Shown in pieces: positions 1 to 64,000 of a DNA stretch of 64,000 nt. This DNA is from Candidatus Aminicenantes bacterium. Lineage in GTDB: Bacteria; Acidobacteriota; Aminicenantia; Aminicenantales; Saccharicenantaceae. The notes beneath the pieces are model-generated. The model made no database searches. It was not told the origin of the DNA and saw only the letters and a list, made by a program, of their open reading frames with translations. The translations under genes were made by a program, and so were the position numbers. Where the stretch lies: contig CAVSAI010000020.1 of assembly GCA_963725825.1 (NCBI GenBank), positions 26,995-90,994 of the forward strand, in the 5' to 3' direction. Position 1 is the stretch's first letter, and each line of letters starts with the position of its first letter.

Positions 1-2679
1 CTCGACCCAGTCGCGGTTGCGAAGGGCGCTCTCGTCGGCGATGGGCACGACCTTGATCGTCCGAGAGCCCGCGCCGTCCGGGTTGGGCCCGACGGAGATC
101 TCGACGAGCTTGCCGGCGGTCGCTTCGAACCGGGCGAAGAGATCGCCGGGCGGGACGAGGTCCTTTCCCTCGACGGCCAGAAGATACTCGCCGGCTGCGA
201 CCTCGGCGCCCGGCTCGGCGAGCGGGGCGCGGAGCTCGGGCGTCCAGTTGAGCCCGCCGTAGATCTTCTTGAAGCGGTAGCGGCCGTTCTCGACGGCGTA
301 GTCCGCGCCGAGGAGACCGCCGGGGACGCGGGCCGGCTGGCCGAGGAAATCGCCGCCGCCGACGCGGTGGTGGCCGACCGAGAGCTCCGAGCACATCCAC
401 TGGATGAGCCGGTTGAGGTCGGCCCGGCAGGCCAGGTGCGGCAGGAAGGCCGCGTACTTCGCCTTCATCGCCTTCCAGTCGACGCCGTGGAAATTCGGGT
501 CGTAGAAGAAGTCGCGGTTGATGCGCCAGGCCTCGTCGAAGATCTCCGGCCATTCGGCAAGGGGCACGACGCGGACCTCGATCGAGTCGGTGGCCAGCTT
601 GCCTTTGCCCGGCTCGGGCTTGCCGCTCGTCGGCAAGATCGTCCATGCCCCGCGCGAGGCGACGAGCAGCTTCTTCCGGTCGGCGGTCATCTGGAAGCCG
701 TCGTTGGCCGGGCCGAAGGCCTCGTCCTTGCGGCTGGTGAGATCGAAGACGCGGATCGACGAATCGCCGGGGCCGCCTGAGGTGGGCGTCGGCGGCGGGT
801 CCTCCTTGCGGAAGAAGATCTTGCCTCCCTCGCCGGCCTGGAGGTTGCTGTAGACGCCGGCGGGGATCGGCGCGGCGACGATGCGGTCGTCGAGGCCGTC
901 GAAGTCGATGCGGAGCGCTTCGGCGGTCTTCACCGGCTCGGCCGGCTTGGCCGCGGCCGCAGCAGGGGCCGCCTTTTCATCCTTGGGCTTCTCCTCGTCG
1001 CTCTCTTTGGCCAGCGGGTTGGGCAGGTCCTTCCGCAGGACGGCCAGGTACAGGGCCGACGTCCGCCGCATGTCGGCGTTGGACATGTCGAACCACTGGC
1101 GGACGGGCCCGGCGTCGGTCGAAGCCAGGAACCAGAGGTACTTGCCTTCGGCGTCGAACGCCGGCTCGTCGACATCGCTCAGGCCGTCGGTGACCGGATA
1201 GGACTTGCCCTGGTCGAGGGAATGGACATAGACGCGACGGAAGAAGGTCGGCGTGCCGAGGGTGTAGGCGATCCACTTGGAGTCCGGGCTCCAGGAGGTG
1301 CCCATCGCGGACTGTCCGCCGGGCTGGTAGAGATATTCCGAGGCGATTCTCTTGACCGCGCCGGTCTTGACGTCGAGCCAATAGAGCGTGAGCGAATTGT
1401 CGGCGAAGGCGATCTTGGCGCTGTCGGGAGACCAGTTCGGCGAGCCGTAGAAGCCCGAGCCGCCGAGCTTGAATTTCTTAGGCTCGCCTTTGCCGTCCTG
1501 GGCCCGGATGTGGAGCTCGTATTCGCCGGAGGCGTCGGAGAAGTAGGCGATCGACTTGCCGTCCGGGGACCAGGCGGGCGTGCGCTCGTGGACGCCGGGC
1601 GTCTGGGTCAGGTCGCGCGGGTCGCCCTTTTCGGCGGGGACGGTCACGATGTCGCCGCGGAACTCGAAGACGGCCCGGGCCCCGGTCGGCGAGACCCCGT
1701 CGGCGGCGATCCACTGCGATCCTTTGGCGAAGCGCTCGCGCAGCTCGGGCAGGTCGGTGGCGACGCCGACGGTCAGGCGACGGCTCCGGCCCTGGGCGAC
1801 GTCATAGAGGTGGAGCGAGCCGGCCTGCTCGAAGACGATCCGGCCGGCCCCGGCCGAGGCCGAGGCCGAGGCCGAGAGGACGGGGAAGTCCTTGAACTCG
1901 GTCAGCTGCTTGACCTCCTTGGAACCCGTATCATAAGAAAAGAGGTTGAACTCCCCGTTGCGGTCCGAGCGGAAGTAGACCGTCCGGCCGATCCACATCG
2001 GGTCGACGTCGTTCGACCGGCCCGCGGGCTGGGGCAGCTTCTCAACGCCGAAGTCCAGGCCGTTGAAGATCCAGATCCGCGAGAACGTCCCGCCGCGATA
2101 GTTCTTCCACTCGTTGAAGGCTTCGGGGAAAGGGTTGTAGGCGATGAAGCGGCCGTCGGGCGAGATGTCGGCGTCGGAGGCGTAGGGGATCTTCAGCATC
2201 CCGGCTTCGCCGCCGGCGACCGGCACGGTGAAGAGCTGGGTGTAGGCGCGGTTGTTCGAGAACCGGCCCGAGGAGAAGAGGACGGACTTGCCGTCCGGGG
2301 TGAAGCCGAGCACGGTATCGGGCGACGGGTGCCAGGTCAGCCGCTTCGGCACGCCGCCGCCGGCCGGGACGATGTAGACGTCGGTATTGCCGTCGTATTG
2401 GCCGCTGAAGGCGACGAGGCTTCCGTCGGGCGAGAAAGCGGGATTGGATTCCGCGCCGGGGTCCGAGGTCAACCGCCGGACGTTCCGGCCCTCGAGGTCG
2501 GCGGTCCAGAGGTCGTTGGCGTAGACGAAGACGATCCGCTCGGCCGACACCGCCGGGCGGGTCAACATTTTCGTGTCGAGCGTGTCGACGGCGCCCAGTC
2601 GTCCGGCTCCGACGGCCAGAACGACCAGGGACGCCGCGGCGGCAATTCTCAACATCGAAGCTGTGCGGGTTCTTCTCAT
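1..2679 (-). CDS. Tricorn-like S41 family protease (PD40/beta-propeller, PDZ); 3' end runs off the window
   Basis: Read manually; absent from the ORF track because no stop lies in the window. ATG at 2679 with GGAGG upstream, signal peptide, RIVFVYANDLW, repeated WSPDG/FSPDG, IFDEAWRINRDFFYDPNFHGVDW, ending LRNRDWVE at position 1. Confidence 0.93.
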   Translation of the reverse strand, partial: MRRTRTASMLRIAAAASLVVLAVGAGRLGAVDTLDTKMLTRPAVSAERIVFVYANDLWTADLEGRNVRRLTSDPGAESNPAFSPDGSLVAFSGQYDGNTDVYIVPAGGGVPKRLTWHPSPDTVLGFTPDGKSVLFSSGRFSNNRAYTQLFTVPVAGGEAGMLKIPYASDADISPDGRFIAYNPFPEAFNEWKNYRGGTFSRIWIFNGLDFGVEKLPQPAGRSNDVDPMWIGRTVYFRSDRNGEFNLFSYDTGSKEVKQLTEFKDFPVLSASASASAGAGRIVFEQAGSLHLYDVAQGRSRRLTVGVATDLPELRERFAKGSQWIAADGVSPTGARAVFEFRGDIVTVPAEKGDPRDLTQTPGVHERTPAWSPDGKSIAYFSDASGEYELHIRAQDGKGEPKKFKLGGSGFYGSPNWSPDSAKIAFADNSLTLYWLDVKTGAVKRIASEYLYQPGGQSAMGTSWSPDSKWIAYTLGTPTFFRRVYVHSLDQGKSYPVTDGLSDVDEPAFDAEGKYLWFLASTDAGPVRQWFDMSNADMRRTSALYLAVLRKDLPNPLAKESDEEKPKDEKAAPAAAAAKPAEPVKTAEALRIDFDGLDDRIVAAPIPAGVYSNLQAGEGGKIFFRKEDPPPTPTSGGPGDSSIRVFDLTSRKDEAFGPANDGFQMTADRKKLLVASRGAWTILPTSGKPEPGKGKLATDSIEVRVVPLAEWPEIFDEAWRINRDFFYDPNFHGVDWKAMKAKYAAFLPHLACRADLNRLIQWMCSELSVGHHRVGGGDFLGQPARVPGGLLGADYAVENGRYRFKKIYGGLNWTPELRAPLAEPGAEVAAGEYLLAVEGKDLVPPGDLFARFEATAGKLVEISVGPNPDGAGSRTIKVVPIADESALRNRDWVE

Positions 2680-2795
2680 AAGGGCCTCCTCGAAGTCGGA
2701 TGGTCTCCTCATCATACGATTCGCCCGCCGTCACGTCAAAGCACTTATATCCTTCAGCGGCCTTCTCCCCAGACTCTTCGTTCTGTCTGCCGTCA

Positions 2796-2825
2796 TTGAC
2801 CGGGCGGCGGGGATTCCGCTATGAT
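2796..2825 (+). promoter_or_regulatory. sigma70-like promoter TTGACC-N18-TATGAT, near-leaderless
   Basis: Hexamers end 11 nt upstream of ATG 2837; no clear SD. Confidence 0.5.
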
Positions 2826-2836
2826 GGGCCGGAAAC

Positions 2837-4576
2837 ATGGTGACCAGGCCGCGCGATTTCTACGAGATCCAGGAGCGTCAGCGCCGCAGGAGCCTGCTCC
2901 TCTTCGCCGCCGTCCTCGTCTTCCACTTCGCCGCGCTGGGGCTCATCGGCCTGGCCTTCCTGGCCACATTCGGCCTGCTCTTCGGCCCGGGCCTCGCCGC
3001 CTCGCCCGGCTTCTGGCCGCGTTACCTTCTCGCCGACCTCGCCGTCGCCCTGGTCGTCGCGTTCTTCCATTTCAAAGACGCCCGAAAGAACGGCCCGCGG
3101 GTCATTCTGCGGCGCCTCCAGGCGGCGACGCCCGACGCCTCGGACCGCTATCACGTCCAGTTCCTCAATATCGTCGACGAGATCCGCATCGCCGCCGGCC
3201 TGCCGCGGGTGAACGCCTATGTCCTGCCCTCGTTCGCCGTCAACTCCCTGGCCCTCATCGAGGAGGACGGCACGCCGGCCGTGGCGGTCACGGAGGGGCT
3301 GTTGGCCGAAGGGACGCGCGACGAGCTCCAGGCCGTGGCCGCCCACGAGCTGGCCCACATCGCCCGCGGCGACGCCTTCTACCTGACGCTCGTCTGCTCT
3401 TTGGCCAACCTCTTCGAGAGGTTCAAGGACGCGCTCGGGTCGGCGGCGGAAGACCCGTCGTGCGGCGATGAAGGCCGCCGGGGCGGCGGCTTCCCGCCGG
3501 TGTTCTTCTACGCCGCGGTGGCCATGTCGGCGCTGGTCATGCGCCTTCTGAGCATGCTCGTCAGCCGGGAGCGGGAGCTCCTGGCCGACGGCGCGGCCGT
3601 CGAGCTCTGCCGGTCCCCCGAAGCGCTGGCCCGCATCGTCTATAAGGCCCACATCAAGAATTCGTTCGTCGGCGATTTCAGCTTGAGCTACGCGCCGCTC
3701 TTTATCGTCCGTCCGGACGCCCGGGACACGCCGGACACCCTCGCCGGCCGGGTCTTCAGCTCCCACCCGCCGCTCATGAAAAGGCTCGCCGCCCTCGGGG
3801 CGATGGTCCGGAAAAGCCCTGAGGCTCTCATCGAGAGCGTCTGGGCCGAGGAGCGGGCCCGCGAGGCGGCGCGCGGCGTCCTTCAATCCTATGAAGAGCT
3901 GCGGAGGCCGCAGCTGGAGCTTTTTCCCGGCCTGGAGAGATCGCCAGAGGGGCCCGCCGCCGGGACCGACTCCCGCGTCTGGATGCTGGCCGGGGCCGGC
4001 GAAAAAGCATGGGAAGGTCCGTTCTCCGTGGCGGAGCTGCTCTGCCGGCCGCGTTTTTCAGCCATCATGCGGGTCCGGAACACCCAGGAGGGCGTCGAGG
4101 CCCGGGCCCGCGAGTTCCCTCAGGTCCGGCTGGCCCTGCACAACCTGGCCCGGAAGAGGCCCCTGGCCCCGGGGCGGCAGAACCTCTGCCCGCGCTGCCG
4201 GATCCCCCTCTCCGAAGCGTTCTACGAAGGTGTCGGCATCCGCGTCTGCGGGCGATGCGCCGGCCGCCTGGTCGACGCGGCGGCCGTCGATCGGGTCGTC
4301 GCCCGCCGCGAAGTCGCGTTCTCGGACGCCCTGCGCGAGAAAGCCCGGCGATTCCGCGAGGCGGCCGTCAGGAACCCGCTCCGGCGCCAGAAGATCGAAT
4401 CGGCCCTGGCCGCGGATGTCCCCTGCCCGGGCTGCGGCTACCGCATGGCAGCCCGGCCGTACAACTACCAGTATTTCGTGCCGGTCGACAAGTGCCTGTC
4501 GTGCGGAAAGATCTGGTTCGACGCGGACGAGCTCGAGACGCTGCAGATCCTCATCGAGGAACGGACGGCGAAGTAG
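2837..4576 (+). CDS. M48 (HtpX-like) membrane zinc metalloprotease with two C-terminal zinc-ribbon domains
   Basis: TM helices, ELQAVAAHELAH, SRERELLAD, FSSHPP; C-terminal CPRC..CGRC and CPGC..CLSC. Confidence 0.9.
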   Translation: MVTRPRDFYEIQERQRRRSLLLFAAVLVFHFAALGLIGLAFLATFGLLFGPGLAASPGFWPRYLLADLAVALVVAFFHFKDARKNGPRVILRRLQAATPDASDRYHVQFLNIVDEIRIAAGLPRVNAYVLPSFAVNSLALIEEDGTPAVAVTEGLLAEGTRDELQAVAAHELAHIARGDAFYLTLVCSLANLFERFKDALGSAAEDPSCGDEGRRGGGFPPVFFYAAVAMSALVMRLLSMLVSRERELLADGAAVELCRSPEALARIVYKAHIKNSFVGDFSLSYAPLFIVRPDARDTPDTLAGRVFSSHPPLMKRLAALGAMVRKSPEALIESVWAEERAREAARGVLQSYEELRRPQLELFPGLERSPEGPAAGTDSRVWMLAGAGEKAWEGPFSVAELLCRPRFSAIMRVRNTQEGVEARAREFPQVRLALHNLARKRPLAPGRQNLCPRCRIPLSEAFYEGVGIRVCGRCAGRLVDAAAVDRVVARREVAFSDALREKARRFREAAVRNPLRRQKIESALAADVPCPGCGYRMAARPYNYQYFVPVDKCLSCGKIWFDADELETLQILIEERTAK

Positions 4577-4586
4577 CCGCCCGGCC

Positions 4587-5294
4587 TCAGTCGAATATCT
4601 TTTCCAGGTCCTGGTAGCGGCTGTGGAGCGTCTGGACGGACTCCGCGACGGCCGCGCCGTCGGCCTTGGGGTCGAGCCCGGCGAGGGCCGTCGCGGCCTT
4701 GACCAGCTCGCTCGAGGCCTTGGCGAACGCGTCGGCCTTGGCCTCCAGGCGCTTCGGGAGCTTGGCCGCGGTCACCGCCTCGGCCTTGGCCTTGAGGTCG
4801 GGCGCGGCGGCCCGGACGGCCCCCCAGTTCTTGGCCGGCAGGTCGGTGTGGTAGACGACGTAAAGGACCTTGTGAAAGTCCTCCATTTCCTTGAGCACGG
4901 GCTGGAGGGTGCGGACGAGCTTCTCATACTTGGCGTGAAGGAGCTCGGCGGCGTCGAGCATGGCCTTGTCGTCCGAGCCCTTGGCGGCGGCGTTGTAGGC
5001 TTCGACGGAGGCGCGGAACTCGGCCAGGCCGGCGTCGTACTTGGCCTGCTTGTCGCGCAGGATGCCGGGGAGCTTGGCCGTGAAGACCTTTCCGGCCAGC
5101 TCGTTCACCTGCGGCACCAGGCTCTTCAGCATGGCGATGTCTTTGTCCGGGTAGGCCGTATGCCAGATGGGATAGATGACCTCGTGGAAGGCGGTCAGCT
5201 CGGGAACGGTGCCCTCGGTTTCCTGGGCCAGGACGGGCCCGGCGGCCACGGCGAACAGGACGAACGCTATCGTCCAAGAGTGGTTCAACTTCAT
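4587..5294 (-). CDS. Secreted helical protein with two His-containing repeats
   Basis: Signal peptide; two ~100 aa repeats each with FH-x7-H and a later LH; GGAGG SD. Confidence 0.85.
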   Translation of the reverse strand: MKLNHSWTIAFVLFAVAAGPVLAQETEGTVPELTAFHEVIYPIWHTAYPDKDIAMLKSLVPQVNELAGKVFTAKLPGILRDKQAKYDAGLAEFRASVEAYNAAAKGSDDKAMLDAAELLHAKYEKLVRTLQPVLKEMEDFHKVLYVVYHTDLPAKNWGAVRAAAPDLKAKAEAVTAAKLPKRLEAKADAFAKASSELVKAATALAGLDPKADGAAVAESVQTLHSRYQDLEKIFD

Positions 5295-5343
5295 CGGATC
5301 CTCCTCGGGATAGGGTCGGAAAGGGGATTATAACCGAACGGCT

Positions 5344-6237
5344 TCAGATTTTAAACTCACCGGTATCGACCCATTCCTTTTTCAGCACCGACCAGAAATC
5401 CTCGGCCAGGCCTTTTTGGACATAGGCATAGGGCAGCCAGCCGTATCCTTTCTCGCCCCAACCCGGGCCCCACGAATTGCGGATGAGCAGGGCGCCCCGG
5501 GACGGCTCTCCGCCGGACGTGTTGGCGACGGGCATGGCGTCGTCGAAGCCCATGGCCACGACCGCGTGCCCTCCTTCGATCCGCTCGCGGCCGAACGGCA
5601 CCGGGATGCGGCCGGTCGTCTCGGCCTGGGCGATCGAGCTGTAGACCGTGAAGCCGAACATGGCCGGGTGCCCGGCGGCGAGATAGGTTTTCAGCTTTTC
5701 GAGGACGGAGGCCCGGGTCGCGCCGGCCGGGTCGTGGCGGTAATAAAGGAGCGTCTTGAAGTTCTGGGCGAAGGAGTAGCAGAAGGCCGGCGGCTCCCTG
5801 TCGAACCCGTCCTCGTCGTCGGTGTACGGCCAATAGGGCTCCGGCGGCGCGCCGAAGAGGACCATGGCGCCCATCGTCATGCGCAGGTAAGCCCCCGAAT
5901 CGCCTTTCGACTTCATGAGGTTGCGGGTCGCCTTATAAAGGAAAAGCCGCGACGACTCGACGTGGTGCCCGAACGATTTCTTCTCGTAGTACTCGATGAC
6001 CCCGGCCCCGGCCTGGGCCGTGCAGGATCCGAGGGCGCCCTGGTCCTCGACCGGCGAGGCCCAAGCACGCAGGTCGACCTCGGCCGGAAGCCGCGGACGC
6101 CGTCGGCCGCCCGCGGCGACGGACGTCACGCCGGTCGGCGCCAGGATCGCGCGGATGTCATGCGTCTCTTCGGTGTAGTCCCGGAAATCCGGAAGATCCG
6201 GGATCCAGCCCATGCCGCGCATTTTCGTTTCGTTCAT
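5344..6237 (-). CDS. Papain-like C1 family cysteine protease
   Basis: DQGALGSCTA (Gln/Cys), GGHAV (His), IRNSWG (Asn); GWIPDLPDFRD N-terminus; AAGGAGG SD. Confidence 0.95.
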   Translation of the reverse strand: MNETKMRGMGWIPDLPDFRDYTEETHDIRAILAPTGVTSVAAGGRRRPRLPAEVDLRAWASPVEDQGALGSCTAQAGAGVIEYYEKKSFGHHVESSRLFLYKATRNLMKSKGDSGAYLRMTMGAMVLFGAPPEPYWPYTDDEDGFDREPPAFCYSFAQNFKTLLYYRHDPAGATRASVLEKLKTYLAAGHPAMFGFTVYSSIAQAETTGRIPVPFGRERIEGGHAVVAMGFDDAMPVANTSGGEPSRGALLIRNSWGPGWGEKGYGWLPYAYVQKGLAEDFWSVLKKEWVDTGEFKI

Positions 6238-6351
6238 TTGTCCCCTCCTTTCTCGAGGTTCTTACTTGCATTTACGCAAACCGCCCGCACCAGTTTTAAG
6301 GCCGATAGGCTGGAACTTCAAAAACGAGCTGACTCTTGGACTCCCTAAGAC

Positions 6352-6531
6352 ATTTCCCGCCGGAGGATGGATGGGGGGTGACGCCGGGGGAGGAACCGTC
6401 CAGAGGCGAATGAGGGACTTGTCCGGGCCCGAGATATCCGTGAAAAGCGAGGACACGGTCGAGGCCTTTCCCGGGGCGTCCCCCCGAGTGCGAGGGGGAA
6501 ATCATCCCTGGAATCATCTAAAGGGGTGATT
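6352..6531. repeat. Imperfect intergenic inverted repeats
   Basis: GGGGGGTGACGCC (6373-6385) pairs with GGCGTCCCCCC (6475-6485); AATCATCCCT/AGGGGTGATT hairpin at 6500-6531. Confidence 0.5.
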
Positions 6532-6657
6532 GACCCTGTCCAGGGGTGAGAAAAGAATAGTGTTATGCGAAAGCGATCGCTGTCCGAACGTGTGTCCGGC
6601 GGGCCCGCGAGGGGCTTCGGCCGGAAGTGCGGCAGCGGAACGCCGTAGGATACGGGC

Positions 6658-8703
6658 ATGAAAAAGATCCTTATCATCGATTACGACCAGAATTCCCTGG
6701 CTTCCCTGCAGGGGATCCTTGCCGGGCAAGGCTACCAGGTCGTGACCGCGGCCGACGGCCAGAGCGGGTGGGACAAGTACAACAAGGAATCCCCCGACCT
6801 CGTCCTCATGGAGGCCATGCTGCCCAAGGTCCACGGTTTCGAGCTCTGCCAGAGGATCACGTCCGAACGAAATTCGCAGGCGACGGTCTTTATCATGACC
6901 GGGGTCTACAAGGACCGCGTCTATCGGACCGAGGCCCTGCGGACCTACGGGGCCTCGGAGTATTTCGACAAGCCCCTCAAGATGACCGAGCTCCTGGCTT
7001 CGGTCGAGGCCGTCCTCGGCAAGCCCGAGCCCCGGCCAATCGCCGAAAAGGCGGCCCCCGAGCCTTCGGTCCAGGCCCCCCCCGTCCGCGAGATCCGTCC
7101 GGAGCCCGCCCCGGCCGAACCGCGGAAGCGCGAAAGGCCGAAGTCCGACGACAGCATCTTTTCCCTCCCGGACGACCTCGACCGCATAAGCCGGGAGATG
7201 CCCAAGCCCCGCAAGCCCGTCCCGGCGCGCCGCGAGCCGGCCACCGAGTCGAGGCTCGACGCGAAGGCCGATGAGCTTCTCAGGACGGTCCTCATCGAAG
7301 CGGCGGCGCCCCGGACGGTCCATGCAAAGCCCGGGAAAGGGAACGGGAACGGGAACGGCAACGGCAGCGCCGATATCGACCAGTTCCTGAAGTCCGCCCT
7401 GGCCGGCCTCGACCTCAACAAGGAAAAGGTCAAGGTCCCCAAGACGGCGCCCCTGCCCCCGCCTCCGCCTCCGGCGCCCGAAAAGAAGCCCGTTCCGACG
7501 GCCTCGCGGGCCGCGATCCCGGATCTGAAGCCGGCCCCCGATCCCCAGCCGCGATCCGCCGCGTCCTTCCCGGACCCGGCGATGCGGGACATGAAGAACA
7601 CCCTGACGCCGGGAGATCCCGGGTCCGACATCTCGCCCTTCTTCACCCCCGAAAAGCCGAAGGCGGCCAGGCCGGAGGAGAAGAAGGCGGCGCCCGCGGC
7701 CGAACCCGTCCGCCCCGAGCCCGTCCGCGCGAGCCGGCGCCAGCGCGAGCCGGTGCGGCACGAGCCGACGAAGCACGAGACTGTCCCGCGCGAATCGAAG
7801 GACCGCGAAGCCGGCATCATCGCGGCGGCCGAAATGTTCCAGGGCATCACCGAACAGAAAGAAAAGAAGAGCTTCCCCAAGCTCATCGTGGTCGGCCTCA
7901 TTATCGCGGCCCTGGCCGCCGCCGGGTTCTTCCTCCTCCGGCCCAAGCGTCCCGCCGCGGTCCAAGCAGCCCCCCAGGAAACCTCGCAGGACTTGAGCCC
8001 GGCGAACGAGCCTGCCCCGAAGGTCGAGGAAGCCCCCCGGACCCAGGTCAAACCCGCGCCGGCCAAGCAGAAAGCCCAGCCCCTGGCCAAGCCGGCCGAT
8101 CCCGGCCAGGCCGCGGCCGACGCGATCCTCCCGGCCGGGCCTCCGGCCGCGGCTCTGCCGATGCCGGGGACCCCGCTCGGATCGGGGTCGGGCAACGACC
8201 AGACGGTCTCCGGGACGAGCCCGCAAGGAGCCGACACGGCCGCGGGAAAAGCCGTAGAGACGGCCCCTCCGGCGGCGAAACCGGAGGCGAACCCGCCCCT
8301 GACCGCGGCCGCCGGATCCGGAACGGTTTCGGACCCGGGGATCAAGACCTCCGGACCGGCGCCGACCCCGGTCAATGAGGGCGATCTCATCGAGCTCGGC
8401 GCGGTCACCGAGCCGCCCAAGGTCGTCAAGACCGTCGACCCGGTCTACCCGCAAACGGCCCGGCGGCTGGGCCGGGAGGGCCAGATCACGGTCAACGCCC
8501 TGATCGACGAGAAAGGGAACGTCATCGACACGGGCATTCTCAAGGGCATCCAGGACGACAAGGGACTCGGCCGCGCCGCCGAGATCGCCGTCCGGAAGTG
8601 GAAATTCCAGCCGGCCCGCAAGGACGGCGTCGCGGTCAAGGTCTGGAAATCGTTCGTCATCGCATTCAAGGCCGACACGAACCCGGCCAGCAAGATGGAA
8701 TAA
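6658..8703 (+). CDS. Receiver-domain / Pro-rich linker / TM / TonB C-terminal domain fusion
   Basis: N-terminal KKILIIDYD...PDLVLMEAMLP REC fold; one TM (LIVVGLIIAALAAAGFFLL); C-terminal PVYPQTARRLGREGQITV...AVRKWKFQPA TonB_C. Confidence 0.92.
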   Translation: MKKILIIDYDQNSLASLQGILAGQGYQVVTAADGQSGWDKYNKESPDLVLMEAMLPKVHGFELCQRITSERNSQATVFIMTGVYKDRVYRTEALRTYGASEYFDKPLKMTELLASVEAVLGKPEPRPIAEKAAPEPSVQAPPVREIRPEPAPAEPRKRERPKSDDSIFSLPDDLDRISREMPKPRKPVPARREPATESRLDAKADELLRTVLIEAAAPRTVHAKPGKGNGNGNGNGSADIDQFLKSALAGLDLNKEKVKVPKTAPLPPPPPPAPEKKPVPTASRAAIPDLKPAPDPQPRSAASFPDPAMRDMKNTLTPGDPGSDISPFFTPEKPKAARPEEKKAAPAAEPVRPEPVRASRRQREPVRHEPTKHETVPRESKDREAGIIAAAEMFQGITEQKEKKSFPKLIVVGLIIAALAAAGFFLLRPKRPAAVQAAPQETSQDLSPANEPAPKVEEAPRTQVKPAPAKQKAQPLAKPADPGQAAADAILPAGPPAAALPMPGTPLGSGSGNDQTVSGTSPQGADTAAGKAVETAPPAAKPEANPPLTAAAGSGTVSDPGIKTSGPAPTPVNEGDLIELGAVTEPPKVVKTVDPVYPQTARRLGREGQITVNALIDEKGNVIDTGILKGIQDDKGLGRAAEIAVRKWKFQPARKDGVAVKVWKSFVIAFKADTNPASKME

Positions 8704-8714
8704 AGGAGCGGCAA

Positions 8715-8963
8715 ATGGGTCTCAGCAAAGAACAAGAAGAACTCTACAAGAAGACGATGGCCGAGGTGAAGCACCAGCTGGAACATCTCGACGAGGAAGT
8801 CGAGAAGGAGCTCCAGAAGGTCCGCAAGCGCCTGGCCGAGCTCCAGGATTCCAAGAAATCGCTCAAGATGGTCTACGAGGGCACGGCCAAGCTCCTCGGC
8901 ATCGAGCTGGAGTTCGAGGACGGATCCGCCGACGAGACCGCCTCGATACCCAACAAGATGTGA
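8715..8963 (+). CDS. Small acidic coiled-coil hypothetical protein (82 aa)
   Basis: AAGGAG SD right after the upstream stop, ATG 8715; heptad E/K/L pattern. Confidence 0.8.
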   Translation: MGLSKEQEELYKKTMAEVKHQLEHLDEEVEKELQKVRKRLAELQDSKKSLKMVYEGTAKLLGIELEFEDGSADETASIPNKM

Positions 8964-9062
8964 GCCGCCGGCCCGCCCGGACCGTCGACGGCCGGGTCAG
9001 GCCCCTCTTTCCCGACAGGCGATTGACTGCCCCCCCGGGTCTTGGTGTAAACTCCCGTCGCC

Positions 9063-9701
9063 ATGTTCGTTCTTCTGGGGATCTTCTTCGGCCTGCTGGC
9101 GTCCGTGCCCCTCGGGCCGGTCAACTTCTTCGTCGTTTCCCAGGCGCTCAAGCGGGATTCCCTTCACGGTCTCATGGCCGGCCTGACGGCCGCCTTCTTT
9201 GACGGGAGCTTTTGCTTCATCGCCCTGGCGGGCTTTTTCAAGGTCAAGCTGCACCTGCCCCCCTACTCCATGTCGGTGCTGAAGGCCGTCGCGGCGGTCA
9301 TCATCTTCCTGCTCGCGCGCAGGCTCATCAAGGACTCGCGGACGTTCGATATCCCTCAGGACCGCGACAAGGTCCCTTCGGCCTCGCCCAAGCCGATCCT
9401 CGGCGTCGCTCTCCTCTATGTCACCAATCCGACCCTCTACATGTACTGGATCTTCGTGGCCGGGACGGTGACCGGCCACAACCTCCTCGGCCAGAACATC
9501 GTCCGCTACGGCACCTGGACCGCGGTCGGCTTCGCCTTCGTCGTCGGGATGACCTCGCTCGCCTGGTACTTCGGGCTCGTCCGCTTCGTCTGTTATCATC
9601 AGCGCCGCATCCGGCAGGAAACGTTCCGCAAGATCCTGCTCTACCTGGGACTGGCCCTGGCCGCCGTCGCCCTTTACACTCTGGTCAGGGTTTTCATCTG
9701 A
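9063..9701 (+). CDS. LysE family translocator
   Basis: SVPLGPVN and TNP motifs, about six TM helices. Confidence 0.88.
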   Translation: MFVLLGIFFGLLASVPLGPVNFFVVSQALKRDSLHGLMAGLTAAFFDGSFCFIALAGFFKVKLHLPPYSMSVLKAVAAVIIFLLARRLIKDSRTFDIPQDRDKVPSASPKPILGVALLYVTNPTLYMYWIFVAGTVTGHNLLGQNIVRYGTWTAVGFAFVVGMTSLAWYFGLVRFVCYHQRRIRQETFRKILLYLGLALAAVALYTLVRVFI

Positions 9702-9707
9702 CCCTCC

Positions 9708-10739
9708 ATGACCAAGCGTGAGCGGGTCGAGCGAACGTATGCCTTCGAGCCGGCCGACAAGCCGCCGTTCGTCCCCGCGATCTACGAGCACAAAGCCCGC
9801 CTGATCGGCCGGTCGCCCTCGGAGGTCTGCCGCAGCCTCGACCTGCTCCTCGAAGCGCTGGACAAGGAGCTCGAGGTCTACGACGCCGACGTCCTGACGG
9901 TCGGCGTCGATGTCTACAACGTCGAAGCGGAGGCCGTCGGCTGCGAGGTCCGTTACTTCGGGCGGGCGCCTGACGTCCCGGCCGTGGCGGCGCCGATCCT
10001 TCGAGGCCCGGGCGGGCTTGGCGGGCTCCGCCGTCCCGACCCCGGGCACGACGCCCGGATGCCCATTCTCGTCGAGGCGGCGGCCCGGCTCGAGCGGGCG
10101 ATAGGGAGCGACATCGTCATCCGCGGCGCGGTGACCGGCCCCTTTTCGCTCGCCTGCGCCCTGGCCGGGACCGAGGCGGTCCTGGTCGCCAGCCTCGAGG
10201 ACCCCGGTTTCGTCCGTGACCTAGTCGCTTTCGCGGCCCAGGTCACGATCGATTTCGGAACGGCGTTCCTGGCCAAGGGCGTCGAGCCCGTCCTGTTCGA
10301 CTCCAAGGCTTCGCCGGGCGCGGCCTCGCCGCGCGTTTTCCGCGAGTTCGTCCTGCCGGCCTATCGCGACCGCGTCGTCCCCGAGCTGCGGCGGGCGGGA
10401 GCGCGGACCCTGCCGCTCATCATCGGCGGCGACACCACGCCCATCCTCGAGGACCTTCTCCAGACCGGCGCCGGCCAGCTGCTCTGCGACGCGGGGGCCG
10501 ACCTGGCCCTTTTCGCCCTGAGGTGCCGGGAAGAGAAACGGGCCTTCAGGGCCAGCGTCGACGCGAGGCTCGTCCACACCGGGCGGCCGGGCAAGATCCG
10601 GGAAGAGGCGCGGGGCATCCTCCATCAGATGGTGGGCCAGCCCGGGTTTCTCTTCGGCTGCGGCGTCGTCGCCTATGATTGCGACCCGAGGAACGTCATC
10701 GCGCTGCGCGAAGCCCGCGACGAGTTCGCCCGGTCCTAG
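9708..10739 (+). CDS. Uroporphyrinogen decarboxylase / MtaA-like family protein
   Basis: YNVEAEAVGC, VTGPFSLA, C-terminal FLFGCG; URO-D TIM-barrel pattern. Confidence 0.85.
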   Translation: MTKRERVERTYAFEPADKPPFVPAIYEHKARLIGRSPSEVCRSLDLLLEALDKELEVYDADVLTVGVDVYNVEAEAVGCEVRYFGRAPDVPAVAAPILRGPGGLGGLRRPDPGHDARMPILVEAAARLERAIGSDIVIRGAVTGPFSLACALAGTEAVLVASLEDPGFVRDLVAFAAQVTIDFGTAFLAKGVEPVLFDSKASPGAASPRVFREFVLPAYRDRVVPELRRAGARTLPLIIGGDTTPILEDLLQTGAGQLLCDAGADLALFALRCREEKRAFRASVDARLVHTGRPGKIREEARGILHQMVGQPGFLFGCGVVAYDCDPRNVIALREARDEFARS

Positions 10740-10777
10740 CCGCGGGCCGCGACCGTCGCCGCCCCTTTCCCCGGCCC

Positions 10778-12004
10778 CTAGGCGAAATGGAGCTTGAGCT
10801 GGCCGATCCTCCGGCCGATGTCGATCCGGCCGCGGCATCGGGCGACACAGGACGCGCACGAGGCGCAGCCGTCGAGCCCCCGGCCGGCCGGCAGGCCCTC
10901 GAGCGCCGCCCGGGCCTGGAAAACATTGGGATAGCGAAGATACATGTGGGCCCGCATCAGCGTCGGGGTTTCCACCCCGGCGGGACAGGTGCCGAGGCAG
11001 CCGCCGCACTGGACGCAATGGGCCATGGCCGTCCGGATATTGCGGTCGGCGAGGAAGGCCTTCTCCTCCCCGGTCAGGGCCAGGTCGCGGGCCACGCCGA
11101 TGTCTTCGTCGAGCTCGCCGAAGTTCGTGAAGCCGGGCACGGCGCAGGCGAAGGCCTTGTTGCGAAGGGCCCACTTGAGGACGGCCGTCTGGACGATGGA
11201 GCCGCCGTAGTAGGCCTTCTGGTCGGCGGGCAGCTCGTCCCTGTACCAGGACTGCATGCACTGGGTCTTCATGGCCACGAGCCCGATGCCCTTGGCCGCC
11301 GCGGCCTCGATGGACTTCGCCAGCCGGTCGTCGTCCTGCATGGCGTAGTTGTAGGCGACGAGAAGGACGTCGTAAGCGCCGGAGCTCACGGCCTCGTCGA
11401 TGCAGGCGGCCATGTTCTGGTGGCAGGAGAAGCCGACGAAGCGCGCCTTTTTCTGATCCTTGAGCTCGGCCAAGGCCTCGAGGAAGCCGGGACGCTTGGC
11501 GTCGTCGACGATGCTGACATCGTGGATATAGATGATATCGACGTAGTCGGTCTTGAGCCGCTTCAGGCTCCCCTCGAAGACCTTGATGAACGCGTCCTTG
11601 AGGGCCGACGGCGAAAGGTTCTCCCGCTGGGCGGGGGGGATGGCCACCTTCGTCGCGATGACGGCCTTCGAACGGGCGCCGAGCTCGCCAAGGACCTTGC
11701 CGACCATCTCCTCGTTCTTGCCGCGCCAATAGCCGGCCGCCGTGTCGAAATGGCGCATGCCCAGCTCATAGGCCCGCCGGACGAGATCGGGATTGTCGGC
11801 GTTCATGACGCCCATGTTGACGACCGGGAGAACGATCCCGGTCTTGCCGAGGGTCCGTGTGATCAGGGGCGCGGCCGCCTTCGGGACCGCGGCCGTCGCC
11901 TGCCCGGCCTCGCCGACGCGGCCCAAGAGGGTCGCCGCTCCGGCGCCGGCCAGGGTCTTCGCGAGAAAATCTCTGCGCTTGAGCGTTCTTTGCGCTGGCG
12001 TCAT
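10778..12004 (-). CDS. Tat-signal aldo/keto reductase with C-terminal Fe-S domain
   Basis: KRRDFL Tat motif, RTLGKTG, FDTAAGY, SLKRLKTDYVD, CVQCGGCLGTCP and CASCASCVARC; AAGGAG SD before ATG 12004. Confidence 0.92.
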   Translation of the reverse strand: MTPAQRTLKRRDFLAKTLAGAGAATLLGRVGEAGQATAAVPKAAAPLITRTLGKTGIVLPVVNMGVMNADNPDLVRRAYELGMRHFDTAAGYWRGKNEEMVGKVLGELGARSKAVIATKVAIPPAQRENLSPSALKDAFIKVFEGSLKRLKTDYVDIIYIHDVSIVDDAKRPGFLEALAELKDQKKARFVGFSCHQNMAACIDEAVSSGAYDVLLVAYNYAMQDDDRLAKSIEAAAAKGIGLVAMKTQCMQSWYRDELPADQKAYYGGSIVQTAVLKWALRNKAFACAVPGFTNFGELDEDIGVARDLALTGEEKAFLADRNIRTAMAHCVQCGGCLGTCPAGVETPTLMRAHMYLRYPNVFQARAALEGLPAGRGLDGCASCASCVARCRGRIDIGRRIGQLKLHFA

Positions 12005-12154
12005 GTCCGGCTCCTTTCCCTGAGAATCGGGGGACGTCCCCTTGCGGATCCGTCTCGATCCAGAGTATTTTATCCGAGTACGGCCCGGAAGCCAACCTGT
12101 TCGGGTGAACCTTCCGCGGCCGCCGGCCGTATACACAGGCGAGGAGACGAAGAG

Positions 12155-12355
12155 ATGACCAAGTTCTTTCTGTGGCTGATCCTTCTCGTGATCTGCTGGC
12201 CGCTGGCCCTGGTCGCCCTGCTGCTGTTCCCGATCGTCTGGCTCCTGCTCCTCCCCTTCCGTCTTCTGGGCATCACCGTGACCGCCGTTTTCGAACTGTT
12301 CAAAGCCGTGATCTTCCTTCCGGCCCGCCTGCTCCGCGGCCCGGGCCGGACCTGA
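12155..12355 (+). CDS. Small hydrophobic membrane protein (66 aa)
   Basis: GAGGAG SD; MTKFFLWLILLVICWPLALVALLLFPIVWLLLLPFRLLG. Confidence 0.8.
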   Translation: MTKFFLWLILLVICWPLALVALLLFPIVWLLLLPFRLLGITVTAVFELFKAVIFLPARLLRGPGRT

Positions 12356-12376
12356 GCGGCCCCGTTCCGGGAGCGT

Positions 12377-12406
12377 TTGCTTTCCGCCCCGCCAACTCCC
12401 TATAAT
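12377..12406 (+). promoter_or_regulatory. sigma70 promoter TTGCTT-N18-TATAAT giving a leaderless mRNA
   Basis: TATAAT at 12401-12406, ATG exactly 7 nt later at 12414, no SD. Confidence 0.65.
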
Positions 12407-12413
12407 CGTGCCG

Positions 12414-14444
12414 ATGGAAGTCCAGGAACACTTCTACGCCGACGACCCGGCCCGCGGCCCGGCGGACGGGAAGACGACCCTCCGGGACGTCGAGTATTTT
12501 TTCCTCGGCAACGGTCTTATCCAGGCGGCCGTCCAGGTCGCTCCGGCGGGGAACGCGACGCCTGTCGGCCTGCTCATCATGGATCCCGATCGCCTCGGGC
12601 CCAAGCGGGCCGCCTTGAGCTTTGACCGGGACGCCGGCATCGCGGCGACGGCGCTGTCGATCACGGACCGGGGCGCGGTCCACGCCGCCCGGGCCGGTTC
12701 GGCGCGGGCCCGCTGGCTTCGGGGGTCGCGCGACCCCCGGGTCGAGGTCGTCTGGCGGAGCGGGCGCTATCATGTCACCGAGCTCTTCTTCTGCCCGGAC
12801 ATGAAAAAGGCGAGGCTCCTGCGCCTGGTCACGGTGACGAGGTCGGGAGGCGGGGCCTCGAAGGTCCGCTTGAAGACCGGACTCAAGGGACGGACGATCG
12901 ATGCCGAATTGACCTTCAGGGGGCCGACCTCGGCTCCCGTCGTCTTCGAGTATCGGCTCGCCAAAAGGGACGGGCGCGCCGAAGTCCGTGTCGGGCTCGG
13001 ATCCGACCCCGGCGCCCGGACCCCGGCCGCGGCCTACTGGGAGACGACCGCGGCCTGCAGCTTTCATGATCCCCTTCTCGACCGCTTCTTCGAAGCGTCC
13101 AAGTTCCAGCTCCGGGCGGCCGTGGCGGCGTCGGGGCGCCTCGACGGCGGCATCTGGCAGTACAATCTCGAATGGGTCCGCGACCAGGCGCTCATCGCCG
13201 TGGCCCTGGCGATGTCGGGCCAGCCGGGGCCGGCCCGGACGATCCTGGCCCGCCTTCTCGCCGATTTCGTCAGCGAGGAAGGCGCCACCCTGGACTCGAG
13301 CCGCCTCCGGCCGCTCGAGGAGAGCGAGGTCGACCAGAACGGCGTCCTTCTCTTCGCCCTGGAGTCCTACCTCGATTGGACCGGGGACGAGGATCTCATC
13401 CGGACGTGCTGGGACAGGATCGAGAAAGTGGCCGCCTTTCCGCTCCGGCGGGAATTCCGTCATGTCCCGTCCGGTCTTCTGATCAATCGCCGCGAGTTCT
13501 GGGAACGCCACAGCGCCTACGGCATCCGCACCGGCATGGAGCTGGCCCACCAGCTTTTCGTCGCCATGGGCCTCCGCGCGGCGGGGCGCCTGGCCGGGCG
13601 TCTCGGCCACGACCTTCAGGCTGTCGAATGGACCGAAGCCGGCACGGACCTGCGCCGGGCCATGCTTATGGACCCGGAATTTTCGCTCGTCGAAGCGGGG
13701 GCGTTCATCAAGCGCCGGGGCATCGACGGCAAGGTCCAGCGGGACATCCGGCCGGATCCCGGCTCCACCCTGCCTCACGACGCCCCTCTCTTCGGGCCCG
13801 GCCGCCATCTCCTCGACCCTGACACCTCGGCCGTGCTCCCGGTCGCCTGGGAGTTCGTCGACCCGGAAGGCCGTCTGGCCGCGAAGACCCTCGCCTCGAT
13901 GGACGTTCTTTGGAACCAGAGATGGACCGGGGGCGGCTACGGCCGCTACCACGTGAGCTCCGAGCCCGACTCGCCCGGCCCCTGGCCTTTCGCCTCCCTC
14001 TTCGTCGCCCGGGCCGCGCTCGAAGCGGGCCAGCCGCGGACGGCGCGCCGAGTCCTGGACTGGCTGGGCCGGCTCCCCGGCTCGCGTCCCGCGTCCTGGT
14101 TCGAGTTCTACGGGCCTCGGCCCGTGCCGCCCTATCCCCAAGTCGGGGTCATCCCCTGGACCTGGGCCGAGCTCGTCTTTCTCTTCGTTCACCACATGCT
14201 CGGCGTGAGGCCCGGGGAGGATCTCCTCAGCCTCCGGCCCAGGCTCATCCCCGGGATCGACCGGATGGAGGGCGACCTGCCGCTGCGGGGCGGGCGGCTC
14301 GAGATCGGCGTCCGCCGGGCCCGCCGCGGGGAGGAGCCCGGCTTCAAGCTCGGCAGCCGCCGGATCCCTTACCATCGCTACGGCCTCGCTGTCGCGCTTC
14401 CCCACAAGTTCGACCGCATCGCCGTCCGCGCCGTCATTCCCTGA
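12414..14444 (+). CDS. Six-hairpin glycosidase (GH15-like) protein
   Basis: YNLEWVRD, EVDQNG, EFWER, GGYGRY, GPWPF motifs typical of (alpha/alpha)6 glycosidases; first gene of a sugar operon. Confidence 0.75.
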   Translation: MEVQEHFYADDPARGPADGKTTLRDVEYFFLGNGLIQAAVQVAPAGNATPVGLLIMDPDRLGPKRAALSFDRDAGIAATALSITDRGAVHAARAGSARARWLRGSRDPRVEVVWRSGRYHVTELFFCPDMKKARLLRLVTVTRSGGGASKVRLKTGLKGRTIDAELTFRGPTSAPVVFEYRLAKRDGRAEVRVGLGSDPGARTPAAAYWETTAACSFHDPLLDRFFEASKFQLRAAVAASGRLDGGIWQYNLEWVRDQALIAVALAMSGQPGPARTILARLLADFVSEEGATLDSSRLRPLEESEVDQNGVLLFALESYLDWTGDEDLIRTCWDRIEKVAAFPLRREFRHVPSGLLINRREFWERHSAYGIRTGMELAHQLFVAMGLRAAGRLAGRLGHDLQAVEWTEAGTDLRRAMLMDPEFSLVEAGAFIKRRGIDGKVQRDIRPDPGSTLPHDAPLFGPGRHLLDPDTSAVLPVAWEFVDPEGRLAAKTLASMDVLWNQRWTGGGYGRYHVSSEPDSPGPWPFASLFVARAALEAGQPRTARRVLDWLGRLPGSRPASWFEFYGPRPVPPYPQVGVIPWTWAELVFLFVHHMLGVRPGEDLLSLRPRLIPGIDRMEGDLPLRGGRLEIGVRRARRGEEPGFKLGSRRIPYHRYGLAVALPHKFDRIAVRAVIP

Positions 14445-14456
14445 GAAAGGACTCCC

Positions 14457-16954
14457 ATGCCCGCAAGAAGGATCCACCTCATTTCGAACGCCCACCTCGA
14501 TCCCGTCTGGCTCTGGGAATGGCAGGAGGGCGCCGGCGAAGCCCTGTCCACCTTCCGCCAGGCGGCCGAGTTCTGCGAAAAGCGCCGGGGCTTCGTCTTC
14601 TGCCACAACGAGGCCGTGCTCTACGAATGGGTCGAGGAGTTCGAGCCGGCTCTGTTCCGCCGCATCCGCAGGCTCGTCCGGGAGAAGAAATGGCACGTCA
14701 TGGGCGGCTGGTACGTCCAGCCGGACTGCAACATGCCGAGCGGCGAATCTTTCGTCCGCCAGGCCCTCCTCGGCCGGCGCTACTTCGCCGAAAAGTTCGG
14801 CGTCGAGCCCCGCACGGCGGTCAACCTCGACCCCTTCGGCCACACCCGGGGCCTGGTCCAGATCCTGGCCAAGAGCGGCTACAGCGCCTATCTCTGCTGC
14901 CGCCCGGGCAACCGCGAGTGCCCCCTTCCGAGCGACGAATTCGTCTGGGTCGGCTACGACGGCTCGGAGGTCCTGGCCAACCGGGCCTCCGCGCATTACT
15001 GTTCGGTCGGCGGCAAGGAGCGGGAGCGGCTCGAGAAGTGGCTGGCCGACAATCCCGTGGGCGATCTGGTCATCCATCTCTGGGGCATCGGCAACCACGG
15101 CGGGGGCCCGTCGCGGAAGGACCTCGACGACCTGGCCGCCATGTCCAAGGAGCGCCCCGATCTCGAGCTCGTCCACTCGACGCCGGACGCGTATTTCGAA
15201 GAGCTCGAGGGACGGCGGGCCGACCTGCCGCGCCGGGCAAAGGACCTCAATCCCTGGGCCGTCGGCTGCTACACGTCCATGTCCAGGGTCAAGCAGGGCC
15301 ACCGGCGTCTCGAGAACGAGCTGTACGCGGCCGAGAAGATGGTGACGACCGCATGGCTTCAGGGCCTCATGCCCTATCCGCAGGCGGCGCTCGCGGAGGT
15401 CCAGCGCGACCTGGCCTTCGTCGAGTTCCACGACATTCTGCCCGGCTCGGCCATCCCGGCCGGCGAGGAGGGGGCGGTGCGGCTGATCGGCCACGGCCTG
15501 GAGACGCTTTCACGGCTCGAGGCCCGGGCCTTTTTCGCTCTGGCCGCGGGCGAGCCCCGGGCGGCGGCGGACGAGATCCCCATCTTCGTCTTCAACCATC
15601 AGGCCTATCCGGTCCGCGCGCTCGTCGAATGCGAATTCGAGCCCTGGGAACCCAACTTCGAGAAGACCCCGTGGGCGCCAGGGTCTACGCCCGGGGCCGA
15701 GCGCTCCCTTCGCAGGCCGAGAAGGAAGAGAGCAACCTCAGCATCGAATGGCGCAAGCGCGTCGTCTTCGAGGCCGATCTCGCCCCGGGGCGCCTGAACA
15801 GGTTCTCCTGCAGGCTCGAGAGGGCGGCCGGGAAGCCCGCGGCGCGGGCCGTCGAGAAGGACGGCCTCGTCACCGTGTCGACGGCCGATCTCACGGCCGC
15901 GGTCAACGCCCGGACGGGGCTCCTCGACGTCTACAAGGCCGGCGGGATCGATCTTCTGGAGCCGGGGGCCTTCTCGCCTCTCGTCATCCGCGACAACGCC
16001 GACCCGTGGGGGATGAAGGTCCGCAGCTTCCGGGCCGTGGCCGGGAGATTCGCCGCGGCGACGCCCGAACAGGCGGCCCGTTTTTCCGGCATCCGGGAAG
16101 GCGGCCTCGAGCCTGTGCGGGTGATCGAGGACGGCGAGGTCCGGACCGTGGTCGAGGCCGTCCTCTCCCACGGCGACTCGCGCCTCGTCCTTCGCTACAA
16201 GATCCCGAAACGCGGCGCCGAGATCGAGATCGACGTCCGGGTGTTCTGGGCCGAGCGCGACACGATGCTCAAGCTCGGCCTCGCGCCCCGGCTCCGGGCC
16301 GCCCGCTTCCGGGGCCAGGTCGCCTACGGCGCCGACGAGCTGCCGTCGAACGGCGACGAAGCCGTCGCCCAGAAATGGCTGGCCCTCGTGTCGGAGACGG
16401 ACGGGGCGGCGCTGACCCTCGTGAACGACGGCGTCTACGGCTCGGACTGGGACGGCGTGGAGCTTCGGCAGTCGCTGCTGAGGTCGCCGGCCTACGCCGC
16501 GGACACCTGGGAAGACAAGCTCGCCGTGGCCCAGGACCGGTTCATTCCCCGGCAGGACATCGGAGAGCGGTCGTTCCGCTTCTGGCTCCGGGGCGGGCCG
16601 CTCGAGGAGCGAATGGAGGCGATCGACCGGGAGGCCCTCGCCCATAACGAAGGACCCTACGTTCTCGCCTACTTCCCGCCCGGGGGCGGAAAGCGGACGC
16701 AGGCCGGGGTCGTCGTCGACGGGCCGGCCGTCGAGGTCACGGCGCTCAAGAGGTCGGAGGACGGCAAGGACATCGTCATCCGCCTTTTCGAGCCGACGGG
16801 CCGGGCGCGGCGGGCCGTCGTCAGGCTCCCGGCTCTTGGCGCGCGAACCACGGTCCGTCTCAAAGGGTTCGAGATCAAGACCCTGCGCTACAACAAGAGG
16901 ACGGGAAAGTTCGCCGAGACCGACCTCCTCGAAAGGAAGCTGCGAAAGGCATGA
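14457..16954 (+). CDS. GH38 alpha-mannosidase (one frameshift near 15675)
   Basis: SNAHLDPVWLWEW, DPFGH, GNHGGG, EFHDILPGS; continues in the second frame as RVYARGRALPSQ...LKRSEDG...RLFE. Confidence 0.92.
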
Positions 16955-18090
16955 CCTCGAAGGAGCGGGTCTACGCCGCCCTCGAGGGCAGGATCCCCGA
17001 CCGCGTCCCCTACGCGGAGTTCGCGGTCGACTTCGACACGGTCGAGCGGCTGCTCGGCCACGAGACGTTCCTCAGGGCCAAGGCCAGGTCCCAGATCGCC
17101 TTCTGGGAGGGCCGGCACGACGAGGTCGCCCAGAGCTGGCTCGAGGACCACGTCGCGCTCCAGAAAAAGCTGCCTCTCGACATCGTCACGTTCCCCATGG
17201 CCACGTGGGAGATGCCGCCGGAGACGGAGGAGCCGCCGCCGCGGCGCGTCGACCCCACGACGTGGGAGGACCGCGAGGGCCGCATCTACAGGCTGTCGGA
17301 AGCGACGCAGGACATCACCTGCGTCCACGATCCGGTGCGCGACGCGAAGGTCTTCACGGCGGCCGAGTTCGAGAAGGACGACGCGCCGGTCCGCCGCGAC
17401 GAGCGGTCCTGGAGGATCCTCGACGCGGTCATCCAGGAATTCAAGCGCGAGAAGTTCATCTGCGGGCCGTCGGGCGGCTCGGTCGGCATCGTCCTTCTCG
17501 GCGGCATGGAGCGGGGGCTCCTCGAGCTCGCGGCCAACCCGGACGCCGTCCGGGCGGCCACGAAGTCCTTCGTCCGCCGGCAGAACGAGGCCGACGCGAT
17601 CCTCATCCATCCCGATTCCGACGCCGTGATGTGGGCCGAGGACCTGGGCCACAAGACCGGGCCGCTCATCGGGCCGGCCATGTTCCGGGACTTCTTCCTC
17701 GAGGCCAGCAAGGAGCGGGCCCGGAACGTCAAAGAGAAGTACGGCAAGAAGATCCTCGAGCATTGCTGCGGCAACATCAACCTGCTCCTGGATTTCTTTA
17801 TCGAGATCGGCTTCGACGCCTATCAGTCGATCCAGCCGACGGCCGGCATGGACATCTGCCGCTTGAAGAAGGACTACGGCGGCCGGATCACGCTCTGGGG
17901 CGGCGTCGCCGTCGAGAATCTCGTCGGAGGGACGCCCGAGGAGGTCCGGGCCGACGTCCGGCGGGCCATGGCCTGCGCCAAGCCGGGCGGCCGGTTCATC
18001 CTCGGCGCGAGCCACAGCGTCGCCGTCGGCACGAAATACGACAACTACATGGCCCTGCTGGACGAGCACTCCAAACTGTGTCAGTATTAG
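16951..18090 (+). CDS. Uroporphyrinogen decarboxylase family (methyltransferase-like) protein
   Basis: MTSKERV..ALEGRIPDRVP, AEDLG, EHCCG, GGRFILGASHS; ATGA overlap with the GH38 stop. Confidence 0.88.
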   Translation: MTSKERVYAALEGRIPDRVPYAEFAVDFDTVERLLGHETFLRAKARSQIAFWEGRHDEVAQSWLEDHVALQKKLPLDIVTFPMATWEMPPETEEPPPRRVDPTTWEDREGRIYRLSEATQDITCVHDPVRDAKVFTAAEFEKDDAPVRRDERSWRILDAVIQEFKREKFICGPSGGSVGIVLLGGMERGLLELAANPDAVRAATKSFVRRQNEADAILIHPDSDAVMWAEDLGHKTGPLIGPAMFRDFFLEASKERARNVKEKYGKKILEHCCGNINLLLDFFIEIGFDAYQSIQPTAGMDICRLKKDYGGRITLWGGVAVENLVGGTPEEVRADVRRAMACAKPGGRFILGASHSVAVGTKYDNYMALLDEHSKLCQY

Positions 18091-18103
18091 CCCGGAGGAC
18101 TTG

Positions 18104-19348
18104 ATGATGGCAGAGCCCGTATCGCTGGTCATGGTCGGCGTCGGCGGCATGGGCGCGGTCTACCTCGAGGCGCTGCTCGCGAGATCGGACGAAGGCCTTT
18201 TCCGGATCGCCGGGGCCGTCGACCCCCAGCCCAACCGCTGCAAGCAATACGTCGAGATGCGGGCCATGGGCGTGCCGTGCTTCGTCAGCCTCGAGGATTT
18301 CTACAGGAACAGGAAGGCCGAGCTGGCCGTCATCTCATCGCCCATTCAAGTGCACATGCGGCAGACGGCCTTCGCCCTGGCCAAGGGCAGTCACGTCCTC
18401 TGCGAGAAGCCCGCGGCCGGCACGATCCAGGAGGTCCGGGCGGCGATCGAGGCGGAGAAGGCCGCGGCCCGCTGGGTGGCCGTCGGCTACCAGTGGTCGT
18501 TCAGCCCGGCCGTGCAGGCGCTCAAGGACGATATCCGCTCCGGGCTCTTCGGCGCGGCCCGCAAGCTCAAGTGCCTTTACCTCTGGCCGCGCGACGAGGG
18601 CTACTACGCCAGGAACGACTGGGCCGGAAAGCGGAAGGACGCCGAGGGAGCCTGGGTGCTGGACAGTCCCGTCCAGAACGCCATGGCCCACGACCTCCAC
18701 AACATGTTCTATGTCCTGGGCAAGACCGGAGAGACGAGCGCCCGGCCGGCCGAGGTCGAGGCCGAGCTCTACCGGGCCAATGCCATCGAGAACTTCGACA
18801 CCGCGGCGGCCCGCATCAGGACCGAGGAGGGCGTCGAGATCCTCTTCTTCGTGAGCCACGCCTCGGAGAATGATCGCGGTCCGGTCGCGCGCTACGAGTT
18901 CGATAAGGCCGTCGTCCGCTGCGACAGCCGGACCTCGGGCCTCTGGGCCGAATTCCCCGACGGGAGCCGCAAGGATTACGGCGTGCCGGACGCCGAGCCC
19001 ATGAACAAGCTCTGGCAGTCGATCGCCGGATGCCGCGAGGAGGGCGCCCGGCCGGTCTGCGGGCTCGAGGCGGCGGCCAGCCAGACCCTGTGCGTGAACG
19101 GCATCCAGGACTCGATGCCGGACATCCGCGATTTTCCGGCCGGGCTCGTCCGGACCGTCGAGGGGCCGGGGGCGCGGCGGCTCGACGTCGAGACCCCGGG
19201 CGCGCGGCGCCGCGTCGTGGACGGGCTCGACGAGGCGCTCACGGCCTGCTATGAGGCCGAGAAGCTCCCGTCGGAGATCGGCCTGCCGTGGGGCGCCAAA
19301 GGGGCCAAGGTCGACTTGAGGGCGTACACGTCATTTCCTTCGCGCTGA
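18104..19348 (+). CDS. Gfo/Idh/MocA family oxidoreductase
   Basis: VGVGGMG Rossmann motif, HVLCEKP, VAVGYQ; GGAGG SD. Confidence 0.92.
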   Translation: MMAEPVSLVMVGVGGMGAVYLEALLARSDEGLFRIAGAVDPQPNRCKQYVEMRAMGVPCFVSLEDFYRNRKAELAVISSPIQVHMRQTAFALAKGSHVLCEKPAAGTIQEVRAAIEAEKAAARWVAVGYQWSFSPAVQALKDDIRSGLFGAARKLKCLYLWPRDEGYYARNDWAGKRKDAEGAWVLDSPVQNAMAHDLHNMFYVLGKTGETSARPAEVEAELYRANAIENFDTAAARIRTEEGVEILFFVSHASENDRGPVARYEFDKAVVRCDSRTSGLWAEFPDGSRKDYGVPDAEPMNKLWQSIAGCREEGARPVCGLEAAASQTLCVNGIQDSMPDIRDFPAGLVRTVEGPGARRLDVETPGARRRVVDGLDEALTACYEAEKLPSEIGLPWGAKGAKVDLRAYTSFPSR

Positions 19349-19363
19349 GGGGCGCGGTTAAGG

Positions 19364-20671
19364 TTGGAAGACATGCTGATCCGCATCGAAAAGATCGTCT
19401 ATCCCGGGAGGCGGCTGGGCCTCAGGGAAGGCAAGGTCGTCTTCACGGACCGCGGGCTTCCGGGCGAGACCGTCGAGGTCGAGGTCTTCAAGGACCGCCG
19501 GAGCTACGCCGAGGCGCGGACGGTCCGGATCGTCGAGCCGTCCCCGGCGCGGGTCGAGCCGCGATGCGCCCACTACCTGGCCTGCTCGCCCTACCAGGAC
19601 ATGGACTACGGCCTCGAGATCGAGGTGAAGCGGACGCAGGTCGTGGAGATCCTGACGCGCGAGCTCAGGAGGCCGGTCAAGCACTTCGAGATGACGCCGT
19701 CGCCGCAGGTCTGGGGCTATAGGAACAAGATCGGACTGCGGGTCCTAAGGGAGGACGGCCAGGCCAAGTTCGTTTACCACGAACCCGGGGAGCAGGAGTC
19801 GTTCGTCGCCGTCGACCGGTGCTATCTCGCCGCGGACCGGGTGAACGATCTCATGACGGGCCTTCTCCGGGCGATCAACGAGGTCCCGCTGCCGACCGTG
19901 GAGGGCGTCGAGATCAGGACGAGCGCGTCGAGCGGCGAGTCGCTCGTCCTCTGCCACCTGGATTCGGAGACGGGGACGGCGGCCGTGTCCGAGGCGTTCG
20001 GCGGGCTCAAGCGCGAGTTCGGCCTGGTCGGGGCGATGGCGTCGATCTTCGACGGGAAGCACTTCCGGGACGAGAAGCTCTTCGGGCGGGACTTCATCGA
20101 AGAGAGGACGGGCGGCCTCGTCTTCCGCGTCGGGGCGCGGTCCTTCTTCCAGACGAACGTCGGCATCCTCGAGCGCGTCTTCGAGGATGTGGCCCACGCG
20201 GCCGGACCGGTGAGCGAGGGGGTCATCGCCGATCTCTATTGCGGGGTGGGGACGTTCGGCCTGTTCCTGGCGAAACGGTCCCGGGAGGTGTTCGGCGTCG
20301 AGCCGGAGGCCGGGAACGTCGCTTTCCTGAAGAAGAACCTGGCCCTCAACGGCATCGGCAACTTCGCCGTCTGCGAAGGGACGGCCGAGGAGTGGCTGCC
20401 GGAGATCCTGCAGCGCGAGCCGGCCGTCGTCGTCCTCGACCCGCCGCGCCGGGGCGTCGATCCGGGGATCGTGAGCGAGCTCGTCGACGATCCGGTGCCG
20501 CGGATCATCTACCTGTCCTGCAACCCGACGACGCTGGCCAGGGACCTCAAGGGGTTCCTCGCGGGCTACGACCTCGTCGATGTCCGGGTCTACGATTTCT
20601 TCCCGCACACCCCGCACATCGAGACCCTGGCCGTCCTCGACCGGCGCAAGCCCGAGATCATCGCCATATGA
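19364..20671 (+). CDS. rlmD: 23S rRNA (uracil-5-)-methyltransferase, TRAM domain
   Basis: GYRNK, SFFQTN, DLYCGVG, DPPRRG, YLSCNPTTLARD, DFFPHTPHIE. Confidence 0.9.
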   Translation: MEDMLIRIEKIVYPGRRLGLREGKVVFTDRGLPGETVEVEVFKDRRSYAEARTVRIVEPSPARVEPRCAHYLACSPYQDMDYGLEIEVKRTQVVEILTRELRRPVKHFEMTPSPQVWGYRNKIGLRVLREDGQAKFVYHEPGEQESFVAVDRCYLAADRVNDLMTGLLRAINEVPLPTVEGVEIRTSASSGESLVLCHLDSETGTAAVSEAFGGLKREFGLVGAMASIFDGKHFRDEKLFGRDFIEERTGGLVFRVGARSFFQTNVGILERVFEDVAHAAGPVSEGVIADLYCGVGTFGLFLAKRSREVFGVEPEAGNVAFLKKNLALNGIGNFAVCEGTAEEWLPEILQREPAVVVLDPPRRGVDPGIVSELVDDPVPRIIYLSCNPTTLARDLKGFLAGYDLVDVRVYDFFPHTPHIETLAVLDRRKPEIIAI

Positions 20672-22773
20672 GGACGTCGGCGGGCCGGAGGGGATTTGAC
20701 CCGAGGACGATCCTGGCGCCCGGCTCGGTCGGGACGGCGAAGGGCCGCGACGAATAGTTGACGGCGACGAAGAAGCCGTCGCGCCACTCGACATAGACGC
20801 CCGGCGGATAGGATGCGGGCCCGGCGCCGGCCCGCTCATAGACGAGGTGCACAACCTCCCGTTCGAGCGATCCGTCGATGGTGTCGGCCCCGATGTAGGT
20901 CACGGTGCCGCGGCCGAGCCTGCGGGTCACGACGGCCGGCTTGCCGGCATAGAATTGATCGGCGTAGACGGCGAGCGTCTCCGTTCCCCCGGCGGGCTTG
21001 AGGACATCCGCCCACGTATTCCAGGCGTAGCCCTTCCCGCCCATCCGGACGACTCCCTTGTCATCCGCGAGCAGACAATCGAAGAGCTCGACCTCGGCTC
21101 CGATGAGCGGCGCGACGAGCCCGGCCCAGGGCATCTCCGGGAGCTGGCCGCTCTTCGTTTTTTGACCCGTCCGGCAGGTCAGGACGAGGTGTCCTCCGCT
21201 CTCGACATACCGCGTCCACTTCGCGACGAGAGCTTCGTCGACGAGCTGGTAGGCCGGGGCGACGAGGAAGGGATAGGCCGAGAAGTCGTCCGCCTCGCCG
21301 ACGTAATCGAGCGGCGCGCCGGCCGCCTTGATCGCGGCCATGAGCTTGAAGCGGTGGTCCCAGGTGTTCCAGAGCTCGGTCTGCTTATGGATCTCGAGGT
21401 CCCACATGACGTCTTGGCTCCAGAGGAAGGCCGTCCGCCGCGCGGCGATCCGCTCCGGCATCCTGGCGGCCGGATCGTAGAGCTTGCGGATCTCCTTCAT
21501 TTCGGAGATGACGCGGGCGAATTCGAGACCGCCCGGCGACGGCGTGACGCCGTCCGGGCCGACGATCCCGGCGTGATAGAGCTCGCTGCCGTAGAGCGGC
21601 TGGCGGAAGCGGTAGGTGCAGGCGAACGAGAGGCCGCCGCCGAACGCGTGCCACAGCCACATGCGGACGGCCCCGGGCTCGGGCTGGGGATTCGTCTTGG
21701 CCCAGTTGACCTGGCCCGGCTGAAGCTCCATGACGCCCGTGACGCCCTTGAAGGACCGGAAATAGTCGACGGCCATGGCCAGCCGCCAGGGGTTGCCCAG
21801 CCGGAAGCCGAGCTCGCCCAGGTTCTTCTCGCCGCGCACGGGGTACATGGTGAAGGAGATGAAGTCGAGCCTGTCGGTCCGCCGCGGGTCGGCCGAATCG
21901 GTGACGTTCATGTAGTTCGTCGTGATCCACTGCTCGGGACGCGCGAGCCCGCGGAGGATGTCATATTGGAGGTGGAGGTATTCGGCCTGCGTGTCGGCCG
22001 TGAAGCGGCGGAAATCGAGGACGGCGTGCGGGCTCAGGGCGTCCTCGCCGAAGAGGGTCTCGTTGGGGATGAGGACCTGGGCGAAGGAATCGTACTTTGG
22101 TGCTCCAGAAGGCGCCGCCCCAGGCCGCGTTCATCTTTTCGACCGTGCCGTACTTGCGCTCGAGCCAGGCCTGGAACTTGAGCCGGGCCGAGGGGCTGTA
22201 GTCGGGCGGGCCGTAGGGCTCGTTGTCGAGCTGCCAGCCCCAGACGCGCGGGTCCTGCCCGTAGCGGCGGCCGAGCTCGGCCACGATCCTCTTGGTGTAA
22301 CGGACGAAGACGTCGTTCGCGAGCGACACATTGGCGCGCGTGCCGTGCTCCAGGCGACGGCCGTCTCCGCGGACGAGGTAGATCTCCGGGAATTTCTCCC
22401 CGAGCCAGGCCGGCGGACAGGGCGTCGGGGTGCACAGGATGACTTTGAGCCCGGCGCGAGCGGCCAGGTCGACGGCCCGGTCGAGCCAGGCGAAATCGAA
22501 GGTGCCGTCGGAGGGCTCGAGGAAGGCCCAGGCGAATTCCCCGAAATGAGTGAACTCGAAGCCGAGGTCGGCGATCTTCCGCAAGTCGCGCGCCCATTCC
22601 GACTCGGGCCACTGCTCGGGGTAGTAATAGACGCCGATCTTCATCAGGTCGGCCTTGGGGAAAAAGCGCTGGGCCTCGGGAGAAGACGCCGGAGCGGGCG
22701 GCCTGGCGAAGGACAGAGCGGCCAGCAGGAATGGGACGACGAGCGTCGAGACGCGAGCGCGATTCTCTTTCAT
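20658..22773 (-). CDS. GH42 beta-galactosidase with signal peptide (frameshift near 22097)
   Basis: GVYYYPEQW, GEFAW, WQLDNEP, MELQPGQVNW, trimerisation domain; one extra A breaks the frame. Confidence 0.92.
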
Positions 22774-22793
22774 GGTTTGGCTCCTTGCCGGTC

Positions 22794-23857
22794 TCAGCCT
22801 GTGCTCCGGCCTGCCGCTTTGTCCTTGAACCGTCCCGCCAGCTGACCGCAGGCCGCGGCGATATCGGCGCCTTTCGACAGGCGCACGGTCGTGCCGACCT
22901 TGCGCTCCTCGAGCCAACGCCTGAACCGGGCCACGTCGGCCTCGGTCGGCGTCTCGAAGCCGGCTCCCTCGATGGGGCTGTAGGCGATCAGGTTGACCTT
23001 GGCCCGGAGCCGCCTGGCGATGGCGGCCAGGCCGTCGGCGTCATCGAGCGAATCATTGAGCCCCCGGATGAGGATGTACTCGAGAGTGATCATCCGTCCG
23101 CCGGAACGGATATAGGCTTCGGCCGCGTCCACGACCTGCTCGAGCGGAAAGCGGCGGTTGATGGGCATGAGCCGGTCCCGAAGCCGGTCGGTGACGGCGT
23201 GGAGCGAGATCGAGACGTTGATCTGGAGGTCGAGCGCCTCGAGCCGCTTGAAGGCGTCGACGAAGCCCGCCGTCGAAACGGTGATCCGCCGGGCGGCGAT
23301 GGCCAGCCCCTCGGGGGCGTTCATGATGCGGATGGCCTTCTCGACGTTGGTCCAATTGTCGAGGGGCTCGCCCATGCCCATGAAGACATAGTTGGTCAAG
23401 CCGCGGCCGAGGGCGCGCTCGAGGAAGAGGACCTGGCCGATGATCTCGGACGGGGCGAGGTTCCGCTTGAAGCCGTGGCGGCCGCTGGCGCAGAAGGCGC
23501 AGGCGAACTTGCAGCCGACCTGGGTCGAGAGGCAGACGGTCAGGCGGCTCCCGGCCGGGATGAGGACGGTCTCGATGTGCTCGCCGTCGCGGAGCCGGAA
23601 GAGGAACTTCGTCGTCCCGTCGGGCGAGGACCGCTTGTCGGCGAGCACGAGCGGCCCCGAAGGCGAACTTGGCGGCGAGCTTCTCGCGCAGCGGCTTCGG
23701 CAGGCTGGTGAACTCCTCGAATCGGGCCGCTCTTCTTCTTATAGAGCCAATCGAAGATCTGGCCCGCCCGGAACGGCCTCTCCCCCATCGCCTCGAGCTC
23801 CGCCCGCAGCTCGACGAGCGTCAGGTCGCGGATGTCAATTCGGGGACTCAATACCAT
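22794..23857 (-). CDS. rlmN: 23S rRNA (adenine(2503)-C2)-methyltransferase (frameshifts near 23730 and 23655)
   Basis: FRAGQIFDWLY, DGTTKFLF, CLSTQVGCKFACAFCASG, FMGMGEPL, DIAAACGQL. Confidence 0.95.
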
Positions 23858-23955
23858 ATCGCCGATTTTATCACACAATGGGTGCTCGTTCGCCCGCGTA
23901 GCGAGTCATCCGTTTGACCACGATAATTGGGGAAATGGTATTGTGTCCCCGATTT
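23837..23955. repeat. REP/MITE-like element with ~34 bp imperfect terminal inverted repeats
   Basis: AATTCGGGGACTCAATACCATATCGCCGATTTTATC (23837-23872) versus the reverse complement of 23922-23955, AAATCGGGGACACAATACCATTTCCCCAATTATC. Confidence 0.8.
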
Positions 23956-26066
23956 AGTCGGATGTTCACCATGAGCCAGAGGAGGAAGATGATGACGCCG
24001 ACGAGGAGCCAGCAGCCGCCGAAGCCGAGGAGGTCGATGAGCTTCGGCTTCATGATCTCCCAGTTCGAGCCGGGCCTGAGCTTGCGGGCCTCGATCTCCT
24101 CGTAGTGTTCGACGGCGTGGCGCAGGGCCCGCTCCTCCTCCTCGGCCGTCGGCTGGACCGGCGTGTGGACCCTGGCGAAGAAACGGTCCAGGTCCGGCCT
24201 TGGGCACGGGCTTGGTGAAAGCGCTGAGCAGGAAGAGCAGGACGAACGGGAACACGGCGTCGAAGCCGAACCGCACGGCGCTCAGCTGGGCCTTGGAGAA
24301 GCCGGCGAAATCGATCCCGAGCCAGCTCAGCACCCAGAGCTCGGCGTTGAACCGGCCGATCCCGACCTTTGCCGATGAGGGGTCCTTGGGATCGCTCAGG
24401 GCGACCTTCTCGTAGAAGATGCCCTGGGGCGGATTCGTGTGCTCTTTGCGGATGACCTGGCCGACTCGGGCCGCGCGCCCGGCCCCGACGTCCTCGCGGA
24501 CGGCCTGGGTCGTGATGGTGACCGTCTGGGCCCGGGTCTCGCGCAGGAAGCCCGGCTTCGTCCGCGCCCACTCGAGCGATTGGAACACGTTGGGGATGAA
24601 GGCGTAGATGGCGAAGCAGATGAAGACCTGGGCGATGACCGCGGACCGCGTCACCCGCCGCCACAGGAAGCCGAGCCAGATCGCCGCGCCGAAGATGGCC
24701 GGGAGCGAGATGAAGTACTTGAACATGTCGAGCAGGTTGCCGATGAAGAGGGCCACGCCGACGCCGCCGAGCAGGGTGGCGCCGATGGCGACGCGCCCGA
24801 CGTTGATCAGGTGGCGGTCCGACTTGGGCTTGACGAAGGGCTGATAGAGATTGTCGGATGAAGAGGGCCGAATACGAGACGCTCGACCCGGCCAGGCTCG
24901 ACATCTTGGCCGACAGCACCCCGGCCATCATCAGCCCGATCGCCCCCGGGAAAAGCAAGATCCATGGTCATGTGGCCCCAGATGAGGTCGGGGTCGTGGA
25001 GCTGGCCCGAGTAAAGGGCGATGGCCAGGAGCCCGGTCAGGGCCCAGAAGATCATGATGAAGCGCTTGAAGAACATGCCCCCGATCATGCCGACGCGGGC
25101 GGTCATCTCGTTCTTGGCCGAGCCGGCCGTCTGCATGCCCGTGGCCACGGCGATGATGGAGACGAGGTTGGCCAGGACCATGGCCAGGATCGTGTACCAG
25201 GCATACTCGCTCGTCGCCGCCGACCCGAAGAGCTTGAACATGAAGTCCGGGACCGCGGCGTGGAGGCCGGCGAATCCGCCGATGCGGTGCAGGGCGATGG
25301 GAATGAGCATCAGCGAGAACGTCGTCAGCAGGAACCCCTGGATGACGTCGGTGATGGCCGCGGCGAAGAAGCCGCCCATCATCGTGTAGATCGCGACGAT
25401 GACCGTATAGATGAGGTAGATCGAAACGGAATCGGTATAGGAGATGAAGGCTTTGAGCTCGCCTTTCTTCTGCCGCTCGCCGAGCTCGGCCAGGCGCGCC
25501 GCCCCGACCGGATCGAGCCCGCTTGTGTCCGCCTTCGTCTGGAGGGCGCGGTACTCGTTGAACAGGTCGACGCTCTGCCGCTCGGCGACGGTGTACTTCA
25601 CGGCGGGCTTGGGCGTCAGGGCCATCATGGTCTTGGCCGCGACCATGTAGCCGACGCCGTTGCCGAGGAAGGCCATGAACAGCGTGAAGACGGCAAAGGC
25701 GGCGCCCAGGAAGCGGCTCTTGAACCGCTCGGTGAAGAAATCGCCGATCGTCACCAGCCGGACGCGGCGGAAGAAGGCCGTGGTGAACCAGTAGAACGGC
25801 GTCAGGAAGAGGACGAGATACTGGATCCACATCCCGCCGATGCCCTGGCGATAGACCTCGCGGGAGACGACGATGGCCTGGTCGGCATTGGTCGAGGTGC
25901 CGAGGTTGAGGAAGAACTGGTAGAACTTGCCCAGCCGCCGGCCGGCGACATAGAAGTCCTCGGTCGTCTTCGTCCGGCGCGAAGCCCGCCAGCCGAGCCA
26001 GAGCACGACCAGGATGAAGACGAGGACGATCGTGAAATCGAGGACGTGCAGACCGAATATTGTCAA
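23871..26066 (-). CDS. Sodium:solute symporter family protein (three frameshifts near 24958, 24855, 24195)
   Basis: EDFYVAGRRLG, TIGDFFTERF, YTMMGGFFAAAITDVIQG, many TM helices spread over four ORF fragments. Confidence 0.9.
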
Positions 26067-26067
26067 A

Positions 26068-27658
26068 TCAGAAGGTCCCGGAATACTTGAGCCAGAGGTC
26101 GTCGCCGAGCTTCCAGTAGGCCGCGACGGCGTCGTTGGCCAGGTCCTGGGAGTACTTCGTCAGGAGGTCCCGGGCTTTCTTCGGGTCTTTCTTGTAAAGA
26201 GCCAGCGCCTCCTCCTCGAATTTGGCCTGGTCGGCGAAGGCCTTGTCCTCGATCGGCTTCCAGACCTTCTCGATGTCCTGAGACATCTCCTGGAAGCGGA
26301 AATTGGCCAGCCGGCTGACCGTCCGGTAGGCCCACCAGGCGCATTCCCGGCTGAAGGCCCAACGGCCGTCGACCATGTAGGACGCCGGCATCTGGGAGAT
26401 CCCGATATAGAAAGGAAGGTGCGGGGTCGTCGCCGGGTTGTCGTAGCCGAGCCAGACCAGGCCGCCGATCGGTCCCGGCAGCCAGTCGCGCGACTGCGTG
26501 ATCTGGAGGTAGGTCGCCGCGGGCGAGCAGATCGTCCGCTCCCTCTTCAGGCGGAAGAGGGCCAGCGTGTCGCCGTTCATGAACGGGGTCGCGACCGGGC
26601 TCTTGACGGTCTCGCCCTTCCGGTTGACGGCCGTCAGCGTCCGGGTCATGTCGTACTCGGTCCCGCCGTAGGTGTCCCGGAAGATGGCCAGCACGTCGGC
26701 GACGCTGACCTTCTTGTCGGGCTTGACCGAAAAGGGATAATTCTCGGACTCGGGGTTGAGCTTGAGCGACGGCGCGAGCAGGCTCAGGACCCGCCACTCG
26801 CGGCGCCGGCAGTAGAGGCTCGTCCGCGAATCCGGATCGTAGGCATAGGTGAACTCGAAGGGCCGGCCGCTCGCCTTCGACCAATAGCCCAGTCTCCTCG
26901 GCCAGCGCGGTGACGTTGGCCGAGGCCATGTAAAAGTCGCTTTTCGAGAGGTCGATCTCGCGGATCCGCCCGGCGTTGGCCGACATCCCGATCTCGTCGT
27001 CCGGAACGCGCTGGGCCGCCCACACGGCGCCCTTCTTGCCCTTGCCCGGGCCGTGGATCTCGAAATGCCAGACCTCCTTCGTGTCGGCGAAGGTGAAGCA
27101 CTCGCCCCAGTCGTTGTAGCCGTAGGCCTTGGTCAGCTCGTCGGCGACGCGGATGGCCTCGCGGGCGGTCTTGGCCCGCTCGAGAACGAGCCGGTAGAGC
27201 TCGGGCGCGTCGATGATGCCGTTCTCGCTCATGAGCTCGCGGCGGCTGCCGATCGTCGTCTCGCCGATGGCCAGCTGGTGCTCGTTCATGATCGGGTAGG
27301 CCGCGTTGAGGAAGGCGTACGTCTCGGCGACCTGCGGGATCTCGCCCGTCTCCAGCCGGTCGGGATCGCTCGGCCCCTTGGTCCGCTTGGGCTCGTAATA
27401 GACCTTGGCCATCTCGCCGGGCTTGTGCTTCGCGTTCGGGACGATGGTCATCCAGGTCCGGTCCGTGCCCGAGTCGCAGGAATGCGAGGTCATGGTCGAG
27501 CCGTCGACCGAGGCCAGCCGCCCGACCAGGATGCTGGTGCAGGAATCGAACTCGAGCGGCTTGTCGCCGCGGCCCGGCGGCTGCGAAGCCGGCAGGAACG
27601 ACAGGGTCAGAACGGCCAACCCGAGGATCACAAAAGACAGGGATCTCGATCGTTTCAT
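26068..27658 (-). CDS. C69 family dipeptidase (Ntn hydrolase; frameshift near 26892)
   Basis: Signal peptide then CTSILVG, MNEHQLAIGETT, LERAKTAREAI, YGYNDWGE, WAAQRVPDD. Confidence 0.92.
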
Positions 27659-27765
27659 CGCGCGTCTCCTCACGGGCGTTTATAGCACGCCCTCATTGTG
27701 ATGGTCAATCGATCCGGGCTCGCGGGATTGACGCGCCCGGGCGTCTCTGCTATACGATGACATCC

Positions 27766-28675
27766 ATGTCCGACCCGGTCGCGCTCTCCCGCTCGCTCGG
27801 CGAGATCCTCGCCGCGGCGTCGGGCCTCGCCTGGGCCGTGGCGGTCGTTCTCTTCCGGGTCAGCGGCCGCCGCATCCACCCCGTCGGCCTCAATCTCGCC
27901 AAGACCGTCCTGGCCCTGATCGTCATGGTGCCGACGCTCCTCGTCCTCGGCCAGTCCTTCGCGCCGGCCGTGCCCCTCTCGACGACGGGCCTGCTCCTCG
28001 CTCAGCGGCGTCCTCGGCATCGCCGTCTCGGACACGCTCTTCTTCTACGCCCTCAACCGGCTCGGGGCCAGCCTGACCGCGATCGTCGACTGCTTCTACA
28101 GCCCTTTCGTCATCGCGCTGTCGTTCGCCATGCTCGGCGAGCGCCTGACGCCCGTCCAGCTCGTCGGGGCGGCGCTCGTCGTCTCCGCGGTCCTGACGCT
28201 CTCCAAGGAGGGCAAGCTCGAGAAGATCAGCCGGAAGGACCTGTCCGCCGGCATCCTCTACGGCATCCTGGCGATGTTCTTCGTCGCCTTCGGCATCGTC
28301 ATGGTCAAGCCCGTGCTGGGCTCGGTGTCGGTCTTCTGGGCGACGATGGTGCGGCTCGCCGGCGGCTCACTGGCGCTGGCCGTCCTCGTCCCCTTCCTCA
28401 GGAACAGGAGGGCCGTTCTCGCCCCGCTCCTTGTGCTCCGGAACTGGAAAGCCCTCGCCCCCGCGGCGTTCTTCGGGTCCTACCTTTCGCTCTTCCTGTG
28501 GATGGGCGGGATGAAGTACGCCAAGGCCTCGGTCGCGGCCGTCCTCAATCAGCTCAACACGATCTTCATCGTCATCATCGCCGCGATATTCCTCAAGGAA
28601 CGGCTGACGGGCTGGAAGATCCTGGCGGTCGTCCTGGCCTTCGTCGGGGCCTATCTCGCCTCGATGCCTTTCTAG
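27766..28675 (+). CDS. DMT/EamA family transporter (frameshift near 28002)
   Basis: Two EamA repeats (LGERLT, FLKERLT); TTGACG...TATACGAT promoter at 27728-27758 favours start 27766 over 27757. Confidence 0.9.
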
Positions 28676-28685
28676 GCCCGGGAGC

Positions 28686-29524
28686 CTACTTGGCCTGGGC
28701 CAGCTTGACGTCGATCCAGAAGGAGTGTTTCTTATAGCGCGGGTCGCGGCTGTAGCTGAAGTCGGGGCCGCCCCCGCCTTCGCCGCACCGAGTCGCTGAA
28801 GCCGGAGTCGGAGGAGACTGCCCCTCCTCGGGCGACGCTGCCCGAGCTGGCCCGGTCGGCCATGACGTTCTTCATGATCTCCTTGGTCATGCCGCCCCAT
28901 TCGAAGCCGACCTTGATCTGCGCTTCCGGGCTGCACGGGGCCCGCCGCGTCGCCGATCCGGGCGAGAGGGATCTTGAATTCATAGACCGACACTTGTCCC
29001 TTCTGGACGGACCGGAAAAGCGCCGGCTCGAGGCCGCCCCCCGCCCCCTCGGCGCCCTTCTTCGGGGTGATCGCTTCTTCGAGGAAGACGGAATACTTCG
29101 TCTGCTTGCGGATCTCGGCCTTCCTCTCTTCGGTCACGGTCTCCCCTTTTTTTTCGAGCGAGGCGATGAGCTCGTCCGGGGTGAGCGTCTTTTGCATGAA
29201 CAGGACGCCCGTGTCCTTGCTCTTCTTCGGCCCGGCGGTGACGTAGATCTTCATGCCCGTGTAGTCGATCGTCGACCGGCCTATCTGATCGCGCAGGACC
29301 ATGACGATGTAAAGGTCCTTGCCGTCGTTCTTCATGGCGTACTGGGCGCCCGAGGCCTTGTCGAAGAGAGGGGTCGCGTCTTCCCATTCCTGGGCCACGC
29401 CGTCGACTGTCAGGGGGCGGGCTGTCCACAGGCTCTCGACGACCGGGTCCTTCGCAGACACCGGCGCCGCGAAGCCGATGACCGCGGCCGCGGCCAGGAT
29501 GAGCGCGAATTCCCGTTTCTTCAT
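28686..29524 (-). CDS. Secreted hypothetical protein, carbohydrate-binding/DOMON-like N-terminus (frameshifts near 28925 and 28780)
   Basis: Signal peptide, LTVDGVAQEW, NDGKDLY, YEFKIPL, IKVGFEWGG, ends FWIDVKLAQAK-TAG at 28686. Confidence 0.75.
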
Positions 29525-30159
29525 GATACCCCCCTCGGACCGGCGAGGATGCGGCCGATCTCCTCGACGGCCGAGGCGGCGTCGGGAGCGTAGCCGCGGG
29601 CGCGGATCTGATCGGCATAGTCGCGGGTGACGGGCGCCCCGCCGATGACGACGGGGATGCCGAGACCGGCCTTCTCGACGGCCTCGATCACCGCTTTCAT
29701 CTGGACCATCGTCGTCGTCAGCAGGGCCGAAAGGGCGATGACCCCGGCCCCGCTCGTCTTGGCGGCTTCGAGGTATTTCTCCGGCGCGACATCGACCCCG
29801 AGGTCGACGATCTTGTAGCCGTTGCCGCGGAGCATCATGGCCACGAGGTTCTTGCCGATGTCGTGGAGGTCCCCCTTGACCGTCCCGATGACGACGATGC
29901 CGCGGGGCTTGACCCCGGCCTTGGCCAGATGGGGCTCGAGCTTGGCCAACCCGGCGTTCATGGCCCGCGCGGCCACGAGGACCTCGGGGATGAAGACCTC
30001 GTTGTTCTTGAACTGGACGCCGAGACGTTCCATCCCGGGGATCAGGCCCTCGTTCAGGATGGTCCCGGCCGGCGTGCCCGCGGCCAGGGCCCGGTCGACG
30101 AGCGACTCGACCTCGGCCTTCTTCCCGGCGATCAGGGCTTCTTGCATCTCTTTGAGCAT
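29521..30159 (-). CDS. Corrinoid (cobalamin-binding) protein of the methyltransferase type
   Basis: GTVKGDLHDIGKNLV (DxHxxG), SALLTTT, IGGAP, plus cap domain. Confidence 0.95.
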   Translation of the reverse strand: MLKEMQEALIAGKKAEVESLVDRALAAGTPAGTILNEGLIPGMERLGVQFKNNEVFIPEVLVAARAMNAGLAKLEPHLAKAGVKPRGIVVIGTVKGDLHDIGKNLVAMMLRGNGYKIVDLGVDVAPEKYLEAAKTSGAGVIALSALLTTTMVQMKAVIEAVEKAGLGIPVVIGGAPVTRDYADQIRARGYAPDAASAVEEIGRILAGPRGVS

Positions 30160-30202
30160 CTCGATTCTCCTCCCGAAAAATGCGCGGCCGCGAGGGCCTA
30201 TC

Positions 30203-30937
30203 TCAATGGACGAATGGAAAGCTCAGATAAGCCTGGATGACCGAATTCCTGAGCGGCCCGGGGGGCAGGAAGGCGAGCGGCCCCGTGTACTCCCGGAGAA
30301 CATCGGTCAGGCCCGCTTGGTAGCGGACGTGGAAGAGAAGACCCATCCCCCGCCGCGGCTTGGTGATCGTCCAGGCCGCCTCAAAGAGGAGCCCGAAATC
30401 GGTCTTCTTGAAGTTGCCCGTGACGCTGCGCTTGAAAAGCAGCTCTCCGAAGAGGGGCCCCGCTTGCCGGGCCCTGTACTTCTCCTTCGCCGAACTGAGG
30501 AGGCCCAGGTAGGGGCCCGCGCCCACGCGGAAGCGGCCCAAGCGGTAGGTGACGAGGACCGGGATGTCCGTATAGGACAGGGCGAGCTCGGACGACTTCA
30601 GGTCCGCAAAGTAAGGATCGAGCGCCGGGTCGCCCGTCGTGAAGAAAGGGATCGTGGCGATGCCCTTGCGGGAGAACGGCATGATCTCGGGCACGAGCGA
30701 GAGGCGGTCGGTCAGGCGGACCGTGGCCGAGAGCCCGATGTTGAAGCCCCCGGTCCGCTCGGCACCCGACTCGGCCCCCGTCAAGTAGGCGATGTTCAGG
30801 CCGAATTTCAGGCTGAAATAGAGCTTCTCGGTGGCGACGCCGTCCCCGGCGATCTGGCTGATGATGGACGATTGGGACACGCCCGGCGCCGGGAACAGGC
30901 CGACGGCCAGCGCCAGAGCCGCGATCGTCCTTTTCAT
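30203..30937 (-). CDS. Outer membrane beta-barrel (porin family) protein
   Basis: Signal peptide, LKFGLN, LSYTDIPVL, VGAGPYLG, RYQAGLTDV. Confidence 0.82.
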   Translation of the reverse strand: MKRTIAALALAVGLFPAPGVSQSSIISQIAGDGVATEKLYFSLKFGLNIAYLTGAESGAERTGGFNIGLSATVRLTDRLSLVPEIMPFSRKGIATIPFFTTGDPALDPYFADLKSSELALSYTDIPVLVTYRLGRFRVGAGPYLGLLSSAKEKYRARQAGPLFGELLFKRSVTGNFKKTDFGLLFEAAWTITKPRRGMGLLFHVRYQAGLTDVLREYTGPLAFLPPGPLRNSVIQAYLSFPFVH

Positions 30938-30975
30938 AAGGACGCTAGGATATCCCAAGGCCCCCGCTTTTTCAA

Positions 30976-31312
30976 GGTCATCTCCCGATTCCGGGATATC
31001 CCTCTCTCCGGCTTTGCTCAGGATATCGCCCCTCCGGCGGGAAGCGAACTCTGGGAAGCGACCCGGCAGAAGTGCGGCGGAGAGACCTGGAGCCGGACTT
31101 CTGCGAAATATCTCAAAAAAGCCTTCTTCTCAGATATTTATCAGAATCGTGGCCTCGCGTGCTCGTCCGCGATTCTGCAGGTCGCTCCGAAGACTCCGCT
31201 TCCCGCCGGTCCCCCTTCCCTCACGGGGGCTTCGTGGCGATATCCATCGCCGCCTCGAGATGGATTTCCCGGAAGGGCAGACGAGCATTTATCAAGTCGG
31301 GAAGATATGGCC
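30976..31312. repeat. ~340 bp nested imperfect palindrome in a divergent intergenic gap
   Basis: Perfect 13 bp pair 31034-31046/31197-31209; GGATATCGCC 31021-31030/31236-31245; 30989-31006/31257-31274; apex AAATATCT 31106-31113/AGATATTT 31132-31139. Confidence 0.85.
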
Positions 31313-31356
31313 AAGGCCGCCTGAAAACTGATAGAATGGGGCCGCCGGAGGGGCCC

Positions 31357-32352
31357 ATGAAGAAGCTCAGGGTCGGAGTCGACAGCTACAGCCTGAAACC
31401 CCTCGACCTTTCGCCGTTCGAGGTCCTCGAATGGGCGGTCATGAACGGCGCCGACGGCGTCCAGTTCTCCGAGGTCAACGTCCCCGCGGGAACGGCGGTC
31501 GACAAGATCTTCCTGCAGGAGCTCCGCAGCTTCGCCGCGGAGAACCGGCTGTACGTCGAGTGGGGCGGCGGCGAGCATATCCCCCTCGATCTCGAGAGCG
31601 GCCGCCCGAAGGACATTCTCGCCGGGAACCGCAAGGCGGCCGAACAGGCGTTCCTTCTGGGCGCGTCAACGGTCCGGTCCTGCTCGGGCGGCATGATGCG
31701 CTGGAAAAAGGGCTCCCCGCCGACGGAGGAATACCTGCGCCTGATGGCCGCCGCCCTCCGCGACCAGAAGCCGATGCTCCGGGACTTCGGCGTCGTCCTG
31801 GCGATCGAAACCCACTTCGAGTTCACGTCGTTCGAGCTCCTTCGCCTCTTCGACATGTGCGGCGCGGTCCCGGGGGAGTACCTGGGCGTCTGCCTCGACA
31901 CGATGAACCTTCTGACCATGCTCGAGGACCCGGTCCTGGCCACGCACCGGCTCCTCCCCTGGGTCGTGACGACCCACGTCAAGGACGGCGGCCTGATGCT
32001 CGCGGCGGAAGGCTTCGTCTCCTTCACGGCGGAGGCGGGCAAGGGCGCGATCGACCTGCCCGCCATCATCGAGGCGCTCGGCGCCATCCACCCGCATATC
32101 ACCCTGACCGTCGAGGACCACGGCGGGGATTTTCCCATTCCCGTCGCCGACGCCGATTTCCTGGCCCGCTTCCCGGACCTCACGGTCCCCGAGCTCGTCC
32201 GCCTGCTCGGGACGAGCGTCCGGACGCGGACGCTCATGGACGCCGGGAAGCTCGCCGTTCTGCCGCGCGACCGCTGGCCCGCCGCCTGCGAGCCGCGGGT
32301 CAAGCGGGACATCCAAGCCGTCCGGCGCATCCTCGGCGGGGACGGGAAGTAG
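31357..32352 (+). CDS. Sugar phosphate isomerase/epimerase (xylose-isomerase-like TIM barrel)
   Basis: LAIETH, CLDTMN, THVKD motifs; GGAGG SD before ATG 31357. Confidence 0.9.
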   Translation: MKKLRVGVDSYSLKPLDLSPFEVLEWAVMNGADGVQFSEVNVPAGTAVDKIFLQELRSFAAENRLYVEWGGGEHIPLDLESGRPKDILAGNRKAAEQAFLLGASTVRSCSGGMMRWKKGSPPTEEYLRLMAAALRDQKPMLRDFGVVLAIETHFEFTSFELLRLFDMCGAVPGEYLGVCLDTMNLLTMLEDPVLATHRLLPWVVTTHVKDGGLMLAAEGFVSFTAEAGKGAIDLPAIIEALGAIHPHITLTVEDHGGDFPIPVADADFLARFPDLTVPELVRLLGTSVRTRTLMDAGKLAVLPRDRWPAACEPRVKRDIQAVRRILGGDGK

Positions 32353-32361
32353 GGAGGGACG

Positions 32362-33702
32362 ATGGCCCCGCACGCGCGATTCCGGCTGAGGACGCCGGAC
32401 GACCTCGGCCGCGAGGCCCGGCGCCTGGGACTCGATATCCCTTATCGCGACGATCTTTCGGGGCTTCTCGAAAAGTCCTCGATCGGCGGCCGGGGTGTCC
32501 CCAACCGTCTGGCCGTCCTGCCCATCGAAGGCGCGGACGCCGAACGGTCCGGAGCGCCTTCCGAGTGGACCCGGCGGAGATACCGGCGCTATGCCTCGGG
32601 CGGCGCCGGGCTTATCTGGTGCGAGGCCGCGGCCGTGCGCCGGGACGGGCTCTCGAACCCCTGCCAGCTTTTGCTCACCGAGGGGACGCTCGGCGGGTTC
32701 GCGCGGCTGGTCGAGGAGATCCGGAACGCCGCCAGAAAGGAATGGGGGCCGGGCCACGTTCCGCTCGTCATCCTCCAGCTGACCCACTCGGGCCGGTTCT
32801 CCAAGCCGGAGGGATCCCCCCGGCCGCTCATCGTCCAGAACAACCCGCACCTCGCTCCTCTCCACGACCTTCCGCCGGACACGCCGGTCGTCTCCGACGA
32901 CGAGCTCGCCGGGATCCGGGACGATTTCGTGGAAGCGGCCGACCTGGCCGCCTCCGCCGGATTCGACGGTGTCGACATCAAGGCCTGCCACGGCTACCTG
33001 GTCTCCGAGACCCTGGCCGCCCACGGCCGGGAGGACAGCCGCTACGGAGGCACATTCGAGAACAGGACCCGCCTCCTGCTCGAGATCGTCCGCCAAGTCC
33101 GCGAGGAAGCTCCCGGGCTGCTGGTGACGAGCCGGCTGTCGGCGACCGATGCCGTCCCCTTCCCCTACGGCTTCGGCATGGACCCCGACGAGCCGGAAAG
33201 GACCGATCTCACCGAGACAAAGGCCCTTGTGCGCCTCCTCTCCCGGGCCGGCGTCGGCCTCCTGGCGCTGTCGCTGGGCATTCCGGCGTTGAAGCCGCAC
33301 TTCGGCCGGCCCTTCGATGAGCCTGTCCCCGGCGCCCGGGTCCCCGATGAGCACCCTCTCGAAGGCGTCGCCCGCCATCTCGCCGTCGCGACGGAGGTCC
33401 AGCGGTCCTCCCCGGGAACCGCCGTCATCGGAGCGGGATATTCCTGGCTCCGCGGGCTCGGCCCCGGGGTCGGCGCGGCCATGGTCGCGGACGGCCGGAG
33501 CGCCGCCTTCGGCCTCGGCCGCGGGGCGCTCGCCAATCCGGCCTTCGCCGCCGATCTCCTGAGGCGCGGCCGACTCTCCCCGCGCAAGGTCTGCACGACG
33601 TGTTCTCTCTGCTCACTCCTTCTCCGCCGGCAGAAGCGTGTCGGCTGCGTCGTCCGGGACCGCGAATTCAAGAACGCCGTCGGGAAAGGGGACGAGCCAT
33701 GA
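32362..33702 (+). CDS. NADH:flavin oxidoreductase (Old Yellow Enzyme family)
   Basis: PNRLAVLPIEG, QLTHSGR, AGFDGVDIKACHGYL, YGGTFENRTR, C-terminal CTTCSLC-x11-C. Confidence 0.92.
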   Translation: MAPHARFRLRTPDDLGREARRLGLDIPYRDDLSGLLEKSSIGGRGVPNRLAVLPIEGADAERSGAPSEWTRRRYRRYASGGAGLIWCEAAAVRRDGLSNPCQLLLTEGTLGGFARLVEEIRNAARKEWGPGHVPLVILQLTHSGRFSKPEGSPRPLIVQNNPHLAPLHDLPPDTPVVSDDELAGIRDDFVEAADLAASAGFDGVDIKACHGYLVSETLAAHGREDSRYGGTFENRTRLLLEIVRQVREEAPGLLVTSRLSATDAVPFPYGFGMDPDEPERTDLTETKALVRLLSRAGVGLLALSLGIPALKPHFGRPFDEPVPGARVPDEHPLEGVARHLAVATEVQRSSPGTAVIGAGYSWLRGLGPGVGAAMVADGRSAAFGLGRGALANPAFAADLLRRGRLSPRKVCTTCSLCSLLLRRQKRVGCVVRDREFKNAVGKGDEP

Positions 33703-34724
33703 ACAGGACCGAACGGACCGGTCTCGCTGTGACCATCGCCGCATTCCTGATCATCCTGGCCGCCTTCGCCGCCTACACCTTCGCCGTCCGTCCCTGGTTC
33801 CTCAACTGGGGAACTACGGCTCCGGAGAGGCGGCAGGCCCTTCTCGGCGACGACGCCTGGATCGGCGGGGCGGTCGGCGGGACCCGGGCGGTCACGATCG
33901 AAGCGCCGCCCGAGAAGGTCTGGCCCTGGCTCGTCCAGCTCGGCCAGGACCGGGCGGGTTTTTACAGCTACGCCTGGCTCGAGAACCTGACCCTCGCCGG
34001 CGTCCACAACACGTTCGAGATCCGGCCGGAGTGGCAGGGCCGCGAGGCCAAGGATTTCGTCCGCGGCGTCAAACCCGGCTACATGTTCGGCCTGTGGAAG
34101 GAAAGGGACGGCCGCACGGGCTGGCGGGTCGCGTTCGTCGCGCCGGGCCGGTCGATGACGCTCAAATACTGGGGCACCTTCGCCCTCGAGCCCGTCGGGA
34201 CGGGCGGGACGCGGTTCTTCGCCCGGAGCCGCGGCGAGCCTCTTCCGGGAGTGCTCGGCCGTCTTCTTGGCTTCTGGGTCGTCGATCCGGCCCATTTCGT
34301 CATGGAAAAGAAGATGATGACGGAGATCAAGAGATTGGCCGAAGGCCGCCCCGGTCCTCCGGGCTGGCTCAGGTTCCTGGCTACCGTGGGCTTCGCCTCC
34401 GCCGCCCTGGGCTCGGCCCTCCTGATCGGGACGAAGAAACGGAGGGGCTTCTGGCTCCTCCTCCCGGGGATCTATGCCGTCCTCATCCTGTGGCAGACGG
34501 CGGACTTGCGCGCGGCTCTCACGGGGTTCACGGCCCTGGCCCTTGTCGTCGAAGGCTTCCTTTTCTTCAAGAAGCGCTGGTGGATCTATTTCGGGTCCCT
34601 CCTGATCGCCGTTTACGCCGCGCTCTTCCTCGCGGAGGACGCCTGGATCGTCTTCGGCCTCGTTTTCCTGGCGGCCTTCGCCTCCCTGGCGGCGGCGGCC
34701 ACGAAGGGACTCCGGGCCCGATGA
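33699..34724 (+). CDS. Membrane protein with SRPBCC-like domain
   Basis: TRAVTIEAPPEKVWPWLVQLGQDRAGFYSY, HFVMEKKM; N-terminal TM and several C-terminal TMs. Confidence 0.82.
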   Translation: MNRTERTGLAVTIAAFLIILAAFAAYTFAVRPWFLNWGTTAPERRQALLGDDAWIGGAVGGTRAVTIEAPPEKVWPWLVQLGQDRAGFYSYAWLENLTLAGVHNTFEIRPEWQGREAKDFVRGVKPGYMFGLWKERDGRTGWRVAFVAPGRSMTLKYWGTFALEPVGTGGTRFFARSRGEPLPGVLGRLLGFWVVDPAHFVMEKKMMTEIKRLAEGRPGPPGWLRFLATVGFASAALGSALLIGTKKRRGFWLLLPGIYAVLILWQTADLRAALTGFTALALVVEGFLFFKKRWWIYFGSLLIAVYAALFLAEDAWIVFGLVFLAAFASLAAAATKGLRAR

Positions 34725-36739
34725 GATCGGGACGCGTGAGGATCGCCGGACGCTCGATCCCGGTCCATTCCCTGAACACGCTCGTCATCGGCAGCGGGGC
34801 GGCCGGGCTCAACGCCGCGGTCCGCCTCCACGCCTGCGGACAGACCGATATCGCGATCGTCACGACTCGGTTCGGCGCCGGCGCGTCGGCCGAGTCCGGA
34901 TCCGACAAGCAGACCTACTACAAGCTCTCGCTCGCGGGCGACGTCCCCGACTCCGCCTTCGACATGGCCCGGGACCTGGCCGCCGGCGGGTCCATGCACG
35001 GCGATATCGCCCTGGCCGAGGCCCAGGGCTCGCTCGAGGCCTTCTTCCGCCTGGTCGGGCTGGGCGTCCCGTTCCCCCACGACCGCTACGGCGCTTACGT
35101 GGGCTACAAGACCGACCATGATCCCCGCCAGCGGGCGACCTCGGCCGGACCGCTGACCTCGAAGCTCATGTTCGAGGCCCTGGCCGCGGAGGCTCGGCGA
35201 CGCAAGATCCGGGTCTTCGACGGGCACGACGTGATCGCCCTCCTGACGGCCGGCGGGGGCCGGGCGAAGAGGGCGATCGGCGCCCTGGCCCTCGACCGGA
35301 GGACGCTCGGCGGGCCGGGCCGGGGCTTCGTCCTGTTCAACGCGACGAACGTCGTCGCGGCCACGGGCGGACCCGGCGGGATGTACGAGCACTCGGTCTA
35401 TCCCGAAAGTCAGGCAGGCTCGCACGGGCTTCTTTTCGAGGCCGGGGCCGTGGCCCACAACCTGACCGAATCGCAGTTCGGCCTGGCCTCGGTCGCGTTC
35501 CGCTGGAACGTCTCCGGCACCTACCAGCAGGTCGTGCCGCGCTACATCTCGACCGACGCCGGAGGCGGCGGCGAGCGGGAGTTCCTCAACGATTATTTCC
35601 CCGACATGGGCGCCCTGGCCACGGCCGTCTTTCTCAAGGGCTACCAGTGGCCGTTCGATCCGCGGAAAGCCGTCGACGGCGGGTCGTCGCTGATCGATCT
35701 CCTCGTTTACGACGAGACCGTGGTCAAGGGCCGCCGCGTCTTCCTCGATTTCCGGGGCGAAGCCCGCGGCGACCGGCGGCTGGCGCCGTTCGAACCGGGC
35801 CAGCTCGGCGCCGAGGCCTACGGCTATCTCGAGAAGTCGGGAGCGCTGATGGAGACCCCGATCGCCCGGCTCAGGAAGATGAACGGCCCGGCCGTCGAGC
35901 TCTACGCGTCCCACGGGATCGACCTGGCCGGCGAGCCGCTCGAGATCGCGGTCTGCGCCCAGCACAACAACGGCGGCTTCCGGGGCTCCATCTGGTGGGA
36001 ATCGAGCCTCCGCGGCCTTTTCCCGGTCGGCGAGCTTTGCGGAACTCACGGGGTGACGCGTCCGGGCGGGTCGGCCCTCAACGCCGGTCAGGTCGGAAGC
36101 GCCCGGGCGGCGCTCTTCATCGCCCGCAGGCGCACGGGGCGGCCTCTGGCCGAGACCGCGTTCGGCCGGGCCGCCGAAAGGGCCGTCGCCGAAAGATGGG
36201 ACCGGTCCCGGGCCATGCTCGGCCGCGGGAAGGACGGCGGTCTGACGCCGGACGAGTGCCTGGCCGAGATCAAGCGCCGGATGTCCGCGTGCGGCGCCGT
36301 CGTCAGGGACAAGGACGTCGTCCGTGAGGAGAGGGCCCTGGCCCGCGAGCTTTGGAAGAGGGCCGGGCGGGAGCTCGGCGCGGCCTCGGCACGTGACTTG
36401 CCGCGGGCGTTCGAGGCCCTGGACCTGGCTCTGACCCATTCCGTTTATCTCGAGGCGATCGGCGAGTACCTGGAGCGTGACGGAAAGAGCCGCGGGTCTT
36501 ATCTCGTCCCCGACCCCGCGGGACGGCCGCCGCACCCGCTCCTCGGCGGGCGCTGGGCCTTCTCGCTTGCCGGTCCTGGGGACTTCGTCTCCGCCAACAT
36601 CCTGGAGATCCGACTGGACGGCCGGGGCCGCGTTCATAAGAGATGGCTCCCGGTGAGGCCGGTGCCCAGGCCTTTGGGCTGGTTCGAATCGGTCTGGGCC
36701 GATCATCGCAACGACCGGATCGTGGTCGAGGAGGAATGA
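34721..36739 (+). CDS. FAD-binding protein, SdhA/FrdA/NadB flavoprotein superfamily
   Basis: VIGSGAAG, AATGG, QHNNGG, GLFPVGE, HGVTRPGGSAL; ATGA overlap at 34721. Confidence 0.88.
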   Translation: MRSGRVRIAGRSIPVHSLNTLVIGSGAAGLNAAVRLHACGQTDIAIVTTRFGAGASAESGSDKQTYYKLSLAGDVPDSAFDMARDLAAGGSMHGDIALAEAQGSLEAFFRLVGLGVPFPHDRYGAYVGYKTDHDPRQRATSAGPLTSKLMFEALAAEARRRKIRVFDGHDVIALLTAGGGRAKRAIGALALDRRTLGGPGRGFVLFNATNVVAATGGPGGMYEHSVYPESQAGSHGLLFEAGAVAHNLTESQFGLASVAFRWNVSGTYQQVVPRYISTDAGGGGEREFLNDYFPDMGALATAVFLKGYQWPFDPRKAVDGGSSLIDLLVYDETVVKGRRVFLDFRGEARGDRRLAPFEPGQLGAEAYGYLEKSGALMETPIARLRKMNGPAVELYASHGIDLAGEPLEIAVCAQHNNGGFRGSIWWESSLRGLFPVGELCGTHGVTRPGGSALNAGQVGSARAALFIARRRTGRPLAETAFGRAAERAVAERWDRSRAMLGRGKDGGLTPDECLAEIKRRMSACGAVVRDKDVVREERALARELWKRAGRELGAASARDLPRAFEALDLALTHSVYLEAIGEYLERDGKSRGSYLVPDPAGRPPHPLLGGRWAFSLAGPGDFVSANILEIRLDGRGRVHKRWLPVRPVPRPLGWFESVWADHRNDRIVVEEE

Positions 36740-37548
36740 GGATGCCCGCCAAACTACCCCGGTCCGAGCGCACCGCGCTGGTCACGGGAGCCGGCCGCGG
36801 CATCGGCCGAGGGATCGCGCTCGCCCTGGCCCGTGACGGCTTCGACGTCGTCGGCATCGATGTTGTTTTCGAGCCCGAGAATAAGACCAAAGGGCTCTTC
36901 GAGGTCAAGGACAGGGTCGAGGAGCTCGGCGGCCGCTTCCTGCCGGTCGCCGGGGACATCTCCCGGATCGGCGACCACGACCGGATGCTCGACACCGCCT
37001 ACGGGGTCTGCGGGCGGATCGACGTCCTGGTCAACAATGCCGGCGTCTCCCCGCTCGAGCGCCTGGATATCCTGGAGACATCCCCCGAAAGCTACGACCG
37101 CCTCATGGCCGTCAACGCCCGGGGTCCGTTCTTCCTGACCCAGAAGGCGGCGAAGAGGATGGCCGCGCAGAGGCCGCGCCGCGGCGGCATCCGGCCGGCC
37201 GTCGTCTTCATCACCTCCATCTCGGCCTCCGTGTCCTCGACCTCGCGGCCCGAATACTGCGTGTCCAAGGCCGCCTTGAGCATGACCGCGACGCTCTTCG
37301 CCGATTCCCTGTCCGGAAAAGGCATCGCCGTTTTCGAGGTCCGGCCGGGCGTCATCGCCACCGACATGACCGCCGGGGTCAAGAGGAAATACGACCGGCT
37401 CATCGCCGGCGGGCTCGTCCCCCAGGGGCGATGGGGCCTTCCGGAGGACGTCGGGCGGGCCGTGGCCGCCCTCGTCCGGGGGGATTTCGGCTATTCGACC
37501 GGCGCGGTCGTCGAGGTCAGCGGCGGCATGAACATCCGGAGGCTCTGA
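36736..37548 (+). CDS. SDR family oxidoreductase (3-ketoacyl-ACP reductase-like)
   Basis: TGAGRGIG, NNAG, YCVSK, PGVIATDM. Confidence 0.92.
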   Translation: MRMPAKLPRSERTALVTGAGRGIGRGIALALARDGFDVVGIDVVFEPENKTKGLFEVKDRVEELGGRFLPVAGDISRIGDHDRMLDTAYGVCGRIDVLVNNAGVSPLERLDILETSPESYDRLMAVNARGPFFLTQKAAKRMAAQRPRRGGIRPAVVFITSISASVSSTSRPEYCVSKAALSMTATLFADSLSGKGIAVFEVRPGVIATDMTAGVKRKYDRLIAGGLVPQGRWGLPEDVGRAVAALVRGDFGYSTGAVVEVSGGMNIRRL

Positions 37549-37606
37549 GCCCGTTCCTTTTCAGGATGCCACCCGTGTGGTATCCTAGACCCAAATCGGA
37601 GGGACC

Positions 37607-38299
37607 ATGAACGAACACAAGACCCAAGGCCGCATCTTCTGGGGACTCCTGCTCATCGTTCTGGGGGTCATCTTCCTGCTCGACCAAATGGGACGTCTCG
37701 ACTTCGGCGACCTCATCGGGCGCTACTGGCCTGTCATCTTCATCCTTATCGGCATCTCCATCCTGCTCAGCAACAATTTCCGGAACGCCGGTTCGGGGGT
37801 CTTCTTCATCCTCTTCGGCACGTTCTTCCTCCTCCTCCGCCTGCGGATCTTCGACCAGGCCGTCTGGCACTATCTCTGGCCCCTGGCGATCATCGCGGTC
37901 GGGCTGTGGATCCTGCTGAGGCCGTCTCTGCACCGGGACAAAATGAAGGTCCCCGAGATGAGCGGCGACGACCTGGCCATCAACCAGGTCTTTTCGAGCG
38001 CCACCCGCAAGATCGGGTCCCAGAGCTTCCGGGGCGGCAAGGCCGACGTCGTCTTCGGCTCGGCCGAGATCGACCTCAGGGCCGCGAGGCTCGCCGGAGG
38101 GCAGGCCACCCTCGTCCTGTCCGTCGTCTTCGGCAACATCGAAGTTTTCGTCCCTCGCGAATGGCAGGTCGTGATCGCGGGGACGCCCGTTCTCGGCTCG
38201 ATCGAGGGCCATAAGGCCGCGGTCTCCGACGCGGAGAAGACCGGGACCCTCTCGATCCAGGGATCGGCCGTGTTCGGCTCGATCAAGGTCAAGGAGTAA
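37607..38299 (+). CDS. LiaF-like cell-envelope stress membrane protein
   Basis: GRIFWGLLLIVLG, YWPVIFILIG TM pairs; C-terminal FGSAEIDLR..FGNIEVFVP beta domain. Confidence 0.85.
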   Translation: MNEHKTQGRIFWGLLLIVLGVIFLLDQMGRLDFGDLIGRYWPVIFILIGISILLSNNFRNAGSGVFFILFGTFFLLLRLRIFDQAVWHYLWPLAIIAVGLWILLRPSLHRDKMKVPEMSGDDLAINQVFSSATRKIGSQSFRGGKADVVFGSAEIDLRAARLAGGQATLVLSVVFGNIEVFVPREWQVVIAGTPVLGSIEGHKAAVSDAEKTGTLSIQGSAVFGSIKVKE

Positions 38300-38303
38300 G
38301 GCC

Positions 38304-39098
38304 ATGAAGAAAGGCCTGTTCTGGCTCCTGGCCGTCGTCATCACGCTGGGCTCCGCGGTCTATCAGAGAATGACGGGACCGAGCTATCCCCTCGTGGTCA
38401 AGGCCTTCGTGGCCGGGACCGAGATCAGGGCCCGGCTGGCACGGAGCGCCGAAACCGGCGCCGACGCCGAGGTGGTCATCCCCGCTCCGGCGCCGGTCGA
38501 AGGGCGCATCGAGTGGAAGCGGGCCAAGACCGCCGACGCGTGGACGAGCGCGGCCCTCGTCAGGGAGGGCGACCGGCTCGTCGGGCGCCTGCCCCGCCAG
38601 CCCGCGGCCGGCAAAGTCGCCTACAAGGTCGTCCTGACGGCGGACGGGGAATCGAAGGCCCTGACCGGTGACGTCCCGGCCGTCCTGAGGTTCAAGGACC
38701 CCGTTCCGATCTGGGTGATCGTTCCCCACATCCTCGTCATGTTCGCAGGGATGCTGCTCTCGACGGCGGCCGGCCTGGCCGCGCTCGACAAGAAGCGGGA
38801 TCCCCGCAGGCTGACCCTCTGGGCGGTCTGCCTGATCTTCGCCGGCGGCTTCATCCTGGGACCGCTCGTCCAGAAGTTCGCCTTCGGGGTCGCCTGGAGC
38901 GGGTTTCCGTTCGGCACGGATCTCACCGACAACAAGACGCTGATCGCTTTCCTATTCTGGGTCGTGGCCTTCGTGGCGGGCCGGAAGGGGAAGCCGGCCC
39001 GGCCGTTCGTCATCGCCGCTTCGCTGGTCACGCTGATCGTCTTCCTCATCCCGCACAGCCTGTTCGGGTCAGAGCTCGATTACTCTCGGCTGAAATGA
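38304..39098 (+). CDS. Conserved hypothetical membrane protein
   Basis: YQRMTGPSYP, several TMs, DLTDNKTL, IPHSLFGSELDY. Confidence 0.8.
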   Translation: MKKGLFWLLAVVITLGSAVYQRMTGPSYPLVVKAFVAGTEIRARLARSAETGADAEVVIPAPAPVEGRIEWKRAKTADAWTSAALVREGDRLVGRLPRQPAAGKVAYKVVLTADGESKALTGDVPAVLRFKDPVPIWVIVPHILVMFAGMLLSTAAGLAALDKKRDPRRLTLWAVCLIFAGGFILGPLVQKFAFGVAWSGFPFGTDLTDNKTLIAFLFWVVAFVAGRKGKPARPFVIAASLVTLIVFLIPHSLFGSELDYSRLK

Positions 39099-39126
39099 GC
39101 CGGTCGGGCCGGCGGAGGAGCTACAA

Positions 39127-39516
39127 ATGAAAAAAGCCGTTCCTGTCATCCTGGCCCTCCTTCTCGCGGCGGCCGCCGGAGCTTGGGCCCAGGGAAAGAT
39201 CCCGGACGACGTCGTCTCCCTCTTCCAGAAAAAATGCGCTCAATGCCACAAAGGGAAGCATCCGCCCCGAGGGTTGAGCTGGGAGACGGCAAAGATCGCG
39301 GCGGCCATCAACGCCGCGAGCAAGGAGGCGCCGGACTTGAAGATCATCGATGCGGCGTCCCCGGAGTCGAGCTATGTCCTGAAGAAGGTCCGCGGAGAAA
39401 GCGGCATCAAGGGATCGCGCATGCCTCCGCCCCGGGCCCTCAGCGCCGAGGAGATCCAGATCATCGAGACATGGATCCAGAGTCTCAAGAAGCTCCCTGT
39501 TCCCGCCTCTACTTGA
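39127..39516 (+). CDS. Periplasmic monoheme cytochrome c
   Basis: Signal peptide, CAQCH, distal Met in RMPP; GGAGGAG SD. Confidence 0.88.
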   Translation: MKKAVPVILALLLAAAAGAWAQGKIPDDVVSLFQKKCAQCHKGKHPPRGLSWETAKIAAAINAASKEAPDLKIIDAASPESSYVLKKVRGESGIKGSRMPPPRALSAEEIQIIETWIQSLKKLPVPAST

Positions 39517-41188
39517 GCTGGAACCGGACGGTCACTGTGAAGACGACGGGTACCGCTTTGCCGTTGATGACCGTCGGCTCGTAGACCCACTGTCTGACGG
39601 CGTCGATGGCCGCTTGGTCGAGGAGCGGGATCGACCGCAACACCATGACATCGCTGACGCTGCCTTTTTCGTCGGCCCTGACGCTGAGGATGACGACGCC
39701 CTGGACGCCGGCGACCCGGGCGGCCTCGGGGTAGACCGGAGCGGCTTCTTTGATCTGCTTGGGCGGTTCGATGTCGCCCTCGGCTTTGACTGCACCTTGG
39801 GCGAATTTCTCGATCGTTTTAGCCTTGTCGCCTTCCTTGAGCATGAAGCGGACCGTCACGGTGAAAAGCACCTTGCGGCGCTTGCCGTCGATGACCAGGG
39901 GTTCGTACTTCCACTGCTTGACGGCGTCGATGGCCGCCTGGTCGAGGACAGGGATGGAGCGCAGGATCCGGCTGTCGACGACGTTGCCCTCCTCGTCGGC
40001 CTTGGCCTCGAGGATGACCATGCCTTCCACACCCGCTTTGGCGGCTTCCTTCGGATATACCGGGTCCACACTCTTGACGAGCTTGGGCGGCTTGACCTCT
40101 CCGACCGCCCGGACGGCGTCTCCTTCGAACTTTTTGAGGTCTTGGGCGCCTCCGACCCCGCCGAGGACGCCCCCGGCAACGCCGCCTTCGACGCCCGCGG
40201 CGACTCCTCCGCCGATGCCCGTGGCTACGCCGCCGGTGACGCCGCCGACGACCCCGCCGCCGGCCGGCTTCTTGTCCTTGTCGAGGCCGAACCTGACGGT
40301 CACGGTAAAGGTCACATCCCTGGGCTTGCCGTCGACGACCATGGGCTCATAGACCCACTGCCTGACCGCGTCGATGGCCGCCTGATCGAGGAGCGGGATC
40401 GAGCGCAGGACCTTGACGTCGGCGATCCGCCCATACGTGTCCGTCGTGGCCTCCAGGATCACGACGCCTTCGACCCGCGCCTTCCGCGCCGCTTCGGGAT
40501 AGACGGGCGCGACCTCCTTGACGAGCTTGGGCGGCATGACCTTTTCGCCGCTCTTCAGCACGCCGGGGACGACCCCGCCCGCGGCCCGACCCCCACCTTC
40601 CGCCGCGGCGGCCGGCTCGCCGAGCCAGCGGGCGACCCGAAGGGTGATGAAATAGGACTTGAGCTTAGTATCTTCGAAGCCGAAAACGGCGGCGCTCTTG
40701 TCCGGGAGGGAGAATTCCGTGTCCAGCAGGCTGGCCTTGCCCGCCGCGCTCTGCTCGAAGACCTGGATATGGAAGTGGTTGCGTTCGGGCAGGCGGCCCG
40801 GAGTGACCATGACCAGGTATTCCTGCCCGTTGATCCGGAACATATGGAAGGCCTTTTCGGTCTTCCTCTTTTCCCAAACGAGGGCGGCCTCGGTCAGAAG
40901 GCCGATGTCCGTCAGGCTGAAGACCTTTTTGATCTGCTCGTCCGTGGCCGTGTTTTCCTCATCCTCGAAATTGGCGAAAGTCTGGAATTCGAGGAATGAC
41001 GAGGTGACGGGCCGGACGAGGGTCTTGGATCGATCCCGACTCCCCTGGAGGATCCGCATATTCAGCTCGAAGGCCGAAGCCGTCAACTTGGCGCTCTGCG
41101 CGGCATCGTCTTCTCCGGCCGAGGCCCAAACGGCCAGGCCCGATCCCGCGAGAGCGAGCGTCACGAATATTATGAGCGCATTTTTCAT
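39509..41188 (-). CDS. TonB family protein with three tandem TonB C-terminal domains
   Basis: Signal/TM, unknown N-domain, three PVYP...LRSIPxLDQAAIDAV(R/K)QWxYEP repeats, GGV-rich linker. Confidence 0.92.
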   Translation of the reverse strand: MKNALIIFVTLALAGSGLAVWASAGEDDAAQSAKLTASAFELNMRILQGSRDRSKTLVRPVTSSFLEFQTFANFEDEENTATDEQIKKVFSLTDIGLLTEAALVWEKRKTEKAFHMFRINGQEYLVMVTPGRLPERNHFHIQVFEQSAAGKASLLDTEFSLPDKSAAVFGFEDTKLKSYFITLRVARWLGEPAAAAEGGGRAAGGVVPGVLKSGEKVMPPKLVKEVAPVYPEAARKARVEGVVILEATTDTYGRIADVKVLRSIPLLDQAAIDAVRQWVYEPMVVDGKPRDVTFTVTVRFGLDKDKKPAGGGVVGGVTGGVATGIGGGVAAGVEGGVAGGVLGGVGGAQDLKKFEGDAVRAVGEVKPPKLVKSVDPVYPKEAAKAGVEGMVILEAKADEEGNVVDSRILRSIPVLDQAAIDAVKQWKYEPLVIDGKRRKVLFTVTVRFMLKEGDKAKTIEKFAQGAVKAEGDIEPPKQIKEAAPVYPEAARVAGVQGVVILSVRADEKGSVSDVMVLRSIPLLDQAAIDAVRQWVYEPTVINGKAVPVVFTVTVRFQLK

Positions 41189-41197
41189 GTCACCCTC

Positions 41198-41677
41198 CTA
41201 TAAAGGATTCCTGGAAGCCCAGACGAAGACCGTGTCCGTCCCCTGGGGCTGATAGACGAACGTCCGGGCGGGAGCGCCGCCCACGTTGACATAGTCGATC
41301 TGGAAGCGGTCGGCGGTCACGACGTCCCGCGCATCGAGGCCCGTCCGCTCGATCTCCCGGAGAAGCCAGAACCCGGTCAAGGCGACGACGGCCGCCATGG
41401 CCGCGACCGAGGCGGCGCGCCAGGCCAGTGTCCCCCGACCGGCTTTGATCTCGGGCAAGGACGCGGCCCGTCCCGCCTCGCGGGAGATCCTCCGCCAGAG
41501 GTCCTCCGATCCGCCCACTTGTTCCGGGCCGACGAGCAGGCTCTTGGCCTCGTCGCGACTGAGAAGCCGGGCCTGACACCGCGGGCATCGTTCCATGTGG
41601 GCCCGGATGAGCCAGTCGCGGAACGGCCGAACGGGAATCGCGGTGTAAAGCCGATCAACCGTTTTGCAGGACGTCAT
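41198..41677 (-). CDS. zf-HC2 type anti-sigma factor, single TM
   Basis: HMERCPRC motif, TM, directly downstream of an ECF sigma. Confidence 0.85.
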   Translation of the reverse strand: MTSCKTVDRLYTAIPVRPFRDWLIRAHMERCPRCQARLLSRDEAKSLLVGPEQVGGSEDLWRRISREAGRAASLPEIKAGRGTLAWRAASVAAMAAVVALTGFWLLREIERTGLDARDVVTADRFQIDYVNVGGAPARTFVYQPQGTDTVFVWASRNPL

Positions 41678-42245
41678 GATCGTTCTCCAAAAGCGCTTTG
41701 ATCTTTCGCCGGGCGTTGAAGAGATACACCCGGGCTGTCGAGGCCGAGCAGGACAAGACTTCCGAGACGTCCTTGGCCGTATAGCCCTCGTTGGCCCACA
41801 GGCACAGCGCCGTCCGCTCGCGCGGCGAGAGGGACTCGAGCAGCTTGGAGGGCAGGGGCGCGGGATCGGCCGGCCGGGGGTCCCCTCCCCTCCCTGCCAC
41901 GGCCGGCTCGAACCGGGCCCGGGCCGAGAATTCCGAGAAGCGCCGTCGTTTTCTGAGCATGTCGAGCGATCTCCTGTAGGCGATGGTCAGGAGCCAGGTC
42001 TTGAAGCTCCTCTCCCGGTCATAGCGGTCGAGGCGCCGGAAGACCTGGAGAAAGGTCTCCTGGCAGACGTCCTCGGCGTCCTGCCTGTTGCCGAGAACGT
42101 TGAGGGCGACCGACAGGACCAGGGTCCCGTACGCCTCGACCATCGCCCGCTGGGACGCAAGGCTCTCCGCCAGGCAGCCTTCGATCAACTCTTGCTCATC
42201 CACAGGAGGCCTTGTCCCTTCTTCCATCGGAGAATACGCCGGCAT
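41655..42245 (-). CDS. ECF RNA polymerase sigma factor
   Basis: DAEDVCQETFL, FKTWLLTIA, region 4 LSPRER...LFNARRKI. Confidence 0.93.
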   Translation of the reverse strand: MPAYSPMEEGTRPPVDEQELIEGCLAESLASQRAMVEAYGTLVLSVALNVLGNRQDAEDVCQETFLQVFRRLDRYDRERSFKTWLLTIAYRRSLDMLRKRRRFSEFSARARFEPAVAGRGGDPRPADPAPLPSKLLESLSPRERTALCLWANEGYTAKDVSEVLSCSASTARVYLFNARRKIKALLENDHDVLQNG

Positions 42246-42402
42246 CTCCCCCGTCGTTTAGGGGCCTTTCCCTCTGTCTTATTCCTACACCTTTCTTCAT
42301 GAGGTGTCACCTCTATCTGAATGTCCTCGGAGGGCCTTCTCCTGCCGGAAGTGCGGAACTGGATGATTAAGGAAGGGCCTTGCTCCTATTGAACCGAGGC
42401 GA

Positions 42403-42591
42403 GGAGGGCAGCCGAATCCCGACATTGGGAAAGTTTAGCCGGGCAGAGTGACGGACGAGGGCAGTTTCAGGGGAAACCGCCAAAACGTGTTTGAGCGAGG
42501 CGTAGCGCACGTCGAGCGAGTTGTTTTGGCGCCGAGTCCGTCGCGCTGACCGGCGTCTTCAAACTTTCCCAGGAGGGAGAGGCTGCCTTCC
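42403..42591. repeat. ~190 bp rod-like nested palindrome
   Basis: Pairs 42403-42413/42581-42591, TGGGAAAGTTT 42426-42436/42561-42571, 42438-42456/42536-42554, CGCCAAAAC 42478-42486/42523-42531. Confidence 0.85.
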
Positions 42592-42639
42592 GAGCCGGCC
42601 TTTGACAATCATGATGGTCTCTGCTAAAGATTTGGGGAA

Positions 42640-43617
42640 ATGAGCCGGTCCGAACACGCCAAGCCGAAAAAGAGCGCTTCTTGCCGGCCGGCCGCATTCA
42701 AGGGCCGGAACGGCGAGGATCGCTACAAGGCCCTCCTCGAACAGCTTCCCGTCGGCGTCTACCGCACGACCGCCGAAGGCCTCATCGTCGAGGCCAATGC
42801 GGCCCTGGCCCACATGCTCGGCTTCAGGCGTCCCCGGGACCTGTTCACCCACAACGTCAAGGATTTCTATGTCCACGGCGAGGACCGGGCCAAGCACATC
42901 GTCAAGCTGTGCGCGAAGCGCACGGCCTTCCAGGAATTCGAGCTCCGGCGGATCGACGGCCGGAAGTTCTGGGCCCGGGATTTTTGCCGCAGCATCAAGG
43001 CCCCGGACGGGTCGATCATCCATCTCGACGGCATCCTCGTCGAAATCACGGAGATGAGGAACGCCGAGCGGCGCTTCCAACAGGCCGTGCGCCAGCTCCA
43101 GCTGTCCAACGAGAAGCTCGAGAACCTGTCGCTCACCGACCACCTGACCGGGCTCAACAATCGCCGGGGGTTCTATTCCTTCGGGCTGCAGCAGATGAAG
43201 ATCGCGAAACGGCTCAAGAAGGACAATTATCTCATCTTCATCGATATCGACAATTTGAAAGAGGTCAACGACACCTGCGGCCATGCCGTGGGGGACCTGC
43301 TTCTCCAGGGAATGGCCGCGATCCTCAAGACGACGCTGCGCGAGTCCGACGTCCTCGGCCGCATCGGCGGCGACGAGTTCGCCGTCCTGGCCATGCGTTC
43401 GAAGGGCCAGGGTGAACGGGGCCTTCCGGCCCGGATCGAGGAGGGCGTCCAAGCGTTTCGCCTCAAGAAATACCCGCGTCTGCGGCTGTCGGTCAGCATG
43501 GGCCTCGTCCGCATCGACCCCCAAAAGTACCAGCAGCTCGACGATTTCCTGTCCCACGCCGACTTCCTGATGTACCAGGAAAAAAGAAAGAAAGAACGAC
43601 AAGGAAAAACTCCATGA
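42640..43617 (+). CDS. PAS-GGDEF diguanylate cyclase
   Basis: PAS, TDHLTGLNNRR, RESD I-site, intact GGDEF; TTGACA at 42602-42607. Confidence 0.95.
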   Translation: MSRSEHAKPKKSASCRPAAFKGRNGEDRYKALLEQLPVGVYRTTAEGLIVEANAALAHMLGFRRPRDLFTHNVKDFYVHGEDRAKHIVKLCAKRTAFQEFELRRIDGRKFWARDFCRSIKAPDGSIIHLDGILVEITEMRNAERRFQQAVRQLQLSNEKLENLSLTDHLTGLNNRRGFYSFGLQQMKIAKRLKKDNYLIFIDIDNLKEVNDTCGHAVGDLLLQGMAAILKTTLRESDVLGRIGGDEFAVLAMRSKGQGERGLPARIEEGVQAFRLKKYPRLRLSVSMGLVRIDPQKYQQLDDFLSHADFLMYQEKRKKERQGKTP

Positions 43618-46550
43618 CCAAGCTCCGTTCCCTCTCCTTATCTCTCGCGGCTATCGCCGTGATTCTCACCTCCGGCCTTTTCGCGCCCGCTCAAGATGAC
43701 CCGCGCCCAAACGCGGCCCCGTCAGCAACCCTGGCATCCGCGCCGCGGCCGCTCGCGCTGCTGGACATCCTGGCCTGGAAATCGATCGGCTCGGCCGAGC
43801 TCTCCCCCGACGGGACCTGGTTCATGTACCGGCTCAGCCCGCTCGAAGGCGAGAGCGAGATCGTCTTGCGCCAGGTCGCCGGGACCAAGGAATACCGTTT
43901 CCCGATCGGCGAGGCCCCGCGCTACGGATCGTCCGCCCGCACGGGCTTCTCGGCCGACTCCAAGTGGGCCGCGTTCCTCGCCTACCCCGGGTCGAAGGAG
44001 ATGAAGGCGCTGCGGAAGGACAAGAAGAGGGTCATGACGGCGGCCGTCCTGGTCGACCTGGCCACGGGCGGGAAGACCGAGTTCGAGAAGGTCCGCGCAT
44101 GGGCTTTTTCGGGCGACAACCCCGGCTTCGTGGCCCTCCATCGCTATGCCCCCGAAAGCCAGGAGAAGGAGAAGGACAAGTGGACCGGCTCCGACCTCCT
44201 TGTGCGCCAGCTCTCTTCGGGGCAAGAGGTCAACATCGGCAACGTCTCGGAGTACGCTTTCGACAAGGCCGGGACGCGCCTGGCCCTGGCCATCGACGCC
44301 CAGGGCCAGGCCGGCAACGGCCTCCAGCTCCGGGACATGGCTTCCGGCGCCGTCTCGTCGCTCGATAACGACAAGGCCTCCTACAAGTCCCTGTCCTGGA
44401 CTGAGAAGGGGGAAGCCCTGGCCGTGCTCAAGGGCAAGGAAGACAAGGCCTATGAGGACAAGCTCTGGAGCGTCCTCGGCTTCTCCGGTTTCCGTGAGGC
44501 CCGAGGACCGCGGATGATCGTCTACGATCCGGCCGCCGACAAGTCGTTCCCGGCGGGAATGACCGTCAGCCCGGACAGGGCCCCGGAGTGGACGGAGAGC
44601 TTCGACGCCGTGCTCTTCGGCATCCACGAGGCCAAAAAGAAAAAGGACGCCGATAAAAAGGAGGGCGACCAGGCCAAGCCCGGATCGGATGCGGCCGCGG
44701 CGCCGGCCCCGAAGGTCGAGGACGTCGCCGACGAGGACATCCCCGACCTCGTGATCTGGCACGGTCAGGACGCCCGGCTGCAGTCCGAGCAGCAAGTCGA
44801 GGAACAACAGGACCGAAGCTTCAGCTATCTCGCCGAGTTCCGGGTCGGCAACAAGGCGTTCGTCCGACTGGCCGATGACGATCTTCGTTACGTCGAGCCT
44901 GCCCCCAAAGGCCGATTCGCCGTCGGCCAGGACAGGCGGGCCTACGAGCTCGACGGGAATCTCGACGGCCGAAGCTTCCGGGACGTCACCGTCATCGATA
45001 TGGCAACCGGCAAGCGGACCAAGGCCCTCGAAAAGAACCAATACTATTTCGGGACCCTTTTTGACGGGGCCCATTTCCTGTATTACGAGGACGGCCACTT
45101 TTTCACCTACGACATGGCGGGCGGCCGGTCCGTCAACATCACCAAGGACGTCCCCGCCTCGTTCTTCAACGAGGAGGACGACCACAACGTCGTCAAGCCG
45201 CCCGACTACCCGGTCGGCTCGACCAAGGACGGACGGAATGTCCTCCTCTCGGACGGCTGGGACATCTGGAGCGTTCCCGTCAGCGGAGCCGGCAAGGCCG
45301 TCAACCTGACCGCGAACGGGGCCAAGGACAAGCTCCGCTACCGGCGTCTGCGTCTCGATCCCGAGGAGAAGGCCGTCGACCTCGGGGAGGCCCAGTACTT
45401 CAGCGTTTACGGCGAGTGGACCAAGAAAGCCGGGATCGCCCGCCTCGAAAAGGGCCAGCCCGCCCCGGCGCTCTTGTTGTGGGACGATGCCGGATTCGGC
45501 AATCTGGCCAAAGCGAGAAAGGCCGAGGTCTACGTCTACGCCCGCGACACGTTTAAGGATTATCCCGACTTCGTCGCGGCGGACGCGCTCCTCCGCAACG
45601 GAAAAAGGCTCACCGAGGCCAATCCCCAGCAGAAGGATTTCCTGTGGTCGAGCGGCTCGATGCTTCTCGATTACACGAGCGCCAAGGGCGACAAGCTCCA
45701 GGCCGCGCTCTTCCTCCCGGCCAACTATGAAAAGGGCAAGAGCTACCCGACGATCGTCTACTATTACGAGAAGATGTCGCAGCAGCTCAACCGCTACGCC
45801 CAGCCCTCGGCCAACGGCTTCAATAAATCCGTTTACACCAGCAACGGCTACGCCGTCCTGTTCCCCGACATCACCTACAAGATCAACGACCCGGGCATGT
45901 CGGCGGTCTGGTGCGTCCTGCCGGCGATCGACGCGGCCGTGGACGCGGGCGTCGTCGACCGATCCAAGATCGGCCTCCAGGGCCATTCGTGGGGCGGCTA
46001 CGAGACGGCCTTCCTCGTGACCCAGGCCGATTTCGCCGCGGCCGTGGCCGGAGCGCCGCTGACCAACATGATCAGCATGTACAGCTCGATCTATTTCAAC
46101 AGCGGCTCGGCCAACCAGCCCATCTTCGAATCGAGCCAGGGCCGGTTCAAGGGCGGCTACTGGGACAATCTCGAGGCCTATCAGCGGAACTCTCCGGTTT
46201 ATTACGCCTCCCGGGTCAAGACCCCGCTCATCATCCTCCACAACGACAAGGACGGCGCCGTCGACTGGAACCAGGGCATCGAGTACTACAACACCCTGCG
46301 CCGGCTCAAGAAGCCGGTCGTCATGCTCCAGTACGTCGGCGAGAACCACGGCCTGCAGAAGCCGGCCAACCAGAAGGACTATACCGTGCGGATGAAAGAG
46401 TTCTTCGACCACCATCTCATGGGCAAGCCGGCCCCGGCCTGGTACACGGAGGGCGTCTCCTACCTCAAGCTCAGGGACTATCTCAAGGAGAGGGCCAAGG
46501 ACCTCAAGCCTGCGGAAAAAGCCCCAAAGAAGGACGCCGAGGGAAAGTAG
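43614..46550 (+). CDS. S9 family peptidase (prolyl oligopeptidase/dipeptidyl aminopeptidase)
   Basis: Signal peptide, beta-propeller, GHSWGG, DGAV, ENHG catalytic triad. Confidence 0.95.
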   Translation: MTKLRSLSLSLAAIAVILTSGLFAPAQDDPRPNAAPSATLASAPRPLALLDILAWKSIGSAELSPDGTWFMYRLSPLEGESEIVLRQVAGTKEYRFPIGEAPRYGSSARTGFSADSKWAAFLAYPGSKEMKALRKDKKRVMTAAVLVDLATGGKTEFEKVRAWAFSGDNPGFVALHRYAPESQEKEKDKWTGSDLLVRQLSSGQEVNIGNVSEYAFDKAGTRLALAIDAQGQAGNGLQLRDMASGAVSSLDNDKASYKSLSWTEKGEALAVLKGKEDKAYEDKLWSVLGFSGFREARGPRMIVYDPAADKSFPAGMTVSPDRAPEWTESFDAVLFGIHEAKKKKDADKKEGDQAKPGSDAAAAPAPKVEDVADEDIPDLVIWHGQDARLQSEQQVEEQQDRSFSYLAEFRVGNKAFVRLADDDLRYVEPAPKGRFAVGQDRRAYELDGNLDGRSFRDVTVIDMATGKRTKALEKNQYYFGTLFDGAHFLYYEDGHFFTYDMAGGRSVNITKDVPASFFNEEDDHNVVKPPDYPVGSTKDGRNVLLSDGWDIWSVPVSGAGKAVNLTANGAKDKLRYRRLRLDPEEKAVDLGEAQYFSVYGEWTKKAGIARLEKGQPAPALLLWDDAGFGNLAKARKAEVYVYARDTFKDYPDFVAADALLRNGKRLTEANPQQKDFLWSSGSMLLDYTSAKGDKLQAALFLPANYEKGKSYPTIVYYYEKMSQQLNRYAQPSANGFNKSVYTSNGYAVLFPDITYKINDPGMSAVWCVLPAIDAAVDAGVVDRSKIGLQGHSWGGYETAFLVTQADFAAAVAGAPLTNMISMYSSIYFNSGSANQPIFESSQGRFKGGYWDNLEAYQRNSPVYYASRVKTPLIILHNDKDGAVDWNQGIEYYNTLRRLKKPVVMLQYVGENHGLQKPANQKDYTVRMKEFFDHHLMGKPAPAWYTEGVSYLKLRDYLKERAKDLKPAEKAPKKDAEGK

Positions 46551-46574
46551 GGTTCGGCGGGTCCTCGGAGGCGA

Positions 46575-46690
46575 AGAGAAAAGCGCCGGGACCGGCCGGC
46601 CGGAGGATGGTTAGGAACGCTGGCTGGCGAGGCGCCAAGGTTTCAAAGGAAAAGGAAGCGGGGCTAAGGAGGATCCCTCTCCAGCCAGCG
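46575..46690 (-). ncRNA. Candidate small RNA (~115 nt)
   Basis: Begins at a 10 bp stem CGCTGGCTGG/CCAGCCAGCG just after a consensus promoter; CU-rich loop; GC hairpin and U-tract at the 3' end; no credible ORF. Confidence 0.6.
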
Positions 46691-46695
46691 AACTC

Positions 46696-46725
46696 ATTAT
46701 ATTGCCGCAATTCCGGTCTTGTCAA
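46696..46725 (-). promoter_or_regulatory. Consensus sigma70 promoter TTGACA-N18-TATAAT
   Basis: Reverse strand reads TTGACA AGACCGGAATTGCGGCAA TATAAT. Confidence 0.8.
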
Positions 46726-46844
46726 TCTGAAAGTGTCCAATTTAGGAAATTTTACTCAAGGGCGCTTCGGGCAGGGGCCGTCTTGATTTTTGGCAGGCCT
46801 AATGTATACTAATTTTGTAGGATTAAAGAGAACGGGAGTCATCA

Positions 46845-47879
46845 GTGCCGACGAAAGTGAAGATCGTGATCCTCGCCGCGGCGACGTTCCTCGGACTTGC
46901 CGCCTGGCGAGGCCTGAACGCCCTGGCCGGGCCGGACGTGGCCCGGATGGCGCTTGTCTCCCAGGGAGGGTCGGACATGTCGCAAAAAGTCAAGAAGTCG
47001 GAAAAGGAATGGAAGGCCGCCCTCACCCCGGAGCAGTTCGACGTCATGCGGAAGTGCAGCACGGAGCGGCCGTTCACCGGCAAATATAATGATTTTTGGG
47101 ACAAAGGGGTCTATGTCTGCGCCGGCTGCGGGGCGCCCCTGTTCCCCTCGGAGTCGAAGTACGAGCACGGCACCGGCTGGCCAAGCTTCACGGCGCCCGT
47201 CGACGAAAAGGACCTCGAATACCGCGACGACTACTCGCTCTTGACCAAGCGGATCGAGGTCCGCTGCGCGAAGTGCGGCGCCCACCTGGGCCACGTCTTC
47301 GATGACGGCCCGGAGCCCACGTTCCTCCATTACTGCGTCAACTCCGCCTCCCTGGACTTCAAGCCCGAGTCGGCCGACAAGGTCAAGGGCCCCGCGGAGG
47401 CCGCGGCCGCGCCGACGGAGACCGCGACGTTCGCCGCCGGCTGTTTCTGGGGAGTCGAGTACAAGCTCGGGAAGATCCCCGGCGTCGTGTCGACGGTCGT
47501 AGGCTACACCGGCGGCAAGACGGTCGCCCCGACCTACGAGGAGGTTTGCACGGACAAGACCGGGCACGCCGAGGCCGTCCAGGTGACCTTCGATCCGTCC
47601 AAGGTGGGCTACGCCGACCTCGTCCGCCACTTTTTCACGATCCACGACCCGACCCAGGTCAACAAGCAGGGACCCGACCAGGGGACACAGTACCGCTCGG
47701 CCATCTTCTTTCATGGCCAGGCCCAGAGGGAAACGGCGCGCGAGATCATGGACGAGCTGGAGAGATCCGGGAAGTACAAGAAGCATCTGGCCACCGAGCT
47801 CGTCCCCGCTTCGGTTTTCTACAAGGCAGAGGAATACCACCAAAAGTATTTCGAAAAGCACGGCGTCGTCTGCTACTGA
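46845..47879 (+). CDS. msrAB: Bifunctional methionine sulfoxide reductase MsrB-MsrA
   Basis: GTGWPSF, HLGHVFDDGP, YCVNS (MsrB); GCFWG, GHAEAV, AEEYHQKY (MsrA); N-terminal signal peptide. Confidence 0.96.
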   Translation: MPTKVKIVILAAATFLGLAAWRGLNALAGPDVARMALVSQGGSDMSQKVKKSEKEWKAALTPEQFDVMRKCSTERPFTGKYNDFWDKGVYVCAGCGAPLFPSESKYEHGTGWPSFTAPVDEKDLEYRDDYSLLTKRIEVRCAKCGAHLGHVFDDGPEPTFLHYCVNSASLDFKPESADKVKGPAEAAAAPTETATFAAGCFWGVEYKLGKIPGVVSTVVGYTGGKTVAPTYEEVCTDKTGHAEAVQVTFDPSKVGYADLVRHFFTIHDPTQVNKQGPDQGTQYRSAIFFHGQAQRETAREIMDELERSGKYKKHLATELVPASVFYKAEEYHQKYFEKHGVVCY

Positions 47880-48104
47880 ACCGGCCAATCCTCTGTCCTC
47901 AAAATAAGACATCCCCGCCCCCGGAGCCGGCCTTCGATCAACCCCCTTTTTGAGGTATCTTCCTGGCACGAATCTTGAAGTGGGGGGCATAGTCGACCGG
48001 GAGGTACCCGATGAAGAAGAGTTCGATCAGGCCTTTCTTCAGGCAGGGCGAGCCAGGGAAGGTCAGCCCGGCCGGGGAAACGTCCGGGAATGTAAAGTTT
48101 TTTC

Positions 48105-48133
48105 TTGACAAGCGGGACAGGAGGGGGTATCCT
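48105..48133 (+). promoter_or_regulatory. sigma70 promoter TTGACA-N17-TATCCT
   Basis: Hexamers at 48105-48110 and 48128-48133, about 170 nt upstream of the sigma factor gene. Confidence 0.7.
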
Positions 48134-48304
48134 CCGCGCTACTTTTCGAACGGTCCCGCCTTCAGAGGGTGGAACGGATCCCCCCTCTTCCCCGTTTATA
48201 GACCGGAGTCAAGGGCTGGGAAAATGAGAAAAAGGCCTGGCGGACGAAACGAAAAGCCTTTTATTGTAGTTTTCCTATCATATTAATAATTAAGGGAGAC
48301 GATC

Positions 48305-49744
48305 ATGGCAGCTGAATATAAATATAGGAGCGGCGAGGAGCTTCTCGATATCATCCCCCGCACGTCCCCTGCCAAGCTATTTGGGGACGATGACGAGGCC
48401 TTCTCCGGCCCCGAGGCCCCGTTGGGGGCCCGGCTGGGGGAACCCAAGAACGGCAACGGCCACGGCAAGGGCCTGCATTCCCCGGAGGACATCGAACAGA
48501 CCGCGGACCTGGTCAAGATCTATCTCCGGGAGATGGGCAGCATCCTGCTCCTTTCCAGGGACCAGGAGATCAGCTTGGCCCGGCGCATGGAGCGCGGCGA
48601 AAAGGCCATCCTCAAGGCGCTCGTCAGGACGCCTTACACGCTCGACGAGCTGGTGTCCCTCGAGGCCCTGCTCAAGAAGACCCCCGAAGCGTTCGTCAAA
48701 TACTTCAACATGGCCGAGGACAGCTTCTCGGACGACAGCCTCGAGGCCCGAAGGAACGAGATCCTCGAGAGGATCCACAAGACCCGGGCCCTGTGCGCCC
48801 GGCTGATGAAGTTCCGGCCGCTCGTCCGCAATCGGTTCGCCCGCGGGCGGCTGGCCGTCCGGATCGTCAACATGGCCCGCGAGCTCGAGCTCAAGCCCGA
48901 GTTCCAGGACCGGATCGTCCAGGCCGTCCAGATCCGCTTGAAGGAGAACTTCAAGAACGCCTCCAAGCAGGCGCGCAGGGACGACAAGGCCATCCTCCAG
49001 GCCATCCAATCGGGCCGACGGACCCGCGAGCGGGCCAAAGGCGACCTCGTTTCGGCCAACCTGCGGCTGGTCGTGTCGATCGCCAAGAAGTATCAAGGCC
49101 GGGGCTTGCAGCTTCTCGACCTCATCCAAGAGGGCAACATCGGCCTGATGCGGGCCGCGGAGAAATTCGACTACCGGCGCGGGCATAAGTTCTCGACCTA
49201 CGCGACCTGGTGGATCCGCCAATCGATCACCCGGGCCATCGCCGACCAGGGCCGGACGATCCGCATCCCGGTCCACCTGACTGAGACCATCCACCGCCTC
49301 AAGAAGATCTCCCAGGCGTCGATCCAGGAATGCGGCAAGCTGCCCAACCCGGATGAGCTGGCCCGCAAGATGAACCTGCCCGTCAACAAGGTCCTGGAGA
49401 TGCTCTACAGCTCCCAGGACCCCGTCTCGATCGAAACGCCGCTCGGGGAGAACGGCGAGGGCTCGCTCGGCGACCTGCTCGAGGACAAAGCCTTCCCCTC
49501 CCCGCCCGACACCGTCATCCACATCAATCTCCGCGAGCAGATCGAGGCGGCCTTGCGCACCCTGCCAGAGCGCGAAACCCTCGTCCTGAGAATGCGCTAC
49601 GGGCTCGGGGACGGGCGGGAATATACGCTCGAAGAGGTCGGCCAACACTTCAAGCTGACCCGGGAGAGGATCCGCCAGATCGAGCTGAAGGCCCTCAAGG
49701 CCCTCCAGCTTTCGGGCCCCGGTCAGAAGCTCAAATCGTTTTGA
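48305..49744 (+). CDS. RpoD/SigA-family sigma70 factor (no canonical region 1.1)
   Basis: [54 protein letters not shown]. Confidence 0.93.
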
Positions 49745-49833
49745 CCGGTCCGACCCGGCGTCTTCAGGGGGCCCGCGTTGAACCCGCCCCCGCTTTCTGC
49801 TAGGCTAGGCTTCTTCCGAGCTCCCGTGCCCCC

Positions 49834-50829
49834 ATGATTTACGAGAAGATCGGCTTCATCGCCCCGTCGACGTGCCTCTCCGCCAAGGAGAAGCCCGTCC
49901 TGGACCGGACGGCCCGCCTCCTCAAGAAGGCCCTGGGGGTCCGGGCCGTCTATTTCAGCCCCCACCTCTACTCGAGCGACACCGAGATCGACCACGTTAC
50001 GGCCCCGGTCGACGACCGGGCGGCGGTGTTCAAAGAGGCTATCCGCGAACTCGATCTGATCATCTCGGTGGCCGGGGGAACGGGCGCGGAGGACCTGGTC
50101 CGCAAGATCGACGCCAAGGACCTGCGGATCATCAGGGACAGGCGCCCCTTGCTCATCGGCTTCTCCGATTTTACCTTCCTCCTGAACGAGATCTATCACG
50201 ATTGCCGCGTCCCGGTCGTCTACTTTCCGTCGCTCAAGGTCGGGAAGGGCGACTTCCGCAGCCTCCTCGCCCTGATCATCGGCGAGGAGATCCATTACAG
50301 CGGCGCGGCCTGGCTCACCCCTCCCCCGCCGAGGAAGCTGTCTGGGATCCCTATCGGCGGGAATCTCTCGACCTTCGTCAACTTTCTCAACCGGGGCACG
50401 CCGCCCAAGTTCAGCTGGAGGCGCCACATCCTCTTCTTCGAGGACATCGGGGTCGACGTCGAGGACCTGCACCGTCTGCTCGCGGCCCTCCGCCGTCACA
50501 ACGTCTTCGCCGGCATCAAAGGGATCGTCATCGGATCGGTCACGCCGCCGGGCAAGGGCCTGTTCCGGAAGAAGGACCGGAGGGAAACGGTCCGGTTCGT
50601 CCGGTCCTACCTCGCCGACGTCATCCGCGACCGCCGGCGCCTGGGCCGCCCCCTGCCCATCCTGACGGTCACGAACTTCGGCCACGACATCCGGAGGAAC
50701 CTGATGGCCGTGCCCATCGGCGGACACGTCACGATCTCGAGGTCGAGGCGGATCACGTTCAGGCTCAACGCGCGGGCCGGGCGCAACGGCCGGCGGGAAG
50801 CGGAGTCGCCGGAGCGGCCGGCCCGATAG
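49834..50829 (+). CDS. LD-carboxypeptidase (S66 family)
   Basis: IGFIAPS, IGFSD, GGNLS, LFFED, FGH. Confidence 0.85.
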   Translation: MIYEKIGFIAPSTCLSAKEKPVLDRTARLLKKALGVRAVYFSPHLYSSDTEIDHVTAPVDDRAAVFKEAIRELDLIISVAGGTGAEDLVRKIDAKDLRIIRDRRPLLIGFSDFTFLLNEIYHDCRVPVVYFPSLKVGKGDFRSLLALIIGEEIHYSGAAWLTPPPPRKLSGIPIGGNLSTFVNFLNRGTPPKFSWRRHILFFEDIGVDVEDLHRLLAALRRHNVFAGIKGIVIGSVTPPGKGLFRKKDRRETVRFVRSYLADVIRDRRRLGRPLPILTVTNFGHDIRRNLMAVPIGGHVTISRSRRITFRLNARAGRNGRREAESPERPAR

Positions 50830-50836
50830 GCGGGCC

Positions 50837-51748
50837 CTATTTTCTGATGTGGACGAGCGCCTGCATCGCGGCGATGCAACCCTCGCCGGCGGCCGAGACG
50901 ACCTGCAGGCCGCCGCAGGTGACGTCCCCAGCCGCGAAAACGCCGGGGATGTTCGTTCGCTGGAACCGGTCGACGGCGACGCACTGCTTGTGATCGATGG
51001 CGATGCCGGCCCGCTCGAAGAGCGGTCCGGCCGGGATCTCGCGGAAGATGAAGACGGCGGCGACCGTGAAGACGTCCACGGCGGCCGCCGATTCGACGAC
51101 GACGCTCTCCACCCGGCCCTCGCCGCGGATCTCCTTGACCTTGCCGTCGCGACGGATCACGACGCCCAGGTCCTCGAGGGCCTTGGCCTTCGGCGAATCC
51201 GCCGTCCCGCCCGGATGGCCGGGCACCCAGAGGACGTTGATGCCCATGGCGTGCAAGGCGTGGACATCCTCGAGAGCCTCGTCCCCCTGGCCGACCGCGG
51301 CGACGGTCGCCCCCCGGAAGAGGGGGCCGTCGCACGTGGCGCAATAGCTGACGCCCTGGCCGATGAGCCGCTCCTCGCCGGCGATGAGACGGGCCTTGGG
51401 GACGGGCCGGCCCGTGGCCAGGATGACGGCCAAGGCCTCGATGACCGCCTCCTTGGTCGTGACGTACTTCGTCTCTCCCTCGAGGGCGAAGGCGATGGCC
51501 TCCCCGCTGGCGACCTCCGCGCCGAAGGAGACCGCCTGCCTGCGGAAGAGGCCGAGCAGCTCGCGGCTGTCGATGGACGGGAAGCCGGGGTAATTCTCGA
51601 GCGTGTAGGGAATGGCCATCCGCGAAGCGGCGCGGCCGTCGAGGATGAGGGCCCTTCGCCCCGCCCGGGCCACGTAGATCCCGGCGGTCAGCCCGGCCGG
51701 ACCGGCGCCGACGATGAGGACGTCCGTCGTGAGGGACTTGATGCTCAT
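50837..51748 (-). CDS. Thioredoxin reductase-like FAD-dependent disulfide oxidoreductase
   Basis: GAGPAG, ENYPG, GVSYCATCDG, GVFAAGD. Confidence 0.9.
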   Translation of the reverse strand: MSIKSLTTDVLIVGAGPAGLTAGIYVARAGRRALILDGRAASRMAIPYTLENYPGFPSIDSRELLGLFRRQAVSFGAEVASGEAIAFALEGETKYVTTKEAVIEALAVILATGRPVPKARLIAGEERLIGQGVSYCATCDGPLFRGATVAAVGQGDEALEDVHALHAMGINVLWVPGHPGGTADSPKAKALEDLGVVIRRDGKVKEIRGEGRVESVVVESAAAVDVFTVAAVFIFREIPAGPLFERAGIAIDHKQCVAVDRFQRTNIPGVFAAGDVTCGGLQVVSAAGEGCIAAMQALVHIRK

Positions 51749-51773
51749 GGGATCTCCCTGCTCGGCGCCGCCG

Positions 51774-52217
51774 TCAATCCGCCAAGCGGCCGCTGTCCCC
51801 GACCTTCCAGGCATTCGCGGTCAGGACATAGAGGACGGTCCGACGGATCTCCCGTCCCCCCTCGCCTTTGATCCAAAGGTCGACGACGGCCCAGTCTTCG
51901 AGGCCCTTGAACTGCATCTCGAGGACGGAGACGCCGGCCCCGGCGAGCTTGGCTCCGCGGAACTTCTTGAGGACGGAGGCGCTGCGGCCGAAGTTCCGGA
52001 ATTGGAGCGGCAGCAGCCCCTTCTCCCCATAATCCGTCTTGATAACCTGCTCGAGCTCGCTCGCCGGCCGGTAATCCGCGTCCATGGGGACCCAGGCCAC
52101 GCCCGCCGTGGGGTCGGAGGCCCGGCCGGAGCCGAGCGCCTTGATGCCTAAATAGGCGCCCACGACCACGGCGTCGAACACGAGAAAGATGATCAGGGCG
52201 CGAAGGGTCCTACTCAT
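51774..52217 (-). CDS. Hypothetical protein with N-terminal TM
   Basis: GGAGG SD, overlaps the upstream stop, coding-like composition. Confidence 0.75.
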   Translation of the reverse strand: MSRTLRALIIFLVFDAVVVGAYLGIKALGSGRASDPTAGVAWVPMDADYRPASELEQVIKTDYGEKGLLPLQFRNFGRSASVLKKFRGAKLAGAGVSVLEMQFKGLEDWAVVDLWIKGEGGREIRRTVLYVLTANAWKVGDSGRLAD

Positions 52218-53301
52218 CGGGGCCTCCTGTCTCCGCGGGCTTGGATTGGCTCGCGGGCCGGGCCTTTTCCAGGGCCGCGGCCTCGGCCGCGAGGAGCCGG
52301 AAGCGGTCGGAGGGGATGGTCCGGGATTTCCGGAACAAGGTCCGCGCCCGGCGCTCTTCGTGCCCGGAGAGGTTGCCGAAGACCTCCTGCTCCCGGTCCT
52401 CGGGATTCCGTTTGAAGAACTCCTCGAATTTCGCCTCCGGCAGGATGCCGCGGCCCCGGAGCGTCCGCAGCATGGCCCGGGTGCTCACCCCGAAGTAGCG
52501 CTTGAGGAACAGCACGTCGTCGAACGCCAGCGTCCTCGCGTGAAGGTCCTTCTCGATGAGCTCGGAGAGCTTGTCCGGCGGCACAAGAAAGCGCGAGGCG
52601 AAAGTCTGGGCGGACTGCTCGCGCGGCGAGTAGAGAGAGACGTACTCGTCGACGAAGACATCGGGGTTATCGACGACGGGGCTGTCGGCCCGGTCCATGA
52701 GGTAATGGCCGTAGAGATGGGCGGCGATGAAGGTCTGGAGCCCGGGCGGCTCGTTCGCGTTGATCAGCGCGAACGCGGCCTTGCGCTCCTCGTCGAAGAC
52801 GAACAGGCCCGCGATCCGGGCTTCGTCGGAGATCGTCTGGCGGACGATGCGGCAGCCGTTGACCTCACAGAGTCCCATGACATCGCGGATGGGCTCGCCG
52901 CCGAGCCCGAGGCGCCGCCGTTCTTCCTCGGCCAGACGCTCCGGGGAGATGCGGGGGTACAGCGGCGCGAGGTCGAGGCGGCGCCCGGTCGCCTCTTCGA
53001 GCTCGAGGTATCTTTCGCACGTGGCCCGGAATTTCTGCAGGTCCTTGCGGACCCGCTCATCGGCCTCCGCGGCGTCGAACAGGGCCTCGAAGGCCGGCCG
53101 CCTGTCCTCGAAGAAATAGGCGATATTCTTGTTGAGGAACCCCGCGACCTTCTGGAGCGTCTCGAAGCTCGGCGTCCTCTTGCCGGATTCGAGGAGGGAG
53201 ATGTATTCCGATGACAGTCCGAGGGACTTGGCGAACGCGCCCTGGCTGAGGTTGACCTCTTCGCGAGCCCTCTTGAGTCGTGTCCCGAGAAGCTTGTCCA
53301 T
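52210..53301 (-). CDS. XRE HTH + ImmA/IrrE-like domain regulator
   Basis: RLKRARE..LSQ..YISLLESGKRTPS HTH; FIAAHLYGHY and EQSAQTFASRFLVP M78-like domain. Confidence 0.9.
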   Translation of the reverse strand: MDKLLGTRLKRAREEVNLSQGAFAKSLGLSSEYISLLESGKRTPSFETLQKVAGFLNKNIAYFFEDRRPAFEALFDAAEADERVRKDLQKFRATCERYLELEEATGRRLDLAPLYPRISPERLAEEERRRLGLGGEPIRDVMGLCEVNGCRIVRQTISDEARIAGLFVFDEERKAAFALINANEPPGLQTFIAAHLYGHYLMDRADSPVVDNPDVFVDEYVSLYSPREQSAQTFASRFLVPPDKLSELIEKDLHARTLAFDDVLFLKRYFGVSTRAMLRTLRGRGILPEAKFEEFFKRNPEDREQEVFGNLSGHEERRARTLFRKSRTIPSDRFRLLAAEAAALEKARPASQSKPAETGGPDE

Positions 53302-53328
53302 GGCGGCGCACCCCTGGGCGGCCTGGGC

Positions 53329-53410
53329 AGGATAACATGAGGTTAGCGGTCTGTCAACATGCCGCAGCGGCAAAAATAACGATTGACAATTCACGGGCTC
53401 CCCTTAGAAT
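53329..53410. promoter_or_regulatory. Back-to-back sigma70 promoters
   Basis: Minus strand TTGACA(53357-53352)-N17-TATCCT(53334-53329); plus strand TTGACA(53383-53388)-N16-TAGAAT(53405-53410). Confidence 0.7.
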
Positions 53411-53432
53411 GAGAGAAAACCAAGGAATGATC

Positions 53433-54386
53433 ATGGCCGAAGACAATATCCTCGATGTTTTTCCGGGTGCGTCCAAGAGCATCTGCGACAACGTCCTCAA
53501 CCAGGTCCAGGATGCGGTCGTCTGGCTCAACCGCGACCGCAAGGTCGTCTACTGGAACAACGCGGCCGAAGAGATCACGGGACGCGACGCCTCGGCCGTT
53601 CTGGGGAGGGCGTGCTTCGAAGAACCCGCCTTGTTCGTGGATCTCGGCGGCGTCAACATCTGCCGCGACAAGTGCCCCGTGGCCATGACCCTGCAGGACG
53701 GCGCCCCGCGCTCGCTCGAGGTCTATCTCGAGCACAAAGAAGGGTTCCGGACGCCGGCGGCCTTGCGGATTATCCCGGTGTTCAACGACGCGGGCGAGGT
53801 CCTCGGGGCTGTCGAAACGTTCTCCAGCACCGCCCCAAAGGTCACTCTGCCCCTCGGCCTGGCCGAGCTCGAGAAGATGGCCCTCGTTGACAACGAGACG
53901 GGCATCCCCTCGAAGCAGTACCTGGACATGACCCTGGCCACCCGCCTCCAGGAGTTTCAGAAGTACGGCCTGTCATTCGGCCTGATCTACGCCGATATCG
54001 ACAACTACGGCAAGATCCTCGAGAAGCACGGCCGGTTCAACGCCGGCAAGATCGTCCGGACCGTCGCCAGGACCCTGCACAAGAACATCCGCTTTTTCGA
54101 CATCGTCGGCCGCTGGAGCGCGGAGGAGTTCCTGATCGTCCTCTTGAACATCGATGACGGCCGGCTGGACATCGTCGCCAACAAGCTCCGTCTCCTGATC
54201 TCCGAATCCTACATCACGACCGAAACGGGCATGCTCAACGCGACGGTGTCCATGGGGGCCAGTCTCGTCCTTCGCTACGACACCGTCGAATCCCTGATCA
54301 AGCGGGGCGAGCAGCTCATGATGCACAGCAAGTGGCTGGGCAAGAACCGCGTCAGCATGAGCTTCGTCCAGAAGGAGATGATCTAG
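53433..54386 (+). CDS. PAS + degenerate GGDEF domain protein
   Basis: WNNAAEEITG PAS; DNETGI, DIDNY, active site reads GRWSAEEF. Confidence 0.88.
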   Translation: MAEDNILDVFPGASKSICDNVLNQVQDAVVWLNRDRKVVYWNNAAEEITGRDASAVLGRACFEEPALFVDLGGVNICRDKCPVAMTLQDGAPRSLEVYLEHKEGFRTPAALRIIPVFNDAGEVLGAVETFSSTAPKVTLPLGLAELEKMALVDNETGIPSKQYLDMTLATRLQEFQKYGLSFGLIYADIDNYGKILEKHGRFNAGKIVRTVARTLHKNIRFFDIVGRWSAEEFLIVLLNIDDGRLDIVANKLRLLISESYITTETGMLNATVSMGASLVLRYDTVESLIKRGEQLMMHSKWLGKNRVSMSFVQKEMI

Positions 54387-54392
54387 ACAAGG

Positions 54393-54427
54393 GCCCCCTT
54401 CCCCGGGGGGGGTGCGGGAAAGGGGGC
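54393..54427. terminator. GC-rich hairpin between convergent genes
   Basis: GCCCCCTTCCCCG...CGGGAAAGGGGC; no strong U-tract. Confidence 0.35.
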
Positions 54428-54445
54428 GGGAACAGAAGAGGAGGG

Positions 54446-55312
54446 TCAGAAAGTAGCCGGATTCTTTGTCCTGAGATCGTTGATCTCGGCCGCAAAGAGG
54501 ATTTCGCTGTTCTCACCGGACAGGCTGAGGCGCAGCCCCGTGCCTTGGAAGGTCCATTCCGAGGACAGACTCAGGCTGCCCGACGTGACCGCCGTGCCCA
54601 GGTTCTGTCCCGTTTCGGCGTAGGCCCGATCCTTCCAGACCACGTTGTTGTAGCGCGACTGGCCGACCTTCGCGTTCAGGAACTCACGGATCGTGTTGTA
54701 GTCCGCGACGTAGCGGTCCTTGTTCGCGTACCGCTCCAGGAGATGGACCCTGAGGGAGGCGAGCTTCCGGTCGATCAGGATGTAGGTCAGAAGGCATCTT
54801 TTGCCGAAGACCTGGCGATGATAGCGCAGAAACTCCATGTCCCCCGACAGATCGCGGCTGAGCGGCCGGCCCTCGGCCCGCAGAATGACGTCTTCCGACT
54901 TGCCCCATTCGATATCAGGAAGCGGGCCCGCCTTCAGATCGAACTCTTTCGGGTCGGCGATCTCGGGTTCGGCCGGGGTCAGGTCGGTCACTTTGATGGT
55001 CGAGTTCAGCTTGCGGACGGACGCGTCCAGGACGTAGCCCGCCAGGGTCCGGCCGGAGCGCGAGGAGACGAAGAGGACGTAGAACCAGTTTGTCCTGAAC
55101 TTCATGGCGCTCGACTGCTTCACGACCGAGCCGCGGGGCAGGGTCTCGATGACCGGGCTGCGGGCGTCCGGGTCGAGGTGGACGGAGACGTTCGCGGCCG
55201 TCACTTCGAGGCGGACGATGATCTCCGCCCTGGCGGCGGGCGGGGCGAGCAAGGCCAAAAGGGCCAGGGCGAGCACGCCAGAGACGACCGGATTGGCCTT
55301 AGATGATCTCAT
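54446..55312 (-). CDS. Secreted hypothetical protein with SH3-like N-terminal domain
   Basis: Signal peptide (ARA), ANVSVHLDPDARSPVIETLPRG..WFYV..GYV. Confidence 0.8.
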   Translation of the reverse strand: MRSSKANPVVSGVLALALLALLAPPAARAEIIVRLEVTAANVSVHLDPDARSPVIETLPRGSVVKQSSAMKFRTNWFYVLFVSSRSGRTLAGYVLDASVRKLNSTIKVTDLTPAEPEIADPKEFDLKAGPLPDIEWGKSEDVILRAEGRPLSRDLSGDMEFLRYHRQVFGKRCLLTYILIDRKLASLRVHLLERYANKDRYVADYNTIREFLNAKVGQSRYNNVVWKDRAYAETGQNLGTAVTSGSLSLSSEWTFQGTGLRLSLSGENSEILFAAEINDLRTKNPATF

Positions 55313-55456
55313 GTTATTCCCCTTGTACAAGAACCATTATCGGGCGGAGGGCCGGGGCCTTCAATCGCCGCGGGTGATGAATTTGGGGGGGATGGTCCTC
55401 ACCCCCCGAGGGGAACCCGGGGGCCCGCCGCCTGGGACGGGCCCCTCCCCGACCGC

Positions 55457-56455
55457 TTACTTCAGCTGGAACCGGACGGTCACGGTGAAGACGACCGGCC
55501 GGGGCCGCCCGTTGATGATCATCGGCTCGTAGACCCACTGCCGGACGGCGTCGATGGCCGCCTGGTCGAGCAGGGGGATGGAGCGGAGGACCTTGACGCT
55601 CGTGACCCGCCCGTAGACGTCCGTCGTCGCCTCGACGATGACGATGCCCTCGACGCGGGCCTGGCGGGCGATCTCCGGATAGACCGGGGCCACTTCCCGG
55701 ACGAGCTTGGGCGGCTTGACGTCGCCGATGGCCCGCACAGGCGCTTCGACCTCGCCGACGACGCCTCCCAGGACGCCGCCGACGACTCCGCCGAGCACGC
55801 CGCCGACGACTCCGCCCTCGACGCCGCCTTCGACTCCGCCCTCGACGCCGACGTCGGAGAGCGTTTCCTCGGCGATCTGCTCAGGGATCTCGACGGGGGC
55901 GACGAGGCGGCCCGCCTCGGTCGGAGCCGCGGCCTGGACGCGCTTGATGCGCGCGCTCGTCGACGCCGCCTTGCGCTTGGCCGGCGGCGGCGGAGGGGGC
56001 GGCGGCGGGGGCGGGGGCGCGAGGAACGCGCTGTAGACCTCGACGGTCGGCAGATCCCCTGTGTTAAGGAGAGGAAGAACGATGAGAAGGACGATGACGG
56101 CGACGTGGGCCACTAGAGACAGCGGGAGCAAGACGGCCTTCTGTCTTGTCCGTTTCTCCGGCTGATAAAATGAATCCTTGAACATTCGAACCTCCGCGAC
56201 TCGCGATGCGGGGGCTCCGGCCTGCTCGCGGGCGATCCCGGCCCGGACGCGTCCGGGGAAAGAGTCCCAGTAGTCCCGGTCTTTCGGACCAGGGGGAGAC
56301 GCCTCGGCCATCGTCGCGATCTTGCGGATGAACTCGAGGTCCCGCCGGCACTCCGGGCAAGTCTTGAGATGCTTCTCCACCCGGGGCCGGTCGGCCGCCC
56401 GGAGCTCGCCGTCGGCGAAGGCCCCGATGAGTTCCTGGAGTTTTCGGTGTCTCAT
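55457..56455 (-). CDS. zf-HC2 anti-sigma factor fused to a TonB family protein
   Basis: FADGEL..HLKTCPEC; TM with SLVAH; poly-Pro; GGVEGG repeats; TonB_C. Confidence 0.9.
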   Translation of the reverse strand: MRHRKLQELIGAFADGELRAADRPRVEKHLKTCPECRRDLEFIRKIATMAEASPPGPKDRDYWDSFPGRVRAGIAREQAGAPASRVAEVRMFKDSFYQPEKRTRQKAVLLPLSLVAHVAVIVLLIVLPLLNTGDLPTVEVYSAFLAPPPPPPPPPPPPAKRKAASTSARIKRVQAAAPTEAGRLVAPVEIPEQIAEETLSDVGVEGGVEGGVEGGVVGGVLGGVVGGVLGGVVGEVEAPVRAIGDVKPPKLVREVAPVYPEIARQARVEGIVIVEATTDVYGRVTSVKVLRSIPLLDQAAIDAVRQWVYEPMIINGRPRPVVFTVTVRFQLK

Positions 56456-56456
56456 C

Positions 56457-57047
56457 TCAAGCTCCCCTTCCGAGGGAATCCGCCAGGAGCTCCTTCAGCT
56501 TCTGGCGGGCCCGGTTGAGCCGCGACATGACGGTGCCGAGCGGCAGGCCGAGGGTCCGTGAGATCTCCTCGTAGCTCAGGCTCTCGTGAAACCTCAGGAC
56601 GAAGACGCTTCTCTGATCGGCGGGAAGGGATTCCACCGCCCTTTCGAGCCGGGCCTGGAATTCCGCGCTCTCCAGCTGCCTCTCGGGGTCGTCGCCCTTT
56701 GGGGCCGACGGCATGCGCCGGCCGCCGGGCGAGTCGTCTTCGAGCGGCACCTCCCGGCCCCGCGATTTGAGGTAGTTGAGCCCGGAGTTGACAGCGATCT
56801 TCCTGAGCCAGGGGTAGAGAGGCCATTGGGCATCGAACCTTTCCAGCGCGAAGTAGGCCTTGATGAATGTCTCCTGGGCGAGGTCGTCGGCGGACTGGTG
56901 CGCGCCGGTGAGCCGGCGGCACAGGGCGTAGACCCGTTGCTGGTATCTCCGGACCAGGCTCTCATAAGCGTCCATGTCTCCCTGCTGGGCTTTCCTGACG
57001 AGGACGGCATCCTCCGGATGCTCGTTCGGTCTCGTCGGAGCTCCCAT
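56457..57047 (-). CDS. ECF RNA polymerase sigma factor
   Basis: LVRRYQ, ADDLAQETFIKAY, WLRKIAVN, LSYEEI..GTVMSRLNRAR. Confidence 0.95.
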   Translation of the reverse strand: MGAPTRPNEHPEDAVLVRKAQQGDMDAYESLVRRYQQRVYALCRRLTGAHQSADDLAQETFIKAYFALERFDAQWPLYPWLRKIAVNSGLNYLKSRGREVPLEDDSPGGRRMPSAPKGDDPERQLESAEFQARLERAVESLPADQRSVFVLRFHESLSYEEISRTLGLPLGTVMSRLNRARQKLKELLADSLGRGA

Positions 57048-57256
57048 AGGTCATACACCTCGCCGCCGGAAATATTCCTCTGGATCCATGATACTCCTTT
57101 TGGAGCCGGGAATGCACAGCGCTTCCCGGGGCTTGACAGAAGAGCAAAAATCACTTATTTCTTGATATATCCTATCGTCTTGACGTAGTTTATGGGGGAC
57201 GATCGACCGCTCCTCTCTGAGACCCATCTTTCGGAGACCGGGGAAAGGAGGCTGGG

Positions 57257-58174
57257 ATGAGAAGCCATCCGAGGACAATGCTCCCCGCGCTCGCCGCCCT
57301 GGCGGCCTTCCTGGGCTTGACCGCCCTCGCGGTCCTGGCCGCGCCTGAGAAGGCCGCGGCCCGCCAGGAAGAGGGGTACGTGGGGATCGAAGCGTGCGCC
57401 GCGTGCCACGAGGAGACCGTGACCGCGTTCCGCGAGTCCATCCACGGGCAAAAGGGCTTCGCGATGCGCTCGAGCCACAGCTGCGAAACGTGCCACGGAC
57501 CGGGCAAGGCCCACGTGGACGCGGGCGGCGGCAAAGGGACGATGAAAACGGTCCAAGCCCTGCCCAAGAACAAGCGGTCCGAGTGGTGCCTGACGTGCCA
57601 CGAACGCGGCGACCGGACAGAGTGGCTGGGGAGCATGCACGAGTCCCGCGAGCTCGCCTGCGAGGACTGTCACTCCGTCCACAGCCCCGCGGTCGAGAAG
57701 ACCCTGCTCAAGGAAGCCGAGACGGACCTCTGCTTCACCTGCCATAAGCAGAAAAAGGCCCAGTTCTTCCGGGCCTCGCACCACCCGGTCCGGGAGGGCA
57801 AGATGGAATGCTCCGCGTGTCACGATCCCCACGCCATCCAGGAAGGGCGCCTCGTCGACCAGGCGGCCGTAACGGAAACGTGCTACCGCTGCCACGCCGA
57901 AAAGCGCGGCCCCTTTATCTGGGAGCACATTCCCGTCCGCGAGGATTGCCTGACCTGCCACGAACCCCACGGGTCCAATCACCTGAAGATGCTCCGGGCC
58001 AAGGAGCCGTTCCTGTGCCAGCGCTGCCATTCCGACACCCGGCACCCCGGCACGCTCTACGACCAGAGCCAGCTCGCCGTGGCGAGCAACCGTCTGTTCG
58101 GCCGGTCCTGCACGAACTGCCACGCGACGGTCCACGGCTCGAATCATCCTTCGGGCTCGACCTTCTTGAGATGA
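57257..58174 (+). CDS. mtrA: Decaheme c-type cytochrome, DmsE/MtrA family
   Basis: Signal peptide, 10 CxxCH, KRGPFIWEH, HGSNHPSG..FLR C-terminus. Confidence 0.95.
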   Translation: MRSHPRTMLPALAALAAFLGLTALAVLAAPEKAAARQEEGYVGIEACAACHEETVTAFRESIHGQKGFAMRSSHSCETCHGPGKAHVDAGGGKGTMKTVQALPKNKRSEWCLTCHERGDRTEWLGSMHESRELACEDCHSVHSPAVEKTLLKEAETDLCFTCHKQKKAQFFRASHHPVREGKMECSACHDPHAIQEGRLVDQAAVTETCYRCHAEKRGPFIWEHIPVREDCLTCHEPHGSNHLKMLRAKEPFLCQRCHSDTRHPGTLYDQSQLAVASNRLFGRSCTNCHATVHGSNHPSGSTFLR

Positions 58175-58185
58175 CGGGGCGCGCC

Positions 58186-60402
58186 ATGAAAAGAACCATC
58201 TTGGCCATCACCTCGGCGGCGGCGATCTTGGGGATGGGCGCTCTTCAGGTCGGGGCCCAGGACGAAAAGAAAGGCGATCCGATCGTGATCAAGGGCGGCG
58301 TCACGGCCGGCGTCCAGGCCGTCGGCGAGACCGCCCGGTCCTCCAAGTTCTACGAGTACCGCGACGTTCCCCGGGGCCTCTTCGCCCCGTTCCTGACCCT
58401 GGACGTCAGAAAAGGCAGCCGCTTTGTCCGCGTCGACGCGGAAAATATCGGCCAAGCCGATCAGCGCCTGCTGGCCGGGCTCGGCGACCGGGGGACCTTC
58501 AAGCTCGACCTGGGCTATGACCAGATCCCCCACCGCTTCAGCTTTTTTGGGGCCACGCCCTATGTCCAGCCGTCCCCGGGCGTCTTCACGTTGAACGACG
58601 TCATCCGGTCCGCGGCCGAGGCCCTTGTCCCGAGCGGAACGAGCACCAACATCGCCGCCGCGCGGGACCTCGTCTCGAGCTTCCTCACGAGCGCCGCCCC
58701 CATCGGCCTCGGGCTCGAGAGACGCGCGGCGACGGCCGATCTCACTTACACGCCGAGCGTGCCCTTCAGCTTCAACGCCGCGGTGAGCCACGAGACGAGG
58801 ACGGGGACCCGGCCGTTCGGGGCGTCTCTCGGCTTCAGCGACGCGATCGAGCTCCCCGAGCCCATCCGTCACCAGACCACCAACCTGGACACGAGCCTCG
58901 AGTACCATCGCCGGCAGGTCACGCTGCGGGCCGGGGTCGCCGCGTCCTTTTTCGACAACGACGTCCAGACCCTGACCTGGGACAATCCCTATCGCATCAC
59001 GGACTCGACCTACGGCTCGGCTTACGTCGCCGGCAACGGGACCGCCCACGGCCGGACGGCCCTGTGGCCGTCCAACGACGCTGTGAGGTTCTCCCTTTCC
59101 GGGACCTACAAGCCGCGGCCCGGAACACGGTTGTCCGCGTCCGTCTCCTACGGCGCCTTCAGCCAGAACCAGAAGCTCCTGCCCTTCACGATCAACACAG
59201 CCATCCCCGCCTCCGACCCGAACGCTGTGGACGCCCTGTCCGCCCCCCGGGAGACGGCCATGGCCAAGGCGCACATCGGCTCGCTGGACCTGACGCTGAG
59301 CTCCAGGCTGATGAGATCCGTCTATCTGACGGCGGGTTTCCGCTATTACGATTTCGCCGACAGGACCGAGGCGCTCGACATCCCGACGGGCTACGCCCGG
59401 GTCGATCAGGTCTGGGAAGACATCCCGGTCGCCATCGAGCCCTACTCCTTCAGCCGGGCCCGGCTTTTCGGCGACGTGTCCGTCAACCTGAGCAAGGACA
59501 CCACCCTCAAGGTCGGCTATTCCGTTTTCAACGTCCGCCGGCATGAAGGCGCGGCCTCGGCGGAAGCGGACAGGTCCGACGAAGGCGCCTTCAAGGCGTC
59601 CATCGACAGCCACCCGTGGGATTGGCTGACGCTCCGCGCGAGCTTCCTCGATGCCCGGAGACGCTGGTCCCTCGACGACACGTTCGTGGCCTACATCCCG
59701 GGCTTCAATTTCAAGCGCTATTTCGAGGCCAGCCGGGACCGCCAGGCCGTCGATGTCCTCGTCGGTCTGAGCCCGGTCGACAGCCTCGAGATCGACCTGA
59801 CCTACGCCCTCGGGCGCGACAATTACCCCAAGTCCTCTTACGGGCTGACCCGGGACGACTTCGACATGTACGGCCTCGACGTCAGCTACGCCTTCTCCAA
59901 GAAACAGACGGTCTACGCCTTCTTCTCCCACGAGCAGTACGACTCCGGCCAGGCGGACCGGCAGAGCGGCGCGGACTTTTCGACCAATCCCCAGGACGAT
60001 TGGACGGCGAATCTGAAGGACTCCGTGAACACGCTCGGCGCCGGCCAGACGATCGGGCTCGTCGCCGGCAAGCTCGATCTCGATCTCTCGGGATCCTACG
60101 CCAGGGCTCACGGGACCTCCTTCCTCTTCTCGCCGCCGGGAGGGGCCCCGGACCTGGCCGCCAATTTCGATGCCCCCCTCGATACGACGACCTGGTGGAC
60201 GGTCCGGTCCTCGTTCAAGTGGAAAGTGACGGAGAGGCTCGGCGTCGTCTTCGCCTACTGGTATGAGCAGTACGGCCTCAAGGACATCGTTCGCAACGAC
60301 GTCGCCGTGGACTATGCGTCCGCCGGGGCCATTTTCCTCGGGGCCCTCGAGCCGGGCTACAAGTACCACGTCGGCTCGGTGAGGTTCGTTTACAGCTGGT
60401 GA
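58186..60402 (+). CDS. mtrB: MtrB/PioB family outer membrane beta-barrel
   Basis: SKFYEYRD, ELPEPI, LTWDNP, LWPSN, terminal YSW; directly follows the decaheme gene. Confidence 0.92.
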   Translation: MKRTILAITSAAAILGMGALQVGAQDEKKGDPIVIKGGVTAGVQAVGETARSSKFYEYRDVPRGLFAPFLTLDVRKGSRFVRVDAENIGQADQRLLAGLGDRGTFKLDLGYDQIPHRFSFFGATPYVQPSPGVFTLNDVIRSAAEALVPSGTSTNIAAARDLVSSFLTSAAPIGLGLERRAATADLTYTPSVPFSFNAAVSHETRTGTRPFGASLGFSDAIELPEPIRHQTTNLDTSLEYHRRQVTLRAGVAASFFDNDVQTLTWDNPYRITDSTYGSAYVAGNGTAHGRTALWPSNDAVRFSLSGTYKPRPGTRLSASVSYGAFSQNQKLLPFTINTAIPASDPNAVDALSAPRETAMAKAHIGSLDLTLSSRLMRSVYLTAGFRYYDFADRTEALDIPTGYARVDQVWEDIPVAIEPYSFSRARLFGDVSVNLSKDTTLKVGYSVFNVRRHEGAASAEADRSDEGAFKASIDSHPWDWLTLRASFLDARRRWSLDDTFVAYIPGFNFKRYFEASRDRQAVDVLVGLSPVDSLEIDLTYALGRDNYPKSSYGLTRDDFDMYGLDVSYAFSKKQTVYAFFSHEQYDSGQADRQSGADFSTNPQDDWTANLKDSVNTLGAGQTIGLVAGKLDLDLSGSYARAHGTSFLFSPPGGAPDLAANFDAPLDTTTWWTVRSSFKWKVTERLGVVFAYWYEQYGLKDIVRNDVAVDYASAGAIFLGALEPGYKYHVGSVRFVYSW

Positions 60403-61184
60403 GGCCGGCGGTCCCTTTCCCTCGCGGCCAGGATCTTCCGGTACTCGAGGGGGTGAAGCGTCTTCAGCTGGTGCCCGGTGATCTTGCCGTCGAGCCAGAT
60501 CCGGCTCATCGGGAAGACCTCGGGATTGAGGTGGACGTTGTACATGTGCCAGATGATGATGGCCAGGAAGGCCAGCATGGCCTCGTAGCCGTGGATGATG
60601 ACGAAGGTGTCGTGGAGCCAGAGCGGGAAGAGGCTGAGGGACAGCTCGACGTTCCACATGAAGAAGCCCGAGAAGATCATGACCAGCGAGCCCCAAGCGA
60701 CGGCCAGGTATTCGAGCTTCTCGATGAAGTTGTACCGGCCGTACTCCGGCGGCCGCTCGAACTTCCAGAACGGGTGACGGTCGAAAGACCGCCTCAGGAC
60801 CCCCTTCCGGTAAAGCCAGCCCGAGAGGCCGACGTTGTAGCCGAACAGGGCCAGGGCGTCGAGGGCGTCCTTGCGGCGAGGCAGGAGCTCGCGGAAGTTC
60901 CCCCGGCCCCGGCGCGTGAAGAGGGTATAGCCGAAGTGCCAGACGATGTCGGCGATGAGAAGAAGCGCGGCGGCCCGGTGGATGACGCCGCGGTAATAGA
61001 AGACGCGGCCGAACGAAAAGACGGCCTTGAAGAGCCGCATCTCATAGAACATCAGCGGCAGCCCGGTGACGACGAGGAGGGTGAAGGAGACGATGAGCAG
61101 GACGTGCTGGAGCCGCTCGACCCGGTTCATCCGCAGAAAGATCTCGTCGTCGCGGATGAGGCCGCGTCCGTTCAGCGCGTCCAT
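60390..61184 (-). CDS. Cytochrome b subunit (FdnI/CbcL-like)
   Basis: RLQH..VTGLP, IHRAAA, RYNFIEKLEY, IIHGYEA..IWHMY heme b ligands. Confidence 0.9.
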   Translation of the reverse strand: MDALNGRGLIRDDEIFLRMNRVERLQHVLLIVSFTLLVVTGLPLMFYEMRLFKAVFSFGRVFYYRGVIHRAAALLLIADIVWHFGYTLFTRRGRGNFRELLPRRKDALDALALFGYNVGLSGWLYRKGVLRRSFDRHPFWKFERPPEYGRYNFIEKLEYLAVAWGSLVMIFSGFFMWNVELSLSLFPLWLHDTFVIIHGYEAMLAFLAIIIWHMYNVHLNPEVFPMSRIWLDGKITGHQLKTLHPLEYRKILAARERDRRPHQL

Positions 61185-62407
61185 CGGCCCCTCAGGCGTC
61201 GATAGAGGTCGGCGGCGATGAACGCCAGGAAGATCGAGATGAGCCCGCCGATAACGACGAGATAGACGACCTTGACGGTGTAGGCCCAGCGGTTCTCGGC
61301 CCGCACCGAGACGACGTGGACGCGGCCCTTGGAGAAATTGGCCCCGGCGCCGGGGTGGCAGGTCCCGCAGGTCGCGGCCAGGTTGGCCGGATTGATGGAC
61401 GAGCGCGGGTCGGTCGAAGGGCGGATGTCGTGGTGCCCGTGACAGCTGGCGCAGTTGGCGACGCGGGTCTCGCCGGATTTCGAGGCCATGCCGTGGTAGG
61501 ACGCGGCGTAGGTCTTGAGCCGCGACGTCAACAGCCCGTATTGCCGGGCCAGGCCCTCGTTATCGTGGCAGCGGGCGCAGACGGCGGCCACCTTCGTCGC
61601 GTAGACGAGGGAGCCGAGGTCGGCCGGCGAACGGATGTCGTGCTCGGCGTGGCAGTCCGTGCAGACCGGCACGTCGCGGCTGCCCTTGACATAGGCTTTC
61701 CCGTGGACGCCCTCGAGATAGTCGCGCTCGATCCCGGCGTGGCAGGCGCCGCAGGTCTTGATGATGTTCGGCCGGGCGACTTTGGACCGGGTGTCGTCCA
61801 CGGGCCGGACGTCATGCCCGCCGTGACAGCTGACGCAGGTCGCGGCGGAGCTCAGGCCGGCCTTCGACAGGGCCCGGTAATGGACGCTCTGGAGATACTG
61901 TCCGACGAATCCGGGCCCGCGCTCGGCCGGGACCCGGCCGAGATGGCAGGCCGTGCACGTTTCCGGGATGTTGAGGGGGAACGTCCGCGAATCCGGGTCC
62001 TCGCCCGACCGGATCTCGTGCGTTCCGTGACAGTCCTTGCACTGGACGGCGGAAGGCGTCGGCCCGCCCTCGGCCCCGCTGTGGGCGCTCGCGCCGACCG
62101 CGGCCGCCTCATCCCGATGGCAGGAGGCGCAGGCGACGGGCTTGAGCTTCTCCGCGTGCGGAAAATCGGAGACCTTGGCCAGGTCGGCGTGACAGTCGAC
62201 GCAAGAGATCCCGGCCGAGCCGTGGATCGACGCGGCGAACCTGGCGCCGTCGACGAACAGGGACCGCCCCTGGCTTTTCAGGCCGGAATCGCTGTGACAG
62301 GCGAGACAATCGTCGTCCGAAGGCCGGGCCGCGAGCGGCGCGACCGCGGCGAGGAAGGCCAGGGCCGCCGGCAGGGCGAGCCGGGCAAAGAGGCCGGGCC
62401 CGCTCAT
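61172..62407 (-). CDS. Membrane-anchored multiheme cytochrome c (11 CxxCH)
   Basis: Signal peptide, 11 CxxCH, C-terminal TM. Confidence 0.93.
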   Translation of the reverse strand: MSGPGLFARLALPAALAFLAAVAPLAARPSDDDCLACHSDSGLKSQGRSLFVDGARFAASIHGSAGISCVDCHADLAKVSDFPHAEKLKPVACASCHRDEAAAVGASAHSGAEGGPTPSAVQCKDCHGTHEIRSGEDPDSRTFPLNIPETCTACHLGRVPAERGPGFVGQYLQSVHYRALSKAGLSSAATCVSCHGGHDVRPVDDTRSKVARPNIIKTCGACHAGIERDYLEGVHGKAYVKGSRDVPVCTDCHAEHDIRSPADLGSLVYATKVAAVCARCHDNEGLARQYGLLTSRLKTYAASYHGMASKSGETRVANCASCHGHHDIRPSTDPRSSINPANLAATCGTCHPGAGANFSKGRVHVVSVRAENRWAYTVKVVYLVVIGGLISIFLAFIAADLYRRLRGRWTR

Positions 62408-63642
62408 GGGCCCCCGCGTCCCCGGACCCTGCGGATCAGGGATGGGAGGAGGTAGAGGAAGCTCAGGGCCGTCAGGATAAAGACGACCCAGAGCAGCGCC
62501 TTCCGGACGTAGTAGGGGGCTCCGGAGCTCGGACGCCCGTAGTCCCTGTGGATCCTCGTCCCGGCGATCTTGGCGGTCATGGCCGGATGGCAGGACGTCT
62601 GGCCGCAGGTCTGCCGCAGGTTGGCCGGGAAGACCTTCGACCCCGGGTCGGAGGCCGGCCGGATGTCATGAACGCCGTGGCAATCGACGCATGTGGCCTC
62701 GGCCGTCCCGCCCATGCCGATGGCGATGCCGTGGAAGCTGTCGATGAAGGTCGCGATCCGGTCCTCGGGCACGCCGTACTTGCGCATGATCTCGGGCCGG
62801 GCGTGGCAGGCGGAACACGTGTCGGGGATGCGCCCTTTGGCCGTCGGGGATCCCGGCGAAGCCGCCGGGGCGACGGCGTGCTCGCCGTGGCAATCCACGC
62901 AAAGCGGGACGTCGGGGTTGCCCTTGAGGGCCTCGCGGCCGTGAATGCTGAGGGCGTACTCTTCGAGAGCGCGCGAGTGGCACTTGCCGCAGGTGGCCGG
63001 CTCCTTGGCCGGAAGCCGCGATGCGCCGGCGCCCTGGATATCGTGGGCGCCGTGGCAGTCGGTGCATACGGCCGCGAACTCGGTCCCGCCCGGGCCGGGC
63101 AGGCTGCGGCCGTGGACGCTGCGGCTGTATTCGCGATACGGCGATTCGGCGTGGATGTTGTATTTCACGACGACGGCCATGTCCTCATGGCAGCGGGAGC
63201 AGGTCATGGGGATGTTGCGGCGGTTGACCAATGAGCCGGGGTCGGCGATCGGCTTGATGATATGACGGCCGTGACAATCCCAGCAGCGGGCCACCTCCGG
63301 CTCATGACGCTCGAGATAGGCCCGGCCGTGAACGCTGTCGGGGTATGAGGCCGGCCCCGCGCCGGGGCGTGAACCGGAGGGCGCCAGATGGCAGGAGGCC
63401 CCGCAGGTGGGCGGAGGCAGGTCCTTTTTGGCCTGGTGGGGCGGAGTCCCCGGTCGCGCGATGAGCCCCGTGTGGCAATCCGCGCAGGCGAGCGACGCGT
63501 GGACCGCGCCGTTCAGCGAGATGTCCTGATGGCATTCAAGGCAGGCTCGCGAACCGGCCCCGGTCTTATTCTGGGACGGGAAAGCGGCCGAGACCCCGGC
63601 CGTGGCGAACAAGATAACGATCGCGAGCTGTCGTAGATTCAA
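62404..63642 (-). CDS. Membrane-anchored multiheme cytochrome c (9 CxxCH + CX3CH + CX4CH)
   Basis: TTG start, signal peptide, heme motifs including CGASCH and CGQTSCH, C-terminal TM. Confidence 0.92.
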   Translation of the reverse strand: MNLRQLAIVILFATAGVSAAFPSQNKTGAGSRACLECHQDISLNGAVHASLACADCHTGLIARPGTPPHQAKKDLPPPTCGASCHLAPSGSRPGAGPASYPDSVHGRAYLERHEPEVARCWDCHGRHIIKPIADPGSLVNRRNIPMTCSRCHEDMAVVVKYNIHAESPYREYSRSVHGRSLPGPGGTEFAAVCTDCHGAHDIQGAGASRLPAKEPATCGKCHSRALEEYALSIHGREALKGNPDVPLCVDCHGEHAVAPAASPGSPTAKGRIPDTCSACHARPEIMRKYGVPEDRIATFIDSFHGIAIGMGGTAEATCVDCHGVHDIRPASDPGSKVFPANLRQTCGQTSCHPAMTAKIAGTRIHRDYGRPSSGAPYYVRKALLWVVFILTALSFLYLLPSLIRRVRGRGGP

Positions 63643-63679
63643 GACTCAAAACCGTCTGGCCCGGCGGGATGGCCTGAGT

Positions 63680-64000
63680 CTACTTGGCCGGAACGGGATG
63701 CTTGATCTTATCCCACGCGGAAGCGAAATCGAACTTGATGCCGTGGGGGTTCTCATGGCACTTCAGGCACTGCGCTTTGATGGCCTCCGGGCTGCCGTAG
63801 AGGACGAGCCCGTTCTTCACGGCCTCGGCCTTGTCCTTCATGATATTCAGCTTCCTGTACGCGCTCCCGGGTCCGTGGCAGGTCTCGCAAGAGACCCCCT
63901 CGGCTTTGAGCTCGGGCGCCTTCTCGGCGAGAGGCGCGTGACACTTGAGGCAGCGCGCGTCCTCAGCCGGCTTGTCGACGCCCATGGCCTTGGCGGCGTC
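63680..64000 (-). CDS. Cytochrome c554-like small multiheme cytochrome, 5' end outside the window
   Basis: CLKCH, GVSCETCHGPGS, CLKCH; frame is open to position 64000. Confidence 0.88.
   Translation of the reverse strand, partial: DAAKAMGVDKPAEDARCLKCHAPLAEKAPELKAEGVSCETCHGPGSAYRKLNIMKDKAEAVKNGLVLYGSPEAIKAQCLKCHENPHGIKFDFASAWDKIKHPVPAK

Follow-up and report, generated by a model that had tools for sequence, protein, structure and literature searches.

Two ECF sigma factors in a 64,000-nt stretch of a Candidatus Aminicenantes genome (hereafter the window) are each encoded beside a zinc-type anti-sigma factor whose periplasmic reach appears to be made from the cell's own TonB. In switch A, the anti-sigma domain is fused to a complete TonB; in switch B, a short anti-sigma is encoded with an exported protein that carries several TonB_C domains. 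We give this explanation as a whole, two conserved ECF switches with TonB-derived periplasmic parts, a probability of roughly 45%. Such an arrangement looks like a new way to link outer-membrane transporters to gene control, in which, we infer, TonB_C serves as the input domain. All of the organisms concerned are uncultured MAGs, and their systems are known here from sequence and models alone. The preliminary description of this DNA had read TonB_C as a periplasmic sensor for both ECF sigma and receiver signalling; the first half of that reading is supported in part, in that two modules of ECF sigma and anti-sigma do incorporate TonB_C, and the second is not supported.

Three TonB_C loci in the window

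A check of the window with Pfam confirmed that all three TonB_C loci are real, with their domains at the positions given in Table 1, and all three are kept across nine families of one order in the Aminicenantes lineage. They supply three of the five ORFs that together hold the genome's seven TonB_C matches. The loci do occupy three separate places, as had been claimed, but they are not evolutionarily independent, because their TonB_C domains are close paralogues with 55-80% identity. Also as described before, the window holds no exbB/exbD or TonB-dependent receptor gene: ExbD, MotA_ExbB and Plug gave no Pfam match within it. The whole genome, which is 70% complete, has one ExbD, no MotA_ExbB and 10 Plug matches, all of them on other contigs.

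Table 1. Genes and predicted promoters of the three TonB_C loci, in window coordinates
Feature	Position	Strand	Characteristics
REC-TM-Pro/Ala-rich spacer-TonB_C protein, 681 aa	6658..8703	+	Response_reg 4-116 (5.7e-20), TonB_C 595-671 (3.2e-16)
LiaF-like membrane protein	37607-38299	+	Pfam LiaF-TM, LiaF-like_C
264-aa protein without family	38304-39098	+	
Exported multi-TonB_C protein, 559 aa	39509..41188	-	signal peptide, N-domain, three TonB_C (2.6e-62)
Anti-sigma AS1, 159 aa	41198..41677	-	HxxxCxxC, one TM helix, conserved periplasmic tail of ~50 aa
ECF sigma factor 1 (ECF1)	41655..42227	-	Pfam Sigma70_r2 (1.1e-21) + r4_2
Predicted ECF1-type promoter	42234..42260	-	TAAAC-N17-CGTAT, conserved upstream of ECF1
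Anti-sigma::TonB fusion, 332 aa	55457..56455	-	Pfam zf-HC2 6-37 (1.8e-10), TonB_C 256-331 (2.6e-19)
ECF sigma factor 2 (ECF2)	56457..57047	-	Pfam Sigma70_r2 3.1e-17
Predicted ECF2-type promoter	57053..57078	-	GGAATA-N14-GTGTAT, ends 5 nt before the ECF2 ATG

Switch A: an anti-sigma domain fused to a complete TonB

The anti-sigma::TonB fusion reported for this locus is real, although what is fused is a complete TonB rather than TonB_C alone. A zf-HC2 anti-sigma domain of ~85 aa is followed by a TonB body comprising an N-terminal MFKDSF motif, a TM helix with a histidine, a poly-Pro run visible in the translation, a Gly-rich linker and TonB_C, and the alignment with housekeeping TonBs runs from TonB's own N-terminus onward. 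All of the TonB energy-transducer features tested were thus found: N-terminal TM His, Pro-rich spacer and C-terminal TonB_C. The TM motif of E. coli TonB is SxxxH; the helix of the fusion reads LSLVAHVAV, and the His column is common to all of the fusions (9/9), housekeeping TonBs (8/8) and third-type TonBs (4/4) that were aligned. Residues 78-332 are 86.7% identical to a congener's TonB that is linked to exbB-exbD. The housekeeping tonB of the relatives lies in a yajC-secD-secF-tonB-exbB-exbD context, and there are no exbBD genes at the fusion locus. In a sister order, the look-alike anti-sigma has a TPR/YfiO domain in the place of TonB (3/3 genomes), so in this order alone the TonB body has taken the place of a periplasmic sensor domain.

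Linkage of the fusion to its sigma factor is conserved, the ECF2 gene lying directly upstream in eight of nine genomes; in the ninth (G036), no ECF gene adjoins the fusion. ECF2 itself is nearest to the RpoE/SigW-like NCBIfam models, but falls below their cut-offs. Its promoter motif is kept upstream of ECF2 in seven loci from six families, and occurs three times in the whole genome, against about one match in shuffled sequence. In six genomes (G000, G018, G024, G027, G032 and G039), GGAATA-N14-KTGTWW also stands upstream of a third paralogue of tonB, which in the source genome lies outside the window (G000:C20:135521(-)), whereas eight housekeeping tonB loci gave no match. The only two matches in the entire G018 genome are the promoters of the ECF2 operon and the third tonB.

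The periplasmic half of the fusion is strikingly close to the housekeeping TonB of the same cell. Compared within a genome, the linkers are 98-100% and the C-terminal domains 99-100% identical in two cases (G024 and G025); six other genomes have 85-95% and 82-94%, respectively, and the TM region shows only 29-51% identity. Between genomes, mean identity is 73% among fusions and 79% among housekeeping TonBs. The fused TonB parts formed a single clade in none of 200 bootstrap trees, and a single origin was rejected by an AU test (lnL difference 142.7, p 6.6e-6) whose groups were defined by architecture, but which was run after a first tree had been seen. Judged from these alignments and trees, recurrent gene conversion keeps the periplasmic half of the fusion near-identical to housekeeping TonB. 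Conversion between paralogues can be neutral, and is no proof of selection for matching partners. By the explanation given above, the near-identity means that the inhibitor would meet the partners of TonB, namely the TonB boxes of ligand-loaded transporters and ExbD; coupling to ExbBD is uncertain, since the TM region has diverged.

Switch B: a short anti-sigma and an exported multi-TonB_C protein

The genes for ECF1, AS1 and the multi-TonB_C protein occur together in 20 of 21 loci, with AS1 as the middle gene; the remaining locus, in which the AS1 copy is partial, is cut by a contig end. The likely start of ECF1 is the ATG at 42227, as the first in-frame ATG (42245) falls inside the promoter; orthologues in relatives have 181-190 aa. 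AS1 has no Pfam match, and its match to the NCBIfam model 'antisigma' (6.6e-9) is below the cut-off. Seven residues are invariant in 21 aligned orthologues: H27, C31, C34, F125, P136, A137 and W153. Both this protein and the switch A fusion are thus putative ZAS proteins, with HxxxCxxC in the N-terminal anti-sigma domain and an ECF sigma gene adjacent.

The HxxxCxxC motif raises the possibility that the signal is cytoplasmic, with both anti-sigmas sensing thiol oxidation or zinc in the manner of RsrA and the TonB body or the tail acting as membrane anchor only. The invariance of H27, C31 and C34, the zf-HC2 score of the fusion and a weak match to the NCBIfam RsrA model (3.5e-5, below cut-off) agree with this. 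A plain anchor, however, needs neither a complete TonB with a periplasmic part 98-100% identical to the housekeeping copy nor a periplasmic tail that is conserved and has a predicted partner. RsiW and many other zinc-type anti-sigmas of the membrane, moreover, are regulated by proteolysis rather than redox. We therefore consider a cytoplasmic signal quite improbable.

The predicted partner of the AS1 tail is the N-domain of the exported protein. This domain, ~180 aa without a Pfam match and with a conserved beta-rich part at about residues 36-190, is present in 33 of 41 related genomes, and is followed by one to four TonB_C copies (21 loci), which in the window protein are set apart by Gly-rich linkers. 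The AF2 model of the N-domain (pLDDT 73.4) has no clear match in fold searches: the best Foldseek E was 7.5e-3, and the best VIA Z was 6.8 (a secretin pore chain, rmsd 4.3 over 105 residues), where unmatched models typically give 7-8. Docking of the N-domain on the periplasmic tail of AS1 was predicted with a score of 0.71 (runs 0.71, 0.67 and 0.73), and the best of three control scores was 0.00. Of 80 solved complexes, 58 attain a mark of 0.71, against 2 of 110 mismatched pairs; these counts hold only roughly here, as the docking ran on self-made alignments. At least 89% of contacts are common to the runs, with a partner pLDDT of at least 64. On AS1 the predicted interface comprises residues 123-134 and 147-155; it falls on the most conserved stretches of both proteins and takes in the N-domain only, with no TonB_C domain. 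If the model is right, the TonB_C domains would thus be placed distally, on the input side.

The ECF1 motif is present upstream of ECF1 in all ten longer loci scanned and in the related loci read, from which the operon is predicted to be autoregulated. Its two matches in the whole genome (shuffle mean 5.6) are the operon's own promoter and one antisense site within a gene. Since ECF1 is predicted to act on no operon but its own, leaving the TonB_C protein as the only predicted product of the regulon, this protein may equally be an effector. Sigma 1 would then answer some other envelope signal, and the exported protein would compete with TonB for TonB boxes and throttle TonB-dependent import, for instance as protection from bacteriocins, phages or metal overload, while sigma 2 would adjust the supply of TonB paralogues. 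The predicted targets of sigma 2 are indeed TonB genes, and the TonB_C domains of the exported protein share 55-80% identity with the domain of the working TonB. In E. coli, expression of periplasmic fragments of TonB reportedly inhibits TonB-dependent transport (Howard et al. 2001). On the other hand, docking on the anti-sigma tail is expected of a co-sensor and not of a free decoy, and further ECF1 targets may be missing from a genome that is 70% complete. An effector role seems to us doubtful, if a serious contender, and it does not exclude a sensor role.

Downstream, the genes for the LiaF-like and 264-aa proteins converge on the TonB_C gene, in 8 and 9 of 10 longer loci, respectively, with the same arrangement across families; they are possibly associated with the switch B module. 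A LiaF-like envelope-stress gene kept at this place would suit a structural role, in which the TonB_C domains tether the proteins to peptidoglycan or the outer membrane and the proteins report or maintain envelope architecture rather than transporter state. TonB-like proteins with structural or motor roles have been described, including GltJ (PMC11135422) and one involved in septal structure (PMC8262864). We rate such a role as very unlikely, because the domains, far from being a diverged subfamily, nearly replicate the domain with which housekeeping TonB serves the genome's roughly 10 Plug-domain transporters.

A proposed model for sensing of TonB demand

The explanation that we prefer, that the two switches reach the periplasm by means of TonB, suggests the following model. 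In switch A, a complete TonB would have acquired a zinc-type anti-sigma domain at its N-terminus, and the predicted targets of sigma 2 are its own operon and the third, orphan tonB paralogue. In switch B, where the AS1 tail is short, the co-transcribed exported protein would dock through its N-domain and extend one to four TonB_C antennae. Many transporters with exposed TonB boxes would amount to a high demand for TonB, under which the TonB_C parts could be engaged or pulled away, leaving the anti-sigma open to proteolysis and releasing the sigma factor. This may, though we think it less likely than not, be a receptor-independent form of cell-surface signalling that measures TonB demand: the fused TonB would sample TonB boxes, and perhaps ExbBD, its titration would turn on a back-up tonB, and the adaptor, with up to four antennae, would act likewise. 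If so, the transmitted signal would be the universal TonB box, and not a dedicated or receptor-specific signalling domain.

Relation to known systems

In FecA-FecR-FecI signalling, the anti-sigma reads the signalling domain of the receptor, and TonB only supplies energy. The switches described here resemble this system of E. coli and Pseudomonas in having an ECF sigma restrained by an anti-sigma that crosses the membrane once, in the autoregulation of the pair and, by our reading, in the coupling of the anti-sigma's periplasmic side to TonB-dependent outer-membrane transporters. They differ in that neither window anti-sigma has a FecR domain, and in that TonB, or its C-terminal domain on an adaptor, belongs to the anti-sigma system. 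The contrast drawn with the Fec system in the preliminary description is supported to the extent that neither an STN-bearing transporter nor a FecR-type anti-sigma was found in the genome. STN gave one match there, to a PilQ-type secretin that also has AMIN, Secretin_N and Secretin domains, and FecR matched proteins of 644-770 aa in which it is combined with DUF6600; each relative has about one STN match, usually in an ORF of ~750-830 aa.

Closer parallels show that the idea of TonB_C as input is partly in print already, so the switches are undescribed only in part. In the PUMA3 system of Pseudomonas aeruginosa (VreA-VreI-VreR), an ECF sigma and a FecR-like regulator are described as acting together with VreA, a small exported protein with an STN-like N-domain, proposed to contact the regulator, and a C-terminal domain modelled as a remote TolA/TonB relative, with 9.3% identity to TolA (PMC2729926). 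The exported protein of switch B is similar in joining an N-module predicted to contact the regulator to a TolA/TonB-like C-terminal part, but here the anti-sigma is zinc-type, the one to four TonB_C domains are close copies of a working TonB and the N-domain has no clear fold match. The supplement on ECF255, a group that is 98% Bacteroidetes, describes a putative anti-sigma at +1 that has an extracytoplasmic TonB_C besides its one TM helix, and already puts forward this idea of sensing (PMC7826278). The switch A anti-sigma has only this TM + TonB_C feature in common with it. The ECF255 anti-sigma is given a carboxypeptidase regulatory-like domain, for which the window anti-sigmas have no Pfam match, and the group a TATGGAT/GCATCT promoter; switch A is from Aminicenantes, with a whole TonB on zf-HC2 and a GGAATA/TGTAT promoter. 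Domains, promoter and lineage thus rule against membership in ECF255, a separation by description and not by sigma sequence.

A pseudo-receiver joined to TonB_C

The remaining TonB_C locus encodes a REC-TM-TonB_C protein, an architecture seen in 118 of its best 120 database relatives. Throughout the genus the protein keeps its full length, and forms of 520-664 aa occur in other families. The preliminary description had assigned it to receiver signalling. The receiver fold is present, but the acceptor Asp is replaced by Glu (DLVLMEAMLP) in all nine orthologues that show the N-terminus, making this a pseudo-receiver, and no kinase gene adjoins the gene. Receiver signalling is therefore without support at this locus, and the sequence marks the protein as a TonB-like transducer in its own right, whose receiver is phosphorylation-incompetent. 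Its conserved neighbours encode a papain-family peptidase and a LysE transporter; no motility-machine genes were seen adjoining 6658-8703. GltJ (AgmX) of the Myxococcus xanthus Agl-Glt gliding machine likewise joins a regulatory region in the cytosol, through one TM and a flexible stretch in the periplasm, to a periplasmic TonB-C domain, although its cytosolic part, as described, is not a receiver and the protein belongs to a motility machine (PMC11135422). By analogy with GltJ, control from the cytoplasmic side appears more likely for the REC-TM-TonB_C protein than use as a sensor.

TonB_C domains within and beside regulators

The window belongs to a genome of 2.89 Mb in 60 contigs (70% complete; GC ca. 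66%). The preliminary description had placed TonB_C next to or inside regulators at three loci, and Pfam searches confirmed every domain that it listed. In the first locus, switch A, the gene for an ECF sigma factor (ECF2, sigma 2) is followed directly by one for an anti-sigma factor fused to TonB. In the second, switch B, another ECF sigma factor (ECF1, sigma 1) is encoded with the anti-sigma factor AS1 and an exported protein in which an N-domain precedes three copies of TonB_C. The third encodes a protein with receiver, transmembrane (TM) and TonB_C segments (REC-TM-TonB_C). As also described, no gene for ExbB, ExbD or a TonB-dependent receptor was found in the window: the ExbD, ExbB and Plug profiles had no match there. 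The whole genome, at its 70% completeness, gave one ExbD, no ExbB and 10 Plug matches, along with seven TonB_C matches in five ORFs.

Features of the two switches, the receiver protein and neighbouring genes (window coordinates unless prefixed with genome and contig)
Feature	Position	Strand	Domains and remarks
REC-TM-TonB_C protein, 681 aa	6658-8703	+	receiver 4-116, TonB_C 595-671 (Pfam)
ECF1 sigma ORF	41655-42245	-	Pfam
AS1, 159 aa	41198-41677	-	without Pfam match; HxxxCxxC, one TM helix, periplasmic tail
Triple-TonB_C protein, 559 aa	39509-41188	-	TonB_C x3 (Pfam)
LiaF-like membrane protein and 264-aa protein	37607-39098
ECF2 sigma	56457-57047	-	Pfam
Anti-sigma::TonB fusion, 332 aa	55457-56455	-	zf-HC2 6-37, TonB_C 256-331 (Pfam)
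Third tonB (P0005)	G000:C20:134719-135501		ca. 50% identical to fusion
Extracellular electron transfer cluster	57257-63985
Multihaem cytochrome	57257-58174
MtrB/PioB-type porin	57808-60402		E 5.6e-95
Cytochrome b561-like protein	60390-61184
Further multihaem cytochromes, at least 3	61172-63985
PAS-GGDEF gene	42640-43617	+	divergent from ECF1
PAS-GGDEF gene	53280-54386	+
Large peptidase gene	1-2715	-
Large peptidase gene	2837-4576	+
Large peptidase gene	43614-46550	+
GH42 beta-galactosidase, two ORFs	20658-22917	-	21961-22917: profile positions 1-181; 20658-21911: positions 251-376 and trimerisation domain

Conservation and phyletic spread

We compared 41 genomes of the order, including the window's own, 25 of them from one genus and 16 from eight other families. 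The linkage of TonB_C to sigma genes on which the preliminary description was built is conserved at both switches. Of the nine genomes examined, all but G036 have an ECF gene immediately 5' of the fusion gene, and the order ECF, anti-sigma, N-domain-TonB_C was found at 20 of the 21 switch-B loci read, the remaining locus ending at a contig edge. Among the matches listed, those to the fusion covered the anti-sigma N-terminus in at least 30 of the 41 genomes (23 full length, seven cut by contig ends), and the N-domain of the triple-TonB_C protein is present in 33. The switch-B protein carries three copies of TonB_C at 15 loci, two at four, one at a single locus and four at another; the count for locus L096 derives from a fragmented ORF.

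Across 401 genomes drawn from the phylum, the N-terminal 140 residues of the fusion had whole-length matches in this order only. Two genomes flagged as unpublished, G089 and G192, gave just weak matches to the anti-sigma domain, and no conclusion is built on either. A protein search with residues 1-140 returned two proteins, and zf-HC2 occurred together with TonB_C in two of the 120 listed matches to the whole fusion, the rest of that search being dominated by multi-TonB_C proteins. Three sister-order genomes (G067, G083 and G185; loci L112, L113 and L114) encode a look-alike anti-sigma factor with a nearly identical N-terminus (MRH[RK]KIK…) and, in all three, a periplasmic TPR/YfiO (BamD-like) domain where Aminicenantales has TonB, suggesting that the fusion arose by a domain swap.

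Fusion of an anti-sigma domain to a complete TonB

In relatives, the housekeeping tonB is part of a tonB-exbB-exbD operon behind yajC-secD-secF, a locus missing from the window's 70% complete genome. In the alignment, the fusion has an anti-sigma domain of ca. 85 residues followed by a complete TonB, which starts from its own N-terminal MF(K/Q)DSF motif; residues 78-332 are 86.7% identical to the 257-aa housekeeping TonB of a congener. TonB carries an H20/SxxxH motif and is unstable without ExbB. The TM His was kept in 21 of 21 TonB-type sequences aligned. Structural tethering by these parts is the least probable of the alternatives that we weighed, and we consider it very improbable.

When each fusion was compared with the housekeeping TonB of its own genome, the linker and C-terminal domain were 98% and 100% identical in G024, and 100% and 99% in G025, versus 51% and 46%, respectively, in the TM region; six further genomes gave 85-95% for the linker, 82-94% for the C-terminal domain and 29-49% for the TM region. 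Between genomes, mean identity was 73% among fusion orthologues and 79% among housekeeping orthologues. In trees, each fused TonB part clusters with the housekeeping TonB from the same lineage. None of 200 bootstrap trees united the fused TonB parts in one clade, and such a clade was rejected by an AU test (lnL difference 142.7, p = 6.6e-6), for which the groups were defined by architecture, yet tested after a first inspection of the tree. Since the fusions have in common their anti-sigma domain, the sigma gene 5' of them and the promoter, one fusion event, followed by recurrent gene conversion of the periplasmic half, is the simplest interpretation. If the proposed wiring of TonB to a sigma factor is true, switch A would be a natural case in which gene conversion keeps a regulator matched to its target.

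Predicted regulon and surroundings of switch A

The motif GGAATA-N14-KTGTWW is found just 5' of ECF2 in the window's genome and in six related loci. Genome-wide it has three matches, versus ca. one in composition-preserving shuffles: the ECF2 promoter itself, a site directly 5' of an orphan third tonB (P0005), and C20:121449, which has no gene within ca. 300 bases and was taken as chance. Both sites, one at the ECF2 operon and one at the third tonB, recur in G018, G024, G027, G032 and G039, and in G018 they are the only two matches in the genome. The housekeeping tonB loci (eight loci, 66 kb) had none. The predicted target of sigma 2, judged from promoter motifs, is the orphan third tonB and not the exbBD-linked gene. 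The third tonB lies directly downstream of the fusion gene in G027, 3.7 kb downstream in G032 and ca. 51 kb away in the window's genus, an observation that rests on the P0005 gene and loci L078, L068 and L069. Neither exbB nor exbD is next to the third tonB. The main rival to a sensory role, which we regard as rather unlikely, is that the TonB_C proteins are outputs that compete with TonB. Periplasmic TonB fragments are reportedly inhibitory (Howard 2001).

In the window's genus only 5 nt separate the end of the predicted -10 element of ECF2 from the ATG of the sigma gene (57047-57078), which suggests an mRNA that is leaderless or nearly so; in other families the element is followed by a GGGAGC box and a later ATG. 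Public RNA data comprised 16 runs, each with a small share of the stretch (at most 0.09 of sampled words). Contigs of relatives (85% likeness) from four RNA libraries covered 55434-57108, with no depth seen beyond, and single contigs crossed the ECF2/anti-sigma boundary in three runs from three studies (X1, X4 and X12). These sequences stem from relatives, DNA may be among them, and a contig is no proof of a transcript; they are at most compatible with co-expression of ECF2 and the fusion.

An extracellular electron transfer cluster is divergent from ECF2. We rejected a link between switch A and its cytochrome and MtrB genes, for which five longer loci of other families had no BLAST match and which have no ECF2 motif in front.

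Promoter, anti-sigma factor and putative adaptor of switch B

A second motif, TAAAC-N17-(G/A)CGTA, lies 5' of ECF1 in the window and in each of the 10 longer loci of relatives that were scanned, and its position indicates the ATG at 42227 as the likely true start of ECF1. The only other match in the genome (shuffle mean 5.6) is antisense within a gene at C46:6818 and was taken as chance. With no other usable match, the predicted regulon of sigma 1 is its own operon.

The HxxxCxxC motif of AS1 is invariant, and beyond the single TM helix is a conserved periplasmic tail of ca. 50 residues. Cytoplasmic zinc or redox sensing is an alternative for anti-sigma factors of this kind, and one that we consider quite improbable. 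The N-domain is conserved and rich in beta structure (AF2 pLDDT 73.4); for its fold, Foldseek on the PDB and a VIA wide search returned nothing above noise and the protein atlas no usable match. Between the N-domain and the first TonB_C is a disordered linker, and a model of the two together showed no confident packing between them (pLDDT 64.6, pTM 0.53).

We then predicted the complex of the N-domain and first TonB_C with AS1 tail residues 108-159. The docking score was 0.71 (runs 0.71, 0.67 and 0.73) versus 0.00 for the best of three controls, a score reached by 58 of 80 solved complexes and two of 110 mismatched pairs, counts that are only rough since the alignments were our own. Contacts agreed by at least 89% between runs, with a partner pLDDT of at least 64. 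The contacts named involve the most conserved stretch of the N-domain (LLDTEF…AVFGFED) and two conserved strands of the AS1 tail, with none on TonB_C. As a prediction, the model supports binding of the AS1 tail by the N-domain. Because the tail (…GTDTVFVWA) resembles the TonB boxes of the genome's transporters, we had considered it as a pseudo-TonB box bound by TonB_C; this idea was rejected, the predicted interface being wholly on the N-domain (chain residues 58-66 and 128-148).

The genes for a LiaF-like membrane protein and a familyless 264-aa protein run towards the 3' end of the multi-TonB_C gene, in convergent orientation. The layout is kept across families (LiaF-like gene in eight of 10 longer loci, 264-aa protein in nine), and the pair may be an additional component of switch B with a role in envelope stress.

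The REC-TM-TonB_C protein

This protein is full length throughout the genus, and other families have forms of 520-664 aa that match at both ends. Of its best 120 relatives in a large protein collection, 118 have both the receiver and TonB_C Pfam domains; they are annotated merely as "TonB family protein". The receiver keeps the acidic pocket, Thr and Lys, and the acceptor position is Glu (…DLVLMEAMLP…) in nine of nine orthologues that show the N-terminus. No kinase gene adjoins the gene, whose conserved neighbours encode a papain-type peptidase and a LysE transporter. The protein is a pseudo-receiver on a TonB-like body, and phosphotransfer signalling from TonB_C finds no support in it. It is laid out like GltJ as described in the part of PMC11135422 consulted, with a regulatory part in the cytosol, one TM helix, and a TonB-C domain beyond a flexible region.

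Proposed mechanism and relation to known systems

We propose that the TonB-derived periplasmic parts bind TonB boxes exposed by ligand-loaded transporters. Such engagement, to which ExbBD force may contribute in switch A, would expose the anti-sigma factor to proteolysis and so free the sigma factor; sigma 2 would then raise back-up TonB and itself, and sigma 1 its own module. We put the probability of this whole sequence at roughly 0.45. It predicts feedback control of TonB supply; in model bacteria the amount of TonB is regarded as limiting for uptake. The one form of trans-envelope signalling known, to our knowledge, for TonB-dependent transporters works via receptor-specific signalling domains read by FecR-type regulators. 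If the proposal is true, a TonB or docking domain wired to a sigma factor would add a generic second path by which outer-membrane transport reaches transcription. The sigma factor, anti-sigma factor, promoter and adaptor are small and could be rebuilt in a laboratory host, so the idea is testable though the organisms are uncultured.

Both switches resemble cell-surface signalling in their working, but they fall outside the FecIRA type, FecR- and STN-type parts being absent among what was searched. The supplement of PMC7826278 proposes, for ECF255, sensing through a Ton-box transporter, and PUMA3 VreA combines an STN-like N-domain with a modelled TolA/TonB-like C-domain (PMC2729926); as far as the sections consulted go, neither is an experimental demonstration of TonB_C as an input. 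By promoter motif strings, which alone do not establish group membership, sigma 2 resembles ECF26/ECF207 (GGAATAAA) and sigma 1 resembles ECF03 (TTAAACC) in the part of PMC7826278 consulted. Our literature search found nothing on Aminicenantes TonB/sigma systems, and in print neither a zinc-type anti-sigma factor fused to a whole, gene-converted TonB, nor a sigma regulon directed at a tonB paralogue, nor an N-domain-(TonB_C)n adaptor, nor a REC-TonB_C protein.

Other features of the window

Two PAS-GGDEF diguanylate cyclase genes flank the sigma modules, and the divergent layout of one with ECF1 is the same in both congeners read far enough (L099 and L100). Just past this gene is that of a 978-aa S9 prolyl oligopeptidase, one of the large peptidase genes of the window, which also encodes a tricorn-like protease with PD40 repeats and an M48 peptidase with zinc ribbons. 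A GH42 beta-galactosidase is apparently split in two ORFs, which could reflect a frameshift, a pseudogene or an assembly error.

Follow-up and report, generated by a model that had tools for sequence, protein, structure and literature searches.

A conserved 71-nucleotide RNA gene of the Aminicenantales whose C/U-rich loop probably pairs with the ribosome-binding site of a PilZ-like gene

The locus, its promoter and its neighbours

The window, by which we mean the whole 64,000-nucleotide stretch of Candidatus Aminicenantes DNA analysed here, carries on its minus strand a perfect TTGACA-N18-TATAAT promoter at 46725-46696 (12 of 12 letters matching), as had been claimed for it, with the -35 hexamer at 46720..46725 and the -10 hexamer at 46696..46701 and a transcription start predicted from the spacing at about 46689. 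No other site in the window is perfect, and 100 shuffles produced none; genome-wide, such sites number 11 against 0.2 per base-shuffled genome. Comparison of homologous loci revealed TTGAC to be invariant across 24 aligned loci and to lie 36–43 nt 5' of the conserved core in 109 of the 120 different upstream regions compared. The further claim that this promoter has no protein gene to drive also held, as the S9 peptidase gene ahead of it (43614-46550, plus strand) is convergent, and a small ORF was rejected because the single ATG in the locus overlaps the -10 box. Directly 5' of the -35 hexamer sits a semi-palindromic box, AAATTGGACACTTT (46730..46743, minus strand), in a region common to the promoter of a divergent msrB-msrA fusion gene (46845..47879, plus strand; own promoter-like site at 46783-46810). 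Retained in most genus-level homologues and missing from other families, this box is a possible regulator site.

Genes adjoining the homologous loci differ in both identity and orientation, the S9 gene not being a required neighbour, and no same-strand gene recurs 3' of the RNA across these loci. Given such variable neighbours, we regard the RNA as a stand-alone gene and no leader. Elsewhere in the window, at 48305-49744, lies a gene for a sigma-70-type factor with regions 1.2, 2, 3 and 4. At another locus (L047, G010:C127) msrBA and the promoter are present a second time, the RNA breaks off after its first 25 nt, and a foreign, AT-rich gene comes next; this is either a truncated duplicate or an insertion into the RNA gene.

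Extent, conservation and relatives of the RNA

Aligning the homologues delimited a conserved block of 64–73 nt with sharp edges, which here corresponds to a core small RNA of 71 nt (46619..46689, minus strand); the same span is covered by contigs of relatives in sequencing run X18. The RNA of roughly 115 nt first proposed for the locus is thereby shortened to about 71–80 nt, with conservation ending at 46619/46618. Its presumed 3' features, a second AUCCUCC (46608-46602) and a GC hairpin with U-tract (46600-46575), are present as described but fall outside the conserved RNA, in a non-conserved tail (46575..46618, minus strand) whose ATCCTCC is unique to the present genome among 133 distinct homologue tails. 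This tail is a possible terminator of the present copy, and the end-to-end helix of the RNA may itself act as a terminator stem.

Both the stem predicted between 46690-46681 and 46627-46618 and the two predicted C/U-rich loop motifs were located in their expected places. The strands of this closing stem, GCUGGCUG (5' strand, 46682..46689) and CAGCCAGC (3' strand, 46619..46626, both minus strand), are prolonged by a short GAGG/CCUC extension and form a family scaffold. A homologue search with covariation, the check suggested alongside the original prediction, recovered the core across the order, but the RNA's own stem proved too invariant for covariation to be demonstrable (78 of 500 shuffles scored equally high), and compensatory changes came from sibling RNAs only. 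Folding energy was modest relative to shuffles (z of -1.4 for 121 nt and -2.4 for 93 nt); this being weak evidence by itself, the case for an RNA rests on conservation.

That conservation is extensive. In a DNA search of 61 genomes, the core was found at 85–97% identity: 34 of 36 from the genus carry it, as do 10 of 24 from other families of the order, the latter at E 1e-14 or below. Strong covariance-model matches were confined to the order Aminicenantales, model R1 giving weak matches outside it in 3 of about 86 other genomes of the class and 4 of 150 genomes of the phylum, the one inspected being coding sequence. In a GTDB scan most matching records were labelled Aminicenantes, and some carry other labels. 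Searching the window against Rfam 15 returned no family at the gathering threshold and only noise (E 1.4) locally, and in the open-access literature we found no description of the RNA, which the supplements of large RNA-motif screens, beyond our reach, could list. Judged from these sequence comparisons, the locus is very probably a real RNA gene, nearly invariant across the order and uncatalogued.

Weaker model matches turned out to be siblings that share the scaffold and carry different G-poor loops. The defining pattern is a closing helix of GCNGGCUG...CAGCCNGC that bounds a loop poor in G. The window RNA itself shows it, and so do 182 of 201 Aminicenantales genomes, in 1–9 copies each and some of them in tandem, as against 4 genomes with the reversed pattern. 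Beyond the order, the pattern gave 4 G-rich chance matches among 401 genomes, and it gave 4 matches in viral contigs; the siblings have no match in Rfam. Most siblings add a 5' arm that pairs in fixed register with the bases just after GCUGGCUG (37 of 41, at least 6 bp), an arm that is missing from the hairpin type represented by the window RNA (no more than 5 bp in any of 32 variants). When the siblings are aligned, both partners have changed in 7 of the 9 arm pairs, a score that none of 500 shuffles reached. One pair of the closing helix occurs as UA, CG and GC, the rest of that helix varying little (6 of 8 pairs never vary). Such covariation in arm and closing helix argues for an H-type pseudoknot, which the siblings would form around their different loops. 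With the sibling model scoring the window copy at E 0.17, we read the window RNA, on this comparison, as a related hairpin type that is no full member of the pseudoknot family; four siblings nonetheless carry loop motifs resembling those of the hairpin type.

Two pseudoknotted siblings are present in the genome under study (G000:C41:41471-41554 and C24:18357-18449, both minus strand), and the core of the first is letter-identical in two genomes of other families (G054 and G056; three families in total). A target search for these two siblings in the present 70%-complete genome found none that stands out. A U-rich tail (at least 5 T in 10 nt) directly follows the closing helix in 70 of 137 hairpin-type RNAs and 35 of 74 siblings, the counts at a control position being 35 and 14, respectively.

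Predicted pairing with a PilZ-like leader and a candidate sponge

When the core is searched against its own genome by BLAST, the top hit apart from itself lies antisense over the ribosome-binding site (RBS) and ATG of a PilZ-like gene encoding 120 amino acids (G000:C29, 133255-133620, minus strand), where positions 46657-46641 of the RNA form 17 Watson-Crick pairs with the RBS. The pairing segment lies in a seed (46641..46661, minus strand) made of an invariant CCGCUUCCUUUUCC and a variable UUUGAAA, the latter co-varying with the target leader, and this seed covers the sole Shine-Dalgarno-like element before the ATG. Among 2338 predicted start regions (gene calling gave 2353 genes), that of the PilZ-like gene ranked first by longest Watson-Crick run (17, the next being 12), first by duplex energy, first by accessibility-corrected energy (-40 versus -32 kcal/mol), and tenth by best single helix with G-U pairs permitted. 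It fell outside the top 40 when every genome window was scored by raw duplex energy, a ranking dominated by GC-rich coding windows and uninformative for mRNA targets.

Extending this across genomes, we found orthologues of the PilZ-like gene in 42 of 43 chosen genomes. At least 10 contiguous pairs joined the orthologous start region to the same genome's RNA in 23 of 29 RNA-bearing genomes, the other 6 having fewer; the pairing reaches up to 22 contiguous pairs, with a median of 14 at the PilZ-like start versus 6 at the operon's next gene (25 genomes). Cognate combinations of loop and site outscored permuted ones in 20000 of 20000 permutations, a result not corrected for kinship among genomes; it holds too when each of the 22 genera contributes a single genome. 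G170, whose match was not the first PilZ-like gene, was left out of this test, and gene calls are uncertain for G041, G049 and G165. Examples of loop and site changing together include UUAAAAAC/GTTTTTAA, UUGAAAC/GTTTCAA, UUUUUC/GAAAAA and CUAAA/TTTAG; few trans-acting sRNAs are known to co-vary so clearly with another molecule. A site of 10–17 nt is also retained in 4 of 12 genomes with no detected hairpin-type RNA (G042, G054, G055 and G056), whose assemblies are fragmented and 91–92% complete.

Attention had originally centred on another part of the loop, the block GGAUCCUCCUUAG (46664..46676, minus strand), which resembles the 3' end of the present genome's 16S rRNA and is predicted to be unpaired. 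These properties would suit a broad anti-Shine-Dalgarno regulator that masks many RBSs, the PilZ-like site being one among many: AGGAGGA occurs in 89 of 2338 start regions, and many targets would account for the extreme conservation, for which, across all 71 nt, one target is insufficient. However, 5 of 23 distinct variants carry changes in this block, whereas CCGCUUCCUUU is invariant and the PilZ seed unaltered; no second start region comes near the top score, and the co-variation is with the PilZ-like leader. We therefore consider broad masking unlikely. The best-supported pairing is a long one that runs through the second motif and is specific to one mRNA; in the present genome the block is predicted to pair with the target's first codons, and also with a candidate sponge described below. 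What survives of the proposed new trans-acting translational regulator is a stand-alone RNA with a top-ranked, co-varying RBS target, generic anti-Shine-Dalgarno masking being less well supported. The RNA has its own promoter, no ORF and a locus apart from its putative target, and its complementarity to the start of an mRNA is both conserved and co-varying, as is expected of a trans-acting sRNA.

A scaffold and loop read by a protein or metabolite, with mRNA pairing secondary or incidental, would explain why 6 of the 8 scaffold pairs stay fixed though any complementary pair would do, why one sibling is letter-identical across three families, and why some genomes lack either site or RNA. Against such a role, which we judge quite improbable, speak the co-variation of loop and mRNA site, the absence of Ro60/TROVE and ProQ from all 5 genomes tested, and the lack of the fixed downstream gene that a riboswitch would have.

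The PilZ-like gene heads its operon, which also holds two paralogues and one gene of the LuxR type. Its product is 40% identical to that of the operon's third gene, which clears the PilZ cut-off, and 2 of 8 target orthologues give weak PilZ matches. PilZ domains that bind c-di-GMP are marked by RxxxR and D/NxSxxG motifs; most target orthologues lack both, which speaks against the target being a c-di-GMP-binding PilZ protein. A TCACC...GG(T/C)GATTGAC box occurs at G000:C20:33496, C29:133701, C30:11955, C41:38819, C43:98526 and C58:36204, preceding the target operon, the sponge candidate and, by eye, two further PilZ-looking and two receiver-looking genes. The genes behind this box likely form a regulon, perhaps controlled by the LuxR-type protein of the target operon.

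A second site complementary to the RNA surfaced unselected in both the model search and the genome scan, revealing a candidate sponge RNA at about 38815/38870-38945 of G000:C41 (L224:3815-3945, plus strand), between divergent genes and ahead of the promoter that serves an agmatinase-like gene. On the purine strand of the candidate, a promoter box resembling that of the target gene is accompanied by a core of GCCAAGGUU-N-GAAAAGG and, at the end, by a terminator-like hairpin with U-tract. The candidate is complementary to most of the loop, including the near-invariant and otherwise unexplained AACCUUGGC (46634..46642, minus strand), which matches the conserved GCCAAGGUU, and it prefers the hairpin-type RNA over the siblings. 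Besides the present genome, 26 of 68 further genomes in the family have the strict motif, which was found in none of the other families; two of these each have one genome with a looser copy in similar context (L524, L527). One genome, G048, has the motif and no hairpin-type RNA. The promoter box was seen in 21 of 21 copies and the U-tract in 19 of 21, and 12 copies gave duplex z-scores with the RNA of -4.4 to -7.3, values that are partly circular as copies were picked by their complementary motif. Against Rfam the candidate stayed below threshold (best E 0.0044, 24.5 of 50 bits). From this complementarity, the purine-rich antisense RNA likely titrates the sRNA.

The two pairings could be weighed differently. 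Pairing might activate or stabilise the PilZ-like mRNA, or the window RNA might mainly neutralise the purine-rich RNA, the roles then being reversed, and in several genomes the purine-rich RNA is indeed predicted to engage a larger part of the loop than the mRNA (-53 to -76 kcal/mol). In the present genome, the co-folding gain is -24.2 kcal/mol with the target mRNA and -18.5 with the sponge. Yet the seed covers the only Shine-Dalgarno-like element before the ATG, and the purine-rich RNA is found mostly in one family whereas the window RNA and the mRNA site are order-wide, leaving activation or reversed roles very unlikely.

Repression by RBS pairing is thus the reading we favour: the conserved 71-nt gene with complementary ends probably yields an RNA whose C/U-rich loop pairs with the PilZ-like RBS and blocks translation, repression being suggested by the position of the site only. 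In this scheme, the strong sigma-70 promoter would make the RNA from about 46689, and a closing stem of 8–9 bp would shield both ends, leaving about 55 nt as a guide that would cover the AAGGAA(G) site and, in the present genome, the first five codons as well. A divergent Hfq may help the pairing, as an Hfq-family gene was found in 5 of 5 genomes, above cut-off in 4, the present genome's match being weak (about 30 bits). A regulator acting at the TCACC...GGTGA-TTGAC box would switch on both the PilZ-like operon and the purine-rich antisense RNA, and titration of the sRNA by the latter would make a coherent feed-forward arrangement. If so, an uncultured, widespread order gains a concrete RNA circuit of sRNA, target, candidate sponge and shared promoter box, and a natural example of a fixed scaffold with exchangeable guide loops.

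Metatranscriptome contigs and relation to known RNAs

Small shares of the window were found in 24 sequencing runs, of which we examined 8, all as contigs. Run X18 covers the core alone, in two contigs (104 and 101 letters) from two relatives, whereas contigs of X2, X4, X8 and X19 cross the promoter, as DNA or read-through would; X1 and X11 leave the core uncovered and X3 covers it in part. Contigs passing through the promoter in 4 of 8 runs would be compatible with a DNA element, or a terminator of the convergent S9 gene, in place of an RNA gene. The coverage of the core alone in X18, the persistence of core and promoter beside unrelated genes in all orientations, and the covariation in siblings make that scarcely credible.

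In each X18 contig the opening 30 letters recur at the other end, corresponding to circles of 74 and 71 nt in which the 3' stem strand is joined to the 5' strand over 2 or 4 extra letters, the four extra letters of one contig being identical to the leader in the genomes of three relatives whose core measures 67 nt. Circular contigs were seen in 1 of 8 metatranscriptomes and may be a library artefact, such as template jumping by reverse transcriptase. No head-to-tail tandem copies exist among 136 genomic loci; in metagenome contigs a specific junction pattern gave no match, and a loose one gave at least 119, with no family member among the matches listed. RtcB, present in 5 of 5 genomes, tells little about circularisation because 10 of 14 controls also have it, and an Rnl-type ligase domain gave only weak matches, in 2 of 5 genomes. 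That the Aminicenantales use naturally circularised guide-like sRNAs, with an end helix for ligation, exchangeable C/U loops and a sponge feed-forward, is in our estimation doubtful.

Several known classes were considered and rejected. 6S RNA is a rod of about 180 nt with a central bubble, unlike the 64–73-nt core, which has no RF00013 match; the genome's SRP RNA (RF00169) lies elsewhere (G000:C29:76684-76782); a bacterial Y RNA was set aside as Ro60/TROVE occurs in 0 of 5 genomes, control genomes being positive, and a ProQ partner as ProQ occurs in 0 of 5; a cis-acting pseudoknot riboswitch disagrees with the occurrence of all orientations and with the convergent next gene here; and ARAGORN dismissed tRNA and tmRNA. 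Separately, the present genome, 70% complete, yielded no tmRNA (ARAGORN) and no 6S RNA elsewhere (RF00013).

RNA sponges are separately promoted RNAs complementary to an sRNA's seed. Unlike known ones, the present candidate, itself predicted, spans almost the whole loop and has a promoter box in common with the target operon. RsaE/RoxS and CyaR pair with RBSs in trans through a C/U-rich single-stranded segment, as do C-rich-loop sRNAs of the RNAIII type (PMC4615179). The window RNA differs from RsaE/RoxS, RNAIII and CyaR in having no sequence or model match to them, in its long pairing and in the absence of a conserved separate terminator hairpin.

As described in PMC4615179, the alphaproteobacterial cuckoo RNAs consist of 2–4 adjacent hairpins, each with CCUCCUCCC and with variable stems. 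The likeness to cuckoo RNAs, RSs0680 and alpha-r14 lies in multiple copies, C/U-rich anti-Shine-Dalgarno-like loops and a family defined by architecture (PMC4615179). By this definition, we rejected the window RNA as a cuckoo RNA, as it has one closing stem and no CCUCCUCCC motif, the Aminicenantales RNA being built on one invariant end-to-end stem or pseudoknot with one long variable loop. For a circular form, the precedent among bacterial sRNAs is DucS of Bacillus altitudinis, whose head-to-tail junctions join the transcription start to the 3' end in circles of about 165–200 nt, validated with RNase R and junction probes according to PMC10504365; the counterpart here is two circular contigs of 71–74 nt in one run, seen as contigs alone. 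Were the circle reading true, circular regulatory RNAs in bacteria would no longer be isolated cases like DucS but would include a family conserved throughout an order.

Follow-up and report, generated by a model that had tools for sequence, protein, structure and literature searches.

To our knowledge, the characterised quinol oxidases of extracellular electron transfer are CymA, ImcH, CbcL and CbcBA, and energy conservation at the inner membrane in this process is a still-open question. The locus described here shares with the CymA-CctA/FccA-MtrCAB system of Shewanella (PMC8805035) an MtrA and an MtrB that pass the family cut-offs and match the 6R2Q structure, but it differs from that system by having no MtrC/OmcA and by adding a bc-type complex at the inner membrane. 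The same survey mentions 'Rieske' 0 times in its main text, and describes an Acidobacteriia group without an inner-membrane quinone oxidoreductase near mtrCAB. The locus also resembles Rhodoferax mtrABC-mtrH-cymA and Gallionella and Dechloromonas mtoABCD (PMC6295460), with which it shares a decaheme cytochrome and an MtrB barrel adjoining a quinol enzyme of the CbcL/MtrH/MtoC type, together with a NapC-family domain and a small carrier protein of the periplasm. In contrast to these MtrH/MtoC systems, the putative CbcL-type protein is here split into two genes and accompanied by a further paralogue; 14 more hemes are fused to the NapC domain; the cluster also contains system II maturation genes and a Rieske/cytochrome b/9-heme complex; there is no MtrC; and a tetraheme carrier replaces MtoD or PioC. 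CbcL/MtrH/MtoC genes adjoining mtrAB or mtoAB were already published (PMC6295460); in the sources consulted, the arrangement was not found described for the present lineage.

The Geobacter Cbc6/extHIJKLMNOPQS cluster (GSU2930-2940; PMC5877670, 10.1101/2021.04.15.440034) likewise unites a barrel, a Rieske protein, a cytochrome b and multihemes (12, 10, 5 and 4 hemes). However, Geobacter ExtI resembles phosphate-selective porins rather than MtrB and has no MtrA beside it, the Geobacter cytochrome b is short (ExtP, with the membrane protein ExtQ) whereas ours is unsplit, and our cluster has no rhodanese or selenoprotein. Scores with the Ext models place the cluster outside that group (ExtP, 198 against a cut-off of 290; ExtN and ExtO, about 20 against 200), and no match to ExtI, ExtM or ExtQ is listed for the cluster proteins. 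To the extent that the available source text covers them, the Rieske-containing clusters of Geobacter have no shown role in metal reduction. Geobacter ImcH, CbcL and CbcBA offer a further parallel, in that several quinol-oxidising modules lead to one export route and the CbcL-type architecture recurs; theirs are encoded in separate clusters (GSU3259, GSU0274 and GSU0590-0594), whereas here the modules share one locus with the conduit.

Layout of the cluster and its MtrAB conduit

The source genome (GCA_963725825.1, G000) comes from an uncultured soil and sediment bacterium, and a check of its taxonomy places the host in Ca. Aminicenantales. The window, that is, the whole stretch of 64,000 nucleotides that was analysed, holds mtrAB and part of a minus-strand operon that extends 7.4 kb further, to window-equivalent position 71389 (G000 C20, locus L001; numbering past 64000 is the window numbering continued on this contig). 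Beyond the window lie resB, ccsA, an 18-heme NapC-domain cytochrome (c17), a Rieske protein, a PEWY cytochrome b and a 9-heme cytochrome, so that the whole cluster comprises 12 genes and 63 heme-binding motifs; inspection past 64 kb revealed no catalytic periplasmic reductase gene. The 35 motifs inside the window (33 CxxCH and 2 atypical) agree with the earlier count of at least 35. The features are:

mtrA, 57257..58174, plus strand: MtrA/DmsE-family decaheme cytochrome c with signal peptide (TIGR03508, PDB 6R2Q_A)
mtrB, 58186..60402, plus strand: MtrB/PioB-family outer-membrane beta-barrel (TIGR03509, PF11854, PDB 6R2Q_B)
cytochrome b561-like gene, 60390..61184, minus strand: FdnI/HydC-like b-type cytochrome (PF01292), putative membrane half of a split CbcL/MtrH/MtoC-type protein
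c11a, 61172..62407, minus strand: 11-heme cytochrome with C-terminal anchor, putative periplasmic half of the split CbcL-type protein
c11b, 62404..63642, minus strand: c11a paralogue with C-terminal anchor, optional
c554-like gene, 63680..64198 (window holds 63680..64000), minus strand: soluble tetraheme cytochrome, predicted periplasmic carrier (PF13435)
c9, 64274-65536, minus strand: 9-heme cytochrome with C-terminal anchor
cytochrome b/b6, unsplit, 65546-66622, minus strand: PEWY; His 92, 106, 193 and 208
Rieske protein, 66624-67049, minus strand: box II CPCHNGRF
c17, 67046-69100, minus strand: NapC/NirT domain; 17 CxxCH and one CX4CH
CcsA, 69093-70001, minus strand: TIGR03144, 258 against a cut-off of 188
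ResB, 69998-71389, minus strand: PF05140, 262 bits
putative internal promoter TTGACA-N17-TAGAAT, 64277-64249, minus strand: -35 element overlapping the c9 stop

MtrA (305 residues, 10 CxxCH) scores 271 bits with TIGR03508 (cut-off 192), and its best PDB match is Shewanella MtrA (6R2Q_A, E 2e-62). MtrB (738 residues) scores 276 with TIGR03509 (cut-off 240) and 320 bits with PF11854, and matches 6R2Q_B (E 1e-18); its closest named relatives are from Aminicenantes, Fischerbacteria and Acidobacteriota. The two genes have the same orientation with a gap of 11 bp, and the 3' end of mtrB overlaps that of the minus-strand b561-like gene by exactly 13 bp. The first-pass annotation was therefore right about the decaheme MtrA and MtrB porin, their tail-to-tail overlap and the link between a porin-cytochrome conduit and quinol-interacting cytochromes of the inner membrane. 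The convergent layout is incidental: among 19 Aminicenantia genomes in which the mtrB neighbourhood was read, mtrAB adjoins operon genes in 13. Eight of these have the convergent order, two (G016, G032) have both in the same orientation and three (G053, G150, G169) have them head-to-head; in the other 6 loci the operon is missing from the stretch read.

The earlier observation that no MtrC/OmcA is adjacent extends beyond the locus. None is present in the cluster, and in the source genome and four congeneric carriers (70-96% complete) none of the five has a protein over the TIGR03507 cut-off (best 17.6-20.6 bits against 209). Matches to PF22113, considered as MtrC, proved to be generic multiheme matches. 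Two octaheme lipoproteins of the source genome (C25 and C29), which have no PDB match, were rejected as a dedicated MtrC substitute, their family being present in 41 of 41 congeneric genomes against 8 of 41 for MtrB. On its own, a missing MtrC is no pointer to uptake, although the first-pass annotation had likened the arrangement to uptake systems.

The internal promoter agrees with the consensus at 11 of 12 positions and was found again in 17 of 19 loci. At 0.83-0.93, the GC3 values of the cluster's 12 genes are in line with the genome mean (0.875 +/- 0.045) and lend no support to a recent horizontal insertion. An Rfam scan of the window gave 0 matches, a terminator scan gave 9 sites against 9.4 expected, and an mtrA promoter of the pattern used is conserved in only 3 of 11. 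No RNA dataset with the stretch was among the matches listed in a search of sequencing runs, and eight runs with only a small share were left out of the habitat reading. Among contigs of four runs, no listed record covers the whole stretch, and of those displayed none crosses the mtrB/b561 overlap with 31 letters on each side, so that this junction rests on the assemblies of relatives.

Inner-membrane modules

By architecture as described in PMC6295460 and PMC9129911, and not by orthology to GSU0274, c11a and the b561-like protein are assigned as the two halves of a putative split CbcL/MtrH/MtoC-type protein, a type that combines a multiheme c domain (3-23 motifs) with an FdnI/HydC-like di-heme b membrane domain (PMC6295460); a cluster look-up returned no CbcL from Geobacter. 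The assignment follows from the longer homologues of the b subunit, 57 of 59 of which carry an N-terminal multiheme domain with c11a as best match; histidines H27, H69, H83, H198 and H213 are kept in 55-56 of 56 fused homologues. The halves are encoded here by two genes overlapping by 13 bp rather than as a single polypeptide, fused forms take their place in some Aminicenantia (L120-L123, L133), and the CbcL-like part is optional among relatives, being missing in G009. By hydropathy, c11a and c11b each start with a signal peptide and end in a hydrophobic helix. The earlier description of two 11-heme membrane-anchored cytochromes stands for c11a (11 CxxCH) and, for c11b, only if one CX3CH and one CX4CH are counted with its 9 CxxCH. 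The paralogue is 32-36% identical to c11a orthologues and absent from G003 and G009. PDB sequence searches gave one weak match for c11a (28PB_A, E 3e-5) and none for a fused CbcL-type homologue. The c554-like protein has four heme motifs in the full gene, three of them inside the window, and scores 54.7 bits with PF13435 and, far under the cut-off of 400, 50 with the Nitrosomonas c554 model.

A resemblance to CbcL rather than CymA, as first proposed, fits the c11a/b561 pair but not the whole operon, since c17 opens with a NapC/NirT (CymA/NrfH family) domain (PF03264, 36 bits against 24; NrfH 2J7A_C, E 1e-7). A single N-terminal transmembrane helix is followed by a tetraheme domain with CxxCHxM. 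The 17+1 motif pattern recurs in 117 of 120 homologues, Met63 and Lys96 each in 120 of 120, and Glu98 (K+2) in 118 of 120, with Met or Gln at K+6. The quinol site of CymA/NrfH presumably consists of a Lys plus an acidic residue at K+6/7; c17, with its conserved acid off that position, is a putative quinol dehydrogenase. Its one helix and lack of CX3CH set it apart from ImcH, which has three helices and CX3CH (PMC6295460).

In alignments, the Rieske protein has boxes I and II with an anchor, and the cytochrome b, encoded 1 bp away, has the four His of its hemes along with PEWY at the Qo site. The cytochrome b is unsplit and reads YF/YYFGG at the heme ci site (11 orthologues aligned), outside the b6f type, whose marks we take to be a Cys in the N-terminal YCxGG region and a split subunit IV. 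The Rieske protein has neither of the potential-raising residues, a Ser and a Tyr; without them the potential drops by ~130 and ~65 mV, respectively (PMC12954380). It thus fits menaquinol oxidation, with the proviso that residue rules can mispredict Rieske potentials (PMC12954380). The c9 gene follows cytochrome b in 14 of the 14 loci that have it. A cytochrome b-c9 complex is weakly predicted (score 0.58, best control 0.00), with contacts agreeing between runs to 94% or more and a pLDDT of 84 for the partner. The mark was passed by 116 of the 157 solved pairs and by 2 of the 215 mismatched ones, but scores of 0.60 or below among those passing belong to no more than 18 solved pairs and to both mismatches. 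The Rieske-cytochrome b-c9 set is absent beside c17 in 6 of 20 loci. It and c17, both outside the window, are more conserved partners than the CbcL-like part.

Distribution and alternative conduits

In one draw of 251 Aminicenantia genomes, among which kin are not independent, c17 is present in 83. A porin conduit accompanies it in 71 of these (13 MtrB, 58 a second porin), compared with 16 of 168 genomes without c17; the two porins occur together in 0 of 251, and 12 of the 83 have neither. Where second porin and c17 share a contig, they lie within 12 kb of each other in 29 of 33 genomes. The second porin is accompanied by a DmsE-like decaheme (TIGR03508 184-191, just below the cut-off of 192) and by a tandem-repeat decaheme, the latter with no CxxCK in 8 of 8 and a lipobox in only 1 of 8. 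The whole tandem protein folded with low confidence (pLDDT 50.7), and a model of a single repeat (pLDDT 92.6) was used instead. Its top Foldseek matches are OcwA and OmhA (probability 1.00 and 0.98; E 3e-3 and 1e-2), both surface reductases, and VIA-align leaves OcwA (Z 11.9, r.m.s.d. 3.3, 208 aligned), NrfA (Z 11.6, r.m.s.d. 4.8, 247 aligned) and OmhA (Z 11.4, r.m.s.d. 3.6, 223 aligned) tied; the modelled repeat is of the OcwA/NrfA fold. PDB sequence searches with the tandem decaheme gave no matches, and a homologue was found in 0 of 5 genomes of the source genus.

Rieske, PEWY cytochrome b and c9-like genes are present in 4 of 20 mtrAB loci that belong to other classes of Acidobacteriota, and an ImcH-type gene in 8 of them; PMC6295460 reports a quinol-oxidase role of ImcH for Fe(III) reducers only. 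The Rieske/cytochrome b pair stays with mtrAB across several families and classes, making it a direct candidate for Q-cycle-coupled export. In a quick IQ-TREE of 43 c17 sequences, the copies linked to MtrB are scattered over at least four positions, with the basal forks open. We propose tentatively, and short of calling it probable, that about a third of Aminicenantia (83/251), a class that is widespread, uncultured and usually taken for fermentative, carry an overlooked extracellular-respiration system in which the 18-heme NapC-fusion protein would be a hub for plug-in parts: a low-potential Rieske/cytochrome b with a 9-heme acceptor coupling a Q-cycle to export, a separately promoted CbcL module, and either of two mutually exclusive conduits, MtrAB or the new porin with its OcwA-fold tandem decaheme. 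The MtrAB-bc and MtrAB-ImcH pairings would extend this design across Acidobacteriota. The wider design (c17 hub, bc complex, alternative conduits) was not found in the published literature, and screens keyed to MtrCAB would overlook the cluster or tag it 'possible iron oxidation/reduction'.

Direction of electron flow

The cluster probably serves outward extracellular respiration, exporting electrons from the menaquinol pool with partial coupling to a Q-cycle, a reading built on the gene set, motifs and conserved linkage seen in the sequence, from which we infer the steps of electron flow. Menaquinone would be reduced by NADH dehydrogenase, and as many as three sites would oxidise the quinol. 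One is the c17 domain of NapC type; another is the Qo site in the Rieske/cytochrome b/c9 complex, where a Q-cycle could yield extra proton-motive force with acceptors above ~+0.1 V; and the third, by analogy with Geobacter, is the split CbcL-type c11a/b561 module for low-potential acceptors. Electrons may cross the periplasm via the 14-heme tail of c17, the soluble c554-like tetraheme or both, and would be delivered to the surface by MtrA inside MtrB without a dedicated MtrC, candidate acceptors being Fe(III) or Mn oxides, humic quinones or an electrode. The internal promoter could allow c554 and the CbcL module to be expressed apart from the bc part. Counting for export are the mtrAB-operon linkage, c17-porin co-occurrence and proximity, the Foldseek match of the second conduit's decaheme repeat to surface reductases, the ImcH-type and Rieske-cytochrome b-c9-like neighbours of mtrAB in other Acidobacteriota classes, the low-potential Rieske signature, PEWY with four His, the weak cytochrome b-c9 prediction, nuo and the lack of RuBisCO. 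Counting against it are bare MtrAB at the surface in the source genus, as in uptake systems, the c17 acid at K+2, the OcwA/NrfA/OmhA tie with 1/8 lipobox, the fallible Rieske rules (PMC12954380), loci without Rieske-cytochrome b-c9 (6/20), c17 genomes without porin (12/83), mtrAB without operon (6/19), and the menaquinone ring pathway, of which nothing was found: MqnA/D in 0 of 5 carriers, and no MenB or MqnC/E-family protein over cut-off. A MenA-like gene in all five (82-97 bits against 102) is the only menaquinone-pathway candidate found, which means that the cells must either salvage their quinone or have some unrecognised way of making it.

Flow in the opposite direction, as in MtoAB/PioAB, is unlikely. 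Fe(II), reduced humics or sulfide minerals would then be oxidised at MtrAB and electrons passed via c554 to heme-copper oxidases, with quinone reduced by the CbcL/MtoC-type module or a reversed bc complex. MtrAB without MtrC would suit such uptake, as would the A-type and second two-subunit heme-copper oxidases of the source genome, and CbcL/MtoC homologues adjoin mtoAB in Fe(II) oxidisers with no sequence mark of direction (PMC6295460). However, heme-copper oxidases are found in only three of the five carriers, with none in G003 (96% complete) or G032 (93%), and RuBisCO in 0 of 5, which leaves little need for reverse flow. The Rieske signature, the ImcH-type neighbours and, in most of the class, the pairing of the operon with a conduit whose third component is a decaheme of the OcwA/NrfA fold also argue against it. 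Quite improbable, too, is an operon whose electrons go to a terminal reductase in the periplasm, acting on something soluble (nitrite, hydroxylamine, sulfur oxyanions, or selenite as for Geobacter Ext), with MtrAB as a co-regulated side branch or importing or reducing a soluble oxyanion. The operon of relatives does adjoin an HAO-like octaheme (PF13447, 99.5 bits) and the NrfA-fold decaheme, some (L123, L128, L129) insert NrfD/4Fe-4S genes, the c17 genomes without porin fit, and the Geobacter ext cluster affects selenite/tellurite but not Fe(III) citrate reduction (PMC5877670). Yet neither the octaheme nor the tandem decaheme was found in the source genome, where the porin link is kept, and its cluster has no catalytic subunit or CxxCK motif; NrfA was not found there (the lone match among five genomes is c11a itself), and its two molybdopterin-family matches lie in an NADH-linked cytoplasmic cluster and nuoG.

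A redox valve or capacitor of a fermenter, whose hemes would store surplus electrons or pass them on, for only a small gain in energy, to shuttles or partner cells while the bc complex separately serves microaerobic respiration, is very unlikely. Transfer of electrons from menaquinol to methanogens is uphill, which makes interspecies exchange with such partners thermodynamically unlikely; two further Rieske/cytochrome b-c operons in the source genome could serve oxidases, and the cluster's own Rieske/cytochrome b keeps PEWY and its link to mtrAB in several families and classes. The patchiness of the cluster (MtrB in 8/41 congeneric genomes) and the promoter setting c554 and the CbcL module apart from the bc genes would suit a valve, as would the description of the lineage as fermentative and saccharolytic (PMC4381525, PMC4897734). 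The first-pass picture of a fermenting organism agrees with that description but not as a pure fermenter, given the full nuo cluster (complex I) and two heme-copper oxidases of the source genome. If outward respiration is active, a common soil, sediment and aquifer lineage joins Fe, Mn and humic cycling. ResB and CcsA of the operon would mature the 63 heme sites, and with its own heme-attachment genes the cluster is testable as a unit in Shewanella or E. coli.

A cytochrome operon converging on mtrAB

The gene cluster is real and is bigger than the first-pass annotation had described. That annotation, which advised looking beyond 64 kb, proposed from the window alone an MtrAB conduit convergent with a cytochrome b/multiheme operon; on the contig, C20 of genome G000, of which the window covers 26995-90994, the minus-strand operon runs on to resB at 71389. 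Its decaheme MtrA and MtrB porin are borne out by family models. The 13-bp tail-to-tail overlap between mtrB and the b561-like gene is confirmed too, as are the 35 in-window heme motifs, two of which are atypical (CX3CH/CX4CH).

Features of the cluster (window numbering, continued along the contig; operon in transcription order)
57257-58174, plus: mtrA, 10 CxxCH, TIGR03508 above cut-off
58186-60402, plus: mtrB, TIGR03509 above cut-off
71389-69998, minus: resB, first in the operon
70001-69093, minus: ccsA, second
69100-67046, minus: c17, 18-heme cytochrome (17 CxxCH + CX4CH) of 684 aa with a NapC/NirT domain and a single TM helix
67049-66624, minus: Rieske protein, directly after c17
66622-65546, minus: cytochrome b/b6
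65536-64274, minus: c9, nine hemes, C-terminal anchor
64198-63680, minus: c554-like tetraheme cytochrome
62404-63642, minus: c11b, 11-heme cytochrome if its two atypical motifs count
61172-62407, minus: c11a, 11-heme paralogue of c11b
60390-61184, minus: b561, cytochrome b561-like, last in the operon

Operon genes overlap or lie no more than 9 bp apart throughout, except for 75 and 37 bp flanking c554. The full cluster holds 63 heme motifs, the GC of its codons is in line with that of the genome, and 8 of the 10 closest MtrB loci come from Ca. Aminicenantes/Aminicenantales. Divergent from mtrA, an ECF sigma factor and an anti-sigma/TonB-C fusion (55457-57047, minus) adjoin it in most congeners; as the pair is displaced in congener G016 and non-adjacent in other genera, it probably stands outside the conduit. 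Frameshifts in mtrB at one related locus (L023) and in several operon genes at another (L024) are probably assembly errors.

By homology, c11a and b561 together are a split CbcL-type protein. Longer homologues of b561 (59 retrieved) carry an N-terminal multiheme domain in 57 cases, the remaining two starting within the b domain, and c11a is the best match to that domain among the operon cytochromes for 57/59. The five b561 histidines are kept in 55-56 of the 56 fused homologues aligned, a set from which a 1636-aa protein and the two incomplete ones were excluded. The domain order is that of CbcL, as depicted in the portion of PMC9129911 available. The first-pass likening to CbcL rather than CymA holds for the in-window part, as a split protein, and fails for the operon as a whole, where c17 brings a NapC/NirT domain. 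The CbcL-type module is an optional part of the operon; c11b, c11a and b561 are absent from one related genome (G009), and c11b from another (G003). The sequencing runs that match best are soil and freshwater-sediment metagenomes from a single study, and the source sample may be among them. Contigs from 3/4 runs join 60408-60411 to 63665-63680, omitting the c11b-c11a-b561 block, and possibly derive from related organisms since the matching sides are short (30-51 letters).

Linkage to mtrAB and a shared c17 across Aminicenantia

Linkage between mtrAB and the operon is beyond chance. Among the mtrB neighbourhoods of 19 Aminicenantia genomes, operon genes adjoin mtrAB in 13: convergently in eight congeners, head-to-head in G053, G150 and G169, and co-oriented in G016 and G032, the latter from a different family and with the single-strand order mtrA-mtrB-resB-ccsA-c17-Rieske-cytb-c9-c554. 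In the other six (G202, G043, G048, G054, G059 and G063) mtrAB is alone within the inspected stretch, with c17-like genes at other sites in G043, G054 and G059. MtrB itself is patchy, occurring in 8/41 congeners and 14/87 genomes of the family.

Across the class, c17 greatly outnumbers MtrB: it is present in 83 of 251 genomes (E <= 1e-30), while a strong PF11854 match (>=190 bits; 21 weaker ones set aside) occurs in 16. Twenty c17 loci, picked for long contigs and spread over families, were inspected. Rieske-cytb-c9 lies beside c17 in 14 and is absent in six, and a second porin, of 610-640 aa where complete, is visible upstream in nine. It belongs to a set comprising a DmsE-like decaheme, the porin, a tandem-repeat decaheme of 710-780 aa and, in most cases, an HAO-like octaheme (L118:447-7043; also L115, L119-L122, L124-L126 and L130), of which not every member is visible at each locus, a tenth showing the end of the tandem decaheme. 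At L133 a GSU2203/GSU2204-type pair scores above NCBIfam cut-offs. The second porin occurs in 71/251 genomes, and in none of the 251 searched were both porin types found together. Either porin is present in 71/83 genomes with c17 versus 16/168 without it, counts that describe a pattern rather than a statistical test because the genomes are kin. The distance between c17 and the second porin is <=12 kb in 29/33 cases that have the two on one contig; in 25 further cases they fall on separate contigs. The second-porin/tandem-decaheme set is apparently undescribed, and a c17 hub whose outer conduit can be swapped, spread over a third of Aminicenantia, appears so in the searchable literature.

One repeat of the tandem decaheme was predicted with confidence (pLDDT 92.6, 34 alignment rows). 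Its top Foldseek matches are OcwA and OmhA, none at E <= 0.001, and in VIA-align OcwA, NrfA, OmhA and octaheme nitrite reductase tie (Z 11.3-11.9). CxxCK was found in 0/8 tandem decahemes and a lipobox in 1/8; Atlas clusters give 'polyheme membrane-associated cytochrome c' (0.95). No homologue was found in the source genome (G000) or the four congeners searched.

Other modules accompany c17. An NrfD + 4Fe-4S + multiheme module lies between ccsA and c17 at L123:3788-6647, and similar NrfD-type modules occur near c17 at L128 and L129 without Rieske/cytochrome b; through them the c17 hub may gain a fourth type of quinol enzyme. A second, divergent Rieske-cytochrome b pair is in tandem with the canonical pair at L132:5457-7049, L167 and L168 and alone at L131:4939-6433. 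Its cytochrome b lacks PEWY in L131 and L132 (PSWF, PGWF), which suggests heterodimeric or non-Qo bc variants.

Predicted quinol oxidation and direction of electron flow

Alignment shows that cytochrome b is unsplit and keeps H92, H106, H193, H208 and PEWY; the Cys at what we take to be the heme-ci position is absent. In Rieske box II (CPCHNGRF), the 11 aligned orthologues have Gly and Phe in place of Ser and Tyr. The wild-type Rieske potential lies near +0.29 V. In the yeast protein, replacements of Ser and Tyr shift it by -130 and -65 mV, according to the available part of PMC12954380. Subtracting both gives an estimate of about +0.1 V, which suggests a likeness to menaquinol-oxidising complexes; such residue rules sometimes fail (PMC12954380, same part). 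Complex prediction weakly supports a cytochrome b-c9 pairing (0.58 vs 0.00 for the best control; contacts agreeing >=94%; pLDDT 84); 18/157 solved pairs passed with scores <=0.60, and so did the two mismatched pairs, of 215, that passed at all. c17 has an NrfH-like CxxCHxM and an invariant Lys96, but its acidic residue sits at K+2 rather than at the K+6/7 of CymA/NrfH. A putative promoter matching 11/12 of the consensus lies between c9 and c554 (64277-64249). The pattern recurs there, with variable spacer, in 17/19 loci, compared with 0-1 at six other operon genes and 7/19 at Rieske; part of this conservation is explained by the stop codon of c9, with which the -35 overlaps. The strict form occurs 31 times genome-wide.

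The anatomy and linkage are observed, whereas each step of electron flow and its direction are inferred; the cluster probably exports electrons. Menaquinol would be oxidised at c17; the Rieske/cytb/c9 complex would provide a second menaquinol site, with a Q-cycle for higher-potential acceptors, and the CbcL-type module a third, under its own promoter, for low-potential acceptors. The c17 tail and c554 would span the periplasm, and MtrAB would take electrons outward. Any quinol-based model has against it, until the quinone is identified, that no menaquinone ring pathway (MenB, MqnA/D, MqnC/E) was found in the carriers searched. A below-cut-off MenA-like prenyltransferase (G000:C3:1051-1803) is present in 5/5 genomes, and salvage of the quinone precursor DHNA in the lineage is possible.

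Electron uptake through the same conduit is unlikely. The c11a + b561 architecture is shared with MtrH/MtoC, which stand beside mtrAB/mtoAB in seven species, Fe reducers and Fe oxidisers alike (PMC6295460, in part). Searches of the source genome, which is 70% complete, gave no NrfA, MtrC or RuBisCO. We consider it somewhat less probable again that the operon serves a periplasmic reductase, a reading to be set beside that NrfA result and the recurrent adjacency to mtrAB. A low-yield redox valve has the slimmest chance. For Aminicenantes, the available part of PMC4897734 portrays a fermenter, and fermentation with aerobic respiration is predicted in PMC4381525, whose main text, as available, uses 'cytochrome' 0 times. 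Heme-copper oxidases were found in 3/5 carriers. The source genome encodes two of them, an A-type one in an operon and another made of two subunits, as well as a nuo cluster and, besides the mtrAB-linked genes, two further Rieske/cytb-c operons.

Related systems and further cytochrome loci

The component families and the in-window MtrAB-CbcL pairing are already known, MtrAB with CbcL/MtoC being reported in PMC6295460 (in part). Geobacter ext/Cbc6 combines porin, Rieske, cytochrome b and multihemes and has a selenite phenotype (PMC5877670; gene list in 10.1101/2021.04.15.440034; both in part), but its porin differs from MtrB. The available main text of the MtrCAB survey PMC8805035 uses 'Rieske' and 'ImcH' 0 times and reports that Acidobacteriia mtrCAB had no quinone oxidoreductase of the inner membrane nearby; FeGenie (PMC7005843, in part) gives cyc2 or sulfocyanin for Aminicenantes. 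The cluster is not described in the accessible portions of PMC13212322, PMC8100337, PMC10654088, PMC12133095 and 10.1101/2024.02.22.581617, nor was the arrangement found in the literature searched, mostly open-access and without the supplements, where Aminicenantes porin-cytochrome matches may stand. MtrAB-bc coupling appears undescribed in the searchable literature.

MtrB-like genes occur in 73/401 Acidobacteriota genomes. In 20 mtrAB loci inspected out of 66 MtrB-bearing genomes outside Aminicenantia, Rieske, PEWY cytochrome b and a c9-like gene adjoin mtrAB in four (three families), a CbcL-type gene is present in four, and an ImcH-type gene (3 TM helices, CX3CH, 5-6 CxxCH) lies directly beside mtrAB in eight (L172, L173, L175, L176 and L178-L181); PMC6295460 (in part) found no imcH adjoined by mtrAB.

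The source genome holds further cytochrome loci. C30:12055-15009 (L029) is a second porin-cytochrome-like cluster, with a 6-heme cytochrome, a beta-barrel-like protein (432 aa, weak SlpA_C match) and a 12-heme cytochrome. C22:39672-43649 (L026), downstream of a Gfo/Idh/MocA oxidoreductase, encodes a 7-heme 790-aa cytochrome and a His-rich membrane protein, neither given a specific family name by Pfam/NCBIfam. Near-duplicate blocks at C39:4001-17196 and C42:29084-44981 (L030, L031), which could reflect real duplication or bin contamination, each combine pentose-phosphate genes with Rieske, a cytochrome b-c fusion and a 7-heme protein of 798 aa; a cytochrome P460-like gene is present in one of them. 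Two octaheme proteins with lipoprotein-like signals (C25:3936-5279 and C29:57873-59219; L027, L028), the C25 copy having no PDB match, belong to a family present in 41/41 genomes of the genus versus 1/45 others of the family.
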